DNA of 64,000 nucleotides from an uncultured Desulfosarcina sp. (GTDB taxonomy: Bacteria > Desulfobacterota > Desulfobacteria > Desulfobacterales > Desulfosarcinaceae), in assembly GCA_963674945.2 (NCBI GenBank), contig CAXXWQ010000004.1:1600001-1664000 (forward strand). Direction: 5' to 3'. Positions 1 to 64,000 of the stretch are shown one piece after another; positions within the stretch are counted from its first letter, which is position 1; each line of letters begins with the position of its first letter. Position numbers and translations under genes: made by a program. The notes beneath the pieces are model-generated. The model was not told the origin of the DNA. It was given only the letters and a program-made list of their open reading frames with translations, and made no database searches.

Positions 1-314
1 TTGGATCGCCGTCTCGCACCGATGATGATTTCATCGATGTTATAATCAACAGCATATCTGATCAGGTCCTCGGCTGGTGTAAGACTCTGGCTGAGAACAA
101 TCACATCACAGTGAATGCCCTCGGCCTCCAACCTATGTTTGATTCCATCGAGATCTTTTTGCATTCGTTCGATCTTATCCGGTGCGACCTCGGGAGAGTG
201 CGGCGTGGAAACCAGAATATCGACGTTCGCGCCGAATGCGATGGCGTGCCGGATGGCTGCATCCACGAGTTCGGCACTGTGTTTGGAGACATCATATCCC
301 ACTAGAAGATTCAT
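1..314 (-). CDS. Universal stress protein (UspA family), 3' end runs off window
   Basis: Manual translation from ATG at 314, absent from the ORF track: MNLLVGYDVSKHSAELVDAAIRHA...AEDLIRYAVDYNIDEIIIGARRRS. Typical Usp N-terminal LVGYD and C-terminal D-x-II-x-G-xR motifs. Confidence 0.85.
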   Translation of the reverse strand, partial: MNLLVGYDVSKHSAELVDAAIRHAIAFGANVDILVSTPHSPEVAPDKIERMQKDLDGIKHRLEAEGIHCDVIVLSQSLTPAEDLIRYAVDYNIDEIIIGARRRS

Positions 315-650
315 CTCACGTCCCTTTTTTGTTGGCGCTCTGTCAAGCAAGGACTTGGATCACAAAAAAAGAACCAACAACTTGCTTGGCAACAGGTATC
401 CGGCATCTTGTTAAGAAAGAGTATATGCCAGCATTCCAATAGGTTGTCAAGGGTAAGATTGGCACAACATCTTGTACCCTTCGTGAAAAGACTTCATCCG
501 GTACGCGGATGGCGCAATCCATGGAATTTCAATTTTTGATTGTCAACGACAGATTGATGAAAAAAGAACGCTTCCCAGCCGATTTTGAACAAGGACCACC
601 ATCGAACTTCGATACGTTGGTTATAAAGATCTCATACATGTCCCCGTCAC

Positions 651-1112
651 TCATGCAAAGGCATGGGTCAGAATGTTGATTGCCTCCTTGTAAATGGCCG
701 GGTCGCTGCTCGCCCGTGGACCTGCCACGTTGAGTGTCTCTACGTTATTCAGGGATATCCAGGAAGCGATCACCGAACCGGCGTCGGCTGGACGCTGACC
801 GGGGGAGAGGTCGATGTGGAGCAGTTGTTTCCCGTGCTTCAGGACCATTTTCCGCGTATAATCAGTTCCGCCGGTAGGCGTGCCGCGAGAGATGATCAAG
901 GTGCCATCCGAGTCCGCAACATTCTTTTCAGTACGGGCGGCATAGTCTTCGGTGGGCATCTCCAAGAGCCGATATTGCGGTTGTAGCGGCCCATCCTCTG
1001 TTCGGCGCCCCTTTGGTATCCATCCGCCATGGTCGATTCCCATCCTTATGGCCACATCCAAGGCGGCGCGATCGACGCCGGTCTGTCCACCGGAAATAAT
1101 TTTTTTCAACAT
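651..1112 (-). CDS. Putative molybdenum carrier protein (MoCo_carrier family)
   Basis: KKIISGGQTGVDRAALD, GGWIPKGRRTEDG, RTEKNVADSDGTL and LNVAGPRAS motifs. Start moved to ATG 1112, which has an AAAGGA RBS. Confidence 0.85.
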   Translation of the reverse strand: MLKKIISGGQTGVDRAALDVAIRMGIDHGGWIPKGRRTEDGPLQPQYRLLEMPTEDYAARTEKNVADSDGTLIISRGTPTGGTDYTRKMVLKHGKQLLHIDLSPGQRPADAGSVIASWISLNNVETLNVAGPRASSDPAIYKEAINILTHAFA

Positions 1113-1202
1113 GATCCATTGATCCTTTCGTCGTATTTCCATGGGCAACGGCTGGCACCGGAAGCGCGTCAGCTACCCGTTACCGGTCATTTAATGGGAT
1201 TG

Positions 1203-1294
1203 AAAAAAAGGACGAAGGATGCGGGACCAGAGGCGACACACGCCTCGCCCTATCATTTTTTTCCATCGTCCTTTGTCACTCGTGTCTTTTTTTT
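1203..1294. repeat. Degenerate 7-bp-period inverted repeat flanked by A and T runs (possible terminator)
   Basis: gacgaag-gatgcgg-gaccaga on the left versus ccatcgt-cctttgt-cactcgt on the right; similar to the array at 57908-57978. Confidence 0.4.
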
Positions 1295-1655
1295 ACACGA
1301 CGCCAACCAACACCGCATTCAATTCTTCCATGGTAAAGGGTTTCTGTAAAATGCCATCGAAACCGGCACGGGACAATCGATCGGAACGAAACAGTTTCAA
1401 ATGGCCGGACATCGCATATACACGGGTTTTCGGTCGAATTTCCTTGATTATTTCACAAAGCTCCGTTCCATCGATGTCATTCATGATAAGATCCATGAGA
1501 ATCAGGGAAAAGCTCTTTTTTTCCACAATCTTCAATGCCTCGTAAGAACTATCGGTTGTCGTTGCCGAAAATCCGAAGCAAGCCACCATATCCTTGATCA
1601 TCTCCAATTGATCATTTTCGTTATCCACAATCAGTATGGAACGCAACTTTGTCAT
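1293..1655 (-). CDS. Single-domain response regulator (receiver)
   Basis: ILIVDNE, ILMDLIM (phospho-Asp), AMSG and QKPF motifs; start ATG 1655 after AAAGGG. Confidence 0.85.
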   Translation of the reverse strand: MTKLRSILIVDNENDQLEMIKDMVACFGFSATTTDSSYEALKIVEKKSFSLILMDLIMNDIDGTELCEIIKEIRPKTRVYAMSGHLKLFRSDRLSRAGFDGILQKPFTMEELNAVLVGVV

Positions 1656-1854
1656 ATTGCACCCTTTCGTTTCCACTCGCTCATTCATCAACAACCGCCA
1701 CTTGCGCTAAAAGTTGTGCTCTCTATGAAAAAAGGTATATCTTAAACATGACAGGGGGGCAAGTATCCATGAAACGGGAGACAGCACGGCCCCAGTTGGA
1801 TCTCATCGTTTTCGAATTATGGCACGTTTCCCTTACACTGCTGGCCTGAAGGAG

Positions 1855-3810
1855 TCAGAGTTGCCGGCCGACCTCCTCCGCCTCGCTCTTGGCGAGCATG
1901 AGATTGCGGGGAGAGTTTGCGTCGCCGATGACGATGACTTTCATTTTGTGGCGGCCCAGAACCTTCTTTTCATCGCGGACCGGCGTCATGGATTCGGCAA
2001 CCACCACCGTATCAAACCCGGTCAGGGTCAATGGTTTGCCTTCGCAGGAAAAGGTCACTTTTTCGCCGGAAAAGGCGACATTGGCCACTTTCTTGTAAAG
2101 GGTGACCGTATCACGTTTGAGTCGTTCCCGCAGGTAGAACCGGTCGTTGCTGGACATCTCCTCGGCGAAATGGCGTCGTCGATTGAGTACGGCAACCTTT
2201 TTTCCTTTTTGGGCCAGGTAATCCGCCGTCACCAGCCCCACAAGCCCGCCTCCTATGAGAATCACCCGATCGCCGGTTATCTTCCCATCGAGGACTTCCG
2301 AAACCGTGCAAAGATCCATACCGGTGGTGAACAATCCCTTGATGATGGGCATGTCCGGCATGCTTCCCGTAGCCAGTATCGCCACATCCGGTTTCACGGA
2401 GGCCAATAGATTTTCATCCAGCCTCGTGTTGAGGCAAATATCGACACCCAGCCGCTCCGCCTCATGGCAGAAATAATCGATGATATCTCTGATCTCCTTA
2501 CGTCCCGGAACGACGGCGGCCAGACGGAGCATCCCGCCAATCCGGCCCTTCTTTTCGACGATGGTCACCGAATGTCCCCGCAAGGCAGCCATGCGGGCGA
2601 CGGCCAGTCCCGCCGGCCCGGCCCCGACCACCAACACCCTTTGGGGAACCGACGCCTTTTCCTCTTCATTGCCTAAGAGATATTCACGACCCACATCGGG
2701 ATTGACCACACAGCCACCGGGTTCATGGGAAAGGACGGCATCGATGCATCCCAGACAACATCCGATACACGGACGGATGGTTTTCGCATTGCCGGATAAC
2801 GCCTTTTCCGGCAGCATGGGGTCGGCGATAAGGGCGCGCCCCATGGCAATCACATCCACCCGCCTTTCCTTCAACAACCGGTCGGCCATTTCCGGATGTT
2901 TTACCCTTCCCACCCCCACTACGGGGATGGAAACCACCTTTTTTACCGCTTCGGCAAGATGAATAAAGCATCCGTGGTCCACATACATGGAGGGGATGGT
3001 CAATTGCCTTGCGCCGTAAACACCGGCGGAAACGTGCAGGTAGTCGGTACCGTTTTCCTCCAGGATGGGCGAAAGGCGCAAAGCCTCTTTCAATTGCCAT
3101 CCATTTTCGATGTAATCGTCGCCGTTGATCCTCAGCCCCACGGTAAAATCCGAACCGACTTTATTTCGAATGTCGGCCAAGACTTCCAGAAAGAAACGGA
3201 TGCGGTTTTCGAAACTGCCGCCGTATCGGTCCGAACGGCGATTGGCATTGGGAGACAAAAACTGGTTGATCAGGTACCCATGGGCGCCGTGCACTTCGAT
3301 GAAATCACATCCGGCGTCTTTGCACCGCCTGGCCGCATCGCCGAAGGCGGCGACGATTTCGTCGATTTCCGGTATGGTCAACGCCCGGGGGGTTCCCTTT
3401 ACCACCGCCGGTGCGGCAATGGCAGAAGGTGCAACCGTATTCTTCAGATAGGACTGCCGCCCCCCGTGCATGAGTTGTACGCCGATGCGGGCATCATGGA
3501 CATGAACGGCAGCCACCAATTTCTTCAAGGCCGGAATGCATTGGTCATCCCACAATGCCGGCAGGTCGGGCGCCTCCACGCCCGAAGGGTGTACGCCGGC
3601 GCCGCCGACCAGGATCATCCCGGCACCGCCCCTGGCGCGTGCAGCCAGGTAGCCGATCAGCTGATCTGTGACGAAGCCGTTTTCGTCCACGCCAAAATTG
3701 ATGCTCATGGCCGGCATGAGCAGACGATTGTTGGATATCATCGTTCCGATTCGAATGGGGGAGAAAAGGTGTTTCAGTATGGTCATGTTCTTCTCTTTGG
3801 CATTTCCCAA
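1855..3810 (-). CDS. NADH:flavin oxidoreductase, OYE/2,4-dienoyl-CoA reductase (FadH)-like, with [4Fe-4S] and FAD domains
   Basis: HGAHGYLINQFLSP, DRYGGSFENR, CIGCCLGC-x11-C cluster motif, GAGPAG Rossmann motif. Confidence 0.9.
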   Translation of the reverse strand: MGNAKEKNMTILKHLFSPIRIGTMISNNRLLMPAMSINFGVDENGFVTDQLIGYLAARARGGAGMILVGGAGVHPSGVEAPDLPALWDDQCIPALKKLVAAVHVHDARIGVQLMHGGRQSYLKNTVAPSAIAAPAVVKGTPRALTIPEIDEIVAAFGDAARRCKDAGCDFIEVHGAHGYLINQFLSPNANRRSDRYGGSFENRIRFFLEVLADIRNKVGSDFTVGLRINGDDYIENGWQLKEALRLSPILEENGTDYLHVSAGVYGARQLTIPSMYVDHGCFIHLAEAVKKVVSIPVVGVGRVKHPEMADRLLKERRVDVIAMGRALIADPMLPEKALSGNAKTIRPCIGCCLGCIDAVLSHEPGGCVVNPDVGREYLLGNEEEKASVPQRVLVVGAGPAGLAVARMAALRGHSVTIVEKKGRIGGMLRLAAVVPGRKEIRDIIDYFCHEAERLGVDICLNTRLDENLLASVKPDVAILATGSMPDMPIIKGLFTTGMDLCTVSEVLDGKITGDRVILIGGGLVGLVTADYLAQKGKKVAVLNRRRHFAEEMSSNDRFYLRERLKRDTVTLYKKVANVAFSGEKVTFSCEGKPLTLTGFDTVVVAESMTPVRDEKKVLGRHKMKVIVIGDANSPRNLMLAKSEAEEVGRQL

Positions 3811-3871
3811 GGTAAGCAGTTTCCTTTTCGCAGTTAGCTGACAGCTAAGGGCGAATCGCTCATTCTATGTA

Positions 3872-6800
3872 TTACTTGTCCTGATTGCTGGTTCCATATA
3901 GCCGGTATGGCCCGATGCTTTTTAACAGCGCCAGACTGAGCATATCCGGATCCACGTCCCCCTGTTGGGAGAAAAGAGGACGAATGATTCCCTTTCCCTT
4001 TTTCGAGGCCCGGAGAATGGCCGGAGAGAGCACCTCGCCCATGGAACTGACCATGCACCCTTCGGGGGCGATATTCAAGAACAGATCATACCCTTTATCG
4101 AGTTTGGTTGCGGCTTCTCCAATGTATGGCACCAATTCGCCACCGGGACGCTGGGTGGGAATGATGGGGACGGCTGCGTCCAACACCCGGATCACGGGTT
4201 CGGGCATGGCAAGCCTCGCCGCGTGATACAATGGGTAGGCCAGGATATAACGCTGGAATGCATTTACCGCCAAAAACCTCATTAACTGGCGCTTTTTCTT
4301 GTTCACGAATGTTTGCCGGTCCTCACGGTAGGCCTCGGAGTGGGCACGTCGGACCTGGATCCGACCCTCGCGGATATGCTCCTTTGCCCGCATGATGGAA
4401 CCGGCCAGCTTGTACTCCAAAAAGCCCCATAGCGGGGAATGGGTGAGGTGAAACTGCCGGAATCCGAGGGTACCGATCAGCAACTTCAACACCTTCTCCA
4501 ATTGGGCGACACGCATGTAAACCTCGCCGTCGATATGGATGCACATGCACCCTTTTTCCGGAGGGCGCCGGTTCCAGACGTTGGCGAACCGTCGAATCGG
4601 ACGCGTAAGGTCACGCCCGTACAGGCGATACGCAAAAAACTTCAATCCCCAGCCCAGAGGAGATCCGGAATTGTACCGTTGCAGCAACGATAAAATGCGC
4701 TTCGAGGGCCGGGGGCGATGTTCCTGAATGCCGTGAATCCTTTCCACCAAACGATCGAATGCACCGGTAAACCGCTGGTATTCATCGAAATCGCTGCACT
4801 GGGAAGCACCGGAGATCAGAAGTTGGTGCATCACCCCCTGGAGAATAATCCCCTGGATGCCCCGCAAATAGGCCCACTCCGGGATGTCGATGGCAAACCC
4901 CTTGTTTTCGTGCCCCACCAGAAAGTTCATGACCAACCCATCGGCCTGGCCACAGGCGGCATCATGGGTTGAAAACAGCGCATCCCGATGAAGATGAAGC
5001 TTGTGTGTCTCCACGTATTGCCCCTGCCGACAGGGTCCCATCCCCTTGTTGTTGAAGATGAGCAGTCTTTTGCAGTCTCGGACCAGGGGATCACCCTCTT
5101 TTTTCCTCTTTTGGAAGTCTTTGATGGCATTGAGAATATCGCCGTACACCGCCGCCAGGGGAGCACAGACACCATCGCCGACCACACTCCTTCCCAATTT
5201 CACCGCCTCGGAAAGGTCATGATTCTTGTTATAGTTATCGATGCAGGTATATCCGGCACCGCGAATGACCGAAGTCACGTACCGGTTGTCGGAAAGTGTC
5301 GGCATGTAGATGGCATCGGTTGTTGGATGAATCGGCTCTCGATTGGAAAAAATGTCGAGAATTTTCATGTTAAAACCACCCGAAGACGGACCCTCTTCTC
5401 CTTTGTGCAGTCCCTGTTCGAGCTGTTTGATATAGGTGTTCATGCGGTTTTCCAGATGGGCCAGTTCCTGAATGACGGCGTCTGACTGGATTCGCAAGAA
5501 GGGCCGGTTTTTCACCAGTTCATCCACCAACGGGTTGGTGACACTGTCCGGTCCGCACAAAAAGGTGGAAACCTGTACCATGGCAAGATCCTGACCGTTT
5601 GCCGTCTCGACTCGATGAAACAACCGCTGAAAGCCGGGATGCAGGACAATTTGGTGGAGTCTTTTCCTGGCAACGGCGTCCGTCAAGGTGGCGATGACAT
5701 GAGAATTGCGCCAATACAGATGATCGAAATCGGGATTGAGCGTAATGTCGAGAATATAGCTGGGGATTCCCGTAAGATGCTTGTCCCGGAGCAATCTCCC
5801 CACGTGGCTGTCATAGATGCCGGGATGAAGGACGTACTCCCGACCGATAACCAGGGCAAGGGATCGGCCTTCGGCCATGGCTTCTTCGGCGATTTGGGCA
5901 GCTTGATCGGCGACATGTCGTTTCATTTTCGCATTTTCCCGCCATGCGTGGTTGACCAATTTGCGAAAAGATCCGAAGGATAGATCCACACCATAGTGGG
6001 CATACACAGGAGTGAGGCGATGATACACCTGCTGGGCGATCTCATCCACCGGCATATTGGCCAGACTCAGGTGAAACAGGTGGATACGGCTCTCGGGATA
6101 TTTCGTGTTGGCCAGACCTCTTGCCACGGCCATGCCGCCCTGGTTGATAGTACAACTTCGTCCAAGCGAATCGCCCCGACCGGGAAGAAATTCGATCTGC
6201 GGCGCCAGGATCATGCCATGGGATGATCCGGCAAGACGGATCATCTGACCGACAGCGCCCATATGCGGTGCACATGTATCGACTTGCATGCACGACTGGG
6301 CACTGCTGATGTCCACCGAGATCACATTGTCCACGTGCACCGGAATGCCGAACGGTACAAATAAACGGCTGAAGAAAAACGCCCAATCGGAAACACAGAA
6401 GCTGCGGGGAATGACCAACCGGTCGGGGTCTTCGCTCCGGGGCATTTTCCCGTCGGCGATCTGCCAGATCCGTCTATATGCATCCTGGTTGCCCGCGTCC
6501 CGTTTTCGCTGTTTTTTGCCGTGGCGTTCATTGACGGCACTACACCCGCCCAGTGTGACGCTGACGGCCTTGTTCTGTCCCTTCTCACTGGTCAGAAAGG
6601 ATCGGTTGCAGCGCGCATTGGGGTCCCCGCAGGCGATCCCGCGACACTGAATGATCCTTTTTCGAAATCGGTGTTCGATCAGCTCCTCGAGCGGGATGGT
6701 CGCCTCCATCGCACAACCGGTATCCATGCTGTTGATCAGACCGATGCAGGCCCGATGGCCGGGATCAGGGGGAACAAGGCCGTAGACCGGACCGCCCACG

Positions 6801-8635
6801 TGACGCGAGAGCCGATGGGTAGTGGCCAGGGTCAACGGGATGCCGCGCATGGTCTGACCGTGCAACAAGGCCACGGCATTTGCCGGCAGGTCCAGCTGGT
6901 TCCACAGGCTGTGGGCCATGTTCTCCACCACGGCCCAAATGGCCGAGGCCAAAATCCGATCCCGGGAAACGCCCTCCGCCTGCAGCCGGATGGCATTTTC
7001 CATTAAAAAAACGGCACAGGTGGCGTTGATGGACAATGCATCCGTCGCATCATAGGCCATTTCGGAGACGGTCGGCATGTCCGGGATATCAAACAGCGAT
7101 GCCAGTACATCCAGTAGACTCCCGGTGCCGGCGGAACATTTGATGTTCATGGCGTTGTCCAGCAGTTCGCCCCGTTCAAGATCGATGGTGGAAATCTTTG
7201 TATCCTCGCCCCCCACGTCCACCAGGATGCACCGCTTCTCGTTGACGGACGCCACGCCCTGGTCCTTGAGACGACGAATGTGCCTTCGCACATAATCGAT
7301 GGCGCCCCGGGCATGGGCATAGTTTTCCACGAGAACCGTCACCGCGCCTTCCAACTGCGGGTAAATGTGGACAAGCACCTTCTGGACCTGATACCGCGCG
7401 CTTCCCGTGATGCCGACCTTCTTTACCCGAAGGCGATCGATGCCCCGATTTCGGATCTCACGGAATATGGTCTTGATGGTTTCGATGGTATCGCCGGCGT
7501 TGCTCACGGCATATTTGAACAGTATGGGCTTCCCCGCTCCGACGGCAAGGACCACCTTGGCCATGGTGGAACCTACGTCCAGGCCCATGAAGACCGGATT
7601 GTCTCTTACAATCGCCATCCCCTCTCGAAACTCCGGTTCATCCTCGTGTCGATGGTAGAGACGGTCGCGTAACAGTCTTTTCTCCAGGGGCCGAAAAGAG
7701 GGAAGCGGTTCGGGGGACTTCGGGGTGTAGACACGGGAATCCACATGGATAAACCGTCCCCGTCCTATTTTTTTTTCCAGCTGCACCAGTCCCTGGATGG
7801 GCAGGCTGCCGTCGCTGTCGTGAATCACGTTGCGGACACCCAGATCGGACAACACATCCTGTGCGCAGTCCCGTGCAAATTGCCAGTTGAATACGCCACC
7901 CGTCAGCCATACGGTTTCAAAAGGCGTGGTGAATTTATTGCACGCCTTGACCACTTCGGATTTCAAGGTGACGGCCAGGGCAAAATCGATGGGGATTCCC
8001 TGGTTCTTGTCGGATATGGTGGCCGAAGAGGCGAAGACACCGCAGCGATCCGCCCGCACCTGGATCTCCCGGCGTCGGGCTTGCCCTTCCGAACCTAAAA
8101 ATCGTCCCAAAAGGGTGTCCACTTGGGACCGGGACAGGGCCAGTTTTTGTAACACCCGGTCGATATTGATCCCGCAGCCGGCCCCGCAACGGGCATTGGC
8201 CGCCAGCAGATCATCATGCAATCTTCCCGTATGGTTCACGCCCACGACCGTGTACCCCGAGGCGGATATTTCCAGAACGGCTACCGATCCATTGTCCACG
8301 AGTCGATCCGCCGCCACCCACAGTGCCGCCGCAGGAAGAATTTTCTCACCATGGCCCAGGCAACGTCGCACGGCGTCGGCAAGCTTTCCGGTCAGGTAGA
8401 CAGGCGTCGATAAATGCAAGTCCTTCATTCCCATCCGCACCAGTGCCTGTCCGACATCCTGGTTGCTGGGAAGAGTGCACGTTTGAAGGCCTCGCTCGTC
8501 GCTATTTTTGACGACGATGCGAAGGGAACGGATGCCCGCATCGATAAAAAGCGCATCGAAGCGATCTATATCAATAGAAACAGGATCGATGGATTCAAGT
8601 GATGCCGCATTTTCAAAACCAGTAGCGTCAATCAT
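3872..8635 (-). CDS. Multidomain acyl-CoA dehydratase activase-related protein (2x BadF/BadG/BcrA/BcrD ATPase + DUF2229/HgdAB-like domains)
   Basis: GLDVGSTMAK, DVGGEDTK, NIKCSAGTGS and TCAVF in domain 2; NARCGAGCG and RCGVF in domain 1; IPRS, FLCGPDS, GPCRQGQY and PEGCM in the C-terminal half. Confidence 0.85.
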   Translation of the reverse strand: MIDATGFENAASLESIDPVSIDIDRFDALFIDAGIRSLRIVVKNSDERGLQTCTLPSNQDVGQALVRMGMKDLHLSTPVYLTGKLADAVRRCLGHGEKILPAAALWVAADRLVDNGSVAVLEISASGYTVVGVNHTGRLHDDLLAANARCGAGCGINIDRVLQKLALSRSQVDTLLGRFLGSEGQARRREIQVRADRCGVFASSATISDKNQGIPIDFALAVTLKSEVVKACNKFTTPFETVWLTGGVFNWQFARDCAQDVLSDLGVRNVIHDSDGSLPIQGLVQLEKKIGRGRFIHVDSRVYTPKSPEPLPSFRPLEKRLLRDRLYHRHEDEPEFREGMAIVRDNPVFMGLDVGSTMAKVVLAVGAGKPILFKYAVSNAGDTIETIKTIFREIRNRGIDRLRVKKVGITGSARYQVQKVLVHIYPQLEGAVTVLVENYAHARGAIDYVRRHIRRLKDQGVASVNEKRCILVDVGGEDTKISTIDLERGELLDNAMNIKCSAGTGSLLDVLASLFDIPDMPTVSEMAYDATDALSINATCAVFLMENAIRLQAEGVSRDRILASAIWAVVENMAHSLWNQLDLPANAVALLHGQTMRGIPLTLATTHRLSRHVGGPVYGLVPPDPGHRACIGLINSMDTGCAMEATIPLEELIEHRFRKRIIQCRGIACGDPNARCNRSFLTSEKGQNKAVSVTLGGCSAVNERHGKKQRKRDAGNQDAYRRIWQIADGKMPRSEDPDRLVIPRSFCVSDWAFFFSRLFVPFGIPVHVDNVISVDISSAQSCMQVDTCAPHMGAVGQMIRLAGSSHGMILAPQIEFLPGRGDSLGRSCTINQGGMAVARGLANTKYPESRIHLFHLSLANMPVDEIAQQVYHRLTPVYAHYGVDLSFGSFRKLVNHAWRENAKMKRHVADQAAQIAEEAMAEGRSLALVIGREYVLHPGIYDSHVGRLLRDKHLTGIPSYILDITLNPDFDHLYWRNSHVIATLTDAVARKRLHQIVLHPGFQRLFHRVETANGQDLAMVQVSTFLCGPDSVTNPLVDELVKNRPFLRIQSDAVIQELAHLENRMNTYIKQLEQGLHKGEEGPSSGGFNMKILDIFSNREPIHPTTDAIYMPTLSDNRYVTSVIRGAGYTCIDNYNKNHDLSEAVKLGRSVVGDGVCAPLAAVYGDILNAIKDFQKRKKEGDPLVRDCKRLLIFNNKGMGPCRQGQYVETHKLHLHRDALFSTHDAACGQADGLVMNFLVGHENKGFAIDIPEWAYLRGIQGIILQGVMHQLLISGASQCSDFDEYQRFTGAFDRLVERIHGIQEHRPRPSKRILSLLQRYNSGSPLGWGLKFFAYRLYGRDLTRPIRRFANVWNRRPPEKGCMCIHIDGEVYMRVAQLEKVLKLLIGTLGFRQFHLTHSPLWGFLEYKLAGSIMRAKEHIREGRIQVRRAHSEAYREDRQTFVNKKKRQLMRFLAVNAFQRYILAYPLYHAARLAMPEPVIRVLDAAVPIIPTQRPGGELVPYIGEAATKLDKGYDLFLNIAPEGCMVSSMGEVLSPAILRASKKGKGIIRPLFSQQGDVDPDMLSLALLKSIGPYRLYGTSNQDK

Positions 8636-8756
8636 GGCAGTGTTACACCGAAGTGATAATGGAACCAGGAAATCTGTTTGTCATTCAAGCCGGATAACTC
8701 GATCCCGAAATTCGGAAGTGCCGAATCCGCATTGGCGGATACTTCGGAGAAAGTTA

Positions 8757-9776
8757 TCAATCGTATTCCGAGGCCACATAAGTGTAGGGAATTTGAACAT
8801 ATTCAAAAAAACGGGCTGCATATCCACCGATCTTGGTTTTGCCGACCCTTGTATTGGAAAAGAGAAGTTCGGAAAGATTGATGCCAATGGCCACATAGGG
8901 CTCCCTGCGCAATGGTTCCCCACGTCCTTCCTCTTTTTCGGTAAATCCCCTGGCAAAATACCCCCCCTGCAATTCGAAAAACCGCAGCGGCGTATTCTGA
9001 CAGAGATCGAATCCGGACAATTTGAAGGCCAGAACGTATTTCTGACCGGAGTAATCGGTAAAAGGGTGAAAACCATCCTTGTCCCCGGAAGGGATGTACT
9101 CGAGCCGATAATCGATCTTCTCTCGAAATCCGGGAATAATGTTTCTTACTATGGAAAAGATTGAACCGAAACTGTTGAAAATCAAGTCTTCGTAGGCAAA
9201 TCCATGGTCCGACGAAAACCCGTCTAAAATCTCCACCCCCAACATGATCCCCCACGCCGTCATGGCGGCGTTGTACGGTGCGCTTGGCGAGGCGCCGCTT
9301 TTCTTCATGAAATGGTTGAAATAATCCGAAATCAGATAGGTGGAGTAGGCATGACCCAATTTGTCCATTCCCAAACTGCCGGTGTCGTATCCAAAAAAAC
9401 CTTCGCTGTTGAAGCGAAAACCGCTGTCCCCCCAATCCCAGCTGGCAACGCCGACGATGCAGATACCGGTCGCCAGCACGGCGGTTGGCCAGGGAACGGT
9501 GGCCAGATCCGGGATGAATGTTCCAGGTTCGTATGAAGGGATCGACAAGGCCGCCCCCTTCGTGGGCACGGAACCTTCCGAAGTGCCATCGGCGGAGGCC
9601 CCAAAGCCATCAGGAGAAACGGCAAATACGTCACCGAATCCGGTGATCGGCTCGAAAGCGATCCGAAGAGGCGACTCCCATCGGCTTGGGGAAAAGGATT
9701 GGGCCGCCTCGATATCGGTCGTATGGAAAAGAGCGACGATCAATGCGATAAAAAGAAACGAAAAATTTTTCGCCAT
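8757..9776 (-). CDS. DUF2279/YfiM-like exported or outer-membrane protein
   Basis: Signal peptide MAKNFSFLFIALIVALF; GMDKLGHAYSTY, EILDGFS, GFAYEDLIFN, TDYSGQKY motifs. Start uncertain (ORF track begins at 9902). Confidence 0.75.
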   Translation of the reverse strand: MAKNFSFLFIALIVALFHTTDIEAAQSFSPSRWESPLRIAFEPITGFGDVFAVSPDGFGASADGTSEGSVPTKGAALSIPSYEPGTFIPDLATVPWPTAVLATGICIVGVASWDWGDSGFRFNSEGFFGYDTGSLGMDKLGHAYSTYLISDYFNHFMKKSGASPSAPYNAAMTAWGIMLGVEILDGFSSDHGFAYEDLIFNSFGSIFSIVRNIIPGFREKIDYRLEYIPSGDKDGFHPFTDYSGQKYVLAFKLSGFDLCQNTPLRFFELQGGYFARGFTEKEEGRGEPLRREPYVAIGINLSELLFSNTRVGKTKIGGYAARFFEYVQIPYTYVASEYD

Positions 9777-9873
9777 CACAACATTTCTGTATAAGCGGTG
9801 TGGAACATGAACGCCATTGGCCATGGGGGTGAACACATGGGGCCGTGCAATGTCCTTTGTAGACAGACCTGGC

Positions 9874-10518
9874 TTAAAAATCAAGGCGGATACCTGCCGC
9901 AAGGAAATTGGACCCGGTCTTCTGGGGACTGATCAGGCCGTATATACCGCTTCTGTGGTGTACACGGGCGATGAGGTGGAGGCGATCGTAGGGCGGATAG
10001 AAAAGATCCCATTCGATCACGATATGACTTTGGAAATGCTCGGAATCCTCACCGGGGATACCGTCCGGACCTTTCTCCAGCGCTGGTTCTTCGAGAGCAT
10101 AAGAGAATCCAAAGCCGCCGGCAAACGTCCAGCCCAGGAAATCAAGGGGTGTGAATTGCCGGGTGCGAATGACAAACGCCGAGGCCACCTCCCAGTGGGA
10201 TTGGATGTTGTAGTGTTTTAGAACTGAGCCCTCCAGTTCCAAATCCCACCCCTTGAACCGTATTTGGGTAAACGGAACCGGAATGGTAAACCCATCCACC
10301 AGGGTCCGACCATAGGTGAGGCCAACGTAATAACTCTCCTTGAAATCGAGACTTCCGGTGAGCAGTTTTCCCGGAAGATCGGGAAGATCGGTCTCTGCCC
10401 ACACGCCGTGGGTAATTGTCAGGTGGTTCAGGTGATCACCTGAAAAAGCCGGGCTCAATCCTCCCCAGACTGCAACATGAACGACAACGACGATGAATAG
10501 CAAGATGAATTGTCGCAT
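9874..10518 (-). CDS. Outer-membrane beta-barrel protein, PagL/acyloxyacyl-hydrolase-like
   Basis: Signal peptide from ATG 10518; alternating aromatic strands; RVHHRSG motif; GSNFLAAGIRLDF ending in a C-terminal Phe. Confidence 0.65.
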   Translation of the reverse strand: MRQFILLFIVVVVHVAVWGGLSPAFSGDHLNHLTITHGVWAETDLPDLPGKLLTGSLDFKESYYVGLTYGRTLVDGFTIPVPFTQIRFKGWDLELEGSVLKHYNIQSHWEVASAFVIRTRQFTPLDFLGWTFAGGFGFSYALEEPALEKGPDGIPGEDSEHFQSHIVIEWDLFYPPYDRLHLIARVHHRSGIYGLISPQKTGSNFLAAGIRLDF

Positions 10519-10672
10519 CAGGATTTCCCGTTTCCTCCCGTGGCATAGTACATCATTGGGTGTCGGTTCACGCGATGTTTGCGTTTGTATTTGATCAGGC
10601 GCGGTTCCATCAGGGCGCCCTGCCGGCATAATCTCATGCGAACCTCACTTCCCGGCAAGAAGTGCCGGCACG

Positions 10673-13552
10673 TCATCTGTCTTCAAGCTGCGTACATCGT
10701 TTCTCCAATTCACGATTCACCGATACGCGATCCGTTACCATCCGATGTTCGCCCGATGTTTCGTCGATGGTAATCTTCAATTGCTCCAAATTACGGGATT
10801 GACGCAGGCGGACAAATCGCTTCTCGCGCGTCTTCAGTGGCAGTGCGTTGTTCATTTCCCGTTTGTAGGCACCAAACCGGGTGATGGAGAGTTGTCCGTC
10901 TCGGCGGCGAAAGGCGCCAAGCGCCCTTTCGCATTGTATCAAATCAGCGTGATGGGCAAATTCTCGCCACAAATTCCAGTCTCCTGCCAATGTAAATCCC
11001 TCTAAGGCATGTCGTCCCCGAAACCACAGTCGCTTTTTGAAAAACATGCCCTCTTGCTGGAGCATGGGCCAATGGTGGCCGTCGCACAATCCCTGGCGAA
11101 CGATGGTGGTGGCAGTCGGAACGAGATTTTCCAAAATCTTCTTATCCGTTTCGATCACGAACTGGGGGCCGCCGACCCATTGGACACGGGGAAATCGGGC
11201 ACCAATTTCGGAGAGCATGGCAAGAGCCCCCGGAAGCAACACGTCGTCCGCGTTGATCCATGTCATGAAAGCCTCGGGGGGGGCGGACATGGTATCGAAT
11301 CCCATGGTAACGGCATCGTACATTCCCCGATCCATGAGGCTGGACCAGGAAAACGAAACGCCCCGGCAAAAAACCGGCGCCCCCCCTTTTTCAATGGCGT
11401 CTGCCATCTTTTTTACCTGTTCCACCGTACCATCGACGGAACCGCCGTCTTGCACATGATAATGGATGAAAAAGTCCCCCCGTTGCCGAATCACGCTTGC
11501 CATGGTCTGCGCGATGGTTTTTGCCGCGTTCAGGCTGGGTGTGACGACGAAAAAAGTCTGTGCCAATTCCCATGGAAGACGGGAATCGTATCGGATCCCC
11601 GGTCTTCTGGAATGAACGACGGACACGGGATCCGTCACGGTTTTCAGGCCATCTTGCACAGGGGATGAAATGATCCTCTCCCCATCTACTTCATCTACGG
11701 GAAGGATCGGCCATCGTTTAAAGCATTTGTGATAGAATTCCCGGGCCAGGGAAGTTACCGGCCGCTCTACCAGGGCCAATTCCCCCGTAGGAAAATCACA
11801 TTTCAAGACACGGATGGTCAGAGTTTGTTTCTCGACCACATTCTGCAAGGCCATATCTCTTTCGGTGGTGCAGACGACGGATTCGATCTCCTCCTTATAG
11901 TCATCCACCCGGCGTTGGGAGAGTTGTCCTTCCCGCATTCGGAAAGCCGCCAGCGGCCACTCGATCGTCGCCAAATCGGTGTGAGCGGCAAAAAGACGCC
12001 AAAGGTTCCAGTCGCCGGCAAGGGAGAAGTTTCTGATCGCATTCCCGGCTCGCACCTTTTGCCAGAGCCATCCGCGGAAAAACGTGCCCTCCTGCTGCAG
12101 GTACCACCAATGGGTACCGTCGCATAGGCCCGATTTTACAGCATCGGTCGGGATGTTGCACGGATCCTGTAGGATATGTCGATCTTCTTTTAATATACTC
12201 ACTTTGCCGGAAACCCATGAAACATGCTCGGGAGGAAAAACGGCAGTGACATACCGAATCAGTTCGAAGGCACCCGGCATGAGAATGTCGTCTGCATTGA
12301 GCCAGGTCATGAATGCGTTGGGCGGTATGGACATGGTCTCGAATCCCTTGGCAACAGCGTCGTACATGCCCCGGTCCGGTTCTGAAGAGAAAGTAAAGAG
12401 GACGTTTTCACACTGGATGGGAAACGATCCATCTTCGATCCGGTGCTTCCACTCTGCCAGCTTTTCCATGGTTCCGTCGGTAGAACCGCCGTCTTGCACG
12501 TGGTATCGGATGGAGAAGGAACCAGCCTGTCCGATGATGCTCTGGATCGCCTGATCGATGGTTTTTACCGCGTTGAAACATGGCGTCACCAAATAAATCA
12601 CCGAAACGATATTGACGAAGTAAAAGTCGCTTTTTTTGGGTATGCGGTTTGCGCCGATACACGATCTGCATACCTCGCGTCCGATTTGCGTATACCGTTC
12701 GACCACCTTGTGAAACGGCGTGGATGAATCGTGCTGTCCCTCACTTTCCACGAATGCCATCAACTCTCGGTTGAGGCTTTCGGACAAGGTTTTTGCATCC
12801 AGTTCCGGGCAATGGTTCTCATAGACCACGCGCGACGCACCCTCCCACAGGGCATGGGAAATAAACCACGACTTTTCGGTCCGCTCCGCCTGGATGAGAT
12901 GGTCTACCGCGATGCCGGGGATGTACATGGCATCGAATCCGTATGTCTGAATGGCGATATTGGTGGCCAGTTCTTCATGGGCGAACAAGAGGTCGCCTTT
13001 TCTGCCCAAGGATGTGTTGAATCCCCCGCATTTTCGAAGTGCGGCCATGCGATAGGCGGTATTTGCGCTCACGAGCCATTTATGGAAGTTATCGACGAAA
13101 ATTTCCTCTTCTCCCCAATCAAAAACGGCGAGGGCGTGAAGAAGATGGGTTTTGCGTATCCACTCTGCAGGCGTCTTCTCCCAGATGGGATTGACTTTTC
13201 CCCCGATCACTCCGGCGGCCGGGTACCGGGAAAAGGCATCCAGGATCTTTTCAGCCCAATTCGGCGCGGCGATGGCATCATCGTCGATGTAAGCGAGGAT
13301 ATCGGTGTGACATCTTTCCATGGCGACATTGCGGGCATAGGCAACCCCGGACGCATCGGTGATGACATAGTCCAGGTTCTTTATTCCGGTCAACGCGTCG
13401 CGAAAGGAGATGGACTCATCATTTGACAGGGAATTGTCCACCACGACGATGGTCAGTTCGTCCTGTGAGACGGTTTGTCGCTTAAGCGATTCAAGGCATT
13501 TTTTCAGCAGATTGAATCGGCGATATGTGCAGATGGCAATTGTAAGGGGCAT
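10673..13552 (-). CDS. Triple-domain family 2 glycosyltransferase
   Basis: Three GT-A domains: TIAICTYRR/YIDDDA; LVTPCFNA/QDGGSTDGT/WLNADD; VVTPSLNA/QDGGSVDGT/WINADD. Confidence 0.9.
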   Translation of the reverse strand: MPLTIAICTYRRFNLLKKCLESLKRQTVSQDELTIVVVDNSLSNDESISFRDALTGIKNLDYVITDASGVAYARNVAMERCHTDILAYIDDDAIAAPNWAEKILDAFSRYPAAGVIGGKVNPIWEKTPAEWIRKTHLLHALAVFDWGEEEIFVDNFHKWLVSANTAYRMAALRKCGGFNTSLGRKGDLLFAHEELATNIAIQTYGFDAMYIPGIAVDHLIQAERTEKSWFISHALWEGASRVVYENHCPELDAKTLSESLNRELMAFVESEGQHDSSTPFHKVVERYTQIGREVCRSCIGANRIPKKSDFYFVNIVSVIYLVTPCFNAVKTIDQAIQSIIGQAGSFSIRYHVQDGGSTDGTMEKLAEWKHRIEDGSFPIQCENVLFTFSSEPDRGMYDAVAKGFETMSIPPNAFMTWLNADDILMPGAFELIRYVTAVFPPEHVSWVSGKVSILKEDRHILQDPCNIPTDAVKSGLCDGTHWWYLQQEGTFFRGWLWQKVRAGNAIRNFSLAGDWNLWRLFAAHTDLATIEWPLAAFRMREGQLSQRRVDDYKEEIESVVCTTERDMALQNVVEKQTLTIRVLKCDFPTGELALVERPVTSLAREFYHKCFKRWPILPVDEVDGERIISSPVQDGLKTVTDPVSVVHSRRPGIRYDSRLPWELAQTFFVVTPSLNAAKTIAQTMASVIRQRGDFFIHYHVQDGGSVDGTVEQVKKMADAIEKGGAPVFCRGVSFSWSSLMDRGMYDAVTMGFDTMSAPPEAFMTWINADDVLLPGALAMLSEIGARFPRVQWVGGPQFVIETDKKILENLVPTATTIVRQGLCDGHHWPMLQQEGMFFKKRLWFRGRHALEGFTLAGDWNLWREFAHHADLIQCERALGAFRRRDGQLSITRFGAYKREMNNALPLKTREKRFVRLRQSRNLEQLKITIDETSGEHRMVTDRVSVNRELEKRCTQLEDR

Positions 13553-13632
13553 TTTCTATGTCCAAACCCACCGATTGCCCGTCCATGAAATGGCACGTTT
13601 GCCCCATATCCGTACAGGCAATGACGAATGGT

Positions 13633-15225
13633 TCATAACGATTGCGGACCGGACCATTTCCGCTGGAAGGCTTCGATTTCCATTTTCGTAAACATTCTTT
13701 CGACAATTGGAGATGAATAGACCTCTTGCAGAAACCCACTGTCGAAACCGATTCGAGGCGTTCCCTCCACTTTGAATGTGCTGCACCGGGCCATTGACAC
13801 CCGGCCAGCATTCTCTATTCCCAAAAACGTACGTAACATGGGCGAAAGGATCCGGGGCAGATCATGGAACCGGTAAAGAAGTACCTGGACCCGTCCCCGG
13901 CCGAAAGTACGGTATCCATCGCCAAGATCCAGTGGACCGATAAACGAATCTTCTCCACTGGCTTTTCGCAACCGGTCAAACAATCTGTCAAAAAAGCCGT
14001 CGAACTTCGACAGCCACTTTCGAATACGCGCTTTCATTCTCCCCGCATCGGCTTCATCGGAAAGAGGCCATGTATCATGGATACAAAGGGCGCTTTCCAA
14101 AGGATCTCGGAGGCCGATGATGATTTTCCAGCAAAGTGGGATATCAGGAGAAAGGAGCAACCGTTCAAGGGCACACGCTACCGCATCACGGGAGTTTTCC
14201 TCATGTTCTGGCGCTTGGAGGTCGAAAAAATATCGACAGACCGGAAAGACTTGGCGTTGCACCTGGTCCAGGATTTGGCGAATACAACGCCCCCCTGCGC
14301 CACCAGGATCCACGATGGGAATCACCCAGTCTCCCCTCGTTGCCATCCGATCATGTTCCACGAATGCACAACGGGTTTCTGCACATTTCTCGACACTTGC
14401 GGGAAGAAAAAAGAGTTCCTTTTCTTCGATAAGTGTCTTCGCCATGTCCCGATCCAGTGCTTCCTTCACCGTCCATTCCCGGCGAATCTGGTAACCGATA
14501 TCCCGTGCCAAACGAAATTGGTATTTCTCCTCTACCGGCAGATGTTCGGCGAGTCGATCCACGAACGAAAAATTGTTCGGATCCCAATAACTCGGCCGCA
14601 ACTGCTTTTGACCGGTCTGGGTTTCCAGAGAGTGGTTGAAAACACCCAGGACGGTATCGATCTTTGTAATGGGAAAGCGAAGTGCAGCCTCCATGAGGAA
14701 CTCGAGATCGTGTTTGTCACCTGTTTTCTCGTTAAGTGGAACCGCCTCCTGAACTTCTCTCAAGTAAAAATATCCGACGGGATTGACACAAAAAGCGTCG
14801 GGTTCCCAATGCCGCAAGATGGCATCAAATCGGGTCTTGGGATCGCAGATCCACTCACGGATGCCCTCCGGCTTTTCGGATCGCACCCGAACCTTTCCCA
14901 TGACAATCTTTGCCCCCTTTTGAAAGCGGGAGACCACGGATGAAAATGCACCATCCACGTAATAATCGTCGGCATTCAAATAGCCGACGATCTGACCGGT
15001 GGCCATGGCGAATCCTTTGTTCATTGCGTGCACCTGTCCCCTGTCCGTTTCCGATACCCATCTAAGGTGGGGATAGGCCTTGAGAATGTCCAGTGCACCG
15101 TCCGTGGAGCCGCCATCCACGATGATGTGTTCGAAATCCGGATAACCTTGGGCCGTAACACTTAAAATCGCCGTTTCGATGGTGGCCTTGCAGTTAAATG
15201 ACGGCGTGATGACGGAAATTTTCAA
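13633..15225 (-). CDS. GT2 glycosyltransferase fused to a degenerate sulfotransferase-like (NKWYS-type) C-terminal domain
   Basis: ISVITPSFN, DGGSTDG, YLNADD; C-terminal KIIIGLRDPLES and YSS...EIEAFQRKW. Confidence 0.8.
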   Translation of the reverse strand: MKISVITPSFNCKATIETAILSVTAQGYPDFEHIIVDGGSTDGALDILKAYPHLRWVSETDRGQVHAMNKGFAMATGQIVGYLNADDYYVDGAFSSVVSRFQKGAKIVMGKVRVRSEKPEGIREWICDPKTRFDAILRHWEPDAFCVNPVGYFYLREVQEAVPLNEKTGDKHDLEFLMEAALRFPITKIDTVLGVFNHSLETQTGQKQLRPSYWDPNNFSFVDRLAEHLPVEEKYQFRLARDIGYQIRREWTVKEALDRDMAKTLIEEKELFFLPASVEKCAETRCAFVEHDRMATRGDWVIPIVDPGGAGGRCIRQILDQVQRQVFPVCRYFFDLQAPEHEENSRDAVACALERLLLSPDIPLCWKIIIGLRDPLESALCIHDTWPLSDEADAGRMKARIRKWLSKFDGFFDRLFDRLRKASGEDSFIGPLDLGDGYRTFGRGRVQVLLYRFHDLPRILSPMLRTFLGIENAGRVSMARCSTFKVEGTPRIGFDSGFLQEVYSSPIVERMFTKMEIEAFQRKWSGPQSL

Positions 15226-18200
15226 TTTGCCATACCCTGGAGGTGTTGATCGATTTTCCTTGCCATCTTCCGTGTCTCGATCACATGCTTTTCGGCCATC
15301 TGTTGCAAGTACACATTGGCATCCTTAACCCGATGGAGATCCATCGCCTTTTTTGCCGCGTCGGTGTATGAATAGTAATAAAGTGGATATTTTTCTCCCA
15401 AAACCTCACGGATGGCGCCATATGGATTGATTAAAATAGGTGTTTGGCTGGCAATGCAAACCAAGAGAAGATCAAGGCAGCTATCGTCATGGTAATGCGA
15501 AAAGACGATGGCGTGTGACAGGATGGACCGGCATTCCGCGGCATCCGGTTCAGGACAAGCAGAAATCGAATCCAGCATGAAATCGTAAAGGATACGATTT
15601 GTGATGAGGTGTTTTTTTTCAGCCGCCATGATGGCATCCAAATACGAAGAGCATCCCTGTATCCATACCTTCTTCATCTTTTGGACTGGCAACAGGTGGA
15701 TGCCGTGTGCACGTTGCATCCACCACCCCACTTGAACGATCTGCTTTTTATCATCGGATGCATAGGAATCAAAAGACCATTTTTCTCGTACATGGGGCAA
15801 CGGGAATCGGATAACGTGTACGGGAAGACCGGTGAACGGTTTGAGCCGCCTGGCATGGGAAGTGGACTGAACAAAAAGTCCCCGGCACATGGTACGAGAA
15901 CGTTTCCAATGGTCCGAAAAGAACGAAGCACCATTGCAAAACTGGCCATAGGGCGGTTTATGTGCCAACCATTCCGGTAAGTGGGCGGGCGGGGCATGCA
16001 CAAAACCGACCCAGGGTTTCTCCATGGGAAGTTTTCTTTCCCTCAATGCTGATTCGACGCAGGGTACCACGTCAATGGTCCCGCTTCCCATGGATTCGAT
16101 CTTCATTGTGAGTTGGGGGGATCTTGTGCCGGTGGTCGGATCACCGGCAAGTGAGGACCAGAGGCACCACGTGTGTTCGGCTTCACCAGAAGGAAAGGAT
16201 GCCTGTAGAGAGGTGGCAGAAGGGATGGCATCCTTATTGATTTCAGCATGGACGTTTCGATAGAAATCATCCAGCCGCAGATTCATCCATGGTGAGGCGA
16301 AATGGTCGAGATAAAAAGAGACGCTCCCGGCCCCCAACTGTTGCGTCAGTGCCTTGTCTCCATGTAAAACGATCACCGCTTGGGCGATGTCCTTGGCGTC
16401 TCCCTTCTCCAGAATATATCCATTCCTGCCATGGTCGATAAGCAATCCGATGTTGGAACGGGGAAGGATCACCGGCTTTCCCATGGCAAAATACTCGGGC
16501 AACTTGCATGGAATCCGAAAATCGTTAAAATCTCCCGGATTGCCGGGCTGTACAAAATAATCGGCTGCCGCCATGATCTCTGGCAGCTTTTCCCGATCCA
16601 CCCAACCCAGATCCCGAAAGAAGCCGTCTGCCGTGGCATTGGCCCACGGCCAGGATTTGTCGCTTCTTCCGGTTCGAATGAGCGTGGTTGGTATTTTTTC
16701 CTCATTTAGGATCTCGACCGCCCGATACAACGATGCCACTTCGTCCTGATTTGCCCCGTGTACGTTTCCGGTATACACAAGCACCCGATGGTCTTCCGGG
16801 ATCTCCAGTCGATGTCGCAATGCCCGGTTGATGGGCCGGGGATAAAAGAGCCGCTCGTCGACCACGGGCATGATGGTCAGACTTGGGATATCGGCATAGT
16901 TGAATGCTTCCAGTGCGCCGATCACCATGGTGATGCCATCGGCGTTCTCTATCCACCTCCGCCCGTGAATCGGATGGTAGGCATCGGCAGGGACAAGACG
17001 ATCGAGTTGATCCACGGAAAGCGATTGTAATGTGCTCCATGCTTCTCCTACGGCCGCTTCTGTAAGGTACTCCTCGTTGTCCTCCAGATGAACGATCGTC
17101 TGAAAACAATATCGTTTTTCGAGTCTGCGACAAAATTTCCGTACACGTTCCCTTGGTGTCCATGCATGAACGATGTCCGGTCCACGGCCATTGTTAAAAC
17201 ATAGTCCAACCGTTTCGATGTCCCCGAAGCTGAGAATCTGGCAGGTGATCTCACCACCGAGGTCTTTAAAATCTTTTTCTTTATCGGGTACGGCGATGAT
17301 ACAATTTATCCCCTGATCCATGAGTCGTTCGGCATGATGGTATGCCTGATATCCGCTGTTGGAAGATGCACTTCCATAAAGGATAATAAGTACGTTCAAA
17401 GATTGCAGCTTCTCGTTTTGGTGAGGACCTTCGGGGCCGCCCGAAAAAATCCGCTCACCGACGGTACCCTTAAATTGCGCCTCTATCGCCGGTGCGACGT
17501 CATGACCGGCGTCCAGGCCAATCTGCATGTAGTGCACCAGCGGGTTCTCGCCTTTTTCCTCGCCGCCCATGTATGTTTCCATGTACCATTTTCCGTTAAA
17601 AAAGGGGCTGGGATTGTGGTCCCCCCTGTGACCGAACCGAAGGTAGTGGGCCAAGGGATTGAGCCCCGATGACGTCACACCCGGATACGTCCGAAGGTAC
17701 CACTTCGTGTCGAATAGCGGGTTTGGATCCCGGCCGTCCGCCACGCAGAAATCCAGAAAATGGGCCAGGGGACTGACTCCGGTTTCCACTACATCACCGT
17801 AGGTGCCCCGGTACCAGTCCGTATCGAAAAGTGGGTTCGGGTCTCGCCCCTCTTTTTCTCCGACCTCAAGATAGTGGGCCAACGGGTTGATGCCCGATGA
17901 CGTCACGTCATCATTTTGTTGCAGATACCAAGTTGTATGGAACAACGAATTGGGGTTGCGACCATCTTCGACGCCGAAACGGATGAAGTGGGCAAGAAGA
18001 CTGGTTTCCGACTTTGCGACATCCGGATAGGTCTTCGCATACCAGCGGGAATCGAACAAGGCGTTGGGATTGCGCCCCTCTTTCTCTCCGACTCTCAAAT
18101 AGTGGGCCAACGGGTTGACACCGGAATCCGCTACGTCTTCATATTCTTTCAGATACCAAGCCGTGTTGAATAACGGATTGGGATTGCACCCCTGTGCCAG

Positions 18201-21008
18201 CCCGTCGGTCAGGTAATGAGCCAATGGATTCTGGCCGGCGGCGGCAACTTCAGTATACCGTTTCAAATACCAGTCTGTATCGAACAAGGCATTGGGGTCC
18301 CGCCCCTCTCCAACACCAACCGTCAAATAATGGATCAGGGGATTGATCCCCGACTCCGCCACATCACCGTAGGTTTTGACATACCATTTCGTGTCAAACA
18401 GCGGGTTAGGATCACGCCCCTCCTTCGCCCCGAATTCTAAAAAATGAATCAGCGGGTTGGTACCGGAGGCAGCCACATCCGGATACATATTCAGATACCA
18501 GGTCGCATCGAACAGGGGATGGGGATGACGCCCTTGTTTCGCACCCGCATACAGATAGTGAACCAAGGGATCCATGCCGGATGGAATGACATCCGGATAT
18601 CGGTTTGAATACCAAACCGAATCGAATAGTGGATGGGGCGTGTATCCTGCTGCGGAGCCGACCTCTATGTAATGGACCAAGGGATTGGTTTCCGATTTTC
18701 CCGACTCCTTGCAGGTTCGTCTATACCAGGCGGTATCGAACAAGGGGTTGGGATCCCGGCTGTCTGATTGGCCGAAGGAGAAGAAATGAACCAACGGATT
18801 CTCGTCGGACTGCGCCACATCCGGGTATTTCTGCAGGTACCACCGGGCGTCGAAAAGCGGATGGGGCAGGTATCCCTTTTTGCCACCAGCCGCCAGATAG
18901 TGGGCCAAGGGATTAACGCCCGAACGAAGGGCATCCGGATAACGGTCCAGGTACCATTCGGTATCGAACAGTGGGTTGGGGCAACATCCTTTTTCAAAGG
19001 CGCAATCCAAAAAATGTGCCAGGGGGTTGGCACCCGATTTTGCAGCATCCGGATAGTGCGTTTGATACCAATTCGTATGAAACAAAGCGTTTGGATTACG
19101 CCCTTCCTCGGCTCCCGTTTCCAGGTAGTGGGCCAGGGGATTTATGCCGGCGGCCGTTACATCCGGGTACGACTGCAAATACCAGGACGTATCAAACAGC
19201 GCATTGGGGTTGCGCCCCTCTGCGGCCCCCTTGTCCAGGTAGTGGGCCAACGGGTTGATGCCGGCGGCCGCCACATCCGGGTACGACTGCAAATACCAGG
19301 ACGTATCAAACAGCGCATTGGGGTTGCGCCCCTCTGCGACCCCCTTGTCCAGGTAGTGGGCCAACGGGTTGATGCCGGCGGCCGCCACATCCGGATACGA
19401 CTGCAAATACCAGGACGTATCAAACAGCGCATTGGGGTTGATACAATCCCGGACGCCATACTTCAGGTAGTGCACCAACGGGTCTGTCTCTCGTACATCC
19501 TCCCCCAGGTGACGATTGGCATACCATCCGTTCTCAAACAACGGATTGGGCTTTCGCCCCTCGTCCTTTCCGTATTTCAGGTAGTGAACCAGAGGGTTGG
19601 TTCCGGACGCCATAACGCCTGGATTGGTCTCTAAATACCAGTCATTCAAAAACAGTGGATTTGGATTGCATCCCTGTTTGAAACCGAGCTGCAAATAGTG
19701 GAGCCGTGGATCCAACCGCGGTCCGAAGGCATGCGGGTAGATGGATTGATACCAATGGCTGTTGAAATATGAATCCAAGATATCAATTTTACGCTTGTTT
19801 TTCAAAACGCCAAGAGAGCGGATGATTCGATTGTAAACGACCAGTGGAATTCTGCCAAATTCAAAAAGTGCAGGCCTGTTCCTCCGGTTCTTTCCATTAT
19901 GATCCGCCTTCTCCAGCGAGTCGATCCGGCTGCGATATACATCCAGCGCCCTTTTCTCGTAATGGCTTGTCTCTCTTCTTTTTCTTTCTACGAGTTCTAT
20001 CCGCCGGTTGCAGGTCTTCCGTGCGGAGGAGAGCACGACCGGATTGTCTTTTGGTTCATGGATCTGCGGTGTTGCTGAAAAGCCGCTTCTCACCATTGCA
20101 GGAGGGACGCCCGACATTGCAACTGATGCCATCTTCGACTGTAACCGTTGGGACAGGCGGCGAACTTGGCCTGTTTCGGCCATATTTTCACTCCGAACCC
20201 ATGCAACTGCCTTTGCGATTTCAACCAGGTTCTCCCTACGCCCCTCTTCGACAAGAGCGACATTGTATAAAAGATCGTAGAACCAGAAAAATTGATCAAA
20301 AGATTTCCAGCCGGGATCATTTATGGGCATTCGACTGATATGATAGTGTTTTCGTTCAGGCTGAATCACACACCGAATGCTGTCGCTGTGCTCTTTCAAG
20401 GATTTTGGAAACGATAGCCCCAATTGTACCTCGACCTGACGTAATGTAGAGACGGGATCTGCAAGCAGTCGGTCGTAAACGACGATGGCAAATGAACTCT
20501 CGCGGCAATCATCGATGGCCGAAAGTGTCGTGGTCAGCCATCTTTGATGCCCATGGCGCAGGTCGAGCCCGCTCTCTTTTCTCATCGAAAGCGCGGTTTC
20601 CCAGGGATGGCGAACGCATAGGACTATGCCAGCCTTTAAATTCCGCTTGTCGAGCAGGTGGGTCCAAAGGGGAATGAGTCGACACAACCGTGAATCGACG
20701 ATTGAAACGAGCCGTTTTTTATCCAATAAAACGTCGATGGCTTGATTGATTTTGGCGTTTGCCTCGCGTGCCTGCTGGGTCTCTTTCCACCATTCCGGTC
20801 GTTTCCCGAACCGGCTACCGGTGTCGTCCAGATCCCGGAAAAATTTTTCGTGCATACGGGAAATGGAATCACGGACGTTATCCTCTCTTTCTCCAAAGCC
20901 CGTTTCAACGCCGAGTTTTTTCAGACAGGCCCCAAGAACCGACAAACCACTTCGGTTTACGCCGGTAACGAATATGCAATCAATCTGTGGTTTCGTGGTT
21001 GACATCAA
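15222..21008 (-). CDS. Giant multidomain glycan-synthesis protein: sulfotransferase-like domain + 20x38-aa repeats + GT4 domain + uncharacterised C-terminal domain
   Basis: N-terminal TGVNRSGLS / VRHPWETALS / YDRLLADP; FDTxWYLxxYPDV...NPLxHY...G..P repeats; GT-B motif IPCKLPEYFAMGKPVI; C-terminal PWVGFVH...VGWW...TPILINP. Confidence 0.85.
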   Translation of the reverse strand: MMSTTKPQIDCIFVTGVNRSGLSVLGACLKKLGVETGFGEREDNVRDSISRMHEKFFRDLDDTGSRFGKRPEWWKETQQAREANAKINQAIDVLLDKKRLVSIVDSRLCRLIPLWTHLLDKRNLKAGIVLCVRHPWETALSMRKESGLDLRHGHQRWLTTTLSAIDDCRESSFAIVVYDRLLADPVSTLRQVEVQLGLSFPKSLKEHSDSIRCVIQPERKHYHISRMPINDPGWKSFDQFFWFYDLLYNVALVEEGRRENLVEIAKAVAWVRSENMAETGQVRRLSQRLQSKMASVAMSGVPPAMVRSGFSATPQIHEPKDNPVVLSSARKTCNRRIELVERKRRETSHYEKRALDVYRSRIDSLEKADHNGKNRRNRPALFEFGRIPLVVYNRIIRSLGVLKNKRKIDILDSYFNSHWYQSIYPHAFGPRLDPRLHYLQLGFKQGCNPNPLFLNDWYLETNPGVMASGTNPLVHYLKYGKDEGRKPNPLFENGWYANRHLGEDVRETDPLVHYLKYGVRDCINPNALFDTSWYLQSYPDVAAAGINPLAHYLDKGVAEGRNPNALFDTSWYLQSYPDVAAAGINPLAHYLDKGAAEGRNPNALFDTSWYLQSYPDVTAAGINPLAHYLETGAEEGRNPNALFHTNWYQTHYPDAAKSGANPLAHFLDCAFEKGCCPNPLFDTEWYLDRYPDALRSGVNPLAHYLAAGGKKGYLPHPLFDARWYLQKYPDVAQSDENPLVHFFSFGQSDSRDPNPLFDTAWYRRTCKESGKSETNPLVHYIEVGSAAGYTPHPLFDSVWYSNRYPDVIPSGMDPLVHYLYAGAKQGRHPHPLFDATWYLNMYPDVAASGTNPLIHFLEFGAKEGRDPNPLFDTKWYVKTYGDVAESGINPLIHYLTVGVGEGRDPNALFDTDWYLKRYTEVAAAGQNPLAHYLTDGLAQGCNPNPLFNTAWYLKEYEDVADSGVNPLAHYLRVGEKEGRNPNALFDSRWYAKTYPDVAKSETSLLAHFIRFGVEDGRNPNSLFHTTWYLQQNDDVTSSGINPLAHYLEVGEKEGRDPNPLFDTDWYRGTYGDVVETGVSPLAHFLDFCVADGRDPNPLFDTKWYLRTYPGVTSSGLNPLAHYLRFGHRGDHNPSPFFNGKWYMETYMGGEEKGENPLVHYMQIGLDAGHDVAPAIEAQFKGTVGERIFSGGPEGPHQNEKLQSLNVLIILYGSASSNSGYQAYHHAERLMDQGINCIIAVPDKEKDFKDLGGEITCQILSFGDIETVGLCFNNGRGPDIVHAWTPRERVRKFCRRLEKRYCFQTIVHLEDNEEYLTEAAVGEAWSTLQSLSVDQLDRLVPADAYHPIHGRRWIENADGITMVIGALEAFNYADIPSLTIMPVVDERLFYPRPINRALRHRLEIPEDHRVLVYTGNVHGANQDEVASLYRAVEILNEEKIPTTLIRTGRSDKSWPWANATADGFFRDLGWVDREKLPEIMAAADYFVQPGNPGDFNDFRIPCKLPEYFAMGKPVILPRSNIGLLIDHGRNGYILEKGDAKDIAQAVIVLHGDKALTQQLGAGSVSFYLDHFASPWMNLRLDDFYRNVHAEINKDAIPSATSLQASFPSGEAEHTWCLWSSLAGDPTTGTRSPQLTMKIESMGSGTIDVVPCVESALRERKLPMEKPWVGFVHAPPAHLPEWLAHKPPYGQFCNGASFFSDHWKRSRTMCRGLFVQSTSHARRLKPFTGLPVHVIRFPLPHVREKWSFDSYASDDKKQIVQVGWWMQRAHGIHLLPVQKMKKVWIQGCSSYLDAIMAAEKKHLITNRILYDFMLDSISACPEPDAAECRSILSHAIVFSHYHDDSCLDLLLVCIASQTPILINPYGAIREVLGEKYPLYYYSYTDAAKKAMDLHRVKDANVYLQQMAEKHVIETRKMARKIDQHLQGMAN
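17490..19770 (-). repeat. Intragenic tandem array, 20 units of 114 bp (38 aa)
   Basis: Counted 20 units from YFNSHWYQ to FNGKWYME; three units at ~19121-19440 are nearly identical at DNA level. Confidence 0.95.
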
Positions 21009-21356
21009 GATCCCATTTCTTGCCGTTGGTCACCGACCGGAGTGCTTTTGCTGGCTCCTGCCTGCGAAATAGCGCGAATTGGCCTTTGTCCTGCAAAGCT
21101 TGATGGTAATCGGATTATCAAAAAGTTGAATCAGACGATCATTTCGACGGTTGCACAAAAATGTCGTTCTTTGTTCTGTCCGGCCCCACTATATTTGAAA
21201 AGCATCATAATGCCAACCATTGTAATGAATTTTTACGTGATGGATAAAAGGATGGTTTCGCAATGGACAATGGCACCGATCCCGCTGATCTCAAAGGATA
21301 CACCATGCCTTGGGTTCCGCCGTTGCTGCTTGAGGATGAATACAACACCGGTAACG

Positions 21357-21395
21357 AAAAAAAGCTCGTCATGCACGATTGCATGACGAGCTTTT
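21357..21395 (-). terminator. Rho-independent terminator ending the Agl-Glt-like operon (possibly bidirectional)
   Basis: Perfect inverted repeat AAAAGCTCGTCATGCA-cgat-TGCATGACGAGCTTTT with a 7-A run giving poly-U on the minus strand, ~30 bp after the stop at 21426. Confidence 0.85.
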
Positions 21396-21425
21396 CATTT
21401 TGCTATGGATCGGGATTGAGTGAAC

Positions 21426-23750
21426 CTACTCCGGATTTGCCTGACCCGGATGGTAGGTCAACGTAATGGTAAAATAATAGGGCGCGTCGTAACCCCAGTC
21501 GTTATCCGGTTCATCGTTGGATTCCTCGGTCCCGGGAAGCAGCAGGTAATTGAAATCGCTCAGTCCGATATAGAACTTGGCATCCTGGCCCCATTCGCTT
21601 CCGATCCAGAAGGTATCGTCGCCCGTCGGTGTCGTCAGATCGATGGCCGCAACGGTCTGGGGACTGGTATCCCCAGCACAGGCCTTATACCCATCCGGTG
21701 AAGTGGGATTATCCATGATAATGGCGTTCTGGTTGCTGTCCCGATAGAGCTTCCACACATACTCCACCTGGCTTCCGGGAGTGGGCACCACCAGTCTCAT
21801 TTCCACATCGTAGTACCAACTGGTTTCGGCTCCGGCCGGATCGAGTTTGCCCAAATCGAGCTGGAAAAAATCCCGATCGCCCTGGTAATCCACATATCCG
21901 CAGATCCATGGAAAGGTGATTACCGTTGTACCGTCCCCCGGATCGCTCCATGTCGCATTCGGGCCACGGGCATCGAGCCATTCGGTATTGGCCTTGAATG
22001 TGGGTTGCAGATTCGAGAAGATCTCCAATTCGACATCCTGGGTTTCACCGGCTTCCTGTCCGGTCTCGCCATAGTAGAACAGATCCTGACCGGATGTCTG
22101 TGCGATCGCTACCGGAGCCCCCGCCACCTCCTGGCTGGACGCCGTAATTTCGTATGAAACGCTGGTTCCCTCGTCGTTTTGAGCATCACTCACCTTGAAA
22201 TGGTAGGTGGCGGGGGCCAGATCTGCGGGCACCAGAATCGATGTCTTCAAGTGCGTCTGCCCGTCGCTGCCATCCAAGTCCGACACCTTCTTGATCATCC
22301 GGTCGCCACGCCAGATACTCAACTGGTAGTCCACGATACTGGTGCCCGCAACCAACGAAACGGAAAGAATCCGCGGGGCCGCAGTATCGACCGCGATGGC
22401 GTACCAGTCCACATCGGACTGGTAACTGACCCACCCTTCGGTGGGAATGCCATCGGTCAAGTCTACGGCACTGTTGGTCGTGTTGTCGTCCGTTTCTTCA
22501 ATGGTATCGGTCAAGTCGGGTTCTTCCAATCGGACCCGATAATTCGTACCGAGATTCAATCGTTTCGGATTGGCAGGCGCCACGACCACAAAATATTCAC
22601 CGTTTTCGGTCCTGAACTGGTTCTGGTACAAAGGACTTCCCGGAACGAGATCATAGGAGGTCACCATGGTAAGCTCCGCGTCATACACGACGATGCGAAG
22701 GGGTGCGGTACCATCGACCGTATCGCCGCCGTCGATGGTCATCTGCACCTGATGGTAGGTGGTCGACCCTCCCACGGCCCCCAGCGTAAACCGATACCAG
22801 TCCAGATCACCGGCATGGTCGGGAGAAATGCTCGATGCGCCGTAGTCGATCGTACCTTCGGCCGTGTATTGGCCCGAAATATCTTCTGCCAACAATATGG
22901 CATCATCGACGATGTCATTGCCCTGGGCTTCGGTCACGGCCATCGATCTGACGGAGATGTCATAGGGCGCCCCTGCATCCCCATTCAGGCTGTCGCTGTC
23001 TTCGACAATTACGAAATAAGGGCCGCTGTCCGGCGTCAAGTAACCGCGCACCGTATGGTAGGGATCACAAAGGCGCTGAATCAGGTTACCGCTGTAATCG
23101 TACAGGCTCATGGCCAGTTGAACCGGCGTCCCACCAGCCGGCTTATGATGATCCACATTCACGACGAAAACACCAGAGCCGGCAACATCGAAGGTAAAAC
23201 AGTCCACTTCGCCGATCTCTTCGATGGCGTCGCTGATGGCCGAGGCATCCACGGTCAGGGACTGGGCGTTGGAAAAGTCATGGTTTCCGTCGGCGGCGTC
23301 CTCGAATGTGGCCCGAAGATAGTAGGGGATATCACTCGATGCGTCGTCATCCATCAGGTCCCGAACGGTAATGTACAGCTCCTTTGGAGAATCGATATAC
23401 ACCCAAAGGTCCAAATCGGCGCCCAAAGAGGCGCCATTGGGCTTATGCTTGCCGAACACGCGGCGGCGCTGGCCGTCGACCTCTTCGAAGACCGTGACCA
23501 AAAGATCCACACCGGAGCCGTACGTTTTCTCCTCACAGGAAATGTGCAAGAAACGGTTTGTCTCGGTTGCCCGCAAATAGTAGGTGTCCACCTCACCTTC
23601 CGTTGCGATAAATTGGGTCATGGTTTCCCCGATTTCCAAGGTTCGTACTGCCGGTTCGCCTTCCACCGAATCACTGGAGCCGCCGCATGCCGAGATGGCA
23701 AAGAGTAGAAGCAACCAAATGCATCGCTTTATGTTTTTCATCTTTTTCAC
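21426..23750 (-). CDS. Acidic lipoprotein with about five PPC (pre-peptidase C-terminal)-like beta-sandwich repeats
   Basis: Lipobox LFAISAC; recurring GEVDTY/GEVDCF/GDLDWY/SDVDWY/GDRDFF motifs. Confidence 0.7.
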   Translation of the reverse strand: MKKMKNIKRCIWLLLLFAISACGGSSDSVEGEPAVRTLEIGETMTQFIATEGEVDTYYLRATETNRFLHISCEEKTYGSGVDLLVTVFEEVDGQRRRVFGKHKPNGASLGADLDLWVYIDSPKELYITVRDLMDDDASSDIPYYLRATFEDAADGNHDFSNAQSLTVDASAISDAIEEIGEVDCFTFDVAGSGVFVVNVDHHKPAGGTPVQLAMSLYDYSGNLIQRLCDPYHTVRGYLTPDSGPYFVIVEDSDSLNGDAGAPYDISVRSMAVTEAQGNDIVDDAILLAEDISGQYTAEGTIDYGASSISPDHAGDLDWYRFTLGAVGGSTTYHQVQMTIDGGDTVDGTAPLRIVVYDAELTMVTSYDLVPGSPLYQNQFRTENGEYFVVVAPANPKRLNLGTNYRVRLEEPDLTDTIEETDDNTTNSAVDLTDGIPTEGWVSYQSDVDWYAIAVDTAAPRILSVSLVAGTSIVDYQLSIWRGDRMIKKVSDLDGSDGQTHLKTSILVPADLAPATYHFKVSDAQNDEGTSVSYEITASSQEVAGAPVAIAQTSGQDLFYYGETGQEAGETQDVELEIFSNLQPTFKANTEWLDARGPNATWSDPGDGTTVITFPWICGYVDYQGDRDFFQLDLGKLDPAGAETSWYYDVEMRLVVPTPGSQVEYVWKLYRDSNQNAIIMDNPTSPDGYKACAGDTSPQTVAAIDLTTPTGDDTFWIGSEWGQDAKFYIGLSDFNYLLLPGTEESNDEPDNDWGYDAPYYFTITLTYHPGQANPE

Positions 23751-23762
23751 CTTTTTATGTTT

Positions 23763-25451
23763 TTAGTCGATGAGTTCGAATTGTCCATAACCAAGCGTCT
23801 GCGTATAGGTGCTGTCCTCCAAGGTATTGATGATCACTTCCGCCATTCGAAAGACCGGTGGCGCATTGGGGCGGTCTTCCGGCACCTGCGCGATATAGAT
23901 GCGAATCACATTGTCTCCGGGGTCCAGTATGGAGTTTGAAAACAGCCCACCCGAATCCGCCCCGATGGTTTGCATCAGGCTGATATTGCCAATCTCGAGA
24001 CTGTATCTGCGAATTCCCTGGGGAAGATCAGGAAACTGGATGGGGTCGGGGTTGCCATGGTCGGTCAACCGATAACTATATGCATATCGATCCTGAATCT
24101 TGGGATCGTTGGTCAAAACGTTGGTATGTCTCTGCACTTCGAAAACGTCCAGGGTACCATCCAGATCGGTGTCCTCAGTGTAAAGGTTTTCAAAAGGATT
24201 GGTACCTGCGGCCATTTCGATACCGTCGGGAATGTAGTCCGCATCGAAATCGGCCACGAAGCGCCAGGTTCCCTTGATGGACTCTTCGCAGTCGGTCATT
24301 CCGTCATTATCCTGGTCCGGCCAAACCCCCGAAGGCGGTGCAGGACAACTGCTGTCTTCCACAAGCGGATCGGGCCACATGTTGCCATCGTCCATGAGCG
24401 TCTGGGTCTGGATCTCGAAATAATCACTCAATCCGTCGTCATCCGTGTCCCGAAGCTGCGGGTTTGTACCATGCAATGTGACCTCGTCGTCGTCGGACAG
24501 GCCGTCGCCGTCACTGTCCAGGTACAAGGTGTCGATGCCGGGACGAACATTGTAGTTATAGGCGACGATAAACTTGATCTTGTAGGCATTGGTCAAACGC
24601 ATGTCGGTAAAGTTAATAAAATCGATGGCATTGGCAGAAGCGAAATCCCGAAATGTGCCGTTTCCCGCCTGGGCCATGCCGAACAACGTGTTCTCGGCGT
24701 ACTGCCGTGCGTATTCATAGTCATCCCCCGGGATATACTCACCGGAGGCGTCCCGAAAGAGGGAAGAGAGAAAGAAGGTGTGGAAATTGAACTGGCCCAC
24801 ACCGCGCTCCGCCGTAACCTCGTTCAATGCTTCCACTTGTTCCCAGATGTCCTGGGGAATCTGGGAACCCGCATCCGTATTGGGCATTCCATCGCTGAAA
24901 AAGCAGACGATATACTTGGAGCGGGCCAGATCGTTCTCTCCGGACTCCTGATAGGAGATGTTCATGATATCGTTTTCCACCATCTCTCGAATATCGGTCA
25001 CGGCTCCCACATAGTCGGTATAGGATTCGTTGCGAACATTGTCCATGACCCGGTTCAACTCTTCCGTGGAACGGGTGAATCCTGCTTCACCGTAACCGTT
25101 CTGGGTCTGATCGATGACACTGCCGGCCCACAATATGATCCCGAAGGAGACATTGGGAAACTCATCGGTGTTGTACTGTTCCAGAAAACGTTGTACTGCC
25201 GCGATGCGCCTGCCGTAAGGCTCATCCGGTGGATTGAGTGGATCCGACTCAAGCATGCTCAAAGAACAATCGATGGCGAAAAGCACTTTGACAGGGAACT
25301 GAATGTTTTCCGGATTCTCGGTATGAAATTCTGCGACGATGGTTCCCGAGTCTCGGACGGTGGTTCGTTCGAGCGGAGGACTGTTGTCGCAGGAAACACC
25401 CCACACGATAAAAGTGAGAAAAAAGACGAACAATGAAATTTGCCTACGCAT
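23763..25451 (-). CDS. VWA-domain lipoprotein with C-terminal Ca2+-binding DxDxDG repeats (MtsD/CglB-like)
   Basis: Start reassigned to ATG 25451 (AAGGAG RBS; lipoprotein signal MRRQISLFVFFLTFIVWGVSC); MIDAS DCSLS...T...FFSDG; DSDGDGLSDDDE, DTDDDGLSDYFE, DQDNDGMTDCEE repeats. Confidence 0.8.
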   Translation of the reverse strand: MRRQISLFVFFLTFIVWGVSCDNSPPLERTTVRDSGTIVAEFHTENPENIQFPVKVLFAIDCSLSMLESDPLNPPDEPYGRRIAAVQRFLEQYNTDEFPNVSFGIILWAGSVIDQTQNGYGEAGFTRSTEELNRVMDNVRNESYTDYVGAVTDIREMVENDIMNISYQESGENDLARSKYIVCFFSDGMPNTDAGSQIPQDIWEQVEALNEVTAERGVGQFNFHTFFLSSLFRDASGEYIPGDDYEYARQYAENTLFGMAQAGNGTFRDFASANAIDFINFTDMRLTNAYKIKFIVAYNYNVRPGIDTLYLDSDGDGLSDDDEVTLHGTNPQLRDTDDDGLSDYFEIQTQTLMDDGNMWPDPLVEDSSCPAPPSGVWPDQDNDGMTDCEESIKGTWRFVADFDADYIPDGIEMAAGTNPFENLYTEDTDLDGTLDVFEVQRHTNVLTNDPKIQDRYAYSYRLTDHGNPDPIQFPDLPQGIRRYSLEIGNISLMQTIGADSGGLFSNSILDPGDNVIRIYIAQVPEDRPNAPPVFRMAEVIINTLEDSTYTQTLGYGQFELID

Positions 25452-26286
25452 CGCAAGAATCTCCTTTGCCGTCCTGGTCGGTGTCGGTCTGGTCGGGATT
25501 GGCCACATTTGGACAATTGTCACACGGGTCGCCGATGCCGTCGCCATCCAAATCGCCATTTTCGGAACTTTGCAGGTTGGGGCACCGATCCACGCCGGCA
25601 ATTCCGTCGTGGGCCTCGTCATAACCGTCGTTGTCATAGTCGTTGTCACACATATCACCCGAAATATCGCCGTTGAGATAATAGTCGCTATTCTCCTGAT
25701 TGGGATTCTCGTCGGTGATACAATTATCCAGAAGGTCCGGAATGCCGTCATTGTCATCGTCTGCGTCACAGACATTTCCCAGCCCGTCGTTATCGGGATC
25801 ATCTTCGTCAGGGAATAGAATCTGGTCTGCGTTCATGACGTCCGGGCAAGTATCCTCAGCATTGTCCACGCCGTCGCCGTCCCGGTCGGGGTCACAATCG
25901 TCTCCCAGTCCGTCGCCATCTGAATCGATGTTGTTTTCGGTGGCCAGTTGGGGACAATAATCACATGCGTTTCCGAAGGTATCACCATCGTCATTTTCGC
26001 TGGGATCGTTGGGTACGAAGATGCAGTTGTCGATTTCATCATTGTACCCATCGGCATCGATATCCTCTTGAACGGAAAAGAGCGGCCCCCAGGTATAGGA
26101 GACGATCAAAGGACCGCCCCCGGCGCCACCGCCGCCGACGCCTCCGGAAGGTGGTGCACCGCACTCGTTGTCCGGACATTCATCGAAAATATCATTCCAA
26201 TCCGGTGGATCCGCTGAAAACGTTTCGACACCGCAAACCAAAAGGCCAGCAATCATTATCGCAATATAAGCCAATCGTGTTTTCAT
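25444..26286 (-). CDS. Secreted thrombospondin type-3 repeat protein (MtsC-like)
   Basis: Signal peptide; ECGAPPSGGVGGGGAGGG segment; many D-x-D-x-DG-x-x-(D/N)-x-CD-x-CP units. Confidence 0.85.
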   Translation of the reverse strand: MKTRLAYIAIMIAGLLVCGVETFSADPPDWNDIFDECPDNECGAPPSGGVGGGGAGGGPLIVSYTWGPLFSVQEDIDADGYNDEIDNCIFVPNDPSENDDGDTFGNACDYCPQLATENNIDSDGDGLGDDCDPDRDGDGVDNAEDTCPDVMNADQILFPDEDDPDNDGLGNVCDADDDNDGIPDLLDNCITDENPNQENSDYYLNGDISGDMCDNDYDNDGYDEAHDGIAGVDRCPNLQSSENGDLDGDGIGDPCDNCPNVANPDQTDTDQDGKGDSCDA

Positions 26287-26305
26287 GGAGTCTCCTTCTT
26301 TTTCG

Positions 26306-27715
26306 TCATGGGGTCTGCCGGATCACAATGATTTCATTGTCTTCGTCAGCGTAGGTGCAAATGTGCGGTACCCCCAGTTCATTGAACCACAGCGTGTTGA
26401 ACCTGCCGGCACCGCCATACTCCTTGGCGCTCTCATGATTCCATTGCAACCCGTTAAATTCCGCATATTTTAAAAAGTGGTGAATCCGCCCCGAATGGGA
26501 CTGCTCGTCGAAATAGGCGATCGCCGGTTGACCTTCGGCGGTAAACGCCAACGAACAATGGGATCCGCACCACGTGGTTTCATCGACGACTTGATAGGTC
26601 CACTGCCCTCCCCGATTGGTCGCAAAGCGAAGATGGTGGCCGTTGTCCGGCTCGGGGTCCGGCAACCTCACGGCATAGGCAATGGCCAACGGTCGTTCGG
26701 CTTCAGGATTCTCCGGATCTTCGGGATAGAATGCGGCGCTGATACCGCCGATTTCCCAGCCATCGGGAAGGGCGTCCACAACTTCTCTGTGCCACTGTCC
26801 TGCCTCATCCTTATAAGCCATTTTAAGGGCGTAGGTGCCCATGAAATTCTCACCTCGTTCTCCATATACAAGGATGGGCAGATCCTGTTCGTCTAAGATC
26901 AACTGGCAATAGTCACCGACCGTATTGTGGATGCCATAAGTGCTGAAGGCATTTCCATCCACAAATTCTTCGATTTCGGCAAATTCTTCGATATTGTCTA
27001 TGGGTTGGGTCAGACGCGTGCGGTCCCAATAGGCATAGTAAAGATCGGGATACCGGAAATTTGCCGAATCCATGCCTTCGGTGAAGTACTGGTAGCAAAA
27101 ATGTATATTGCCCGAACGATCCACTTTAACGGACATGTTTTCGGTTATGTGGCCGTCCTGGTACACTGGGTTTCGTTCCACGAACCCGACGGCACCGGTG
27201 GATTCCTGCCAGGTTCCACCCACCAGCACATTCACCATTACATCGGCCTCCACCTGCTGAAGATAGTCGTTCACTTCGTAGGTGGGATAGATAAAAATCG
27301 CAGCGCCGTCTTCGTCCAATGCCATGTCGAATTGATCGCAGCGATCGAATCCGGGGACACCGGAAGGTGCCGGTCGATTATCGACCACATTCGCGACCCG
27401 ACTGTCGGTACTCGAATTCCAAACCAGGTGATGAAGCTGGTGATAGGAGACCTCCGTCGATTCCTGCACTGCGTCGTACCAGGCAAAATGGACATTGCCG
27501 GCATCCCCTGGCCTTGCCACGACATAGGGAACCGTAGTCCCGTTTTCCGACACCGTTTCGATGTGGATCGTCTGCCAATTGCTAGGGCGGCCTTCACTGT
27601 CGTACGGTTCCACCGGCGCATCGGGTCCCCCGCCACAAGCAGTGAGCGACAGCGCCATTGCAAACAGCGCGATGATAATGGAAAATGATTTATTGACTGG
27701 CCATGGCAAGTTCAT
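26306..27715 (-). CDS. Lipoprotein, probable beta-propeller
   Basis: Lipobox LSLTAC; repeated beta-rich units such as GQWHREVVD, GQWTYQVVD and LQWNHES. Confidence 0.65.
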   Translation of the reverse strand: MNLPWPVNKSFSIIIALFAMALSLTACGGGPDAPVEPYDSEGRPSNWQTIHIETVSENGTTVPYVVARPGDAGNVHFAWYDAVQESTEVSYHQLHHLVWNSSTDSRVANVVDNRPAPSGVPGFDRCDQFDMALDEDGAAIFIYPTYEVNDYLQQVEADVMVNVLVGGTWQESTGAVGFVERNPVYQDGHITENMSVKVDRSGNIHFCYQYFTEGMDSANFRYPDLYYAYWDRTRLTQPIDNIEEFAEIEEFVDGNAFSTYGIHNTVGDYCQLILDEQDLPILVYGERGENFMGTYALKMAYKDEAGQWHREVVDALPDGWEIGGISAAFYPEDPENPEAERPLAIAYAVRLPDPEPDNGHHLRFATNRGGQWTYQVVDETTWCGSHCSLAFTAEGQPAIAYFDEQSHSGRIHHFLKYAEFNGLQWNHESAKEYGGAGRFNTLWFNELGVPHICTYADEDNEIIVIRQTP

Positions 27716-30700
27716 TGTAAACGGCTCCTAATCGTGGATGAACACTGCCCTTCTCCGCATTGGTGGGCGAGATATTCTTGAGAAGGTCGGCGGCCTTTTC
27801 CAAATGTCCGTAATGTCTATAGATCCCTGCAAGGTTCATTCGCGCGGAGGCCAGCCGCTCATCGGCTTCCAGCGCACGTTTGAAGGTCTCCTTGGCAAGC
27901 TGATCCTTTCCGCAATACAGATGCGATAGCCCTACGAGATTCAGCAATTTGGCCTTTGTCTGCTTTTGTCCCCGATCCAGCTTGGGAAGTGCATTTCTCG
28001 CCACGAGACCGGCCTGCTGATAATCCCCCTTTTCCATGTAAATGCTGGCAAGTTGAAGCTGAAGACTTTCATCATCGGGCGTTTCAAGGAGTTTTTCGTA
28101 AAGTGCAAGAATGATCTGCTGCTCCATTCCATGAACACCAATTTCGGTGCTGGCTTGGCCACCGCCGATGCTTGCAAGAACGCCATCGCCTCCCTGCGGG
28201 TTGTCGGCGGGATAGAAGTAGCCACTCAGCGTTGGGTCACAGATTTCCCACTTGCGCGCCAATTCGACGCAGGTCTTTACATACTGGTGGGCCTTGGTCC
28301 TGTAGTCCTGTGCCTTTTGCCGGATCAAGTCTTTGTATTGGGCCTGCTGTTCTGGAGTAAGGTCCTTTGGAATGGGAGAGTTCTGTAGAAAATCAGCGAA
28401 CTCGGCATTTAACTCATTGGCGCGAAAACAGGCACGAAGTGCCCATGCCGGCGACTTGAAGGTCATCACATGCTGGTAATCCTCCTCCAGCTTTTTAAGC
28501 AGGGCCGCTTTTTGCTGAACGATTTTATTGTCGATCTGGTTCGTAAGGCGCAATTTGAAATAGGGTCCACTACTGCCTTTCACCTTTTGATAGGCCATCT
28601 CGGCCATCAGGTCACGTAAAATGGGATCTTCTTCACCCAATTGACTACGGTACGATTTTTCTGCTCTGCGACGATATTTATCGGCCTGTGAACGCCGGTC
28701 TGCCTGCATGTTGAGTACGGCAAGCTGTGCATCGGCGCGGACCTTTGCACCGGGAGAGAGCCGGTTTCGGTGTGAACCGAGAATTTGAATGGCCGATGCG
28801 GATTGGTCAAGCTCTTTCATGTTGTCGACCATGGCAAAAACAATTTCATCCGGAGAAACCGCGGATTGTTTGGGAAATGTCAGCAGGAGGCGGTAATTCT
28901 GATTGGCCTTGACGTACTGACCAAGCCCCTCACGAATCCGGGCGGCCTGAAGAAGAAAATTTGCACAATTCTTGTCCTTCGGGTATCGGCGGCATAAGGT
29001 TTCCAGGTGATCGGCCAGTGTGCGCAGCTGGCCGATGGAAATGGAAGTATTAATCAAGATTCCCAAGGTATCTTTCGCATTGGATGAATTCGGGTAGAGG
29101 TCGATCAGCTTGGTTCCGGCATCGAACAAAGTGGCCAAATCCTTTTTATCCTTGCTGGAAAGGATCAACGCATTTAAAGCCTGCTCTCCCATCTGCGTCT
29201 TCTCACTTTGGCCTGCCACCTGAATCAACTCACGCCTGGTCGTCTCCCAATCATCGTTGGCGGCCATAGTGATGCTGGAAACAACTCTTTCACCAGCACC
29301 TTGGACCATCTGGGCCACCTCCCCCTTAAGTTTGGCATCGTGTATGCCGGCATTGGCCAGGATCGTGTTGCCATACTGGATCATGCCATCATAATTTTCC
29401 ATCAGGTGATATGCGTCCATGACCAGATGAACGGCGGCCGGTGTTGCCTTGTGTGAGGGATAACGGTCAACGAATTCAGCCAGATCCTTTATGGCCAGTT
29501 CGAAATCACCGGCATCGTGGGAGACCCAAGCCACGTTGAACTGTACATCGGCTGCATAGCGGGAATCAGGATATTCACTGACGAAGGTTTTGCCTACACT
29601 TCTAAGACCATCGCGGGCGTATGCTGCCTGGTAATAATTTAGTTTGTCCTTATTTTTCAATGCGGTATAGTATGAGATGACAGAGCTGTAGAGGGTGTCT
29701 TTTCGCAGCTTGGCGTTCATCGTCGTAGCCGGTGTCACCTTCTCATATTGCTTGCCGGCTTCTAAGTACCGGCCTGCTGAAAAAAGGGCCTCGGCATAAT
29801 TGAGAGCCATCTCTTCGACAAAATCGGATTCCGTGAAAAAGTCTATGTATTGTGCATATGCATCTGCCGCGATTTCAAAATCCCGACGGGAATTGGTCTT
29901 GTTCGCCTTGGCATGCAAATGGGTAATGATATCCCGTGCGAAAATTTCGTAATCGTTGATCAGCTTGTTCTTTTCTTCCGTTCCCATGCGAACCGAGTAA
30001 ACCTGAGATGAAAGGGCCCTAACGATTATTCCCACATCCTTTTCTGCGTGCTGATAGGTCCCCATTGCCTGAACACTTTCGAAAATATACTTTGCATATT
30101 CGAGAAGTTTCTCCGGATCCTGTCGAACGAGAGCAAGCTCACGATATATGGGTGCGGCAAGCGACCATTTTTTCTTTACGTAGTAACGATATGCCAGTTT
30201 TTCCAATACCGTGGTATAGACCGGTCGGGACCAGGCATATTTTGAAAAGTAGGCCAACGCCTGTTCAGCCGTCGCCTTTTTGAATACTTCAGGATAGCAA
30301 AAGGCCAAATCGACAATCGATTCCAAACGGACGTCCACGCGGCGGTATGTATCGATATCGAGTTCCTTGGCTGCTTGAGGACTGGTAATGGAATCCTCGA
30401 AAAGCTTCATCGCGCCTTTAAAATCCTTTTGGTTGATTCGGCACCAGGCCAGTTTATATCGTGCCGCCGCAACTGCGGGACTCGATGGATATTTCAGCAC
30501 CGCCTCGTAGTGCCGGGTACTTGTATCGACATCCTGCTTTTGATTGAAGAAGTAATCTCCCAAGAGCAATTGGGACTCGGGTGCGTAGACGCTGTCCGGA
30601 AACTTTTTTAGAATAATGCGGTATTGCGCAATCATTTCATCTGTGCGGCCCAACTCATGAAACTCATGGGCCATAAAGAAGTAAACCTTGTCCAGGTATT

Positions 30701-31142
30701 GAAAGTCCGGATACTGGTTGATGATTCGCTGATAGATCTCAACGGCCTGGGTCTTCAGTGTATTTGCCTCGTACTGATCCAAAGCGCGCTCTTCGCCATG
30801 GTCATATTGACTTTTTCGTAAGAAATAGACCAACCGGGATTTCTCGATGTAAAGCTCTGCCAGACGCAAGTACAATTCCGGCAGGTAGGGACGATTTTTC
30901 GATCGGCTGATTAAGGTCTTTGTGTTATCGATGGCCAGATCGCATTTTCGTTTATCCTGTTCGAGCTTTACAATATACTGTTTTTTTTCCGCATCTGCGT
31001 CTTTTTCTTCGTACACATATTGCTCGGATTCTTTCGAATCGGTTTTCTCTCCCGAGAAAAAGAATGCCGATACAATTTGCGGCGTCACGAGCAATAATGT
31101 GACCAAAAGAAATAGCAGTTTGATTTTTTGATACGGTTTCAT
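27690..31142 (-). CDS. Large periplasmic TPR protein, GltD (AgmU)-like with GltE-like C-terminal TPR extension
   Basis: Signal peptide from ATG 31142 (ATGA overlap with upstream stop); ELYLRLAELY, LLGDYFF, YKLAWCRIN TPRs; late SPAWALRA...KAHQYVKTCVELA motif. Confidence 0.75.
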   Translation of the reverse strand: MKPYQKIKLLFLLVTLLLVTPQIVSAFFFSGEKTDSKESEQYVYEEKDADAEKKQYIVKLEQDKRKCDLAIDNTKTLISRSKNRPYLPELYLRLAELYIEKSRLVYFLRKSQYDHGEERALDQYEANTLKTQAVEIYQRIINQYPDFQYLDKVYFFMAHEFHELGRTDEMIAQYRIILKKFPDSVYAPESQLLLGDYFFNQKQDVDTSTRHYEAVLKYPSSPAVAAARYKLAWCRINQKDFKGAMKLFEDSITSPQAAKELDIDTYRRVDVRLESIVDLAFCYPEVFKKATAEQALAYFSKYAWSRPVYTTVLEKLAYRYYVKKKWSLAAPIYRELALVRQDPEKLLEYAKYIFESVQAMGTYQHAEKDVGIIVRALSSQVYSVRMGTEEKNKLINDYEIFARDIITHLHAKANKTNSRRDFEIAADAYAQYIDFFTESDFVEEMALNYAEALFSAGRYLEAGKQYEKVTPATTMNAKLRKDTLYSSVISYYTALKNKDKLNYYQAAYARDGLRSVGKTFVSEYPDSRYAADVQFNVAWVSHDAGDFELAIKDLAEFVDRYPSHKATPAAVHLVMDAYHLMENYDGMIQYGNTILANAGIHDAKLKGEVAQMVQGAGERVVSSITMAANDDWETTRRELIQVAGQSEKTQMGEQALNALILSSKDKKDLATLFDAGTKLIDLYPNSSNAKDTLGILINTSISIGQLRTLADHLETLCRRYPKDKNCANFLLQAARIREGLGQYVKANQNYRLLLTFPKQSAVSPDEIVFAMVDNMKELDQSASAIQILGSHRNRLSPGAKVRADAQLAVLNMQADRRSQADKYRRRAEKSYRSQLGEEDPILRDLMAEMAYQKVKGSSGPYFKLRLTNQIDNKIVQQKAALLKKLEEDYQHVMTFKSPAWALRACFRANELNAEFADFLQNSPIPKDLTPEQQAQYKDLIRQKAQDYRTKAHQYVKTCVELARKWEICDPTLSGYFYPADNPQGGDGVLASIGGGQASTEIGVHGMEQQIILALYEKLLETPDDESLQLQLASIYMEKGDYQQAGLVARNALPKLDRGQKQTKAKLLNLVGLSHLYCGKDQLAKETFKRALEADERLASARMNLAGIYRHYGHLEKAADLLKNISPTNAEKGSVHPRLGAVYNELAMASQ

Positions 31143-32689
31143 TTGAAAAATATATCCCATTCTTCGGCATTTTTGCACTTGTTGGGCAAGACGACCTCAT
31201 AATGATCCAATTCGTCGTTCCAAAACTCACCCTGAAACGCATAGATGGCTTTTCCATCCATTGATTTGCAATCTTTGGCCATCGCGTCATCTTCTTCGTC
31301 GTAGTGATAGGTGTGAACGCGCTGGTACATGTCGATACCGATCTCATATTCCATCAGATGGGCCTCTTCTTCGAATTGCAGCATGGAGTTGGCCATCACT
31401 TCATATTTATCACTCATTCGCTTTTTAAATTCACGCTCCATTTCCTCACGTTTGAGCGTGTACAGTTTATCGAGATACGCCTTTACCTCAGGGTCTGTAT
31501 ATTTTTGTGCAAGATCATGTTCTTTCTCCAGCAAATTCAAAAACCGCCACTCCCTTTGAATCACAGGTTTATTCAAAAGAACCAGCAGCATGGCCTGATT
31601 GTCATGGATGGGTTTACGTTGATAAATATGTTCCAGGGACTGACCATACCGGTCCTCGAATTTATCGAGGACCTTCATCGCGGTTTGATAGTGGCAAACA
31701 TCCTTATAGATAAATGATTTGAGGATATAAAACTCCGGTGTGAAGGCGTTGGTATAACTTGGTGCTTCGAAAGAGTAAAGAAGACCCATTGCACGCTCCG
31801 GGTTTCCCAATCGGTAGTGCACCCATGCACGCTCGAGGAGATTTTGAGATTGCTCGACGATGTTCATTTCGATCTGCTCGTAAAGCAGATCCGCGTCTTG
31901 GAAGTTTCCTTTCTCGTAATACAAGCGAGCCAACGTTTTTCGTGCATCATCCTTAAGCGGGTCCCCGTCTTCCAGCTTACGGAGTACCTTTTTTAACAAG
32001 GATATGGCGCTGTCGATACGGTTGTTGTAAATTTCGCGAAGTGCTCGTTTGAACAAATATTTGTTGTGATAGAACGTATCTTCCGGAATTTTCTCGAAGT
32101 GTTCATCCCCCCACTCGAAAAAGCCGTGCTCCCAGTCGTATTCCCCTTGGTAATAATTTATGAAGTCGGCAATATACCCTTCGAGAAAGCCGTAACTTTG
32201 GTCGCACAATGCACGATCGACGATCATTTTCTTGTCATAGGGGCTGGTCCTTGTGATCTTTTCCAACAATTCCAGCACGTAGTTAACGATTTGGGGGTTT
32301 GGCTTTCGGGTCACAAGATGGGTAAGCGAATCGACTGCGGCGTGGGTATATCCCAGCTTGTACAGGCTCATTCCAAAAAAGAACTCTGCCCATTCGTAAT
32401 CTTGTACGTCCGGTGTACTGGCATTCAAAAACATTAAAAGTTCACTGGCCGCCTTCTCGTACTTTCTCTTGCTGTAATGATCGTACCCCAGCGCAAAAAG
32501 CTGCCTGATGTCGCCCTCTTGAAGCTCAGATGGATCGGCCGCCACTGTATTCACTGTCTGATGATCGACCTCCGGTGAGAGCGTGTCGGTATCCGTGGTC
32601 GACGCCCGGGATGATCCTATTGCGGACAACAATACCAAAAGCAGCGTTGCGATAATCTTTGCCATCGGTTTTATCCAATCAGCCATCAT
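31139..32689 (-). CDS. TPR protein, GltC-like
   Basis: Signal peptide; LARLYYE, LLERAWVHY, PEFYILKSFIYKDVCHY; C-terminal FQGEFWNDELDHY...C signature. Confidence 0.8.
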   Translation of the reverse strand: MMADWIKPMAKIIATLLLVLLSAIGSSRASTTDTDTLSPEVDHQTVNTVAADPSELQEGDIRQLFALGYDHYSKRKYEKAASELLMFLNASTPDVQDYEWAEFFFGMSLYKLGYTHAAVDSLTHLVTRKPNPQIVNYVLELLEKITRTSPYDKKMIVDRALCDQSYGFLEGYIADFINYYQGEYDWEHGFFEWGDEHFEKIPEDTFYHNKYLFKRALREIYNNRIDSAISLLKKVLRKLEDGDPLKDDARKTLARLYYEKGNFQDADLLYEQIEMNIVEQSQNLLERAWVHYRLGNPERAMGLLYSFEAPSYTNAFTPEFYILKSFIYKDVCHYQTAMKVLDKFEDRYGQSLEHIYQRKPIHDNQAMLLVLLNKPVIQREWRFLNLLEKEHDLAQKYTDPEVKAYLDKLYTLKREEMEREFKKRMSDKYEVMANSMLQFEEEAHLMEYEIGIDMYQRVHTYHYDEEDDAMAKDCKSMDGKAIYAFQGEFWNDELDHYEVVLPNKCKNAEEWDIFFK

Positions 32690-33389
32690 TTAAAATTCTC
32701 TTCAATTTTTTCACGGTTGGATCTTCTTTGACCTTTCTAGGCGCCAGATCGAATCGAAATCCGACGCCAAGACCAAAGTAGATATTATTCTCCGTCTCAT
32801 CTTCCCTGAAGTTCATCAAATCACGGACTTCGACATTGAGGCACCATCTCTCAGACAAAAAGAATTTCATCCCGGCACCAAAACTTATGGAAAGTGCGTC
32901 TTCGGTCTTTGTCTCGCCGGTGCTGTACTCCCACTCGTAACGAACGATACCCGGGCCTGCAAAGAAGCTGATTTCGTTATTGATTACACTATGGTTTCTG
33001 AATGCGTGTTTTCCGTACAACGGCTTGTAGACAAAATGCGTGTGGAGCATGTATCTTTGCTCCGGGAACAATTCCGGTTGAACGTTGAAGTCGTTTCGCA
33101 AGGTGGCTTTCAGGTCTTTGTCGCTATTGAACATATACTGGGCCCGGGCGACTTCCCATGCGATACCTTCGGTAAAGTGATATGTATAACCGAGACCGAT
33201 GGGGTACACATGAAAGAAGTCGTCATCGGCAATATACCCGACACTCAGGTCGAGTTCATGACTTCGATGAAACACCCGATTTTGCACAGCACTTACTTTT
33301 TCTTCGCCAGTAGCGGTTTCACACCAACCCAATTGACTGCCGAAGACAAGGGTGGTCAGAATAATTCCAATGACGACTCTTACATTCAT
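32679..33389 (-). CDS. Outer-membrane beta-barrel protein, GltA/GltB/GltH-like
   Basis: Signal peptide; AVQNRVFHRSHELDLSVG, YKPLYGK and GAGMKFFL motifs typical of myxobacterial-type OM barrels. Confidence 0.8.
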   Translation of the reverse strand: MNVRVVIGIILTTLVFGSQLGWCETATGEEKVSAVQNRVFHRSHELDLSVGYIADDDFFHVYPIGLGYTYHFTEGIAWEVARAQYMFNSDKDLKATLRNDFNVQPELFPEQRYMLHTHFVYKPLYGKHAFRNHSVINNEISFFAGPGIVRYEWEYSTGETKTEDALSISFGAGMKFFLSERWCLNVEVRDLMNFREDETENNIYFGLGVGFRFDLAPRKVKEDPTVKKLKRILNDG

Positions 33390-33425
33390 TACCTTCTCCT
33401 ATACTCTCTTAACTTTGGTCGTGCG

Positions 33426-35870
33426 CTAAAAGGAAACCAGGTCGAATACGAACGGATAGCTGACGATCACCTCCGAACCAACCGGTTTCGGGAACTGCCA
33501 GGACTGAATCGCCGATTTGATGCAACCATGAATCTGGTTGGAGTTCACACTGGATGCGACGATCCGAATCTCCCCAACACGTCCATTTCTCATAATTTTC
33601 CACTCGAAAACGATTCGGCCCAAAATGGAGGGATTGGACATCAACGCGGTTTCGTAGCAGTATGTAATCTCATCCAGGTGCTGATCGATGACCCGTTTTA
33701 CCATCTCGCGACTCATGCCGCCTTCGATCTTGACGGTTCGATTCATCTTGGCCGTAACCATGGCCTGGACTTTTTTCTTTCCGGTGGTCCCACGCTCCAA
33801 TGCCGCGACCTCTCCTTTGCCGCGCGCACCACCACTGCGCAGAACTTGGGAGGATCCCTTGGTTTGAACGATCTGGCCGGTAGCCACCGAAATCTTGCCG
33901 TCGCCCAAGGCGCCTTTCAGGCCGCCAACGCTGAAGTTCTTTTCCGTGGCGCCGGGTACTGAGACGGCATCGAGATTGGTCACCGCCACCATCGCCTGGG
34001 AAGGATCGGATGCGGAAGCGGAGGTTCCCCCCAAAACACTCAACAAACCGGTTTGATTGATGTTTCGATTCTTTATGTTTCCCTTACCAAAACCACCGCC
34101 GGCTTTGGGATGCTTGCTATTCTGGCCTGCGACTGCCTTTTTGCCTATTTTTGCATTTTTCGTGTTTTTAACCGTAGTGTTGGCTTTTTGTTCGACTTTT
34201 TTTGCCGGTGGCGGCGCGACTTCCTTCTTCGCTTCTTGGGCAACCGGTTTCACAGGCGTCGGTTTCTTCGGTTCCGGCTTTATTTTCGGTTTCTCCATCT
34301 GCGCTAACATGGACTTATCAATCTTCACGAAGTGAAGTTCTTGCTTCTCGGGCTGGTGGGCCTGGAAAAAGGCGTGAATGGCGATCACCAGAAAAAACAT
34401 GAGATGCAGGCCCAACGAAGTTGCCCAGTGCTTCCATATCAATGTCTTTTCGGCCGGCGCGGCCTCCACCTGGGGACTTTGTGCATACGGAACCCGGTCG
34501 ATTCGGTATTGGCAGGCGCCATCATCGATGATCACGGCCCCATCGTCGGGAAGTGGAATTTCAAAGGCGGATCGATTCTTACGGCTTCGATAGGTTTCGG
34601 TCTTGTAATTATTTAAATCAGCAGTGATGACGCCAGAAGAATTCAATACAACGCCACCGAATGCCTCGGAAAAGATGACCACCTCTTGGTCATCGATGTA
34701 CCGGACCACATCCATCCGTCTGCCGCCAACTTCGACTGGATATGTTTGCCCATTGGTAATACAAGCCACATCGACCACGGCACTTCCCATGGTCTTTACG
34801 ACCTGCAGTTGAATCTTCGTTCGGTCTGTATTTTTAAAAGTTTCGATCGGAGACAGGATCTGATTCAGTGTGAATGGGGCATCCCAGATCTCTCCGTCCT
34901 CGTCCGCTTCCTCATCCACGGGGAAGTAATCCTGCGGAAAAGTGACGGATTCTTCTTTATTTTCGACAAAAGAAACAGTTTGATCGAAAGTGCTATTTGC
35001 CGAAGGAATTTGACTTTGGGTCTCGGTTGACACCGCTTCGGGTTCGGGGACTTGTATATGCCCGGCTTCCTCTAGCGAAACGGCTTGCACAGAATCGTTA
35101 CTTGTCGAATGATTTTCACTTTCGGTTACTGCCGCCGCCACTTCATTTTTGGCTACACTTTCATATTCGGGTACTGTTGAATGCGCCGTATTTTCCAATC
35201 CTTCCGCAGTCGTCTTCTGGCTGTCTTCTTCGGATGGCTTCACTTCTGTTGGAGGCGATGGCTGCTTCTCTTCCAGTTGTACATCACAGATGATGCCCGC
35301 TTTGAGCATGGCATTTTGGATTTGGGCGGCCTCGATTCCGCCCAATCCCTTTTTCACGACGACGTGTTCTTTTTCGACAAGTGGCAGTATCTTTTCCAGA
35401 TCGGTACGAAACATCTTGGACAAGTTTACCGCCGCCGTTTTCATCGCCGCTACGGAACCATATCGGTTCACCAGACGAACGGCATAGGAGGTTTTCTCAT
35501 TGTCCAAAGAACTGGCCGGACGTTCCTTCACCTGTACCTTCAATGCGAATGGACCGATGACGATCACATCCTCATGCTTGAGTTGTGCGGTGCGAACCGG
35601 CATTCCATTTAGACGAAGCCCATTTTGAGGGAACCGGTTTGTCAAGATTGCCTGTTCCCCTTGAAAATTCACGAGTGCATGAATGTCCGCGACAGACTGA
35701 TGATCCAGAAAAAGGTCCGCCTGCCTGCTGCGCCCGATGGTAATCTGATCTTTTTCGAATTTTCGTTCACTTACAAAATTGAGATTCTGATAGACTTGAA
35801 AATGGGTCATCGTCTGCGAACGTAACGATTCGGATTGGATTTGACCGAATTTTTCTTCTATATTCTTCAT
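33426..35870 (-). CDS. FHA-TM-TonB-like energy transducer, GltG (PglI)-like
   Basis: N-terminal FHA (ITIGRS...H...NG); acidic linker; TM WATSLGLHLMFFLV; Pro/Lys-rich spacer; C-terminal ITYCYE...GRIVFEW...CI...WQFPKP...VSYPFVF (AgmX/PglI C-terminal type). Confidence 0.85.
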   Translation of the reverse strand: MKNIEEKFGQIQSESLRSQTMTHFQVYQNLNFVSERKFEKDQITIGRSRQADLFLDHQSVADIHALVNFQGEQAILTNRFPQNGLRLNGMPVRTAQLKHEDVIVIGPFALKVQVKERPASSLDNEKTSYAVRLVNRYGSVAAMKTAAVNLSKMFRTDLEKILPLVEKEHVVVKKGLGGIEAAQIQNAMLKAGIICDVQLEEKQPSPPTEVKPSEEDSQKTTAEGLENTAHSTVPEYESVAKNEVAAAVTESENHSTSNDSVQAVSLEEAGHIQVPEPEAVSTETQSQIPSANSTFDQTVSFVENKEESVTFPQDYFPVDEEADEDGEIWDAPFTLNQILSPIETFKNTDRTKIQLQVVKTMGSAVVDVACITNGQTYPVEVGGRRMDVVRYIDDQEVVIFSEAFGGVVLNSSGVITADLNNYKTETYRSRKNRSAFEIPLPDDGAVIIDDGACQYRIDRVPYAQSPQVEAAPAEKTLIWKHWATSLGLHLMFFLVIAIHAFFQAHQPEKQELHFVKIDKSMLAQMEKPKIKPEPKKPTPVKPVAQEAKKEVAPPPAKKVEQKANTTVKNTKNAKIGKKAVAGQNSKHPKAGGGFGKGNIKNRNINQTGLLSVLGGTSASASDPSQAMVAVTNLDAVSVPGATEKNFSVGGLKGALGDGKISVATGQIVQTKGSSQVLRSGGARGKGEVAALERGTTGKKKVQAMVTAKMNRTVKIEGGMSREMVKRVIDQHLDEITYCYETALMSNPSILGRIVFEWKIMRNGRVGEIRIVASSVNSNQIHGCIKSAIQSWQFPKPVGSEVIVSYPFVFDLVSF

Positions 35871-35907
35871 CTCATTCTACCCGTTGATATTATTCATATT
35901 TGCCTAT

Positions 35908-36234
35908 TTACTTATTTTTCGACAATATCGTCTCATCGGGCAAACCATCGTCTCCCTTTGCGATGGCTGATGATTCCAAATCAAAGTCTTCTCTGATTTC
36001 GTTTCGATAGTTTTCCCGCACCTCGATCATATTTTTAATTTCGCTTTTTTTGCGATGCATCAGGTAAACTGCGCCGGACTTGATGCTCTGTCCGAGAATC
36101 TGTGCGTTTCCGAAATCAATTCGCTGCTGGAGGGCCTTTTGGTCACCACCTACAGCTATTGACATCGATGAGGCAAAAAAGATGAGGCAAAAATTAAAAT
36201 TGAGAAACACTTTTCGAAACATTGAAATATTCAT
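35908..36234 (-). CDS. Small exported protein, GltF (CglF)-like
   Basis: Signal peptide then IDFGNAQILGQ...YLMHRKKSEIKNMIEVRENYRNEI, matching the IDF..I.G...R.....+.VR.N pattern of GltF; lies between the motor genes and the gltG-like gene. Confidence 0.7.
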   Translation of the reverse strand: MNISMFRKVFLNFNFCLIFFASSMSIAVGGDQKALQQRIDFGNAQILGQSIKSGAVYLMHRKKSEIKNMIEVRENYRNEIREDFDLESSAIAKGDDGLPDETILSKNK

Positions 36235-36243
36235 ATCTGACCC

Positions 36244-36741
36244 TTATTTATTCTTCTCTTCAAGTACTCCAAACTGAAAATTCGGATACCCGGCCATTCC
36301 AGAGGTTTTAATTACGGAGTTAATTGTCTTGAATGAATGGGATTTGTCACACAGAAAAAGAACGTGTGGCTGTTCCTGTTTGTCATTCTCTTTTGCCTTC
36401 ATATCTGATCGGAATCTCTTCAGCCGCTTGAATAATTCAGAGGACTGCAGATCCTTTCCGGAAAGGCCCTCGATTTCTTCGTGATTTACCTTTGCCATCA
36501 CCTCGTCATTGATTCGAAGCTCGGTTTTGGTAAGGATAATTTTCAGGGCCTGCTGGTACTTTACTTCAGCAGTGGATCTTGGCAATTGCAGATCCTCACC
36601 AAGCTTTATTTTCTCTGGTGATTCAGAAAATGAAAAGAGAAGAAATATCAATATGATGGTAAACATATCCATCATCGATGTAAGCATGAGCTTTGGTGGA
36701 ACGAACGTTCTCGCTGATTTTCTTCGCCGACCTAAAGCCAC
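36244..36741 (-). CDS. ExbD/TolR family motor subunit (AglS-like)
   Basis: TM LMLTSMMDMFTIILIFLL with the conserved Asp; LCDKSHSFKTINSVIKTSGMAGY. Confidence 0.9.
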   Translation of the reverse strand: MALGRRRKSARTFVPPKLMLTSMMDMFTIILIFLLFSFSESPEKIKLGEDLQLPRSTAEVKYQQALKIILTKTELRINDEVMAKVNHEEIEGLSGKDLQSSELFKRLKRFRSDMKAKENDKQEQPHVLFLCDKSHSFKTINSVIKTSGMAGYPNFQFGVLEEKNK

Positions 36742-36752
36742 TTTCTTTCCTC

Positions 36753-37265
36753 CTAACCCAAGGATCCAGACAATACCACGTTTGGGAAAAGAACCTGTGA
36801 TTCATGCATGCGTGCACAATCCATGGCCTGTACGATTTCCCGGTAAGTCACCTCATTATCAGGAATCAGGATCATGGTGTCACTTGCCGGAAAACTTTTC
36901 TTTAATTTTTTCAAATAGCCCGCCACTTCGGATACGGCAAGGTCCCGTCCTTTTCCTCTTGGCAGAACCAATTCCTTTTCAGTGATCTGGATATCGTTCG
37001 GTGTATCGGAGAGGGTTGAGATTCGAACTTGATCCGATTTGATTTCAAGGACAACTGTAATTTTCTTCTGGAGCTCCTTGGCCGCCACCGACGCCGCAGG
37101 TGTATCTGCATGAACAGGAATGGAGGTGTTTATCGCCTTGATATGCAAAAAGGATACGGACGTCAGAAGAAACGGAATTAACACCATAAACAGGTTCATG
37201 ATGGGAATCATGTTTAGTTCCGGTTCTTCTTCGGGTGCTCGATTAAATCTACTGAATCGTGCCAT
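36753..37265 (-). CDS. ExbD/TolR family motor subunit (AglQ-like) with Asn at the conserved Asp position
   Basis: ELNMIPIMNLFMVLIPFLL; LIPDNEVTYREIVQAMDCAR...LFPNVVL. Confidence 0.9.
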   Translation of the reverse strand: MARFSRFNRAPEEEPELNMIPIMNLFMVLIPFLLTSVSFLHIKAINTSIPVHADTPAASVAAKELQKKITVVLEIKSDQVRISTLSDTPNDIQITEKELVLPRGKGRDLAVSEVAGYLKKLKKSFPASDTMILIPDNEVTYREIVQAMDCARMHESQVLFPNVVLSGSLG

Positions 37266-37893
37266 CTGGAATCCTCTTCTGTTTCATGGCGGAAAGCACG
37301 TTGGCAAGTCCCAAAGCTTTTTCTTCAATTTTATCAATTAAAAAATCGCCACGGTTGTTAAGCAGGTAAAAACCGCCAAGACACGGAATTGAAACCACCA
37401 GACCTGCCGCAGTGGTAAGCATTGCCATTGAAATACCGCTTGCGAGAACTTCTTGTTTCATTGCCTCATCTGCAGCACTAACACTTTGAAAAGCTGTAAT
37501 AAGCCCGAGAATTGTACCCAACAATCCGAGTAATGTTGCAATGTTGGCAAAAAGGGTTAACAAATTAACTCGAGATTTCACTCGGGGTAATTCTGAAACG
37601 ATCTTCTCTTCCATCGCACGTTCTATTTCCTGATCCTTTCGGTCTGCCTTTAACAGACCTGCTTTCAGAATATTTCCCAAAGGATGTTTTTTGATCTTGG
37701 AGCATTCGGCCAGAGCCGAATTGAAATCCATTTTTTCTAATGGAATGAGCACTCTTTTATAGGCACTGTCCATGTTAAGGCGCATCTGATAGTATAAGAA
37801 CGCTGCGCGTTCCACAAAAATTGCCATTGCAACGATTGAGACCCCTAAAATCACAAACATGAATGGTCCGCCATTGTTGAGTAAGGAAAACAA
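37249..37893 (-). CDS. MotA/TolQ/ExbB family ion channel subunit (AglR-like)
   Basis: TTG start with AAAGGAGG RBS; GGPFM, NIATLLGLLGTILGLITAF, GISMAMLTTAAGL. Confidence 0.92.
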   Translation of the reverse strand: MFSLLNNGGPFMFVILGVSIVAMAIFVERAAFLYYQMRLNMDSAYKRVLIPLEKMDFNSALAECSKIKKHPLGNILKAGLLKADRKDQEIERAMEEKIVSELPRVKSRVNLLTLFANIATLLGLLGTILGLITAFQSVSAADEAMKQEVLASGISMAMLTTAAGLVVSIPCLGGFYLLNNRGDFLIDKIEEKALGLANVLSAMKQKRIPDGTIQ

Positions 37894-38736
37894 GTTTTAC
37901 CTCCTTTGATGTTCGATCCTCAAATTTTCGTTACTATCGTTAACTCTGAAATTCTCAATATATGCCAAATTTATTGATAATTTGATTCCATGAGGTAGAA
38001 GGCAGATAGATAAAAGAAAAAGAGGAGGAATCAAATTTCTCTGTTCGCTTTTGCAGATATTATACCAACTTATTGAGAGCTCATTCTTTAACAGCGCTGA
38101 AAACACTAAAGTCAAATTATATCAATGACATGCAATTCTTTCACTGCATTTGATGAAAACTTTCAATCACCGAAGGTCTCACGTTTCATTTTCCCGAAAA
38201 TATACAGATTGCTTTTTTGTGTACTTATGTTGCCCTATGGAATCCGGCCATTTAACCCCGAAAATCATTGTTTTTCTTTTGCTATTCCAACCGGCAATGG
38301 TTCTTGATCGCGATATTCAGTTTCGGCGTGGCCAGATGAGCAAATTCGGAGCAACTCATGAAGATCATCATAAGTACCTATCCAGCCACTCGAAAGATAA
38401 GGAAAAAACGATTTTCTTCGTCTATATCTATAAGGAAATTTAGTGGTTCAATCCTGCATGAAGAGGATATCGGCCATTTGTCCCTATGCTAAAGAAAGGA
38501 ATTATGTGGATAAGAAAAAATGACGAGATATAACCGAAAATTACAGACGAATTTTCAGATGGATGTCGGATAGGTACGAATCGAGGAATACCTTCAAACC
38601 GTTTCTTTAATGTGATTACGGTGTAAAAATATACCGTTACCGTGTTCGCTTTTTATCAGGTATTAAATATGGAAATTAGCAAAGATTGCTAAAACTGTCG
38701 TGAAACCTCGCCCTCCTTTTTATAATCTTTAATCAT

Positions 38737-38997
38737 CTACCTGGACTTGGCAGATATGATGGGAGTATTGAAAATCAACGCTGACAGGTCGTTTTCCCGT
38801 GTTATATCAAGTTTCAGTTGGTCCTTGTCAATAACGAAATATCGTGAAATTACAGCGACAATCTCATTTTGCATATCTTTTAAGATGTCTTCGGAGACCT
38901 CTAAGCGATCATATACCAAGGCGAACTGCAGACGTTTCTTGGCCGTTTCCTTGCTGCCCCCCTTGGTAAAAAGTTTTTTCAAGAAATCATTTAGCAT
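38737..38997 (-). CDS. minE: Cell division topological specificity factor MinE
   Basis: SKETAKKRLQFALVYDR, EIVAVISRY; follows minD. Confidence 0.93.
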   Translation of the reverse strand: MLNDFLKKLFTKGGSKETAKKRLQFALVYDRLEVSEDILKDMQNEIVAVISRYFVIDKDQLKLDITRENDLSALIFNTPIISAKSR

Positions 38998-39063
38998 TTC
39001 GTTTCCCCTGATCCGGTCAAACCGGATACGGCGATTATCAATTCCGTGGATAGCAAAGAGCCG

Positions 39064-39864
39064 CTATTTTCGTAAACCAATTTTTGCACCGATTCTCTTC
39101 CAGATGGATTTGGAGACACCCGGAATCTCGATGGGAAGGTCCGGCTGTCCGTTCAGTCGCATGGCGATGCGCTTGAAGGCTAAGCCTGCCTTGGATTCTT
39201 CATTCATCACGATGGGCATCCCGCTGTTGGTCGAAACCACCACCTGTTCATCCGCCTCCACCAATCCAACCAGATCGATGGACAATACGTCCACCACATC
39301 CTGGTGGCTGAGCATGTCTCCGCGCGCCACCATCGACGGAACGATGCGATTGACCACCAGCTTGGGAGGAATCTGCTTGGAGTACAAAAGACCGATCACC
39401 CGGTCCGCATCCCGGACGGACGACACTTCCGGTGTGCAGATCACCACCGCCTCGTCCGCCGCCGCAACGGCGTTGTCGAATCCCCGCTCGATACCGGCCG
39501 GACAATCCATGAGGATAAAGTCATAGGTCTTTTTCAGCTCCTTGGACAGATGGATCATGTCCTCGGGACGCAACGCATCCTTGTTGTCGCTCTGGGAGGC
39601 CGGTATTAGGAACAGCGTCTCGATTCGACGGCTCTTGATCGCTGCCTGATGAAGTTTACACTTGCCACGGATCACATCCACGATGTTGAACACCACCCGG
39701 TTTTCCAGTCCCATCACCACATCGAGGTTGCGAAGACCGATGTCCATGTCCACGACCGCTACTTTCTTGCCATCCATGGCCAGCGCCGCACCGATGGAGG
39801 CCGTCGCCGTGGTCTTGCCCACGCCGCCTTTGCCCGAGGATATGACGATTATTTTTCCTTCCAC
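39064..39864 (-). CDS. minD: Septum site-determining ATPase MinD
   Basis: SGKGGVGKTT, DIGLRNLDVVMGLENR, PEVSSVRDADR. Confidence 0.97.
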   Translation of the reverse strand: MEGKIIVISSGKGGVGKTTATASIGAALAMDGKKVAVVDMDIGLRNLDVVMGLENRVVFNIVDVIRGKCKLHQAAIKSRRIETLFLIPASQSDNKDALRPEDMIHLSKELKKTYDFILMDCPAGIERGFDNAVAAADEAVVICTPEVSSVRDADRVIGLLYSKQIPPKLVVNRIVPSMVARGDMLSHQDVVDVLSIDLVGLVEADEQVVVSTNSGMPIVMNEESKAGLAFKRIAMRLNGQPDLPIEIPGVSKSIWKRIGAKIGLRK

Positions 39865-39949
39865 GATTCACCTCATTACCTTTTATGATGGAAGCTTCGC
39901 TTCTTTGATTTATCTTCGTTCCCAGGTGCACTGATTTGTTCTCGTCGGC

Positions 39950-40633
39950 TTACCGAATTTCGGGCCAAGGAAGCCGTTTGAACGGATTGGCGGCCAAATA
40001 ATCGTCCACAACGATACCACCATTTTCAAAATGGGCAAATTCTGGCACACCGGTATTGGTTGCAGGTAAACCGGCTGCAACGATACCACCGATGCTGACC
40101 TGCAAGGGACGAAAATCGAGTGCCAAAATAATGGCATCAAGATTATCCGGTTGACCGGCCGAAGCGGTTCCCAACAGACTCCCAAAGACCAGAATGTCTC
40201 CACCGGCAATCAGTTCACATCCGGGATTGACATCCCCCAAGATGACCAAGTGTTTTTTTGCCTGCACGCTCTGGCCCGAACGCACGCGACCGGAAAGGAT
40301 GAGACTATCGCTTCGATGTTGCGCAATGGCTGTTCGGGCATACTTTTTCATAGAAGTCTTTTCAAGCTTCCCATCTGTATTTTCTGGTGCGACAATCTCT
40401 TTCGGATGAAACACATCTTTCAGATAGGCACTGATTTGATGGTGGCGATCTTCATTGACCTGGCCGGGACCGGTATCCAGTACAACCCTGGTCGAAGCGG
40501 CCAGATGTTTTAATGGGTCGAAGAGTCTTACCAGTTCGTCTTTTATGCGATCAAACGGTGTATCGGGAGCGATGGTCACCCAGAGGCTGCTTCCAACACC
40601 TTTCATTCGTACAGCAGGAATTTGCTCTGTCAT
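39950..40633 (-). CDS. minC: Septum site-determining protein MinC
   Basis: VRSGQSV, LVILGDVNPG, AGGDILVFGSLLGTASAG. Confidence 0.93.
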   Translation of the reverse strand: MTEQIPAVRMKGVGSSLWVTIAPDTPFDRIKDELVRLFDPLKHLAASTRVVLDTGPGQVNEDRHHQISAYLKDVFHPKEIVAPENTDGKLEKTSMKKYARTAIAQHRSDSLILSGRVRSGQSVQAKKHLVILGDVNPGCELIAGGDILVFGSLLGTASAGQPDNLDAIILALDFRPLQVSIGGIVAAGLPATNTGVPEFAHFENGGIVVDDYLAANPFKRLPWPEIR

Positions 40634-40738
40634 TTACGCATGTTTTAAAATCTTGGGTTTATGGTGTTGTGAAATATTACAGCCGTAGACGAGCCGAGTG
40701 CAGGCCATGCGGTTTGATCGCATTGGCCGTTTACCGGC

Positions 40739-40767
40739 ACAATACTGAAACATATATAGTGTGTCAA
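40739..40767 (-). promoter_or_regulatory. Candidate sigma70 promoter of minCDE
   Basis: Minus strand TTGACA-N17-TATTGT, ~100 bp upstream of minC. Confidence 0.55.
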
Positions 40768-40869
40768 GCATGAAAACACATCAACATATGGTATCCGCAT
40801 TGGATCTGTAGGTGTTATGCATGGAGCCGGGGGGATTGAATACTTCGGTGCGATAAAATAGAGAACCAG

Positions 40870-41121
40870 TCACAGGGAAAAACGAAAAACAAGCCAGGCG
40901 ACGATGGACCAGAACAAAATGGCGAAGGGCAATATAAATATAAAACCTTCGAAAAATCGATTCCTTTCGATGACATTCTCTGTGAGATCCTCTCGTTTCA
41001 ATCCGTTTTGAACTGGGAACTCATGCTCAGCAGTTGTTTCGGGGGGAAGTGGCAATACGCTGTGTTTCGAGTCGATGGAAACCGTTTCACAATACTGGTG
41101 TACATTTTCTCGGATCCACAT
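40870..41121 (-). CDS. Small hypothetical protein with C-terminal TM helix
   Basis: Strong AAGGAGGA RBS; C-terminal FFEGFIFILPFAILFWSIVAWLV. Confidence 0.65.
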   Translation of the reverse strand: MWIRENVHQYCETVSIDSKHSVLPLPPETTAEHEFPVQNGLKREDLTENVIERNRFFEGFIFILPFAILFWSIVAWLVFRFSL

Positions 41122-41165
41122 TGTACATCCTCCTTAAGGTATTCAATGGCGTGCAATAAAAAGTA

Positions 41166-41182
41166 TGCAAAATGTGATCCAA
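41166..41182 (-). promoter_or_regulatory. Candidate sigma54 (-24/-12) promoter
   Basis: Minus strand TTGGATCACATTTTGCA (GG-N10-GC), 45 bp upstream of ATG 41121; the -24 box deviates from TGGCAC. Confidence 0.4.
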
Positions 41183-41304
41183 ATTAATATTTAGAATAAA
41201 AACTATTTGTTATCCATTTTATTAAAACGGGATTGATGGGAAAAGGGAAAATATGAGCAATAAGTCGACGCTTTTTTTCACTTCTGGCCCGAAGGGCTTC
41301 CCCC

Positions 41305-41342
41305 AAACAAAAAAGCTGCAACCCGTTAGGATTGCAGCCTTG
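41305..41342 (-). terminator. Rho-independent terminator after tRNA-Met
   Basis: GCTGCAATCC-taac-GGGTTGCAGC followed by TTTTTTGTTT on the minus strand. Confidence 0.75.
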
Positions 41343-41351
41343 TTATTCTAT

Positions 41352-41428
41352 TGGTGGCGATGCAGGGACTTGAACCCCGGACTCTGCGGATATGAGCCGC
41401 ATGCTCTAACCAGCTGAGCTACATCGCC
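41352..41428 (-). tRNA. tRNA-Met (CAT), probably elongator
   Basis: GGCGATGTAGCTCAGCTGGTTAGAGCATGCGGCTCATATCCGCAGAGTCCGGGGTTCAAGTCCCTGCATCGCCACCA; cloverleaf, CAT anticodon, encoded CCA. Confidence 0.95.
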
Positions 41429-41508
41429 ATTGCTCTTCTTGGTCGCCAAAAAGAACAGACGACTCCTAACAGTTCAATGAAAGTTAGTCAAGTGTGAAAA
41501 CGGTGCCT

Positions 41509-43623
41509 TCATTTCAAAACCGTTGAACCGATCACCTCAATGGTATACTCTTCCAAGTCTTCGGGAAGTCCGGAAAAGACCACCATGAACGGGATCGATT
41601 GTCCTGGTTCAATTTTGATGTTACTGCGGTTATCTCCCAATCGATTTGCCAGACGTGCCTTAATTTTTTCCAGATCCAGATTTGTCAGTTCAAGATCGGA
41701 CATGACATTCCCACAATAGACCTTTTCCTGAGCGATTAAAACCTTACCCGAAGAAAATAGTTTTCCTGACAAGGTGATGACACCGCGGCTATGTTCATAC
41801 CCGTTCGTCACTTTCCCCGTAATGACAAAAAGCTTGCCAACGTTGGTATTGTCGATGAATCTGGCATTGATATCCTCGGTTGTCAGTTTCTCGTTTCCCG
41901 GATCATTCACCTTTGGTTTTAGATAGTCGCTAAGGAAGGGAATCTCTACGTTGTGTGTTGTCATCCAGTAGTAGGCACCATATCCGCCACCGCCGAGAAC
42001 AATAAGAATCAACAAGAATACCAATGATTTGCGCGACTTCTTTCTCACAGGCGGGGAGGATGGTGCTTTTTCGACGACAGACTCCGTCGGGGCTTCACTT
42101 TTTTCGGCAAACGGGGGCTCGGAGACGACAACAGTCTCTTCCAGTTCTCCATCATCCAGCGTTTTTTCCGTCTGACGATGATCTTCCTCCACCTCGAATT
42201 CCAGCTCCATATCGTCGGCTTCTTGTTCAATCGCTCCGGCGGTGTTCTGGGGTTGATGATCATCCTCGAATTCGGACAGGTCCAGTTCCAGGTCATCCTC
42301 GATGTCGGCAGAATCAGTTCCGGTATCCGCATCGGATGACAGGGCATCTTCCAGTGCCAGCTCCTGTTCTTCGACAGTTTCATCTTTTGCATCCACATCG
42401 ACATCATCCAGAACCTGCTCCAGCTCGGACAGATCGATCACCTCATCCTCGACAACCATTTTTTCTCCAGCGGAATCGTCCATCCACTTTTCATTGTCGA
42501 GACTGGGCTCTATATCCAGATCCAAATCTGTGTCCTGATCCGGAACGAGACTCGAACCGGAACCACCCGTTTCCGGTTCTTCGAGCATCTTTTCGATTTC
42601 CGACAAATCGACTTCCGCCTCTTCATCCGCTGAAGTTTCGCCACCCGTGTCTTCTTCCAGATCATCGAGTTCCAAATCCAAGGAAAAATCTTCCGTTGAC
42701 TCCTTGGGCATATCGGCCTCAATTTCCTGGAAAGACTCGGATTCATCCGTTACATCCGAAGATAATTCGTCATCCTCGTCTACCTCCACGATAACGGTGG
42801 ACTCGTTGGCTTGGTCGTCTTCGATCAAATTATCCAGGCTGGAAAGATCCAGATCCAGGTCCTCTTCATCCAAATCGGCGATAATGGTTTCATCTCCATC
42901 GGATTGAAGATCCAGATCTTCGTCCTTCGCGTCAAGATCAATGGAAAGATCCAGATCATCATCGGCATCGAGATCCAGATCAAGATTCAGGCCATCATCA
43001 GTATCAAGGTCCAGGTCATCGTCGGATTCGAGATCCAGATCAAGATTCAACTCATCATCGGTATCGAGGTCCGGTTCATCGTCGGACTCGAGATCCAGAT
43101 CAAGATTCAACTCATCATCGATATCGAGGTCCGGTTCATCACTCGATTCAATGTCCAAGGAAAAATCCAGGTCTTCTTCGTCCAAATCGGCGATTATCGT
43201 TGCATCCCTGTCGTCAATGGAATCAGATTCATCCAGCGTCTGATCCAAGTCGGTTTCTGACGTTGCCTGGCCACCGGACTCGACTTTATCCAGAATGTCA
43301 CTTACCGCATCTTCGATATCCGAATCGTCCAGGTCCTCTTCCGGTTCTGCCTCCAGTGAAAAATCAAGGTCGCTGTCCGTATCTGGAATTTTGGATGCGG
43401 TCTCCTCCGCCACCCCGGATTCGGTGATTGCCGGTTGCTGCGAATCGGTGGGTTGGGAAACAAAATTGGCTGTTTCGGTCTCTTCTGCCTCAACCGGTGC
43501 CTGCTTGGGATAAGCGGTAAACACCTGAGAGCATACCGAGCATCTTACCTTGGAGCCTTCCGGTTTTAAAATCTTTTCATCAAGATTGAAACTGGTGTTA
43601 CACGCCTTACAGGTGATAATCAT
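41509..43623 (-). CDS. Zinc-ribbon (MJ0042-type) / acidic linker / TM / DUF3426 protein
   Basis: MIITCKACNTSF...KVRCSVC; very Asp/Glu-rich middle; TM LVFLLILIVLGGGG; C-terminal LFVITGKVTN...PGQSIPFMVVF. Confidence 0.85.
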   Translation of the reverse strand: MIITCKACNTSFNLDEKILKPEGSKVRCSVCSQVFTAYPKQAPVEAEETETANFVSQPTDSQQPAITESGVAEETASKIPDTDSDLDFSLEAEPEEDLDDSDIEDAVSDILDKVESGGQATSETDLDQTLDESDSIDDRDATIIADLDEEDLDFSLDIESSDEPDLDIDDELNLDLDLESDDEPDLDTDDELNLDLDLESDDDLDLDTDDGLNLDLDLDADDDLDLSIDLDAKDEDLDLQSDGDETIIADLDEEDLDLDLSSLDNLIEDDQANESTVIVEVDEDDELSSDVTDESESFQEIEADMPKESTEDFSLDLELDDLEEDTGGETSADEEAEVDLSEIEKMLEEPETGGSGSSLVPDQDTDLDLDIEPSLDNEKWMDDSAGEKMVVEDEVIDLSELEQVLDDVDVDAKDETVEEQELALEDALSSDADTGTDSADIEDDLELDLSEFEDDHQPQNTAGAIEQEADDMELEFEVEEDHRQTEKTLDDGELEETVVVSEPPFAEKSEAPTESVVEKAPSSPPVRKKSRKSLVFLLILIVLGGGGYGAYYWMTTHNVEIPFLSDYLKPKVNDPGNEKLTTEDINARFIDNTNVGKLFVITGKVTNGYEHSRGVITLSGKLFSSGKVLIAQEKVYCGNVMSDLELTNLDLEKIKARLANRLGDNRSNIKIEPGQSIPFMVVFSGLPEDLEEYTIEVIGSTVLK
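42961..43140 (-). repeat. Intragenic 60-bp tandem repeat x3 (20 aa, DEPDLDTDDELNLDLDLESD-like)
   Basis: Three consecutive near-identical 60-nt units at 42961, 43021 and 43081. Confidence 0.9.
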
Positions 43624-43638
43624 GACAACCCTCGCTGC

Positions 43639-44160
43639 CTAGAGTTTCATATGGTAGATTTCCGATAAGTTCCTGTAATTTTCAGCATAATCCAATCCAT
43701 ATCCCACAAGGAAACCTTCTTCCACGAATCTGCACGAATAGTCGACGTGGATTGGAACTTTTCGACGTTCTGCCTTGTCGATCATTGCGCATATTCGAAT
43801 GCTACTCGGATTGAAACTTTCCAGATGACGGACCAAAAACGAAATCGTCAGGCCGGAATCGATTATGTCTTCAACCAACAGCACATCTTTGCCGCAAATG
43901 TCGACATCGATGTCTTTTTTCAGAACAACTTTCTCTGATGATACTGTATCGGCACCGTAGCTGGAAGCTTGAAGGAAATCGACTTTAATTTTTTCCAAAG
44001 TCAGCAGTCGAATGAGATCGGCAAGAAATACAAAGGCACCTTTGAGCACCCCCACGATGACCAGTTCCCGTCCTTGATAGTCCGCCGAGATCGTTTTGGC
44101 AATCCGAGAGATTTGAAGATGGATCTCTTCCTTATCGATAACACATGTGAATTCAGGCAT
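43639..44160 (-). CDS. hpt: Hypoxanthine phosphoribosyltransferase
   Basis: GVLKGAFVFLADL, VLLVEDIIDSGLT (PRPP loop), FLVGYGLDYAENYRNL; start ATG 44160 (ORF track 44196). Confidence 0.95.
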   Translation of the reverse strand: MPEFTCVIDKEEIHLQISRIAKTISADYQGRELVIVGVLKGAFVFLADLIRLLTLEKIKVDFLQASSYGADTVSSEKVVLKKDIDVDICGKDVLLVEDIIDSGLTISFLVRHLESFNPSSIRICAMIDKAERRKVPIHVDYSCRFVEEGFLVGYGLDYAENYRNLSEIYHMKL

Positions 44161-44205
44161 ATATAATATTATCGAGTATACTTGTACGGTTGTCAATTCA
44201 TTTGA

Positions 44206-45111
44206 CTATAGACCGGCAGCGGCAAGATCCTCCACGATTTTCTTTTGATCGGCCGTCAGTGTTTTTGGTACATCCACGGATACTGTAACGTAAAGATCCC
44301 CTTTCGTGGTGCTCTTCATCTTGGGAAGGCCGTGGCCGGTCAACCGCATGCGTGTTTTATGGCGGGTACCCGGTGGAATTTTAAGGCTCAATTCTCCGCC
44401 GTCGATCGTGGGAATCCCCACTTGGGTGCCCAGAAGAGATTCACTGAGTCGTATGGTGACGCCGGTATGAAGATCGTACTCATCGGAGGAAAAAACGGGA
44501 TCCGAAAGGACACGGGATTGAATGTACAAATCTCCAGGAGGCCCCCCGAATCCGCTCTGTTCTCCTTTTCCGGACAGCCGAAGCTTTTTTCCCGTAATCA
44601 TTCCCGGCGGGATCTTCACCGAAATGTTCTCGTTTTTTCCCTGGTGCTGGAACGTCACTGTCTTGTTGGTACCGGAAGCGACCTCCGTAAGCGTCAGCGG
44701 AAGTTCATACACCAGATCCGATCCCTTGGCCGGTCTCCTTCGACGTTGCTGGCCGCCAAACCCGCCACCAAAGGGAGATCCACCACCGCCGAAGGAGAAA
44801 CGGACGTCTCCACCACCAAATCCAAATTCCTTAAGAATGTCTCCTATGTTAACGTTTTTGAAGATGTCCTCTTGAGAGTAACGCTGGTGAAAATCGGTGG
44901 ATCCGTATGTATCGTACTGTTGCCGTTTCTCCTTGTCGCTGAGCACGGCGTAGGCCTCGCTGATTTTCTTGAACATCTCCTCGGCATGTTTGTCCCCTTT
45001 GGAATGGTCCGGATGATACTTCATTGCCAATTTCCGATAAGCCTTCTTGATCTGGTCATCGGTTGCGGTTTTAGACACGCCTAGTATCTTGTAATAATCC
45101 TTCTCGGACAT
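44206..45111 (-). CDS. DnaJ-class chaperone without zinc finger (CbpA-like)
   Basis: J-domain with HPD, G/F-rich linker, C-terminal substrate domain; no CxxCxGxG repeats. Confidence 0.93.
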
Positions 45112-45217
45112 GGCTCTTCTGCTCCCTGCACAAATTCCTGCAAAAATTGAAATGAAGCAAACAAATTGTTTTTACTGGGAAAATAAGGTGTACGTCTTTT
45201 AATGTCAAGCTGTTATA

Positions 45218-47092
45218 TCATCTTCCCTTCCATGTTCGCAGGTACACCATGAGAACCGATATGGCGGCGGGTGTTATGCCCTCGATTCGTGATGCCTGCC
45301 CCAGAGATGCGGGGCGGACGACGGCCAGTTTCTCCTTGAGTTCACTGGAAAGACCATGGACGGTCGAATAGTCGATGGTTTCGGGAATCTTGATCTGCTC
45401 CAGATGCCTGAACTTTTCGATCTCCGCAAGCTGACGTCGGATGTACCCTTCGTATTTGACTTCGATCTCCACCTGCCGTGTGACCCGCTCTTCAAGTTCC
45501 CCTTCTGCCGGTGCGAGCGCAGAAACCACATCATAGCCCAATTCTGCACGCTTGAGAAGCTGGGACAGATGAATACCGCTTTCGATGGTCGGAGTCCCCC
45601 GCTCTCTCAAGTAGGCGTTGACTTCCGGTAACGGTTTGATCACCGTCCGTTTAACGCGTTCCATTTCCTCTTGAATCATCCGTTTGCGCTCACGATTGTC
45701 GGACACCGTTTGTGCGTCCACCAGCCCCAGTTCATGGCCCAGGGCGCAAAGACGCAGGTCCGCATTGTCCTCCCGTAGCATGAGCCGATATTCGGCCCTG
45801 GAAGTGAACATCCGGTACGGTTCACGGGTTCCCCGGGTGACCAGGTCATCCACCAGTACCGCCATGTAGGCTTGGCTGCGGTCTAAAAGGAAAGGTGGCC
45901 GCTTCTGGACCGCACAGGCTGCGTTGATACCGGCCCACAGGCCCTGGGCCGCCGCCTCTTCGTATCCCGAGGTGCCGTTGATCTGACCGGCCAGGTACAG
46001 CCCCGTAATACGTTTGGTCTCCAGCGTGGGACGCAGTTGCACCGGATTGACGAAATCGTATTCGATGGCGTAGGCCGGCCGCATGATCTGGGCCTCTTCC
46101 AGTCCTCGGACCTTTCGCACCACTTCGATCTGGACCTCCATGGGCAAGCTGTTTCCGAGCCCCGACGCGTAGATTTCCTGCGTATCCAGCCCCTCGGGTT
46201 CGAGAATGACCTGGTGTCTGTCCCGGTCCGGGAACCGGACGATCTTGTCTTCGAAGGATGGGCAATATCGGGCCGGAACGCCTTTGATGGCACCGCTGTG
46301 AAGGGCGGAGAGGTGGAGGTTGTCACGAACCACCCGATGGACCCGCTCGCTGGTATGACCAATGTGGCTGGGAACCTGGGGAAGTGGTGAAGCCGGATCG
46401 GTGAAGGAAAAAGGGCGAACAAAATCTCCGACCGGTTGCTCGTCGAATTGTGAGAAATCGATACTTTCCCTGTGGAGCCGGGGTGGCGTTCCCGTCTTCA
46501 TGCGCCCTAATGAAAGCCCCAACTCCATAAGATGCAGGGGAAGATCATAAGAGGCAAACTCTCCGGCCCGACCTGCCTGCATGGTCACGAAACCGATGTG
46601 AATCAGCCCGGAGAGAAAAGTGCCTGTGGCCAACACCACACAAGGAGCCGAAAAACCATATCCCGTGTGGTCTTCCACGCCACACAAACGGCCGTTTTCA
46701 ACGACCAAACGCTTTATAAGGGCCTGTTTCAGATCCAGATTGGGCTGACGTTCCAGCACCGCCTTCATGGCGGTATGGTAACGCCCCTTGTCGTTTTGTG
46801 TACGGGTAGACTGAACTGCCGGGCCTTTTTTGGTGTTGAGGGTCTTGTACTGAATGGCCGTCTGGTCGGCGATCTTGGCCATCTGGCCGCCCAACGCATC
46901 GATCTCCTTGACCAGTTGGCCCTTGGCCATGCCACCGATGGAGGGACTGCACGGCATGGCGGCAATCTTGTCCAGGTCGATGGTCAGCATGAGAACATGG
47001 CATCCCATGCGAGCCCCGGCAAGAGCCGCTTCGCATCCGGCATGCCCGCCCCCCACGACGATGATATCGTATTGCTTTGAAAAAATACCCAT
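45218..47092 (-). CDS. mnmG: tRNA uridine-5-carboxymethylaminomethyl(34) synthesis enzyme MnmG (GidA)
   Basis: GGGHAGCEAA, KTGTPPR, RYCPS, GQINGTSGYEEAAAQG, EPYRMFTSRAEYR. Confidence 0.98.
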   Translation of the reverse strand: MGIFSKQYDIIVVGGGHAGCEAALAGARMGCHVLMLTIDLDKIAAMPCSPSIGGMAKGQLVKEIDALGGQMAKIADQTAIQYKTLNTKKGPAVQSTRTQNDKGRYHTAMKAVLERQPNLDLKQALIKRLVVENGRLCGVEDHTGYGFSAPCVVLATGTFLSGLIHIGFVTMQAGRAGEFASYDLPLHLMELGLSLGRMKTGTPPRLHRESIDFSQFDEQPVGDFVRPFSFTDPASPLPQVPSHIGHTSERVHRVVRDNLHLSALHSGAIKGVPARYCPSFEDKIVRFPDRDRHQVILEPEGLDTQEIYASGLGNSLPMEVQIEVVRKVRGLEEAQIMRPAYAIEYDFVNPVQLRPTLETKRITGLYLAGQINGTSGYEEAAAQGLWAGINAACAVQKRPPFLLDRSQAYMAVLVDDLVTRGTREPYRMFTSRAEYRLMLREDNADLRLCALGHELGLVDAQTVSDNRERKRMIQEEMERVKRTVIKPLPEVNAYLRERGTPTIESGIHLSQLLKRAELGYDVVSALAPAEGELEERVTRQVEIEVKYEGYIRRQLAEIEKFRHLEQIKIPETIDYSTVHGLSSELKEKLAVVRPASLGQASRIEGITPAAISVLMVYLRTWKGR

Positions 47093-47165
47093 CCATTTCT
47101 CTTTTTCTTTTGTCCGGCAGACTATATAATTACCTATTTATTATAGGTCAAGGACACAGATCACC

Positions 47166-48134
47166 ATGAACGAGAAACCCTACCGGGATCTGAACACCTA
47201 CTTTCGCGGCCTTTTTGGTTGCCGGGTCCACAAAGTAACCGTCGATGCCGGATTGGACTGCCCAAACCGCAACGGCACTCTCTCCACCGGGGGGTGCATC
47301 TACTGCAACGCCAGGGGATCCGGAACGGGAGCCCATGAAAAGGGATTGTCCATTAGCCAGCAATTGGAAAACAGCAAGGCACGGATCGCCCGCAGATTCA
47401 AGACCGATAAAATCATGGCCTATTTCCAGTCCTTCACCAATACCTACGGCCCCTTCGCGCAACTAAAGCGCCTGTATGACGAAGCCCTGGCAGTTGAAAA
47501 CGTGGTGGGACTGGCCATCGGAACCCGACCGGACTGTGTTGAACCGGCGGTGCTCGATCTTTTGGAAAACTATGCAAAAAACCGCCTCGTGTGGATCGAG
47601 TACGGCCTGCAAAGCGCCCATGACCATACCTTGTCACGAATCAACCGGGGTCATGATTTTGCCTGCTTTCAAAGAGCCGTGAAAGCCACCCAAAATCGCA
47701 ACATCAATATTTGTGCCCATGTGATTTTAGGCCTTCCCGGTGAATCCCGGCAGGAGATGCTGGAGACCGCCGACGCCATCGCTGCGCTTGGCCTCGATGG
47801 GGTCAAACTCCACCTGCTCTACGTGGTGAAAGGTACGACTTTGGAGGTCTTGTACCAAAAGGGCGAATATCGATGCCTGGAACAGTGGGAATATGTGCGC
47901 CTGGTGTGTGATTTCATCGAACGGCTTCCCCACACCATGATCATTCAACGGCTCACCGGTGATCCCCACCCCGCGGAATTGGTGGCGCCAAACTGGTCCC
48001 TCCAGAAGAAAGAGACCCTGGATCTGATTCACCACACCTTCGCCCGAAAGAATACCTGGCAGGGAAAGCGGTATCGCGCCGGTTCGGGTAAAGGGCAATA
48101 CCATTCCAAATCGAACTATCAGGACCGCCCGTAA
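47166..48134 (+). CDS. TIGR01212 (YhcC-like) radical SAM protein
   Basis: CPNRNGTLSTGGCIYC, YFQSFTNTY, GTRPDC, HVILGLPGE. Confidence 0.92.
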   Translation: MNEKPYRDLNTYFRGLFGCRVHKVTVDAGLDCPNRNGTLSTGGCIYCNARGSGTGAHEKGLSISQQLENSKARIARRFKTDKIMAYFQSFTNTYGPFAQLKRLYDEALAVENVVGLAIGTRPDCVEPAVLDLLENYAKNRLVWIEYGLQSAHDHTLSRINRGHDFACFQRAVKATQNRNINICAHVILGLPGESRQEMLETADAIAALGLDGVKLHLLYVVKGTTLEVLYQKGEYRCLEQWEYVRLVCDFIERLPHTMIIQRLTGDPHPAELVAPNWSLQKKETLDLIHHTFARKNTWQGKRYRAGSGKGQYHSKSNYQDRP

Positions 48135-48144
48135 AACGGTTTTG

Positions 48145-48316
48145 GAGCATTGAACATAGAACATCGAACGTTGAATACGGAATTCTATCCTTCTAAAAAT
48201 GAAACTTTCATTTTATCCTGCAGAGAAGAGATTAAAAGTGCTGTTTGATAAAAACGATGGAGCGAAGCGATCGCATCATTCGACGTTGGACGTTCGATGT
48301 TCAATGTTCGACGTTT
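48145..48316. repeat. Inverted pair of 7-bp tandem arrays (GAACATC-type) enclosing ~100 bp of non-coding DNA
   Basis: Left gagcatt-gaacata-gaacatc-gaacgtt-gaat (48145-48176); right attc-gacgttg-gacgttc-gatgttc-aatgttc-gacgtt (48278-48316). Confidence 0.8.
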
Positions 48317-48468
48317 AAAATCAATTTCCAGAACTATTGTCTCGCCGGATCAGTCCGATCCTCTTCATGTCACTCGGGCATAGGTCTAAGCGTATTTTAC
48401 TGAATTTAAAACCCTTCGATGAATCATCAGAACGCCAGACGTTTCCCCGTCATCCCGAAAATTTCACC

Positions 48469-48526
48469 TTGACAATCGCCCCGCATAAATTATAACATAT
48501 GTTTTAAACATATGTTTTAAACATAA
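48469..48526 (+). promoter_or_regulatory. Sigma70 promoter with overlapping repeated palindromic operator (likely TetR autorepression site)
   Basis: TTGACA-N16-TATAAC, followed by 13-bp-period repeats AACATATGTTTTA containing the perfect palindrome AAACATATGTTT. Confidence 0.7.
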
Positions 48527-48550
48527 ATTCATAACCTATGGAGCATCGGC

Positions 48551-49246
48551 ATGACAATTCAATCCGATGAAAAAACATCGGTCAAAAGAAAAATCATCGA
48601 TGCCGCTGGCGAGATTTTCGGTCGAATGGGCTACAAAGGAGCGACGATTCGCGATATCTGCCGCTTGGCAGATGTGAACGTGGCATCGATCAACTACCAT
48701 TTCGGTGGGAAAAAGCAGCTGTATCGCACCGTGGTCATGGATCTGATTTCCCAAACGTTCGACCGCTATCCGGTGGTCGAAAAGAACAATAAAAATCATA
48801 GCCCCGAAGACCGGCTTCGAAATTTCATTCGCGGGGTATTGCGGCGTCTGCTCTCATCCGACGGTCTGGCGGGATATGTGGGCAAGGGGCAGTTGATGGC
48901 CCGTGAACTGGCAGATCCATCCCCGTTCATGGACGATCTCGTGGATCAGTTCATCCGACCGACGGCCACCATCTTGTCTGCCATTATCTCCGATCTTTTG
49001 GGACCTGTGGCGGATAACGAGAAAATTGTACGGTGCCAGTTGAGCGTAATCGGACAATGTTTTCACTATGCCATGGCACGCCCCCTCATTACCCGCATGG
49101 TGAACATCGACTATACCGATCCAGGGCTGATCGACGCGTTGACCGATCATATCACCCGGTTCTCCATGGCGGGTATTCGTTCCACCCGCCTGGGCTGCGA
49201 TCACTTTCATTTCGCAGTTTCCATCGAAAACGGAGGAAAACCGTGA
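48551..49246 (+). CDS. TetR family regulator, CecR/YbiH-like (DUF1956 C-terminus)
   Basis: IIDAAGEIFG...ATIRDIC...VNVASINYHFGGKKQLY; LMARELADPS; HITRFSMAG. Confidence 0.9.
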   Translation: MTIQSDEKTSVKRKIIDAAGEIFGRMGYKGATIRDICRLADVNVASINYHFGGKKQLYRTVVMDLISQTFDRYPVVEKNNKNHSPEDRLRNFIRGVLRRLLSSDGLAGYVGKGQLMARELADPSPFMDDLVDQFIRPTATILSAIISDLLGPVADNEKIVRCQLSVIGQCFHYAMARPLITRMVNIDYTDPGLIDALTDHITRFSMAGIRSTRLGCDHFHFAVSIENGGKP

Positions 49247-50430
49247 AGAAGAGACTTCGTATCCTTTTACCCATCGCCATTCTCATCCTGGCCGTTTTGA
49301 CATGGCGCCTGTTTTTCAGGACGTCTTCGGAGTCGAATACGCTTCTCGTATCCGGAAATATCGATGTCACCCAGGTGGATCTCGCCTTTAAGATATCCGG
49401 TCGTCTTCTCGAACGACTGGTCGATGAAGGAGCATCGGTTCATCGTGACCAGCGTGTGGCCATGCTGGATGACACGGACCAAAAGCTCGAATTGGATCGG
49501 ATGCGCGCCGAAGCGGCGTATGCGACGGCAGTGCTTGCCGAGTTGGAGGCCGGAAGCCGCCCCGAAGAAATTGCCCGGGCCAAGGCCTTTGTCCAGCAGG
49601 CAGAATTCACTTTAAACGAACTTGAGCGCGGTAGCCGTACACAGGAGATCGCCGAGGCCGAGGCGGAGCTGGCCAGGGCGGAGGCGGATGAAAGGTCGGC
49701 CGCCAGCCAGTTGGCCCTGGCAAAGGCGGATTTCCAACGCAACGAAAAAATGTTCGAAGAGGGTGTAATCAGTGATCAGACCTATGACACCTACAAGACG
49801 CGATACGAATCGGCAAAAAGCACCATGGCCGCCGCAACATCACGGCGCAAAGCCGTGGATCAGCGCCTGAGCCTGCGTCGGGAGGGCGCCCGGCGGGAAA
49901 AAATCGAACAGGCGCGGGCAGCCTTGGCCCAGGCCGAAGCGCAATATGCGCTCGTCAAGGCCGGCCCCCGGGAAGAGACCATCGCCCAGGCCCGGGCGAA
50001 AAAAACCGCCGCAGATGCCGCCGCATCACTTTCCCGGCAGCGACTGGCCGATACCATCCTCACGGCCCCATTCGACGGGGTCGTGCTCAGCACCTCGGCC
50101 GAACCGGGAAGCCTGCTCACCCCCGGCAAAACGGTGCTCACCATCGGTGATACCGCCAATATCTGGCTCCGCGCCTTCGTGGACGAGACGGATCTGGGAC
50201 GTATCCGGCTGGGCCAAAAGGCCCGGGTGACGATTGACGCCGATCCTGACAGATCCTGGACGGGGCGGATCAGTTACATCAGCAGCACGGCGGAGTTCAC
50301 CCCCCGCTCTGTGCAGACTTTCAAAGAACGCACCAACCTGGTCTATCGCATCAAGATCCAGTTGGACAATCCGGACGGCATCCTCAAACCTGGCATGCCA
50401 GCCGATGCGGTGATCGAGAAAACCCCATGA
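49243..50430 (+). CDS. HlyD family membrane fusion protein (YbhG-like)
   Basis: GTG start at 49243 (GGAGG RBS, GTGA overlap); SGNID, coiled coils, APFDGVV, AEFTPRSVQT...LVYRIKI. Confidence 0.9.
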   Translation: MKKRLRILLPIAILILAVLTWRLFFRTSSESNTLLVSGNIDVTQVDLAFKISGRLLERLVDEGASVHRDQRVAMLDDTDQKLELDRMRAEAAYATAVLAELEAGSRPEEIARAKAFVQQAEFTLNELERGSRTQEIAEAEAELARAEADERSAASQLALAKADFQRNEKMFEEGVISDQTYDTYKTRYESAKSTMAAATSRRKAVDQRLSLRREGARREKIEQARAALAQAEAQYALVKAGPREETIAQARAKKTAADAAASLSRQRLADTILTAPFDGVVLSTSAEPGSLLTPGKTVLTIGDTANIWLRAFVDETDLGRIRLGQKARVTIDADPDRSWTGRISYISSTAEFTPRSVQTFKERTNLVYRIKIQLDNPDGILKPGMPADAVIEKTP

Positions 50431-52376
50431 ATCAGCTGGATGAACCGGCCATCCGTGCCGAATCGGTCAGTCGCACGTTCGGCGATCTGACGGCGGTGAA
50501 CGGACTTTCCCTGACGGTGAACCGTGGGGAAATTTACGGTTTGGTGGGGCCGGACGGTGCCGGAAAAACCACGACCTTGCGAATGTTGGCCGGATTGATG
50601 GATTCATCCGGCGGGCGGATGCGGGTTGCCGGATGCGAACTTCCGGATCAGAGCGATCGGGTGAAACCCCACCTTGCCTATATGAGCCAGCGCTTCGGTC
50701 TCTATCCTGACTTGACCGTGGACGAAAACATCCACTTCTATGCCGATCTATACGGTGTTACCCGAAAATCCCGCGCGTCGAGACTGGATGAACTGCTCGA
50801 TTTTTCCAACATGCGTTCATTCCGAAAAAGATTGGCCGGCAAACTTTCCGGCGGTATGAAACAGAAACTGCAGTTGATCTGTGCTCTGATTCACACGCCC
50901 GACGTCTTATTGCTGGACGAACCCACCAACGGCGTAGATCCGGTCAGTCGTCGGGATTTCTGGCGAATTCTCTATCGCATGCTCAAATCGGGCGTGGCGA
51001 TTTTGGTCACCACCGCCTACCTGGACGAAGCCGAACGATGCAATCGTATCGGTCTGATGAATCGGGGACGATTGATGACAGAGGGAAGCCCCGAAGCGGT
51101 AAGGCGCGCCTTTCCCATGAAGGTCCTCGACCTGCGTTGTGCCTCCAGCCGAAATGCCAGCCGGATCCTGGTCCAAGGTCTCGCCGGCACCGCCGATGTG
51201 GCGCTCTTCGGCGACAGCGTTCACATCGTTTCTGAAAAGCCGGAAAGGGCCGAACAGGACACACGTCGATTCCTGGAAGAGGCCGACATCACCGTCAAAG
51301 CAATCCGGTCCGTTCCGCCCACCCTCGAAGATGTATTTGTCCATGCGATCATGAGCACGGAAACAAAAGACTTTTCGCAAGACAACGAAGAAAAGGCGAG
51401 AACCGTTTCTGATTCCCGGAATGCTTCGACCGACATCGCCGTTACGGTATCGGACCTGACCCGACGATTCGGCGATTTTACCGCAGTGGACCATCTGAAC
51501 CTGACCGTACCCACCGGTGAGATTTTCGGTTTTTTGGGTCCCAACGGTGCCGGCAAAAGCACCACCATCCGTATGCTCTGCGGGCTGCTCAGCCCCTCGG
51601 CGGGAAAGGGGCGGGTCGCCGGGCACGACATCGAAAGGCAAGCCGAGAAAATCAAGCAGCAAATCGGCTATATGAGCCAGAAATTTTCACTGTACGAAGA
51701 TCTGACCGTATCGGAAAACATCGATTTCTACGGCGGCATCTACGGCCTTTCCGGTACTGGGCTGGCTGAACGCAGAAAGTGGGCGGTTCGTATGGCCGGC
51801 CTCGAAGGCCGCGAACATCAACCGACACGCCTTCTGGCCGGCGGATGGAAACAGCGCCTTTCTCTGGCCTGCGCCGTTTTGCATCGGCCGCCCATCGTGT
51901 TCCTGGACGAACCCACCAGCGGTGTGGATCCCCTGAGCCGGCGCCGCTTCTGGGACCTGATCGCCGATATGGCGGGCCGGGGCCGAACCGTCTTCGTCAC
52001 CACCCACTACATGGAAGAAGCCGAATATTGTGACCGGGTCGCCCTGATCTACAAGGGACGCATGATTGCCATGGGCTCCCCCAGGGAATTGAAATCCGAA
52101 CTGGTGGAGGAGACCATTATCGATTTACGGTGCCCCCGCCCCCAGGACCTGTTGGACGATCTGGCCACCGTAACAGGCGTCCGGGACGTTGCCCTGTTCG
52201 GTGCCGGTCTCCATCTGAAGGTGGACGACGACCAGGGGACACTGGAACGAATCCGTGACAAAACCCGCCGGATGGGAATGGAGGATGTCCCCCTCTCCCC
52301 CATCGTTCCCACCATGGAAGATGTGTTCGTTTCCCTCATCGAAAAGGAGAATCGAAATCATGAGAACAATCCTTGA
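50427..52376 (+). CDS. ABC transporter ATP-binding protein with duplicated ATPase domains (YbhF-like)
   Basis: GPDGAGKTT/LSGGMKQKL/DEPT and GPNGAGKST/DEPTSGVDP. Confidence 0.93.
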   Translation: MNQLDEPAIRAESVSRTFGDLTAVNGLSLTVNRGEIYGLVGPDGAGKTTTLRMLAGLMDSSGGRMRVAGCELPDQSDRVKPHLAYMSQRFGLYPDLTVDENIHFYADLYGVTRKSRASRLDELLDFSNMRSFRKRLAGKLSGGMKQKLQLICALIHTPDVLLLDEPTNGVDPVSRRDFWRILYRMLKSGVAILVTTAYLDEAERCNRIGLMNRGRLMTEGSPEAVRRAFPMKVLDLRCASSRNASRILVQGLAGTADVALFGDSVHIVSEKPERAEQDTRRFLEEADITVKAIRSVPPTLEDVFVHAIMSTETKDFSQDNEEKARTVSDSRNASTDIAVTVSDLTRRFGDFTAVDHLNLTVPTGEIFGFLGPNGAGKSTTIRMLCGLLSPSAGKGRVAGHDIERQAEKIKQQIGYMSQKFSLYEDLTVSENIDFYGGIYGLSGTGLAERRKWAVRMAGLEGREHQPTRLLAGGWKQRLSLACAVLHRPPIVFLDEPTSGVDPLSRRRFWDLIADMAGRGRTVFVTTHYMEEAEYCDRVALIYKGRMIAMGSPRELKSELVEETIIDLRCPRPQDLLDDLATVTGVRDVALFGAGLHLKVDDDQGTLERIRDKTRRMGMEDVPLSPIVPTMEDVFVSLIEKENRNHENNP

Positions 52377-52400
52377 TCCGGTGGAAGGGACAGATCACCC

Positions 52401-53540
52401 ATGGAGGAAAAGATCTCGATGAATGTGCGACGATACATGGCAGTGGCCCGCAAAGAGTTCATTCACGTGCTGCGGGACTGGCGCAGCCTCGTGCTGGCCA
52501 TCGCCATTCCCATGCTCCTCATCGCCCTGTTCGGCTATGCCCTGACCATGGATCTCAAGCTTGTGCCCACGGCAATCTGGGATCAGTCCCGAACGGCCGA
52601 GAGCCGTCAGTTGATCAGCCTGTTGGAAGGATCCCGCTATTTTTCCGTGGATCATTACGTGGACGGCGACCGCATCATCGCCGACATGCTCGACGCGGGA
52701 AAAATCTTCGTGGCCCTGGTGATCCCGTCCGATTTCGCCGACTGCATCCGGGCCGGCCGGCCGGTGGCGGTTCAGGCCCTGGTGGACGGGGCCGACGCCA
52801 ACAATGCGAACCTCGCCTTCGGTTACCTCACCGCCATCGCACAGATTTACAACACCAACATACAGATGGTGTCGCCGAATCCATCCGACCTGCCAAAAGG
52901 GGCGGTTCTTTTGCCACGGGTCTGGTACAACCCGGACATGGAGACCCGCAACGTCATTATTCCCGGCATCATCGCCCTGGTGATGGTGGTCATCGCCGCC
53001 ATGCTCACCAGTGTCACCGTGGCCCGCGAATGGGAAACCGGCACCATGGAGCAATTGATCAGTACCCCCATCCGGGTTCCCGAGCTGGTTTTGGGAAAGG
53101 TGACCCCCTATTTCGTTATCGGCCTCCTGGACGTGGCCATCGCCGTGATCATGGGACGATTACTCTTCGACGTCCCCTTACGCGGCAGCACCGGCCTTTT
53201 GTTTTTGTCCGCCTCGATCTTTCTGACCGGCGCCCTGTTTCTCGGCTTGCTGCTCAGTATCGTGCTGAAAAGCCAAGTGCTGGCCAACCAGATCGCCCTG
53301 TTCACCGGGTACCTGCCCACCTTGATGCTGTCCGGTTTCGTTTTCGGCATCTTCAACATGCCTGTGGCGATACAGATCATCACCTTCATCGTACCGGCAC
53401 GCTATTTTATCGCCCTTTTGCGTGGCATTTTCCTGAAAGGAATCGGCTTGGAGGTCTTGGGTCTCAACGCCGCCCTTTTGACCCTGTATGCGGTCATCAT
53501 GGTGGTGTTGGCCCATCGCAAGATGAAATTGAAACTATGA
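52401..53540 (+). CDS. ABC-2 type permease (YbhS-like)
   Basis: ARKEFIHVLRD, WYNP, AREWETGTMEQL, LSGFVF; multiple TM helices. Confidence 0.92.
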   Translation: MEEKISMNVRRYMAVARKEFIHVLRDWRSLVLAIAIPMLLIALFGYALTMDLKLVPTAIWDQSRTAESRQLISLLEGSRYFSVDHYVDGDRIIADMLDAGKIFVALVIPSDFADCIRAGRPVAVQALVDGADANNANLAFGYLTAIAQIYNTNIQMVSPNPSDLPKGAVLLPRVWYNPDMETRNVIIPGIIALVMVVIAAMLTSVTVAREWETGTMEQLISTPIRVPELVLGKVTPYFVIGLLDVAIAVIMGRLLFDVPLRGSTGLLFLSASIFLTGALFLGLLLSIVLKSQVLANQIALFTGYLPTLMLSGFVFGIFNMPVAIQIITFIVPARYFIALLRGIFLKGIGLEVLGLNAALLTLYAVIMVVLAHRKMKLKL

Positions 53541-53693
53541 CGGCTTCGTAAAAAGTCCGATATCGGCGCCTGCGCTTCATTCCTCGTCACTGCGACGTAT
53601 CCGTACATACGCCTCATTCCTCGGGACTCGCAAGCCTTGATCTCGAACTTTTTACGAAGCCGTCCAAAACCCGACTTTTTACGAGTTCATCAA
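53538..53693 (+). mobile_element. MITE/REP-like element copy A (126-bp core with 18-bp terminal inverted repeats plus a third arm)
   Basis: GACGGCTTCGTAAAAAGT...ACTTTTTACGAAGCCGTC (53539-53664), then GACTTTTTACGAGTTCATCAA. Confidence 0.8.
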
Positions 53694-53721
53694 ACTATAG
53701 CGATCGAAAAGGCTATTATTT

Positions 53722-54843
53722 ATGATCCTGCGCATAAAACAGATGCTGATCAAGGAATTTTACCAGATGTTCAGGGACGTACGCATGCGCATGGTGGTGC
53801 TTGCCATGCCGCTCGTCCAGATGACGGTGCTGGCCTTCGCCTTGACCACTGACGTCAAGCACATCGCCACGGCGGTCGTGGATCCGGACAACAGCCCGGC
53901 CAGTCGACAGCTGGTAGACGAATTCACCGGCGGCCATTACTTCGCCGTTACCCATCGGCTATCCAACGACATGGGTATCCGCCATTTACTGGACACCGGC
54001 CGCGTGCGGGCCGTCCTTCGCATTCCACAACACTTTTCGGCAGATCTTCGATCGGGGAAAATCGTGCCGGTGCAGCTGTTGGTAGACGGCACCCTGGGAA
54101 ACGACGCTGCCATTACCCTCAATTATGCCAACCAGGCCATAAACAGCTTCAACCAGCGCATGGCCCGGCAGCTGGCCGGTGTGACGGGCGCATCCGCCCA
54201 ATTGATGGATCTGCGCTTTCGGGCCTGGTACAACCCCAATCTGAAAAGCAAGTACTATTACATTCCCGGCCTGATCGCCGTCATGTTGATCCTTATCGGA
54301 CTGGTTCTGGCCTCTATGGCCATCGTAAGGGAAAAAGAGATCGGCACCATCGAACAGGTGATGGTCACGCCCATCCGTCGGGTGGAATTCATCATCGGCA
54401 AGACCCTTCCTTTTTTGCTGACCGGCATGGTGACCATGACGATGATGTTTATCATTGCCTACCTGCTTTTCGACATCCATGTCCAGGGAAGCCTGCTTTT
54501 GCTTTATGCGGTGGCGACGGTCTATATTTTGGGCAACCTGGGCCTGGCGCTGTTGGTCAGCGTCACCGCCCATACCCAGCAGCAGGCCCTTCTAACGGCC
54601 TTTTTCATCCTGGTGCCCGCCATCTTGCTGTCCGGTTTCATTTTTCCCATCCGCAACATGCCGCTGGTGATCCAGTGGCTCACCATATGCAACCCAATGC
54701 GGTGGTTTCTCCAGATCCTTCACGGCATCGTTGTCAAAGGGGTTGGTGTCCGCATCCTCTGGTTGCCCATGGGTGCCCTGGCCACCCTGGCAACCACGTT
54801 TCTCTCCCTTGCCGTGGCCCGCTTTAAAAAGACGTTGAGTTGA
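53722..54843 (+). CDS. ABC-2 type permease (YbhR-like)
   Basis: IKEFYQMFRD, WYNPN, VREKEIGTIEQ, LSGFIFPIRNMP. Confidence 0.92.
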   Translation: MILRIKQMLIKEFYQMFRDVRMRMVVLAMPLVQMTVLAFALTTDVKHIATAVVDPDNSPASRQLVDEFTGGHYFAVTHRLSNDMGIRHLLDTGRVRAVLRIPQHFSADLRSGKIVPVQLLVDGTLGNDAAITLNYANQAINSFNQRMARQLAGVTGASAQLMDLRFRAWYNPNLKSKYYYIPGLIAVMLILIGLVLASMAIVREKEIGTIEQVMVTPIRRVEFIIGKTLPFLLTGMVTMTMMFIIAYLLFDIHVQGSLLLLYAVATVYILGNLGLALLVSVTAHTQQQALLTAFFILVPAILLSGFIFPIRNMPLVIQWLTICNPMRWFLQILHGIVVKGVGVRILWLPMGALATLATTFLSLAVARFKKTLS

Positions 54844-54998
54844 CGGCATCGTAAAAAGTCCGATATCGGCGTTACGCTTCACCCCTCGTCACTGCGACGT
54901 ATCCAACCATACGCCTCGTTGCTGAAGGGCTCGCAATCCTTGATCCCGAACTTTTTACGATGCCGTCGGTATTCCACTCTTTTATGTGGATTCATCAA
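54841..54998 (+). mobile_element. MITE/REP-like element copy B
   Basis: GACGGCATCGTAAAAAGT...ACTTTTTACGATGCCGTC (54842-54967); interior similar to copy A. Confidence 0.8.
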
Positions 54999-55078
54999 AT
55001 ATATGGGCGGGTTGTTGACGTCGATGTTGCCGGAGGTGTACAGTACATTTCCTTTTCCTCCACTGAAAGTGAGCTCAA

Positions 55079-55927
55079 ATGACGGCCTTTATCGACTGGT
55101 GGCAGCATCTGCCGGAACACATGGATCCGGTAATCTTCGAAATCGGAAGTTTCCGTTTGCAGTATTACGGTCTCATGTACATTGTGGCCTTCGCCATCAC
55201 TTACGGATTGGCGACTTACCGTCTCCGGAAAGAGGACCGGTTTTCCATGAACAACGAGCAGCTTCAGGGTCTCATGACTGCCATGATACTGGGACTGATC
55301 GTCGGCGCCCGGTTGGGCTATGTTCTGTTTTATAACTTTTCCTATTACCTTTCCAAACCGCTGGAAATCGTCTTGCCGTTCTCCTTTTCCAATGGGATTC
55401 AATTCACTGGCATCACCGGCATGTCCTATCACGGCGGCCTCATCGGAGTGGTCCTTGCCGCAGTCATCTATTTGCGGAAAAACAAATTGGAATTTTTCCA
55501 ATCGGCAGACATCGTCGTCCCATGCATCCCCTTGGGTTACACCTTCGGTCGTCTGGGAAACTTCATCAATGGAGAACTCTACGGCCGGGCGACGACCCAC
55601 CCCATCGGCATGTACTTTCCCCTTGCCCCGGGAACGGCGCTTCGACACCCATCCCAGCTTTACGAAGCCTTTTTCGAAGGCATTGTCCTTTTCGTTGCGT
55701 TGTGGGCCATCAAGGGGAAAATTCGAACGAAGGGCGCAATGCTCGGGCTCTATCTCATGGGGTACGGCCTGGTGCGTTTCTTCATCGAGTATGCCCGCCA
55801 ACCCGATGCCCACCTGGGATTTGTCTGGCTCTTCTTCTCCATGGGCCAGCTTCTGTGCCTGACCATGATCTGTTGTGGAGGACTGCTGCTGGTCTTTCTC
55901 AAACGTGCATCCGGAAAAAGTGCTTGA
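55079..55927 (+). CDS. lgt: Prolipoprotein diacylglyceryl transferase
   Basis: YYGLMY, GARLGYVLFY, GMSYHGG, GRLGNFINGELYGR, HPSQLYE. Confidence 0.97.
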   Translation: MTAFIDWWQHLPEHMDPVIFEIGSFRLQYYGLMYIVAFAITYGLATYRLRKEDRFSMNNEQLQGLMTAMILGLIVGARLGYVLFYNFSYYLSKPLEIVLPFSFSNGIQFTGITGMSYHGGLIGVVLAAVIYLRKNKLEFFQSADIVVPCIPLGYTFGRLGNFINGELYGRATTHPIGMYFPLAPGTALRHPSQLYEAFFEGIVLFVALWAIKGKIRTKGAMLGLYLMGYGLVRFFIEYARQPDAHLGFVWLFFSMGQLLCLTMICCGGLLLVFLKRASGKSA

Positions 55928-56008
55928 AGGCCGCTTTATTTTCATAATTTGTAAATACAATTTATGAAATTGGGGTGGAAAACATTTTTGAGATGACTTC
56001 TATCAAAT

Positions 56009-56164
56009 TTGATAAACTCGCAAAAAGCCAAGTTTCGGAAGGCTTCGTAAAAAGTTCGAGATCAAGGCTTGCGAGCCCCGAGGAACGAGGCGTATGATTG
56101 GATACGTCGCAGTGACGAGGGATGAAGCGCAGGCGCCGATATCGGACTTTTTACGAAGCCGTCA
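56009..56164 (-). mobile_element. MITE/REP-like element copy C (inverted)
   Basis: Reverse-complement copy with core 56038-56163; abuts the stop codon of the minus-strand DUF3124 gene. Confidence 0.8.
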
Positions 56165-56677
56165 TTACGGCGAAACAAACTCCAGTACCCTCCCCCTGGA
56201 GGTAAACGAGATGCCCTGCTGGGTCTTGGTGCTGATCATCACCGATTCGATCAACGGCTCTGTAACCGGTTGTGTCGACCGCCATCGAATGATGAATTTG
56301 GCGCCGGAACCACCGCTTTTGTCCGATTCTGGTACGACATACCGTTTCGTTGCCATAGCCTCCAGAGAGATGGGCTTGTCCAGGTAATGTTTCAGGAACT
56401 TGCCATCCGAGTCGTAATAATCCACCGTGGTCAATTCGATGGCATGGGCCAGATCGGTGTTGCGGATGCTCAAGGTGGCGGCAAGATAGAAGGGCATTTC
56501 CCGGTCTCCGCTATAGATATGAGAATAGACCGGGACGTACACGGTTTGTCCTTTGAAATGACGCATCTCGGCATCTGCCGGTCGGATCGAAAGGCACACA
56601 ATCATCGCCAAAAAGATTATCATACAGGCAGTGGATCTCGAAATGACGGTCAGAGACATGGAGGAAACTCCTTTCAA
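56165..56677 (-). CDS. DUF3124 family exported protein
   Basis: GQTVYVPVYSHIY, ATLSIRNTD, DYYDSDG, GGSGAKFII, ISFTSRG; true start may be 56659. Confidence 0.88.
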   Translation of the reverse strand: MKGVSSMSLTVISRSTACMIIFLAMIVCLSIRPADAEMRHFKGQTVYVPVYSHIYSGDREMPFYLAATLSIRNTDLAHAIELTTVDYYDSDGKFLKHYLDKPISLEAMATKRYVVPESDKSGGSGAKFIIRWRSTQPVTEPLIESVMISTKTQQGISFTSRGRVLEFVSP

Positions 56678-56882
56678 ACAATATCAGATAATTCTGTAAA
56701 GTATGAGAATAATCTTACCAGCATCCACGGGTCAAATCAATTGGAGCCAAAAAGAAGGGCACAATTAAAAACATTCTTCATTGGTTGACTTGGATCAACC
56801 CATCATTGCTTGAAAATCGATAAAACAGGATCATTTTACGTGATCGAATGACATGTTTTGCAGGGAAAGGAGAGTCTCATCA

Positions 56883-57056
56883 ATGAAAAGGAGCGATGAT
56901 GCCGAAACCGCCGTAGGCCAGGTCCCCTTTTTCGTTGGTAAAAAGGTCTGCGATTTCCTCGATTTGTACAAAGCCCGAAGCACCCATGGGCAGCGTTTCG
57001 CCCCGGTATTGACCGATGCGGATGTGGATCGGTTTTCCCAAAGGTGGAAACCGTGA
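56883..57056 (+). CDS. Small hypothetical protein (~57 aa)
   Basis: AAGGAG RBS before ATG 56883; overlaps the start of the next gene; no recognisable domain. Confidence 0.4.
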   Translation: MKRSDDAETAVGQVPFFVGKKVCDFLDLYKARSTHGQRFAPVLTDADVDRFSQRWKP

Positions 57057-57847
57057 CAACCCGGCCGCCCCATGCGGAGCAACTGGCACCGCACCTGGAG
57101 GACATCTTTCGCCGATTCCACCGGAAAGCCTATATTCACCCCGACCCCCTGGAATTTCTCTACCGTTGGAAAGACGTGAAAGAGAGGGAGATCGTCGGGC
57201 TGGTGGCTTCTAGTCTCGCCTACGGCCGTGTACTGCAGATCCTGAAAAGCGTGTCCGTTGTACTCGATACGATGGGACCTTCCCCCTATCGCTACGTCAC
57301 CCGAACCCCTTTGAAAATCATGGCAAAGGACTTTTCCGCGTTTCGCCACCGCTTCGCCGACGGCTGCCATCTATCGGCACTGCTATTTGGTATAGGAAGG
57401 GTAATCCGAAAATTCGGCAGCATTGAAGCATGCCTGGCCCAGGGCATGGCCACATGCGGATCAGACCCCTGGTCCGGCCTTGTCCATCTTTACGAACAGC
57501 TGACTTGTGGCCGAAAGCCCCTTGGACACCTGCTGGCCGACCCGCACAAGACCAGTGCCTGCAAACGGCTTCATCTGTACCTTCGCTGGATGGTCCGCTC
57601 CGACGCCATTGATCCCGGCGGCTGGCGATGTATCTCTCCCGCTTCACTGATCGTTCCCTTGGACACCCATATGTTCGCCATTGGCCGACGCCTCGGCTTT
57701 ACCCGGCGGCGTCAGGCGGACAGAGGAGCAGCCCTGGAAATTACCGACGGATTCAGGGCCATCTGTCCCTGTGATCCTGTGCGATTCGATTTCTCATTGA
57801 GTCGGCTGGGCATACGGCAGGAGCTGACGTTGTCTCTTTTGCCTTAA
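57044..57847 (+). CDS. TIGR02757 (DUF2400) family protein
   Basis: DPLEFL, LAYGRV, SACKRLHLYLRWMVR, VPLDTH, DPVRFDFSL. Confidence 0.92.
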   Translation: METVTTRPPHAEQLAPHLEDIFRRFHRKAYIHPDPLEFLYRWKDVKEREIVGLVASSLAYGRVLQILKSVSVVLDTMGPSPYRYVTRTPLKIMAKDFSAFRHRFADGCHLSALLFGIGRVIRKFGSIEACLAQGMATCGSDPWSGLVHLYEQLTCGRKPLGHLLADPHKTSACKRLHLYLRWMVRSDAIDPGGWRCISPASLIVPLDTHMFAIGRRLGFTRRRQADRGAALEITDGFRAICPCDPVRFDFSLSRLGIRQELTLSLLP

Positions 57848-57907
57848 TTTTCCCGTCATAAATGACTTGACACGAACCCCGGTTTTGGCCTCGGGAGTAA
57901 GGGGAAA

Positions 57908-57978
57908 GAGATGGACGAAGGACGAAGGACGAAACAATATGAATTTCGTCCATCCTCCCTCATCCTTGATCCATCATC
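57908..57978. repeat. 7-bp-period inverted repeat (GACGAAG-type)
   Basis: gacgaag-gacgaag-gacgaaa / tttcgtc-catcctc-cctcatc-cttgatc-catcatc. Confidence 0.65.
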
Positions 57979-58114
57979 GCGCCGCCATCGCATACGCCTT
58001 GAACATTTTTGCCATTGATGATATTGTAGCTTGTCTTATCACACAATACCCGACTGAAGAAGAGTCCCTATTGATACCGGAAAATCCCGTTCCCAAGCTG
58101 CATGTAGAGCGAAA

Positions 58115-59464
58115 ATGAAGGCCTTGAGCATCGACAATATATTATCCAATCGCAAAACCCTGGAACGAATTCTGGATAATATGAAAGATGGCATCATCGC
58201 CCACGACTTGAACCGGCGCATCTTTTTCTTTAACAAAAAGGCGGAAGAGATCACCGGATACCGCCGTGAGAATGTCATTGGAAAGGATTGTCATGAGGCA
58301 TTGGGCGGTCCGCTTTGCGGCAGCCGGTGCTCTTTTTGCGGCGACAAACCGATGTTCGTCGATTCCGCCGAATACCCCGTTAATATGATCACCCGTACGG
58401 GGGAACCGCGGAGGCTCGAAATGACGGCCACCATGATGCGAGACAGCAGGGAAAGGAATGTCGGTGTACTTGCCACCTTCAGAGACGTCACCGACCTATT
58501 CGAATTGAGGGTCAGAGCAAAAGAAATGACAGGATTTTCCAACATCGTCGGTTGTGACGACAAGATGGTGGAGGTATTCCGTCAAATCAAGGATGTCTCC
58601 GGCTACGACTATCCGGTTCACATCTTCGGGGAGACCGGAACCGGTAAGGAGTTGGTGGCCAGTGCCATTCATAACGAAAGTCTGCGCGCGGGAAATCCCT
58701 TCGTTCCCATCAATTGCGGAGCTCTTCCCGAGGGCCTCATCGAGAGTGAATTGTTCGGTCATGTCAAAGGCGCCTTTTCCGGTGCCATCCGGGATAAAAA
58801 GGGCCGGTTTGAATTGGCCGACAAGGGAACCATATTCCTGGACGAGATCGCCGAACTGCCCAAACTGCTTCAGGTGAAACTTTTGCGATTTCTCCAGGAA
58901 GGCACATTCGAGAAGGTGGGAGGAGAAAAAACCGTATCGGTGGACGTGCGTGTGGTCAGTGCCACCAACAAGGATTTGAAGAGAGAAGTGAAGATGGGCC
59001 GCTTTCGAGAAGATCTGTTTTACCGACTCAACGTCATTCCCATCCACATCCCGCCCATTCGGGAACGTAAATCGGACATTCCCCTGCTTGTAGACCACTT
59101 TTTGTCAAAGGCACCGACCATCCGCGGACAGCGGCCCGTCCGCATGGCCCAGGACGCCTTGAATCTGTTGATGGATTATTCATGGCCGGGAAATGTGCGT
59201 GAACTCCAAAACGCCGTCCAATTCGCCATCGTCCGCTGCAAGGGGAAGGTGATTCGCGCCGAAGATCTGCCCATGGAACTCAAGAACATGGTTTGCGAGC
59301 CTCCCAAGCGCGGGCCCGTTCGCAAACTGGATGCAGAGCGAGTAAAATCGGCACTGGAGAAAACCGGCGGGAACAAGGCGCGGGCGGCCAAAGTATTGGG
59401 CGTCGGACGCGCCACCTTATATCGATTCCTGGGTGATCACCCCCAGATTCTCACGGAAGAATAA
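58115..59464 (+). CDS. Sigma54-dependent transcriptional activator (PAS-AAA+-Fis HTH)
   Basis: PAS with Cys cluster; GETGTGKE, ESELFGHVKGAFSGA, FREDLFYRLNV, WPGNVRELQN; HTH AAKVLGVGRATLYR. Confidence 0.95.
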   Translation: MKALSIDNILSNRKTLERILDNMKDGIIAHDLNRRIFFFNKKAEEITGYRRENVIGKDCHEALGGPLCGSRCSFCGDKPMFVDSAEYPVNMITRTGEPRRLEMTATMMRDSRERNVGVLATFRDVTDLFELRVRAKEMTGFSNIVGCDDKMVEVFRQIKDVSGYDYPVHIFGETGTGKELVASAIHNESLRAGNPFVPINCGALPEGLIESELFGHVKGAFSGAIRDKKGRFELADKGTIFLDEIAELPKLLQVKLLRFLQEGTFEKVGGEKTVSVDVRVVSATNKDLKREVKMGRFREDLFYRLNVIPIHIPPIRERKSDIPLLVDHFLSKAPTIRGQRPVRMAQDALNLLMDYSWPGNVRELQNAVQFAIVRCKGKVIRAEDLPMELKNMVCEPPKRGPVRKLDAERVKSALEKTGGNKARAAKVLGVGRATLYRFLGDHPQILTEE

Positions 59465-59465
59465 T

Positions 59466-59490
59466 AAAAAGGGGCTCGAAACCGAGCCCC
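59466..59490 (-). terminator. Rho-independent terminator of cooS (between convergent genes)
   Basis: GGGGCTCG-aaac-CGAGCCCC with a preceding AAAAA, giving a U-tract on the minus strand. Confidence 0.75.
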
Positions 59491-59518
59491 TCCATTGGCT
59501 ATCATTTTGTAGATGACA

Positions 59519-61492
59519 TCAGGCGGCTTCGATCTCCCGCCGGTCGGACATGTCCATGAGAACGCGTTCCCTTGCCTTGTCGATGCCCAAGGCCTTTCGC
59601 TTCTTGTCGATGTGGGCGATCATCATCCTGGCCATTTCGTATGGATCGGGAGTAAATCCCCATTTGCCCAGTCCTTGTTGTTCGAGCCCATCGAAGAGGA
59701 GTTTGTGGAATTTGGTCTCTTCGACGATGGGGAAGGTAACGCCAAAAACGGTGAAAACGCCGGAAGCGACAAAGTATTGGCCGATGGAAATGGCCTTCTC
59801 GCTCATCCATTCGGGCGCGGCACCGGCCACGGGAAGATCCGCCATGGACTGTCCTAGACCACCCGTATGAACCATCTCCGCTGCCGCGACCAGGATGCGG
59901 CTGTTGTCGACACACGAACCGAGGCCCAGGACCGGCGGCATACCCACCGTATCACACACTTCCCGTAATCCCTGTCCGGCGAGAACCGCCGCCTCGGGAG
60001 AGGTAAGGCCGGCTTTCGCCAATGCGATTTGCGAGCAGCCGGTCTGAAGCACGAGCACGTCGTTTTTGATCAGTTCCTTCACCAGCTCGACGTGAACCCA
60101 GTCCTGCTTCATACGTGGATTGGTACAACCGACGACGCCCGCCACACCGCGGATCCTTCCGTTGATGATATTCTCGTTGAGTGGTGTGTAGGACCCTCTG
60201 AAGGAGCCACCCAGCATGTAGTTGATATACTCATGGGAAAAACCATGAACGCCGATGCCTTTATTTTTCGGGATCTCGATCTCGGCCTTTCTGTTTTTGA
60301 ATCGTGAAATCGCCTTGATCACGATCTCATCGGTACACGATTTGGGATCATGCTCATGGAACTCGATATGCGTTGCCCCCTCGATGTGGCACCTCGGGTT
60401 GGTGGTAATCAGTGGCGTACCGTAACAATCGGCGACTTTGGCGAGGCCTTGCTTGATACACTGAACGTCCACGGTCATGGCATCGACGGCGCCGGTAACG
60501 AGTACGGCTTCGGTGGACATGAAGTTGCCCAAATGCGGAATCGCGTGTCGCACCAGCACCTCGGCACCCGAACAGCACATGCCGGCAAGGTTGATTCCGG
60601 TTGCGCCGGCATCCTTTGCCGCCTGGATGAGTGTGGGCTCGTTGACGGAGGCGATCATGGACTCGAACAGGTTGGGCTCGTGACCGTGAACGATAATGTT
60701 CACCTGGTTTTCCTCCAGGACTCCCATGTCCACTTCGATGGCGACCGGTGAAGGCGTTCCGAAAAGAATGTCCGAAATCTCCGTGGCAACCATGGACCCA
60801 CCCCAGCCGTCGGCCAATGCCGTCCGGCTGCACTGTTTCATGATGTTGTTGTACTCCTGATCCACGCCGATATGGGTTCGATGCATGAGTTCCATGATTT
60901 CACGCATGGCACCACGGGGCACGATGCCGAGTTTCCGCCAGTTCTCCAGGGTCTTTTCCGGGACCCGTTTCATAAAGGGAATTTCACCGTCCACCTGGGT
61001 GTAGGTACGTTCCAGTTCCGCATAGAGTTCCAGCGCAACCTCTTTCTGGCTTTTCCCTTCCGTTTCGATACCCACCGACTTGGCAACGGCTTCCAACTTG
61101 ATGGGATCCTTGATTTCGTAGTCCGTGATGTTCCCATTGACCACCTCTCTGAACAGATCGAGCATGCTCATGCCGTGGTCGGTATGAGCCGCACATCCCG
61201 ATGCCACCATCCTGGCAAAATTTCTGGCCTGTATGGTGTCGATGGTTGCACCGCAGACGCCGACTTTTGCGTACGGATCCCTCGCATTGAGTCGACATGG
61301 TCCCATTGAGCAGTGTTTACAGCAGGCAGAATCGGCGCCGATGGGGCATGCCTTCATATCGATGGCACGATCGAATGCCGTACTGACGCCATCCCGTTTG
61401 GCTTTGGCCAACATCTGCTGGGTAGAATCGCAAATCGTCAAATCCTTGATATTGATTTCCTTCTTCTTGGCTGGAACTTTCTTCTCGGTCAT
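59519..61492 (-). CDS. cooS: Anaerobic Ni,Fe carbon monoxide dehydrogenase catalytic subunit
   Basis: CPIG...CCKHCSMGPC, VCGA, AAHTDHG, HGHEP, GMCC, DVQC, VVGC, TGC, GSCVDNSR, SEKA. Confidence 0.96.
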   Translation of the reverse strand: MTEKKVPAKKKEINIKDLTICDSTQQMLAKAKRDGVSTAFDRAIDMKACPIGADSACCKHCSMGPCRLNARDPYAKVGVCGATIDTIQARNFARMVASGCAAHTDHGMSMLDLFREVVNGNITDYEIKDPIKLEAVAKSVGIETEGKSQKEVALELYAELERTYTQVDGEIPFMKRVPEKTLENWRKLGIVPRGAMREIMELMHRTHIGVDQEYNNIMKQCSRTALADGWGGSMVATEISDILFGTPSPVAIEVDMGVLEENQVNIIVHGHEPNLFESMIASVNEPTLIQAAKDAGATGINLAGMCCSGAEVLVRHAIPHLGNFMSTEAVLVTGAVDAMTVDVQCIKQGLAKVADCYGTPLITTNPRCHIEGATHIEFHEHDPKSCTDEIVIKAISRFKNRKAEIEIPKNKGIGVHGFSHEYINYMLGGSFRGSYTPLNENIINGRIRGVAGVVGCTNPRMKQDWVHVELVKELIKNDVLVLQTGCSQIALAKAGLTSPEAAVLAGQGLREVCDTVGMPPVLGLGSCVDNSRILVAAAEMVHTGGLGQSMADLPVAGAAPEWMSEKAISIGQYFVASGVFTVFGVTFPIVEETKFHKLLFDGLEQQGLGKWGFTPDPYEMARMMIAHIDKKRKALGIDKARERVLMDMSDRREIEAA

Positions 61493-61652
61493 TTTCCCTC
61501 CTTCGTGGAAAGATACTTTTTGTTTTGTTACCGGTTAGAATTAAAATGATTACGATATTATGAATGTCACTTTGCTGAGCCGTTGAATTGAATGGAGTGG
61601 CATACGCGAGGCCTCAAAAATAAATGAAAATAATTAATAGGAATGATTACTA

Positions 61653-61681
61653 TTTGTAAGTAACGTCGCTGCTGTTGTCAA
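61653..61681 (-). promoter_or_regulatory. Candidate sigma70 promoter of cooS
   Basis: Minus strand TTGACA-N17-TACAAA. Confidence 0.4.
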
Positions 61682-61909
61682 GCGATGTTTCATTTTTTCT
61701 TACCATTTCTTGATTTTCCTTGACCGTTCCACGGGAGATCCTTACTTTAAGTTGTCTTGAGCACGAAAGATCCGTATGAATGGATCGTGTCAGCGTTGAA
61801 GTGTTTAGGTCTGTATTGGACAAATAAAATTTTCCGCAATATCGTGACAATAAGGAAAGGCGAACCTGTCGAGGCAAAACCACCATGATCCAATGGAAAG
61901 GATTCCGAC

Positions 61910-62164
61910 ATGACTGAAAAACCCGTTAAGATCTATTCGTTGAGTACCTGCAGCCATTGCAAATCGACCAAAAAGCTGCTGGACAAATGTACGGTCAAAT
62001 ACGATTTCGTGGATGTGGACCTTCTGGACGGAGAGGAACGAAAGGCCATTCTCGCCGATGTAAAGAAATTCAACCCGAAATGTTCATTTCCTACGGTAAT
62101 CATCGGCGATGACGTCATCGTCGGTTTCAAGGAAGACAAAATCAAGGAGGCGCTGGGGCTGTGA
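61910..62164 (+). CDS. Glutaredoxin/NrdH-like redoxin
   Basis: CSHC active site; SFPTVII (cis-Pro motif); IVGF. Confidence 0.9.
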   Translation: MTEKPVKIYSLSTCSHCKSTKKLLDKCTVKYDFVDVDLLDGEERKAILADVKKFNPKCSFPTVIIGDDVIVGFKEDKIKEALGL

Positions 62165-62496
62165 TGGATGCAAAGGCACTCTATGAAAAACTGAAGAAAG
62201 TGCAGGAGCCCAAAGGCTATTTCTTCAGCAACGATGACGAGCGGGTGATGGAATTGCTGGATTCCCTCCTGATCAACAAAGATCGGTACGGCTACATGGT
62301 CTGTCCCTGCCGCCTCGCATCCGGAGATCGGGAAAACGACCGGGACATCATCTGCCCGTGCGAATACCGGGAGCCAGATGTGGCCGAATTCGGTTCCTGC
62401 TACTGCAACCTGTATGTTTCCAAAGAATGGAACGAGGGCAAGATCGAAAAGGAATACGTGCCGGAACGCCGCCCAGTGGAAAAGATGTTATTCTAA
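62161..62496 (+). CDS. Ferredoxin:thioredoxin (glutaredoxin) reductase catalytic subunit
   Basis: RYGYMVCPCR, ICPC, GSCYCNLY motifs; translationally coupled to the redoxin. Confidence 0.92.
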   Translation: MMDAKALYEKLKKVQEPKGYFFSNDDERVMELLDSLLINKDRYGYMVCPCRLASGDRENDRDIICPCEYREPDVAEFGSCYCNLYVSKEWNEGKIEKEYVPERRPVEKMLF

Positions 62497-62866
62497 TCGG
62501 TTTCCAGGTCCTCATACGCATCCGGGACGAATCGAGGCGAACAAACGGCCAGGAAAATAAGGTCCCCTGAACCAATATTGGTAATACGCTGTGGACCAAG
62601 AGGTGGTATGCGTACCACGTCACCGGCACCCACCCATGCAGGTGGCAGTTCGCCGACCTCAACGGAGCCCACTCCTTCCAAGATCACATACCGTTCGAAG
62701 ATTTCCACGAGACGATGCCACCTTGTCGTGACTCCTATCAGTACCCGAGCCCGGGCGATGGCAACGGCCGGGTCGCGTCTTCATCGTTGGACAACTCCCG
62801 GATGTAGCATCCTCCATCAAAAAAATACTCGCCCTTTTGATCGGCCTTATGAATGCTGGGCTCCAT
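62493..62866 (-). pseudogene. Cupin-domain protein with frameshift near 62775
   Basis: ATG 62866 gives MEPSIHKADQKGEYFFDGGCYIRELSNDED. The continuation DPAVAIARARV...TTRWHRL..ERYVILEG is in another frame. Span of 374 nt is not divisible by 3. Confidence 0.75.
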
Positions 62867-63016
62867 CTGCCACTCCGCAGCAGTTATCATTGTTTCCTTT
62901 TCCCGCTAATGCTATAAATCATTAATCAATACGAATAAAAAGAGACTTTTTAAATAAAGCCTTTCCCATTTTGATCACCGACAAGAAAATGGAAGATGAA
63001 AAAAGGAGGCATATCG

Positions 63017-63562
63017 ATGACGGATCTGCTCGACACGATAAAAAACCGCCGAAGCATACGAAAATTCGAAGAACGGGACGTTCCCGAAGGGCTGCTCAAT
63101 CAAATCCTGGAGGCCATTCGGTGGGCACCGTCATGGACCAATTGCCAATGCTGGGAAGTGGTCGTGATTCGGGATGTGGAAATCAAGACAAAACTGCAGC
63201 AAAGCCTGCCCCCCAAAGGGAACCCCGCGGCAAAAGCCATCGTCCAGGCGCCGGTGCTGCTGGCCCTTTGCGCAAAAACAGGAGTATCGGGTTTTTATAA
63301 GAACCAGGCATCCACGAAATTCGGTGACTGGATGATGTACGACCTGGGACTGGCAACGCAAAACATCTGCCTGATGGCGCACGATCTGGGGCTGGGTACC
63401 GTGATCGTCGGCCTGTTCGATCATGACCGGGCCGGCGCGGCCATCAATCTTTCGGACGGGTACGAACTTGTCACCCTGATTCCCATCGGCTATCCCGCAA
63501 AGGTCGGGAGTGCGCCCCGGCGTCGGGAAGTCCAAGAGTTCACCCACCACGACCGATTCTAA
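63017..63562 (+). CDS. Nitroreductase family protein
   Basis: AGGAGG RBS; IKNRRSIRKF, WAPSWTNCQCW, AHDLGLGTVIVG, IPIGYP. Confidence 0.93.
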   Translation: MTDLLDTIKNRRSIRKFEERDVPEGLLNQILEAIRWAPSWTNCQCWEVVVIRDVEIKTKLQQSLPPKGNPAAKAIVQAPVLLALCAKTGVSGFYKNQASTKFGDWMMYDLGLATQNICLMAHDLGLGTVIVGLFDHDRAGAAINLSDGYELVTLIPIGYPAKVGSAPRRREVQEFTHHDRF

Positions 63563-63614
63563 TTGACGAGTGATCCTGAGGCCAACACATCACTCCCCTA
63601 CGCAGCAGAAAGTT

Positions 63615-64000
63615 ATGAAGGCCATGTCCGAAACGACACACCAAAACGCAGACCAGCCGCTAAGGAATCTAAGCACGTTCTGCGTGTATCCGTTCAATCA
63701 TATCAATTTGCAGCCGAACGGGATGGTTTCACTTTGCTGCCGTGCCAGCAGTCCGATCACGGTTAACGGACGCGCCCTGTCTCTCCACCACGATGCGTTT
63801 CAGGATATATGGAATTCCAGTTACATGCGTGACGTCCGCGCCCGGATGGTTGCCGGTCAGCCCGTAGCAGCGTGTTCTTCGTGCTACCAGACGGAAAACC
63901 AAGGCGGGGTAAGCCTTCGGGCGATGGTCAACCAAAATGGCAGACGACGTCTTGAAGAAGTGTATGATGAATGCAAAGCGACTGTCATGCAACAAGATGC
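63615..64000 (+). CDS. N-terminal twitch/SPASM-domain radical SAM protein (partial, runs off window)
   Basis: Manual translation, absent from the ORF track: FCVYPFNHINLQPNGMVSLCC...IWNSSYMRDVRARMVAG...CSSCYQTENQGGVSLR. The radical SAM core itself is not visible in the window. Confidence 0.75.
   Translation, partial: MKAMSETTHQNADQPLRNLSTFCVYPFNHINLQPNGMVSLCCRASSPITVNGRALSLHHDAFQDIWNSSYMRDVRARMVAGQPVAACSSCYQTENQGGVSLRAMVNQNGRRRLEEVYDECKATVMQQD

Follow-up and report, generated by a model that had tools for sequence, protein, structure and literature searches.

A Conserved 12-Gene Agl-Glt Block With Mts-Like Proteins in an Uncultured Desulfosarcina, Probably a Non-gliding Cohesion Machine

Layout of the Locus

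The window analysed here is a stretch of 64,000 nucleotides from an uncultured Desulfosarcina sp., and an ORF check of it places 12 tightly packed, co-oriented ORFs (g1 to g12) on the minus strand, with limits at 21426..37893, as a preliminary description of this DNA had stated. All features given below lie on that strand. With the starts judged real for g8 (31142), g11 (25451), and g12 (23741), the junctions from g1 to g12 measure -17, 11, 9, 37, 36, -11, -4, -26, 19, -8, and 21 bp, so the earlier claim of overlaps or gaps of at most 37 bp holds over a recomputed range of -26 to 37 bp. As listed, the g11 ORF is 679 aa long and overlaps g10 by 359 bp; its start was placed at 25451 because the signal peptide and lipobox begin there. 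The domain calls made earlier hold, and the matches in gene order are MotA_ExbB, two ExbD, a CglF-like protein, FHA with AgmX/PglI, OMP_myx_plus, a GltC-like protein, a long TPR protein, and then BNR-like, TSP3, vWA with TSP3, and PPC domains.

The long non-coding region noted upstream spans 843 bp, from gene 1 to an ORF (38737..38997) that we take, from its position after MinC/MinD-type genes, to be minE, the end of an upstream minCDE that is outside the block and marks its upstream limit. A predicted sigma-54 -24/-12 promoter element (38052..38068) lies 174 bp upstream of gene 1. The strict motif, whose spacing was set after the upstream sequences had been inspected, occurs upstream of the first gene at 16 of 18 loci, against a shuffle mean of 0.14 and a single occurrence on the opposite strand, whereas sigma-70 promoter counts are at chance (20 versus 21.8). 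By motif, the genome encodes 49 activator-like ORFs, and none was found to be an FHA-containing sigma-54 activator. Downstream, the strong terminator described before was confirmed as a hairpin with T runs on both sides (21357..21395; -27.3 kcal/mol, z -5.2, equalled in 0 of 200 shuffles), and it is probably bidirectional. The flanks of the block vary among relatives.

An Agl-Type Motor With an Asn/Asp ExbD Pair

The first three genes encode an AglR/ExbB-type motor subunit (g1, 37249..37893, 214 aa; PF01618, 1e-27) and two ExbD proteins (both PF02472), one in the AglQ position (g2, 36753..37265, 170 aa) and one in the AglS position (g3, 36244..36741, 165 aa). One ExbB with two different ExbD subunits is the aglR-aglQ-aglS type of motor, distinct from the Ton motors of this genome, which has five ExbB loci besides the block. 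In a tree of 29 rows set against eight Ton-type ExbB rows from the same genome, with M. xanthus and Tol rows left out, g1 grouped with core motors and apart from the Ton motors (support 99/95), in line with the earlier proposal of an Agl-type rather than a Ton motor. The hallmarks of Ton and Tol-Pal systems, a single ExbD/TolR with Asp and a receptor or TolB/Pal partner, are absent: as previously reported, no TonB-dependent receptor, TolB, or Pal was detected in the 12 genes or in the 22 other window ORFs scanned. TonB-like uptake, with motor-powered import of a substrate caught by surface lipoproteins, could draw on the ExbB, ExbD, and TonB-C-like parts that are present, and sigma-54 control would fit a conditional nutrient system. 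Nevertheless, given that the block has no receptor, that its 213-residue barrel is presumably too small for a gated transporter, that g1 falls outside the Ton-type rows, and that other ExbB loci exist, we regard this as highly improbable.

The channel Asp expected in the AglQ-position subunit, which is essential in ExbD and TolR proteins, is unexpectedly replaced by Asn24 in g2. Asn occupies the equivalent position in 19 of 19 sequences, while the channel position of g3 is Asp in all 19; the register of the Asn was checked against six ExbDs of the same genome and PDB ExbD/TolR, AglQ being outside the alignment. In AglQ, Asp28 is essential and the D28N change paralyses the gliding motor. The g2 residue resembles this change, so motor activity of the block may not be taken as assured. 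The Asn is not a block-specific trait, as it is carried by 12 of 12 proteobacterial core-type loci. Ion motors of 5:2 stoichiometry are generally drawn with a pair of equivalent aspartates, and the conserved Asn/Asp pair thus raises a mechanistic question for them; no report of such a pair was found in a literature search that was thin on subscription papers.

A Scaffold Resembling the G5 Cluster of Myxococcus

The next five genes encode the parts of a trans-envelope scaffold. A small exported protein (g4, 35908..36234, 108 aa) is GltF/CglF-like, with an under-cut-off match to NF033764 (3.7e-5; orthologues 6.5e-7 and 4.7e-5). The GltG-like transducer (g5, 33426..35870, 814 aa) combines an FHA domain, a linker, one membrane helix (482-504, from hydropathy), and an AgmX/PglI (TonB-C-like) tail; it matches NF033760 at 7e-43 (147 bits, cut-off 650) and exceeds the cut-off of 40 for NF033768 with 106 bits. 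It is followed by a small outer-membrane beta-barrel of the GltA/B/H type (g6, 32679..33389, 236 aa; TIGR04565 at 98 bits, exceeding the cut-off of 60; PF13505; OMP_myx_plus), with an N-terminal V-x-A-x-Q kept among homologues, and by a GltC-like periplasmic TPR protein (g7, 31139..32689, 516 aa; NF033756 2e-26, under cut-off; HH 96% to a core GltC profile). The largest protein (g8, 27690..31142, about 1150 aa) joins a GltD-like TPR scaffold (77-992) to a GltE-like TPR tail (1024-1136). It matches core GltD with HH 100% over 848 columns, as the top match of 16653 ORFs of the genome; the block has no separate GltE gene, and the tail matches GltE TPRs at HH 96%, although TPR matches are generic. 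Sequence searches of solved structures returned only generic TPR matches for g8 and none for g5. With its motor and homologues of GltG, GltC, and GltD, the block most likely belongs to the Agl-Glt/Nfs superfamily.

Within that superfamily, its closest counterpart is probably the G5 cluster of M. xanthus. There, MXAN_1331/1330/1329/1328/1327 are 162/749/246/538/1089 aa long (PMC3169522, Table S3), compared with 108/814/236/516/1150 aa for g4 to g8, in the same order GltF-GltG(FHA)-barrel-GltC-GltD, with one barrel and no separate GltE in both; STAUR_1954-58 has the same type of composition. Genes 4-8 thus appear to be a G5-type cluster by order, size, and composition, an orthology that is drawn from gene order, size, and HMM matches, the searches having returned neither a Myxococcus genome nor a named G5 protein. 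In the block, the motor and Mts-like genes are co-oriented in the same unit, whereas G5 of M. xanthus has no adjoining motor. Luciano et al. (2011; PMC3169522) reported the function of G5 as unknown, saw no appreciable motility defect in a polar mutant of its gltD (MXAN_1327), found that G5 cannot substitute for the gliding genes, and judged the core insufficient for gliding.

The proteobacterial core complex (aglR, Q, S, gltC, D, E, G, and one extra gene) has a sister motor clade, a homologous GltD, and the same Asn/Asp ExbD pair; unlike in the block, GltG is short in these loci and a GltE-like protein has a gene of its own. Of 10 core loci searched over 20 kb each, none had homologues of g9-g12. 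An ExbD profile detected core-type loci in 10 of 321 genomes, and the GltC family model gave one weak match in 401 genomes of the phylum of one genome (G459), from which it follows that the GltC model misses the core. The extra core gene was considered as a GltF relative and rejected (HH 0.8%; CglF match in 0 of 6).

Putative Surface Proteins Related to MtsC and MtsD

The last four proteins are acidic, as noted before (D+E 0.15-0.27, K+R 0.02-0.06). A lipoprotein with an invariant lipobox Cys (g9, 26306..27715, 469 aa) is likely a BNR-type beta-propeller (BNR_4 8.9e-5, under cut-off; Atlas leads 0.86-0.94). The thrombospondin type 3 repeat protein g10 (25444..26286, 280 aa; TSP_3), with nine DxDxDG motifs and 15 Cys, is MtsC-like; its match to NF047638 (5.5e-54, 184 bits) lies under the 350 bits required of an MtsC equivalog and it is without the MYXO-CTERM anchor, which makes it a homologue and not a member. 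The MtsD-like lipoprotein g11 (23763..25451, 562 aa) has a vWA domain, TSP3 repeats, and a beta-rich C-terminal domain; it shares the vWA and TSP3 lipoprotein architecture of MtsD, with a score under the equivalog threshold (NF047639 2e-28, 99 bits, cut-off 800). Its MIDAS residues (D61, S63, S65, T145, D187) are intact in 19 of 19 sequences, and the predicted structure (pLDDT 92.9; vWA Z up to 20) has the vWA fold, which together with the DxSxS...T...D motif makes g11 a candidate MIDAS-type vWA adhesin. Neither g9, by profile, nor g11 matched a solved structure by sequence. The final lipoprotein (g12, 21426..23741, about 771 aa) carries PPC-like beta-sandwich repeats (PF04151 0.0025, under cut-off; Atlas leads).

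The mts locus of Myxococcus has a TSP3 protein followed by a vWA and TSP3 lipoprotein, as in g10-g11, for both of which the Mts families are the best NCBIfam matches. Genes 10-11 are distant homologues of MtsC and MtsD, which NCBIfam labels cell-cell cohesion proteins and for which the title of the mts paper (Zhang et al. 2007) gives a social-motility role. MtsC is MXAN_1334 (PMC12475490), a position only three genes away from the G5 cluster of Myxococcus. In myxobacteria-like loci, g9 and g12 homologues adjoin true MtsC genes, those of g12 coming after MtsD-like genes. The family of MtsD-like proteins is large, and several of its paralogues can share a locus; the block has one such gene and mts loci have two or three. 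The g10 proteins of near relatives also lack the MtsC C-terminal domain and MYXO-CTERM anchor, whereas that of a distant family (f74) retains a hydrophobic tail.

BNR- and PPC-like domains are able to bind glycans. Such domains in g9 and g12 would suit an Nfs-like machine for spreading or tightening surface polysaccharide, and three glycosyltransferase genes lie downstream on the same strand. These genes are nevertheless separated from the block by the strong terminator and 349 bp, relatives have no such genes among their flanking ORFs, and the conserved cargo is the MIDAS/TSP3 pair. The Nfs spore-coat machine is the known non-gliding use of Glt architecture, encoded like the block in one cluster; however, it borrows AglRQS and has three barrels, a separate NfsE, and polysaccharide cargo (PMC3858216), and the gene set of the block is unlike nfsA-H. 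A polysaccharide role is accordingly very unlikely in our judgement.

Conservation and Distribution

All 12 genes occur in the same order at eight of nine loci of one set, the ninth being a 5-kb contig with g9-g12, and at 3 of 11 loci of a second; at one locus (L046), g10 is not placed after g9. The distant family f74 has the permuted order mtsC-mtsD-g12-motor-F-G-barrel-C-D-g9, complete in two genomes (G101 and G137). Among 400 genomes of the order, which are related rather than independent samples, g7 was found in 27 and g11 in 23; all 23 g11 carriers also have g7, on one contig in 18 of them, and the 4 of 27 g7 genomes without a g11 match are fragmented assemblies. The four downstream genes are therefore co-conserved with the core of the block, as had been expected. 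No plasmid copy of g7 was found. A Lysobacterales bin (L028) with a 76% g11 match was rejected as a true carrier; its genome is without g7, and the contig is probably mis-binned.

On a myxobacteria-like contig (L077, 68% GC), motor, GltF, and GltG genes are divergent from an over-cut-off MtsC and homologues of g11, g12, and g9 (the last at HH 98%). The Asn-type ExbD relatives of this contig include Bradymonas sediminis, Microvenator marinus, and a Sandaracinaceae bin, relatives with a predatory habit. This might favour a contact machine with the same mechanics aimed at other species, for consortium partner recognition or prey attachment, as might a report (PMC10196010) that lists MXAN_1327, under a Tad-like label, in a cluster upregulated in co-culture with prey. 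Against such a target, which we consider quite unlikely, stand the NCBIfam naming of MtsC and MtsD as cell-cell cohesion proteins and a domain scan that detected no hydrolase or toxin domains among the 12 genes.

Predicted Function and Mechanism

The block has much in common with the Agl-Glt gliding machine and its CglB/CglD adhesins (PMC9946355; 10.1101/2023.10.19.562135; PMC11761067): the R-Q-S motor, FHA-GltG, GltC, GltD, GltF, a barrel platform, and a MIDAS lipoprotein. CglD, like g11, combines TSP-type Ca2+ repeats with a vWA domain, and the MIDAS Asp is required for the function of both CglB and CglD. The block differs in its first ExbD (Asn instead of the essential Asp28), in having no full-length GltJ, GltI-sized protein, second barrel, or separate GltE gene, and in holding its adhesin genes, whereas cglD always lies apart from the glt clusters. 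The absence of gltI, gltJ, and mglA, noted earlier for the window, extends to the genome for the first two, in which no GltI-sized TPR ORF was found and the GltJ model gives only domain-level matches, but not for the third, as an MglA-like gene (C3:2274976, motif match only) is present.

With motor, transducer, scaffold, barrel, and MIDAS lipoprotein all in the block, a minimal machine for true gliding or surface translocation, with g11 in the role of CglB, is conceivable; beyond the MglA-like gene, a zinc-ribbon protein encoded 3.6 kb upstream weakly matches the GltJ N-terminus. We think it unlikely, considering the missing GltJ and GltI, the single barrel match in the genome (versus GltA, GltB, and GltH of the gliding machine), the inability of G5 to replace gliding genes, and the patchy presence of the block in 27 of 400 genomes.

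Our preferred reading, to which we give a probability of roughly 0.55 from sequence comparison, is that the block is a conserved, self-contained G5/Mts-type Agl-Glt unit, a non-gliding, ion-driven envelope machine that anchors and mechanically loads Ca2+-dependent MIDAS/thrombospondin adhesins for cell-to-cell or cell-to-surface cohesion. By transfer from the Myxococcus model (PMC11761067), the motor would consist of five copies of g1 with single copies of g2 and g3, its stroke would be received by the membrane helix of g5, and the periplasmic arm of g5 would run around g8; g4 would join the g5 tail to g7, g7 would grip the g6 barrel by its N-terminal strand, and the outer face of the barrel would carry g11. 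The MIDAS site of g11 may then engage a ligand, either in the matrix or on an adjacent cell, with g9, g10, and g12 as accessory surface subunits; g10, having no anchor, would need a partner for retention on the cell. As there is no GltJ/GltI cytoskeletal link, the force would act on adhesins locally, setting, tensioning, or releasing them, instead of transporting them along the cell. A conditional, sigma-54-controlled programme of expression is predicted.

The display of adhesins suggested in the preliminary description fits all findings and is partly supported, yet it is less novel than first claimed: the scaffold matches the published G5, g10-g11 are homologous to labelled cohesion proteins, and the individual parts have been published. 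What appears new is the link between a G5-type scaffold and Mts-like genes; our literature search, thin on subscription papers, found nothing connecting G5 with mts and did not find the system in Desulfobacterales.

Luciano et al. (2011) left open what the Agl-Glt copies that do not serve gliding (G4, G5, M2, and core) do. Since motor, G5-type scaffold, and Mts-like adhesins lie in one conserved unit here, we predict that G5 serves Mts; M2 (MXAN_3003-3005), an orphan motor, would be the candidate to drive G5, which is a guess. Both predictions can be addressed in the genetically tractable M. xanthus. As a counterpoint, a shared machine predicts similar phenotypes, and the MXAN_1327 mutant had no motility effect whereas the title of the mts paper speaks of social motility, although the assays may differ. 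More tentatively, G5 and Mts could together represent one ancient adhesion motor that anaerobic sulfate reducers have in common with myxobacteria. It would be an asymmetric 5:1:1 ion motor with one aspartate, and by pulling an integrin-like MIDAS/thrombospondin surface complex it would form or break bonds between cells. If so, Myxococcus gliding would have arisen from a cohesion device that gained another channel aspartate together with a link to the cytoskeleton. The host is an anaerobic sulfate reducer, with a dsrA-like motif match in its genome, and the block offers a candidate mechanism for the aggregation of sediment sulfate reducers.

Relation to the Myxococcus G5 and mts Loci

The 12-gene block (g1 to g12, numbered in the direction of reading) is a member of the Agl-Glt superfamily that lies outside the gliding machine proper and is very probably of the G5 type. 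G5 is the Myxococcus xanthus cluster MXAN_1327-1331, which is reported to have unknown function and no motility defect (Luciano et al., 2011, PMC3169522), and which has the same gene order as the block and similar sizes in Table S3 of that paper. The block also carries homologues of Mts cell-cohesion proteins, of which MtsC is MXAN_1334 (PMC12475490). It is a compact variant joining two published, unlinked Myxococcus loci. What appears to be new is the occurrence of the motor, G5-type scaffold and Mts-like genes in one compact block, the separate parts being already published. The literature searched contained neither a G5-mts link nor such a system in sulfate reducers, with incomplete coverage of the PMC3169522 supplements and PMC3858216 Figure S9 that may bear on novelty.

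Organization and Conservation of the Block

The block is real and conserved. The 12 co-oriented ORFs of the preliminary description run on the minus strand from 37893 to 21426, and all junctions overlap or have gaps of at most 37 bp with the starts of g8, g11, and g12 corrected. The block is separated from minE upstream by 843 bp, and the strong terminator recognized earlier, a hairpin at 21357-21395, proved much more stable than shuffled sequences (z -5.2). In the 7.08-Mb genome the block is single-copy, as g4, g6, g9, and g12 match only themselves in an own-genome profile search; the remaining ExbB genes form five separate loci. The origin of close g11 homologues (Desulfosarcina, Desulfosarcinaceae, and Desulfobacteraceae) and a dsrA-like motif in the genome point to a Desulfosarcina-type sulfate reducer as the probable host.

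We sampled relatives, the phylum, and the order, in sets that overlap and contain non-independent kin genomes: strong MtsD-model matches (E 1e-16 or better) occur in 9 of 60 relatives, g7 in 11 of 400 genomes from the phylum, and g7 and g11 in 27 and 23, respectively, of 400 from the order. Eight of the nine MtsD-matching loci are complete, with the gene order unchanged and the flanks differing, and only g9-g12 fit on the short contig that makes up the ninth. The four downstream genes are co-conserved with the core. Three of the 11 phylum genomes have all 12 genes in order, and six represent a distant family (f74) with the permuted order mtsC-mtsD-g12-motor-F-G-barrel-C-D-g9, complete in G101 and G137 and truncated where the contig stops in G316, G289, and G169; G200 is represented only by a short contig. 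Elsewhere in this sample, one locus (L048) leaves its contig inside g11 and another (L046) has g2-g9, with g9 not followed by g10. All 23 order genomes with g11 also have g7. In 18 of them the two genes share a contig at a distance of about 7 kb; the remaining five have g7 less than 5 kb from a contig end, on the downstream side of g7. The four g7 genomes without a g11 match are fragmented assemblies.

One of the eight complete loci (L019, genome G025) has g5 and g9 each as two ORFs; these splits, at 13460-15782 (g5) and 6278-7721 (g9), reflect decay or assembly error. L028, a contig of 2.9 kb that matches g11 at 76%, comes from a Lysobacterales bin without a g7 match and is probably mis-binned.

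Upstream of the first gene, 16 of 18 loci carry a sigma-54 type -24/-12 motif, against a mean of 0.14 in shuffled sequences and 1 on the opposite strand, by a pattern defined after the sequences were viewed and with shuffles preserving base content only. The motif is present in five f74 loci, where mtsC is the first gene, and the block's genome encodes an RpoN-like ORF.

Motor and Scaffold

The first three genes encode, as described previously, a MotA/ExbB protein (g1) and two different ExbDs (g2 and g3). The claim of an Agl-type rather than Ton motor was upheld by an ExbB tree (37 rows including eight own-genome Ton-type ExbBs with long branches among them, and no Myxococcus or TolQ rows), which separates block and core-type motors from the Ton-type ExbBs (99/95). 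Orthologues of g1, together with f74 and L077, a myxobacteria-like metagenome contig (94/88 for this grouping, not starred), join the motors of ten proteobacterial Agl-Glt core-type loci. At the channel-Asp position of ExbD/TolR, g2 has Asn in 19/19 orthologues (register checked), while g3 retains Asp in 19/19. The Asn/Asp pair recurs in L077 and in 12/12 proteobacterial core-type loci (L143-L154) from the phylum of genome G459, and Asn in 119/120 relatives of the L077 subunit, the 12/12 and 119/120 counts being biased towards Asn as the queries contained it. Because the pair is so widely conserved, g1-g3 probably form a working asymmetric motor. The pair may also mark Agl-type motors that do not serve gliding in general. 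The two ExbB helix threonines are kept in 17/18 and 18/18. By gene position g2 would correspond to AglQ: M. xanthus aglQ directly follows aglR (PMC3169522), and AglQ D28N is reported to abolish proton conductance (PMC3858216).

Family models and profiles, some below cut-off, agree with the earlier calls of GltF-like, FHA-TM-TonB, barrel, GltC-like, and GltD/E-like genes. The gliding CglF, GltG, and GltC models match g4, g5, and g7, respectively, under cut-off, whereas g5 in its AgmX/PglI tail and g6 as an OMP_myx_plus barrel score over it. A GltD profile from ten proteobacterial core-type loci aligns with g8 over 848 columns (HH 100%), the best among 16653 own ORFs; the C-terminal part of g8 is a GltE-like TPR tail with a weaker, generic match.

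Past its FHA domain, g5 has an extra small segment (residues about 128-200; window 35270-35490) outside Pfam and NCBIfam matches, and its profile also matches an ORF at G000:C4:2016873 in the same genome (1e-7) that lacks an evident FHA start. A small extra gene of core loci (L158:11042-11386 and five similar) with a conserved I-x-G-x-x-E-x-P-x-V resembles g4 by eye; profile tests did not support the relationship.

Mts-Like Cargo

The best NCBIfam matches of g10 and g11 are MtsC and MtsD, both under cut-off, and the cohesion role of mts products is taken from the names of these families. In the predicted g11 structure (pLDDT 92.9), a vWA domain (Z up to 20) precedes the TSP3 repeats, which lead into a C-terminal domain rich in beta structure; the MIDAS metal-site residues of g11 are intact in 19/19 orthologues. 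A beta-3 integrin and several adhesins of pilus tips align across both ends of the model, yet with rmsd values of 7-12 Å these alignments do no more than suggest that the vWA domain is inserted in a beta-sandwich. The lipoproteins g9 and g12 have weak BNR and PPC signals, respectively.

Scanning metagenomes with distant MtsD-like proteins yielded 77 loci, 14 of which were examined. In L077 (68% GC), motor, GltF-like, and GltG-like genes are divergent from an MtsC gene that exceeds the family cut-off (485 vs 350) and is followed by g11, g12, and g9 homologues. Homologues of g9 and g12 also adjoin MtsD-like genes in L065, L066, L069, and L071, where no motor genes were seen within the DNA examined. 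By these neighborhoods, g9 and g12 are parts of the Mts module. An FHA-containing gene adjoins mts-like genes in the myxobacteria-like loci L065 (6844-8211; a sigma-54 activator), L069, and L071; no activator like that of L065 was found in the block's own genome.

Proposed Function

A published AlphaFold model of the gliding complex (PMC11761067) traces a path from motor through GltG, GltD, GltF, GltC, and barrel to adhesin, with GltJ and GltI as its ties to the cytoskeleton. Each link of this path has one counterpart in the block, and the conserved N-terminal V-x-A-x-Q segment of g6 may supply the strand that GltC takes up. Searches of the genome with a GltJ model and for TPR ORFs found neither GltJ nor GltI, consistent with their earlier noted absence from the window. 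Since all path links have counterparts and these two ties were not found, we favor local anchoring and loading of a MIDAS adhesin for cohesion, at slightly better than even odds (roughly 0.55). On the same evidence gliding is unlikely; contact with other species is slightly less likely still, polysaccharide handling improbable, and uptake the least probable reading.

An MglA-like small GTPase gene, recognized by motif match, lies at G000:C3:2274976-2275590, with no MglB evident among the neighbors shown. A minus-strand gene at 15222-21008 encodes a protein of 1928 aa that combines a group 1 glycosyltransferase domain with many Trp/Tyr/Pro-rich repeats of roughly 35 residues in a long tandem array; two GT2 genes come after this gene, and it was not seen in ORFs flanking the block in relatives. 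On the other side, 3.6 kb upstream of the block and past minCDE, the minus-strand gene at 41509-43623 encodes a zinc-ribbon and DUF3426 protein that weakly matches the GltJ N-terminus (8e-4).
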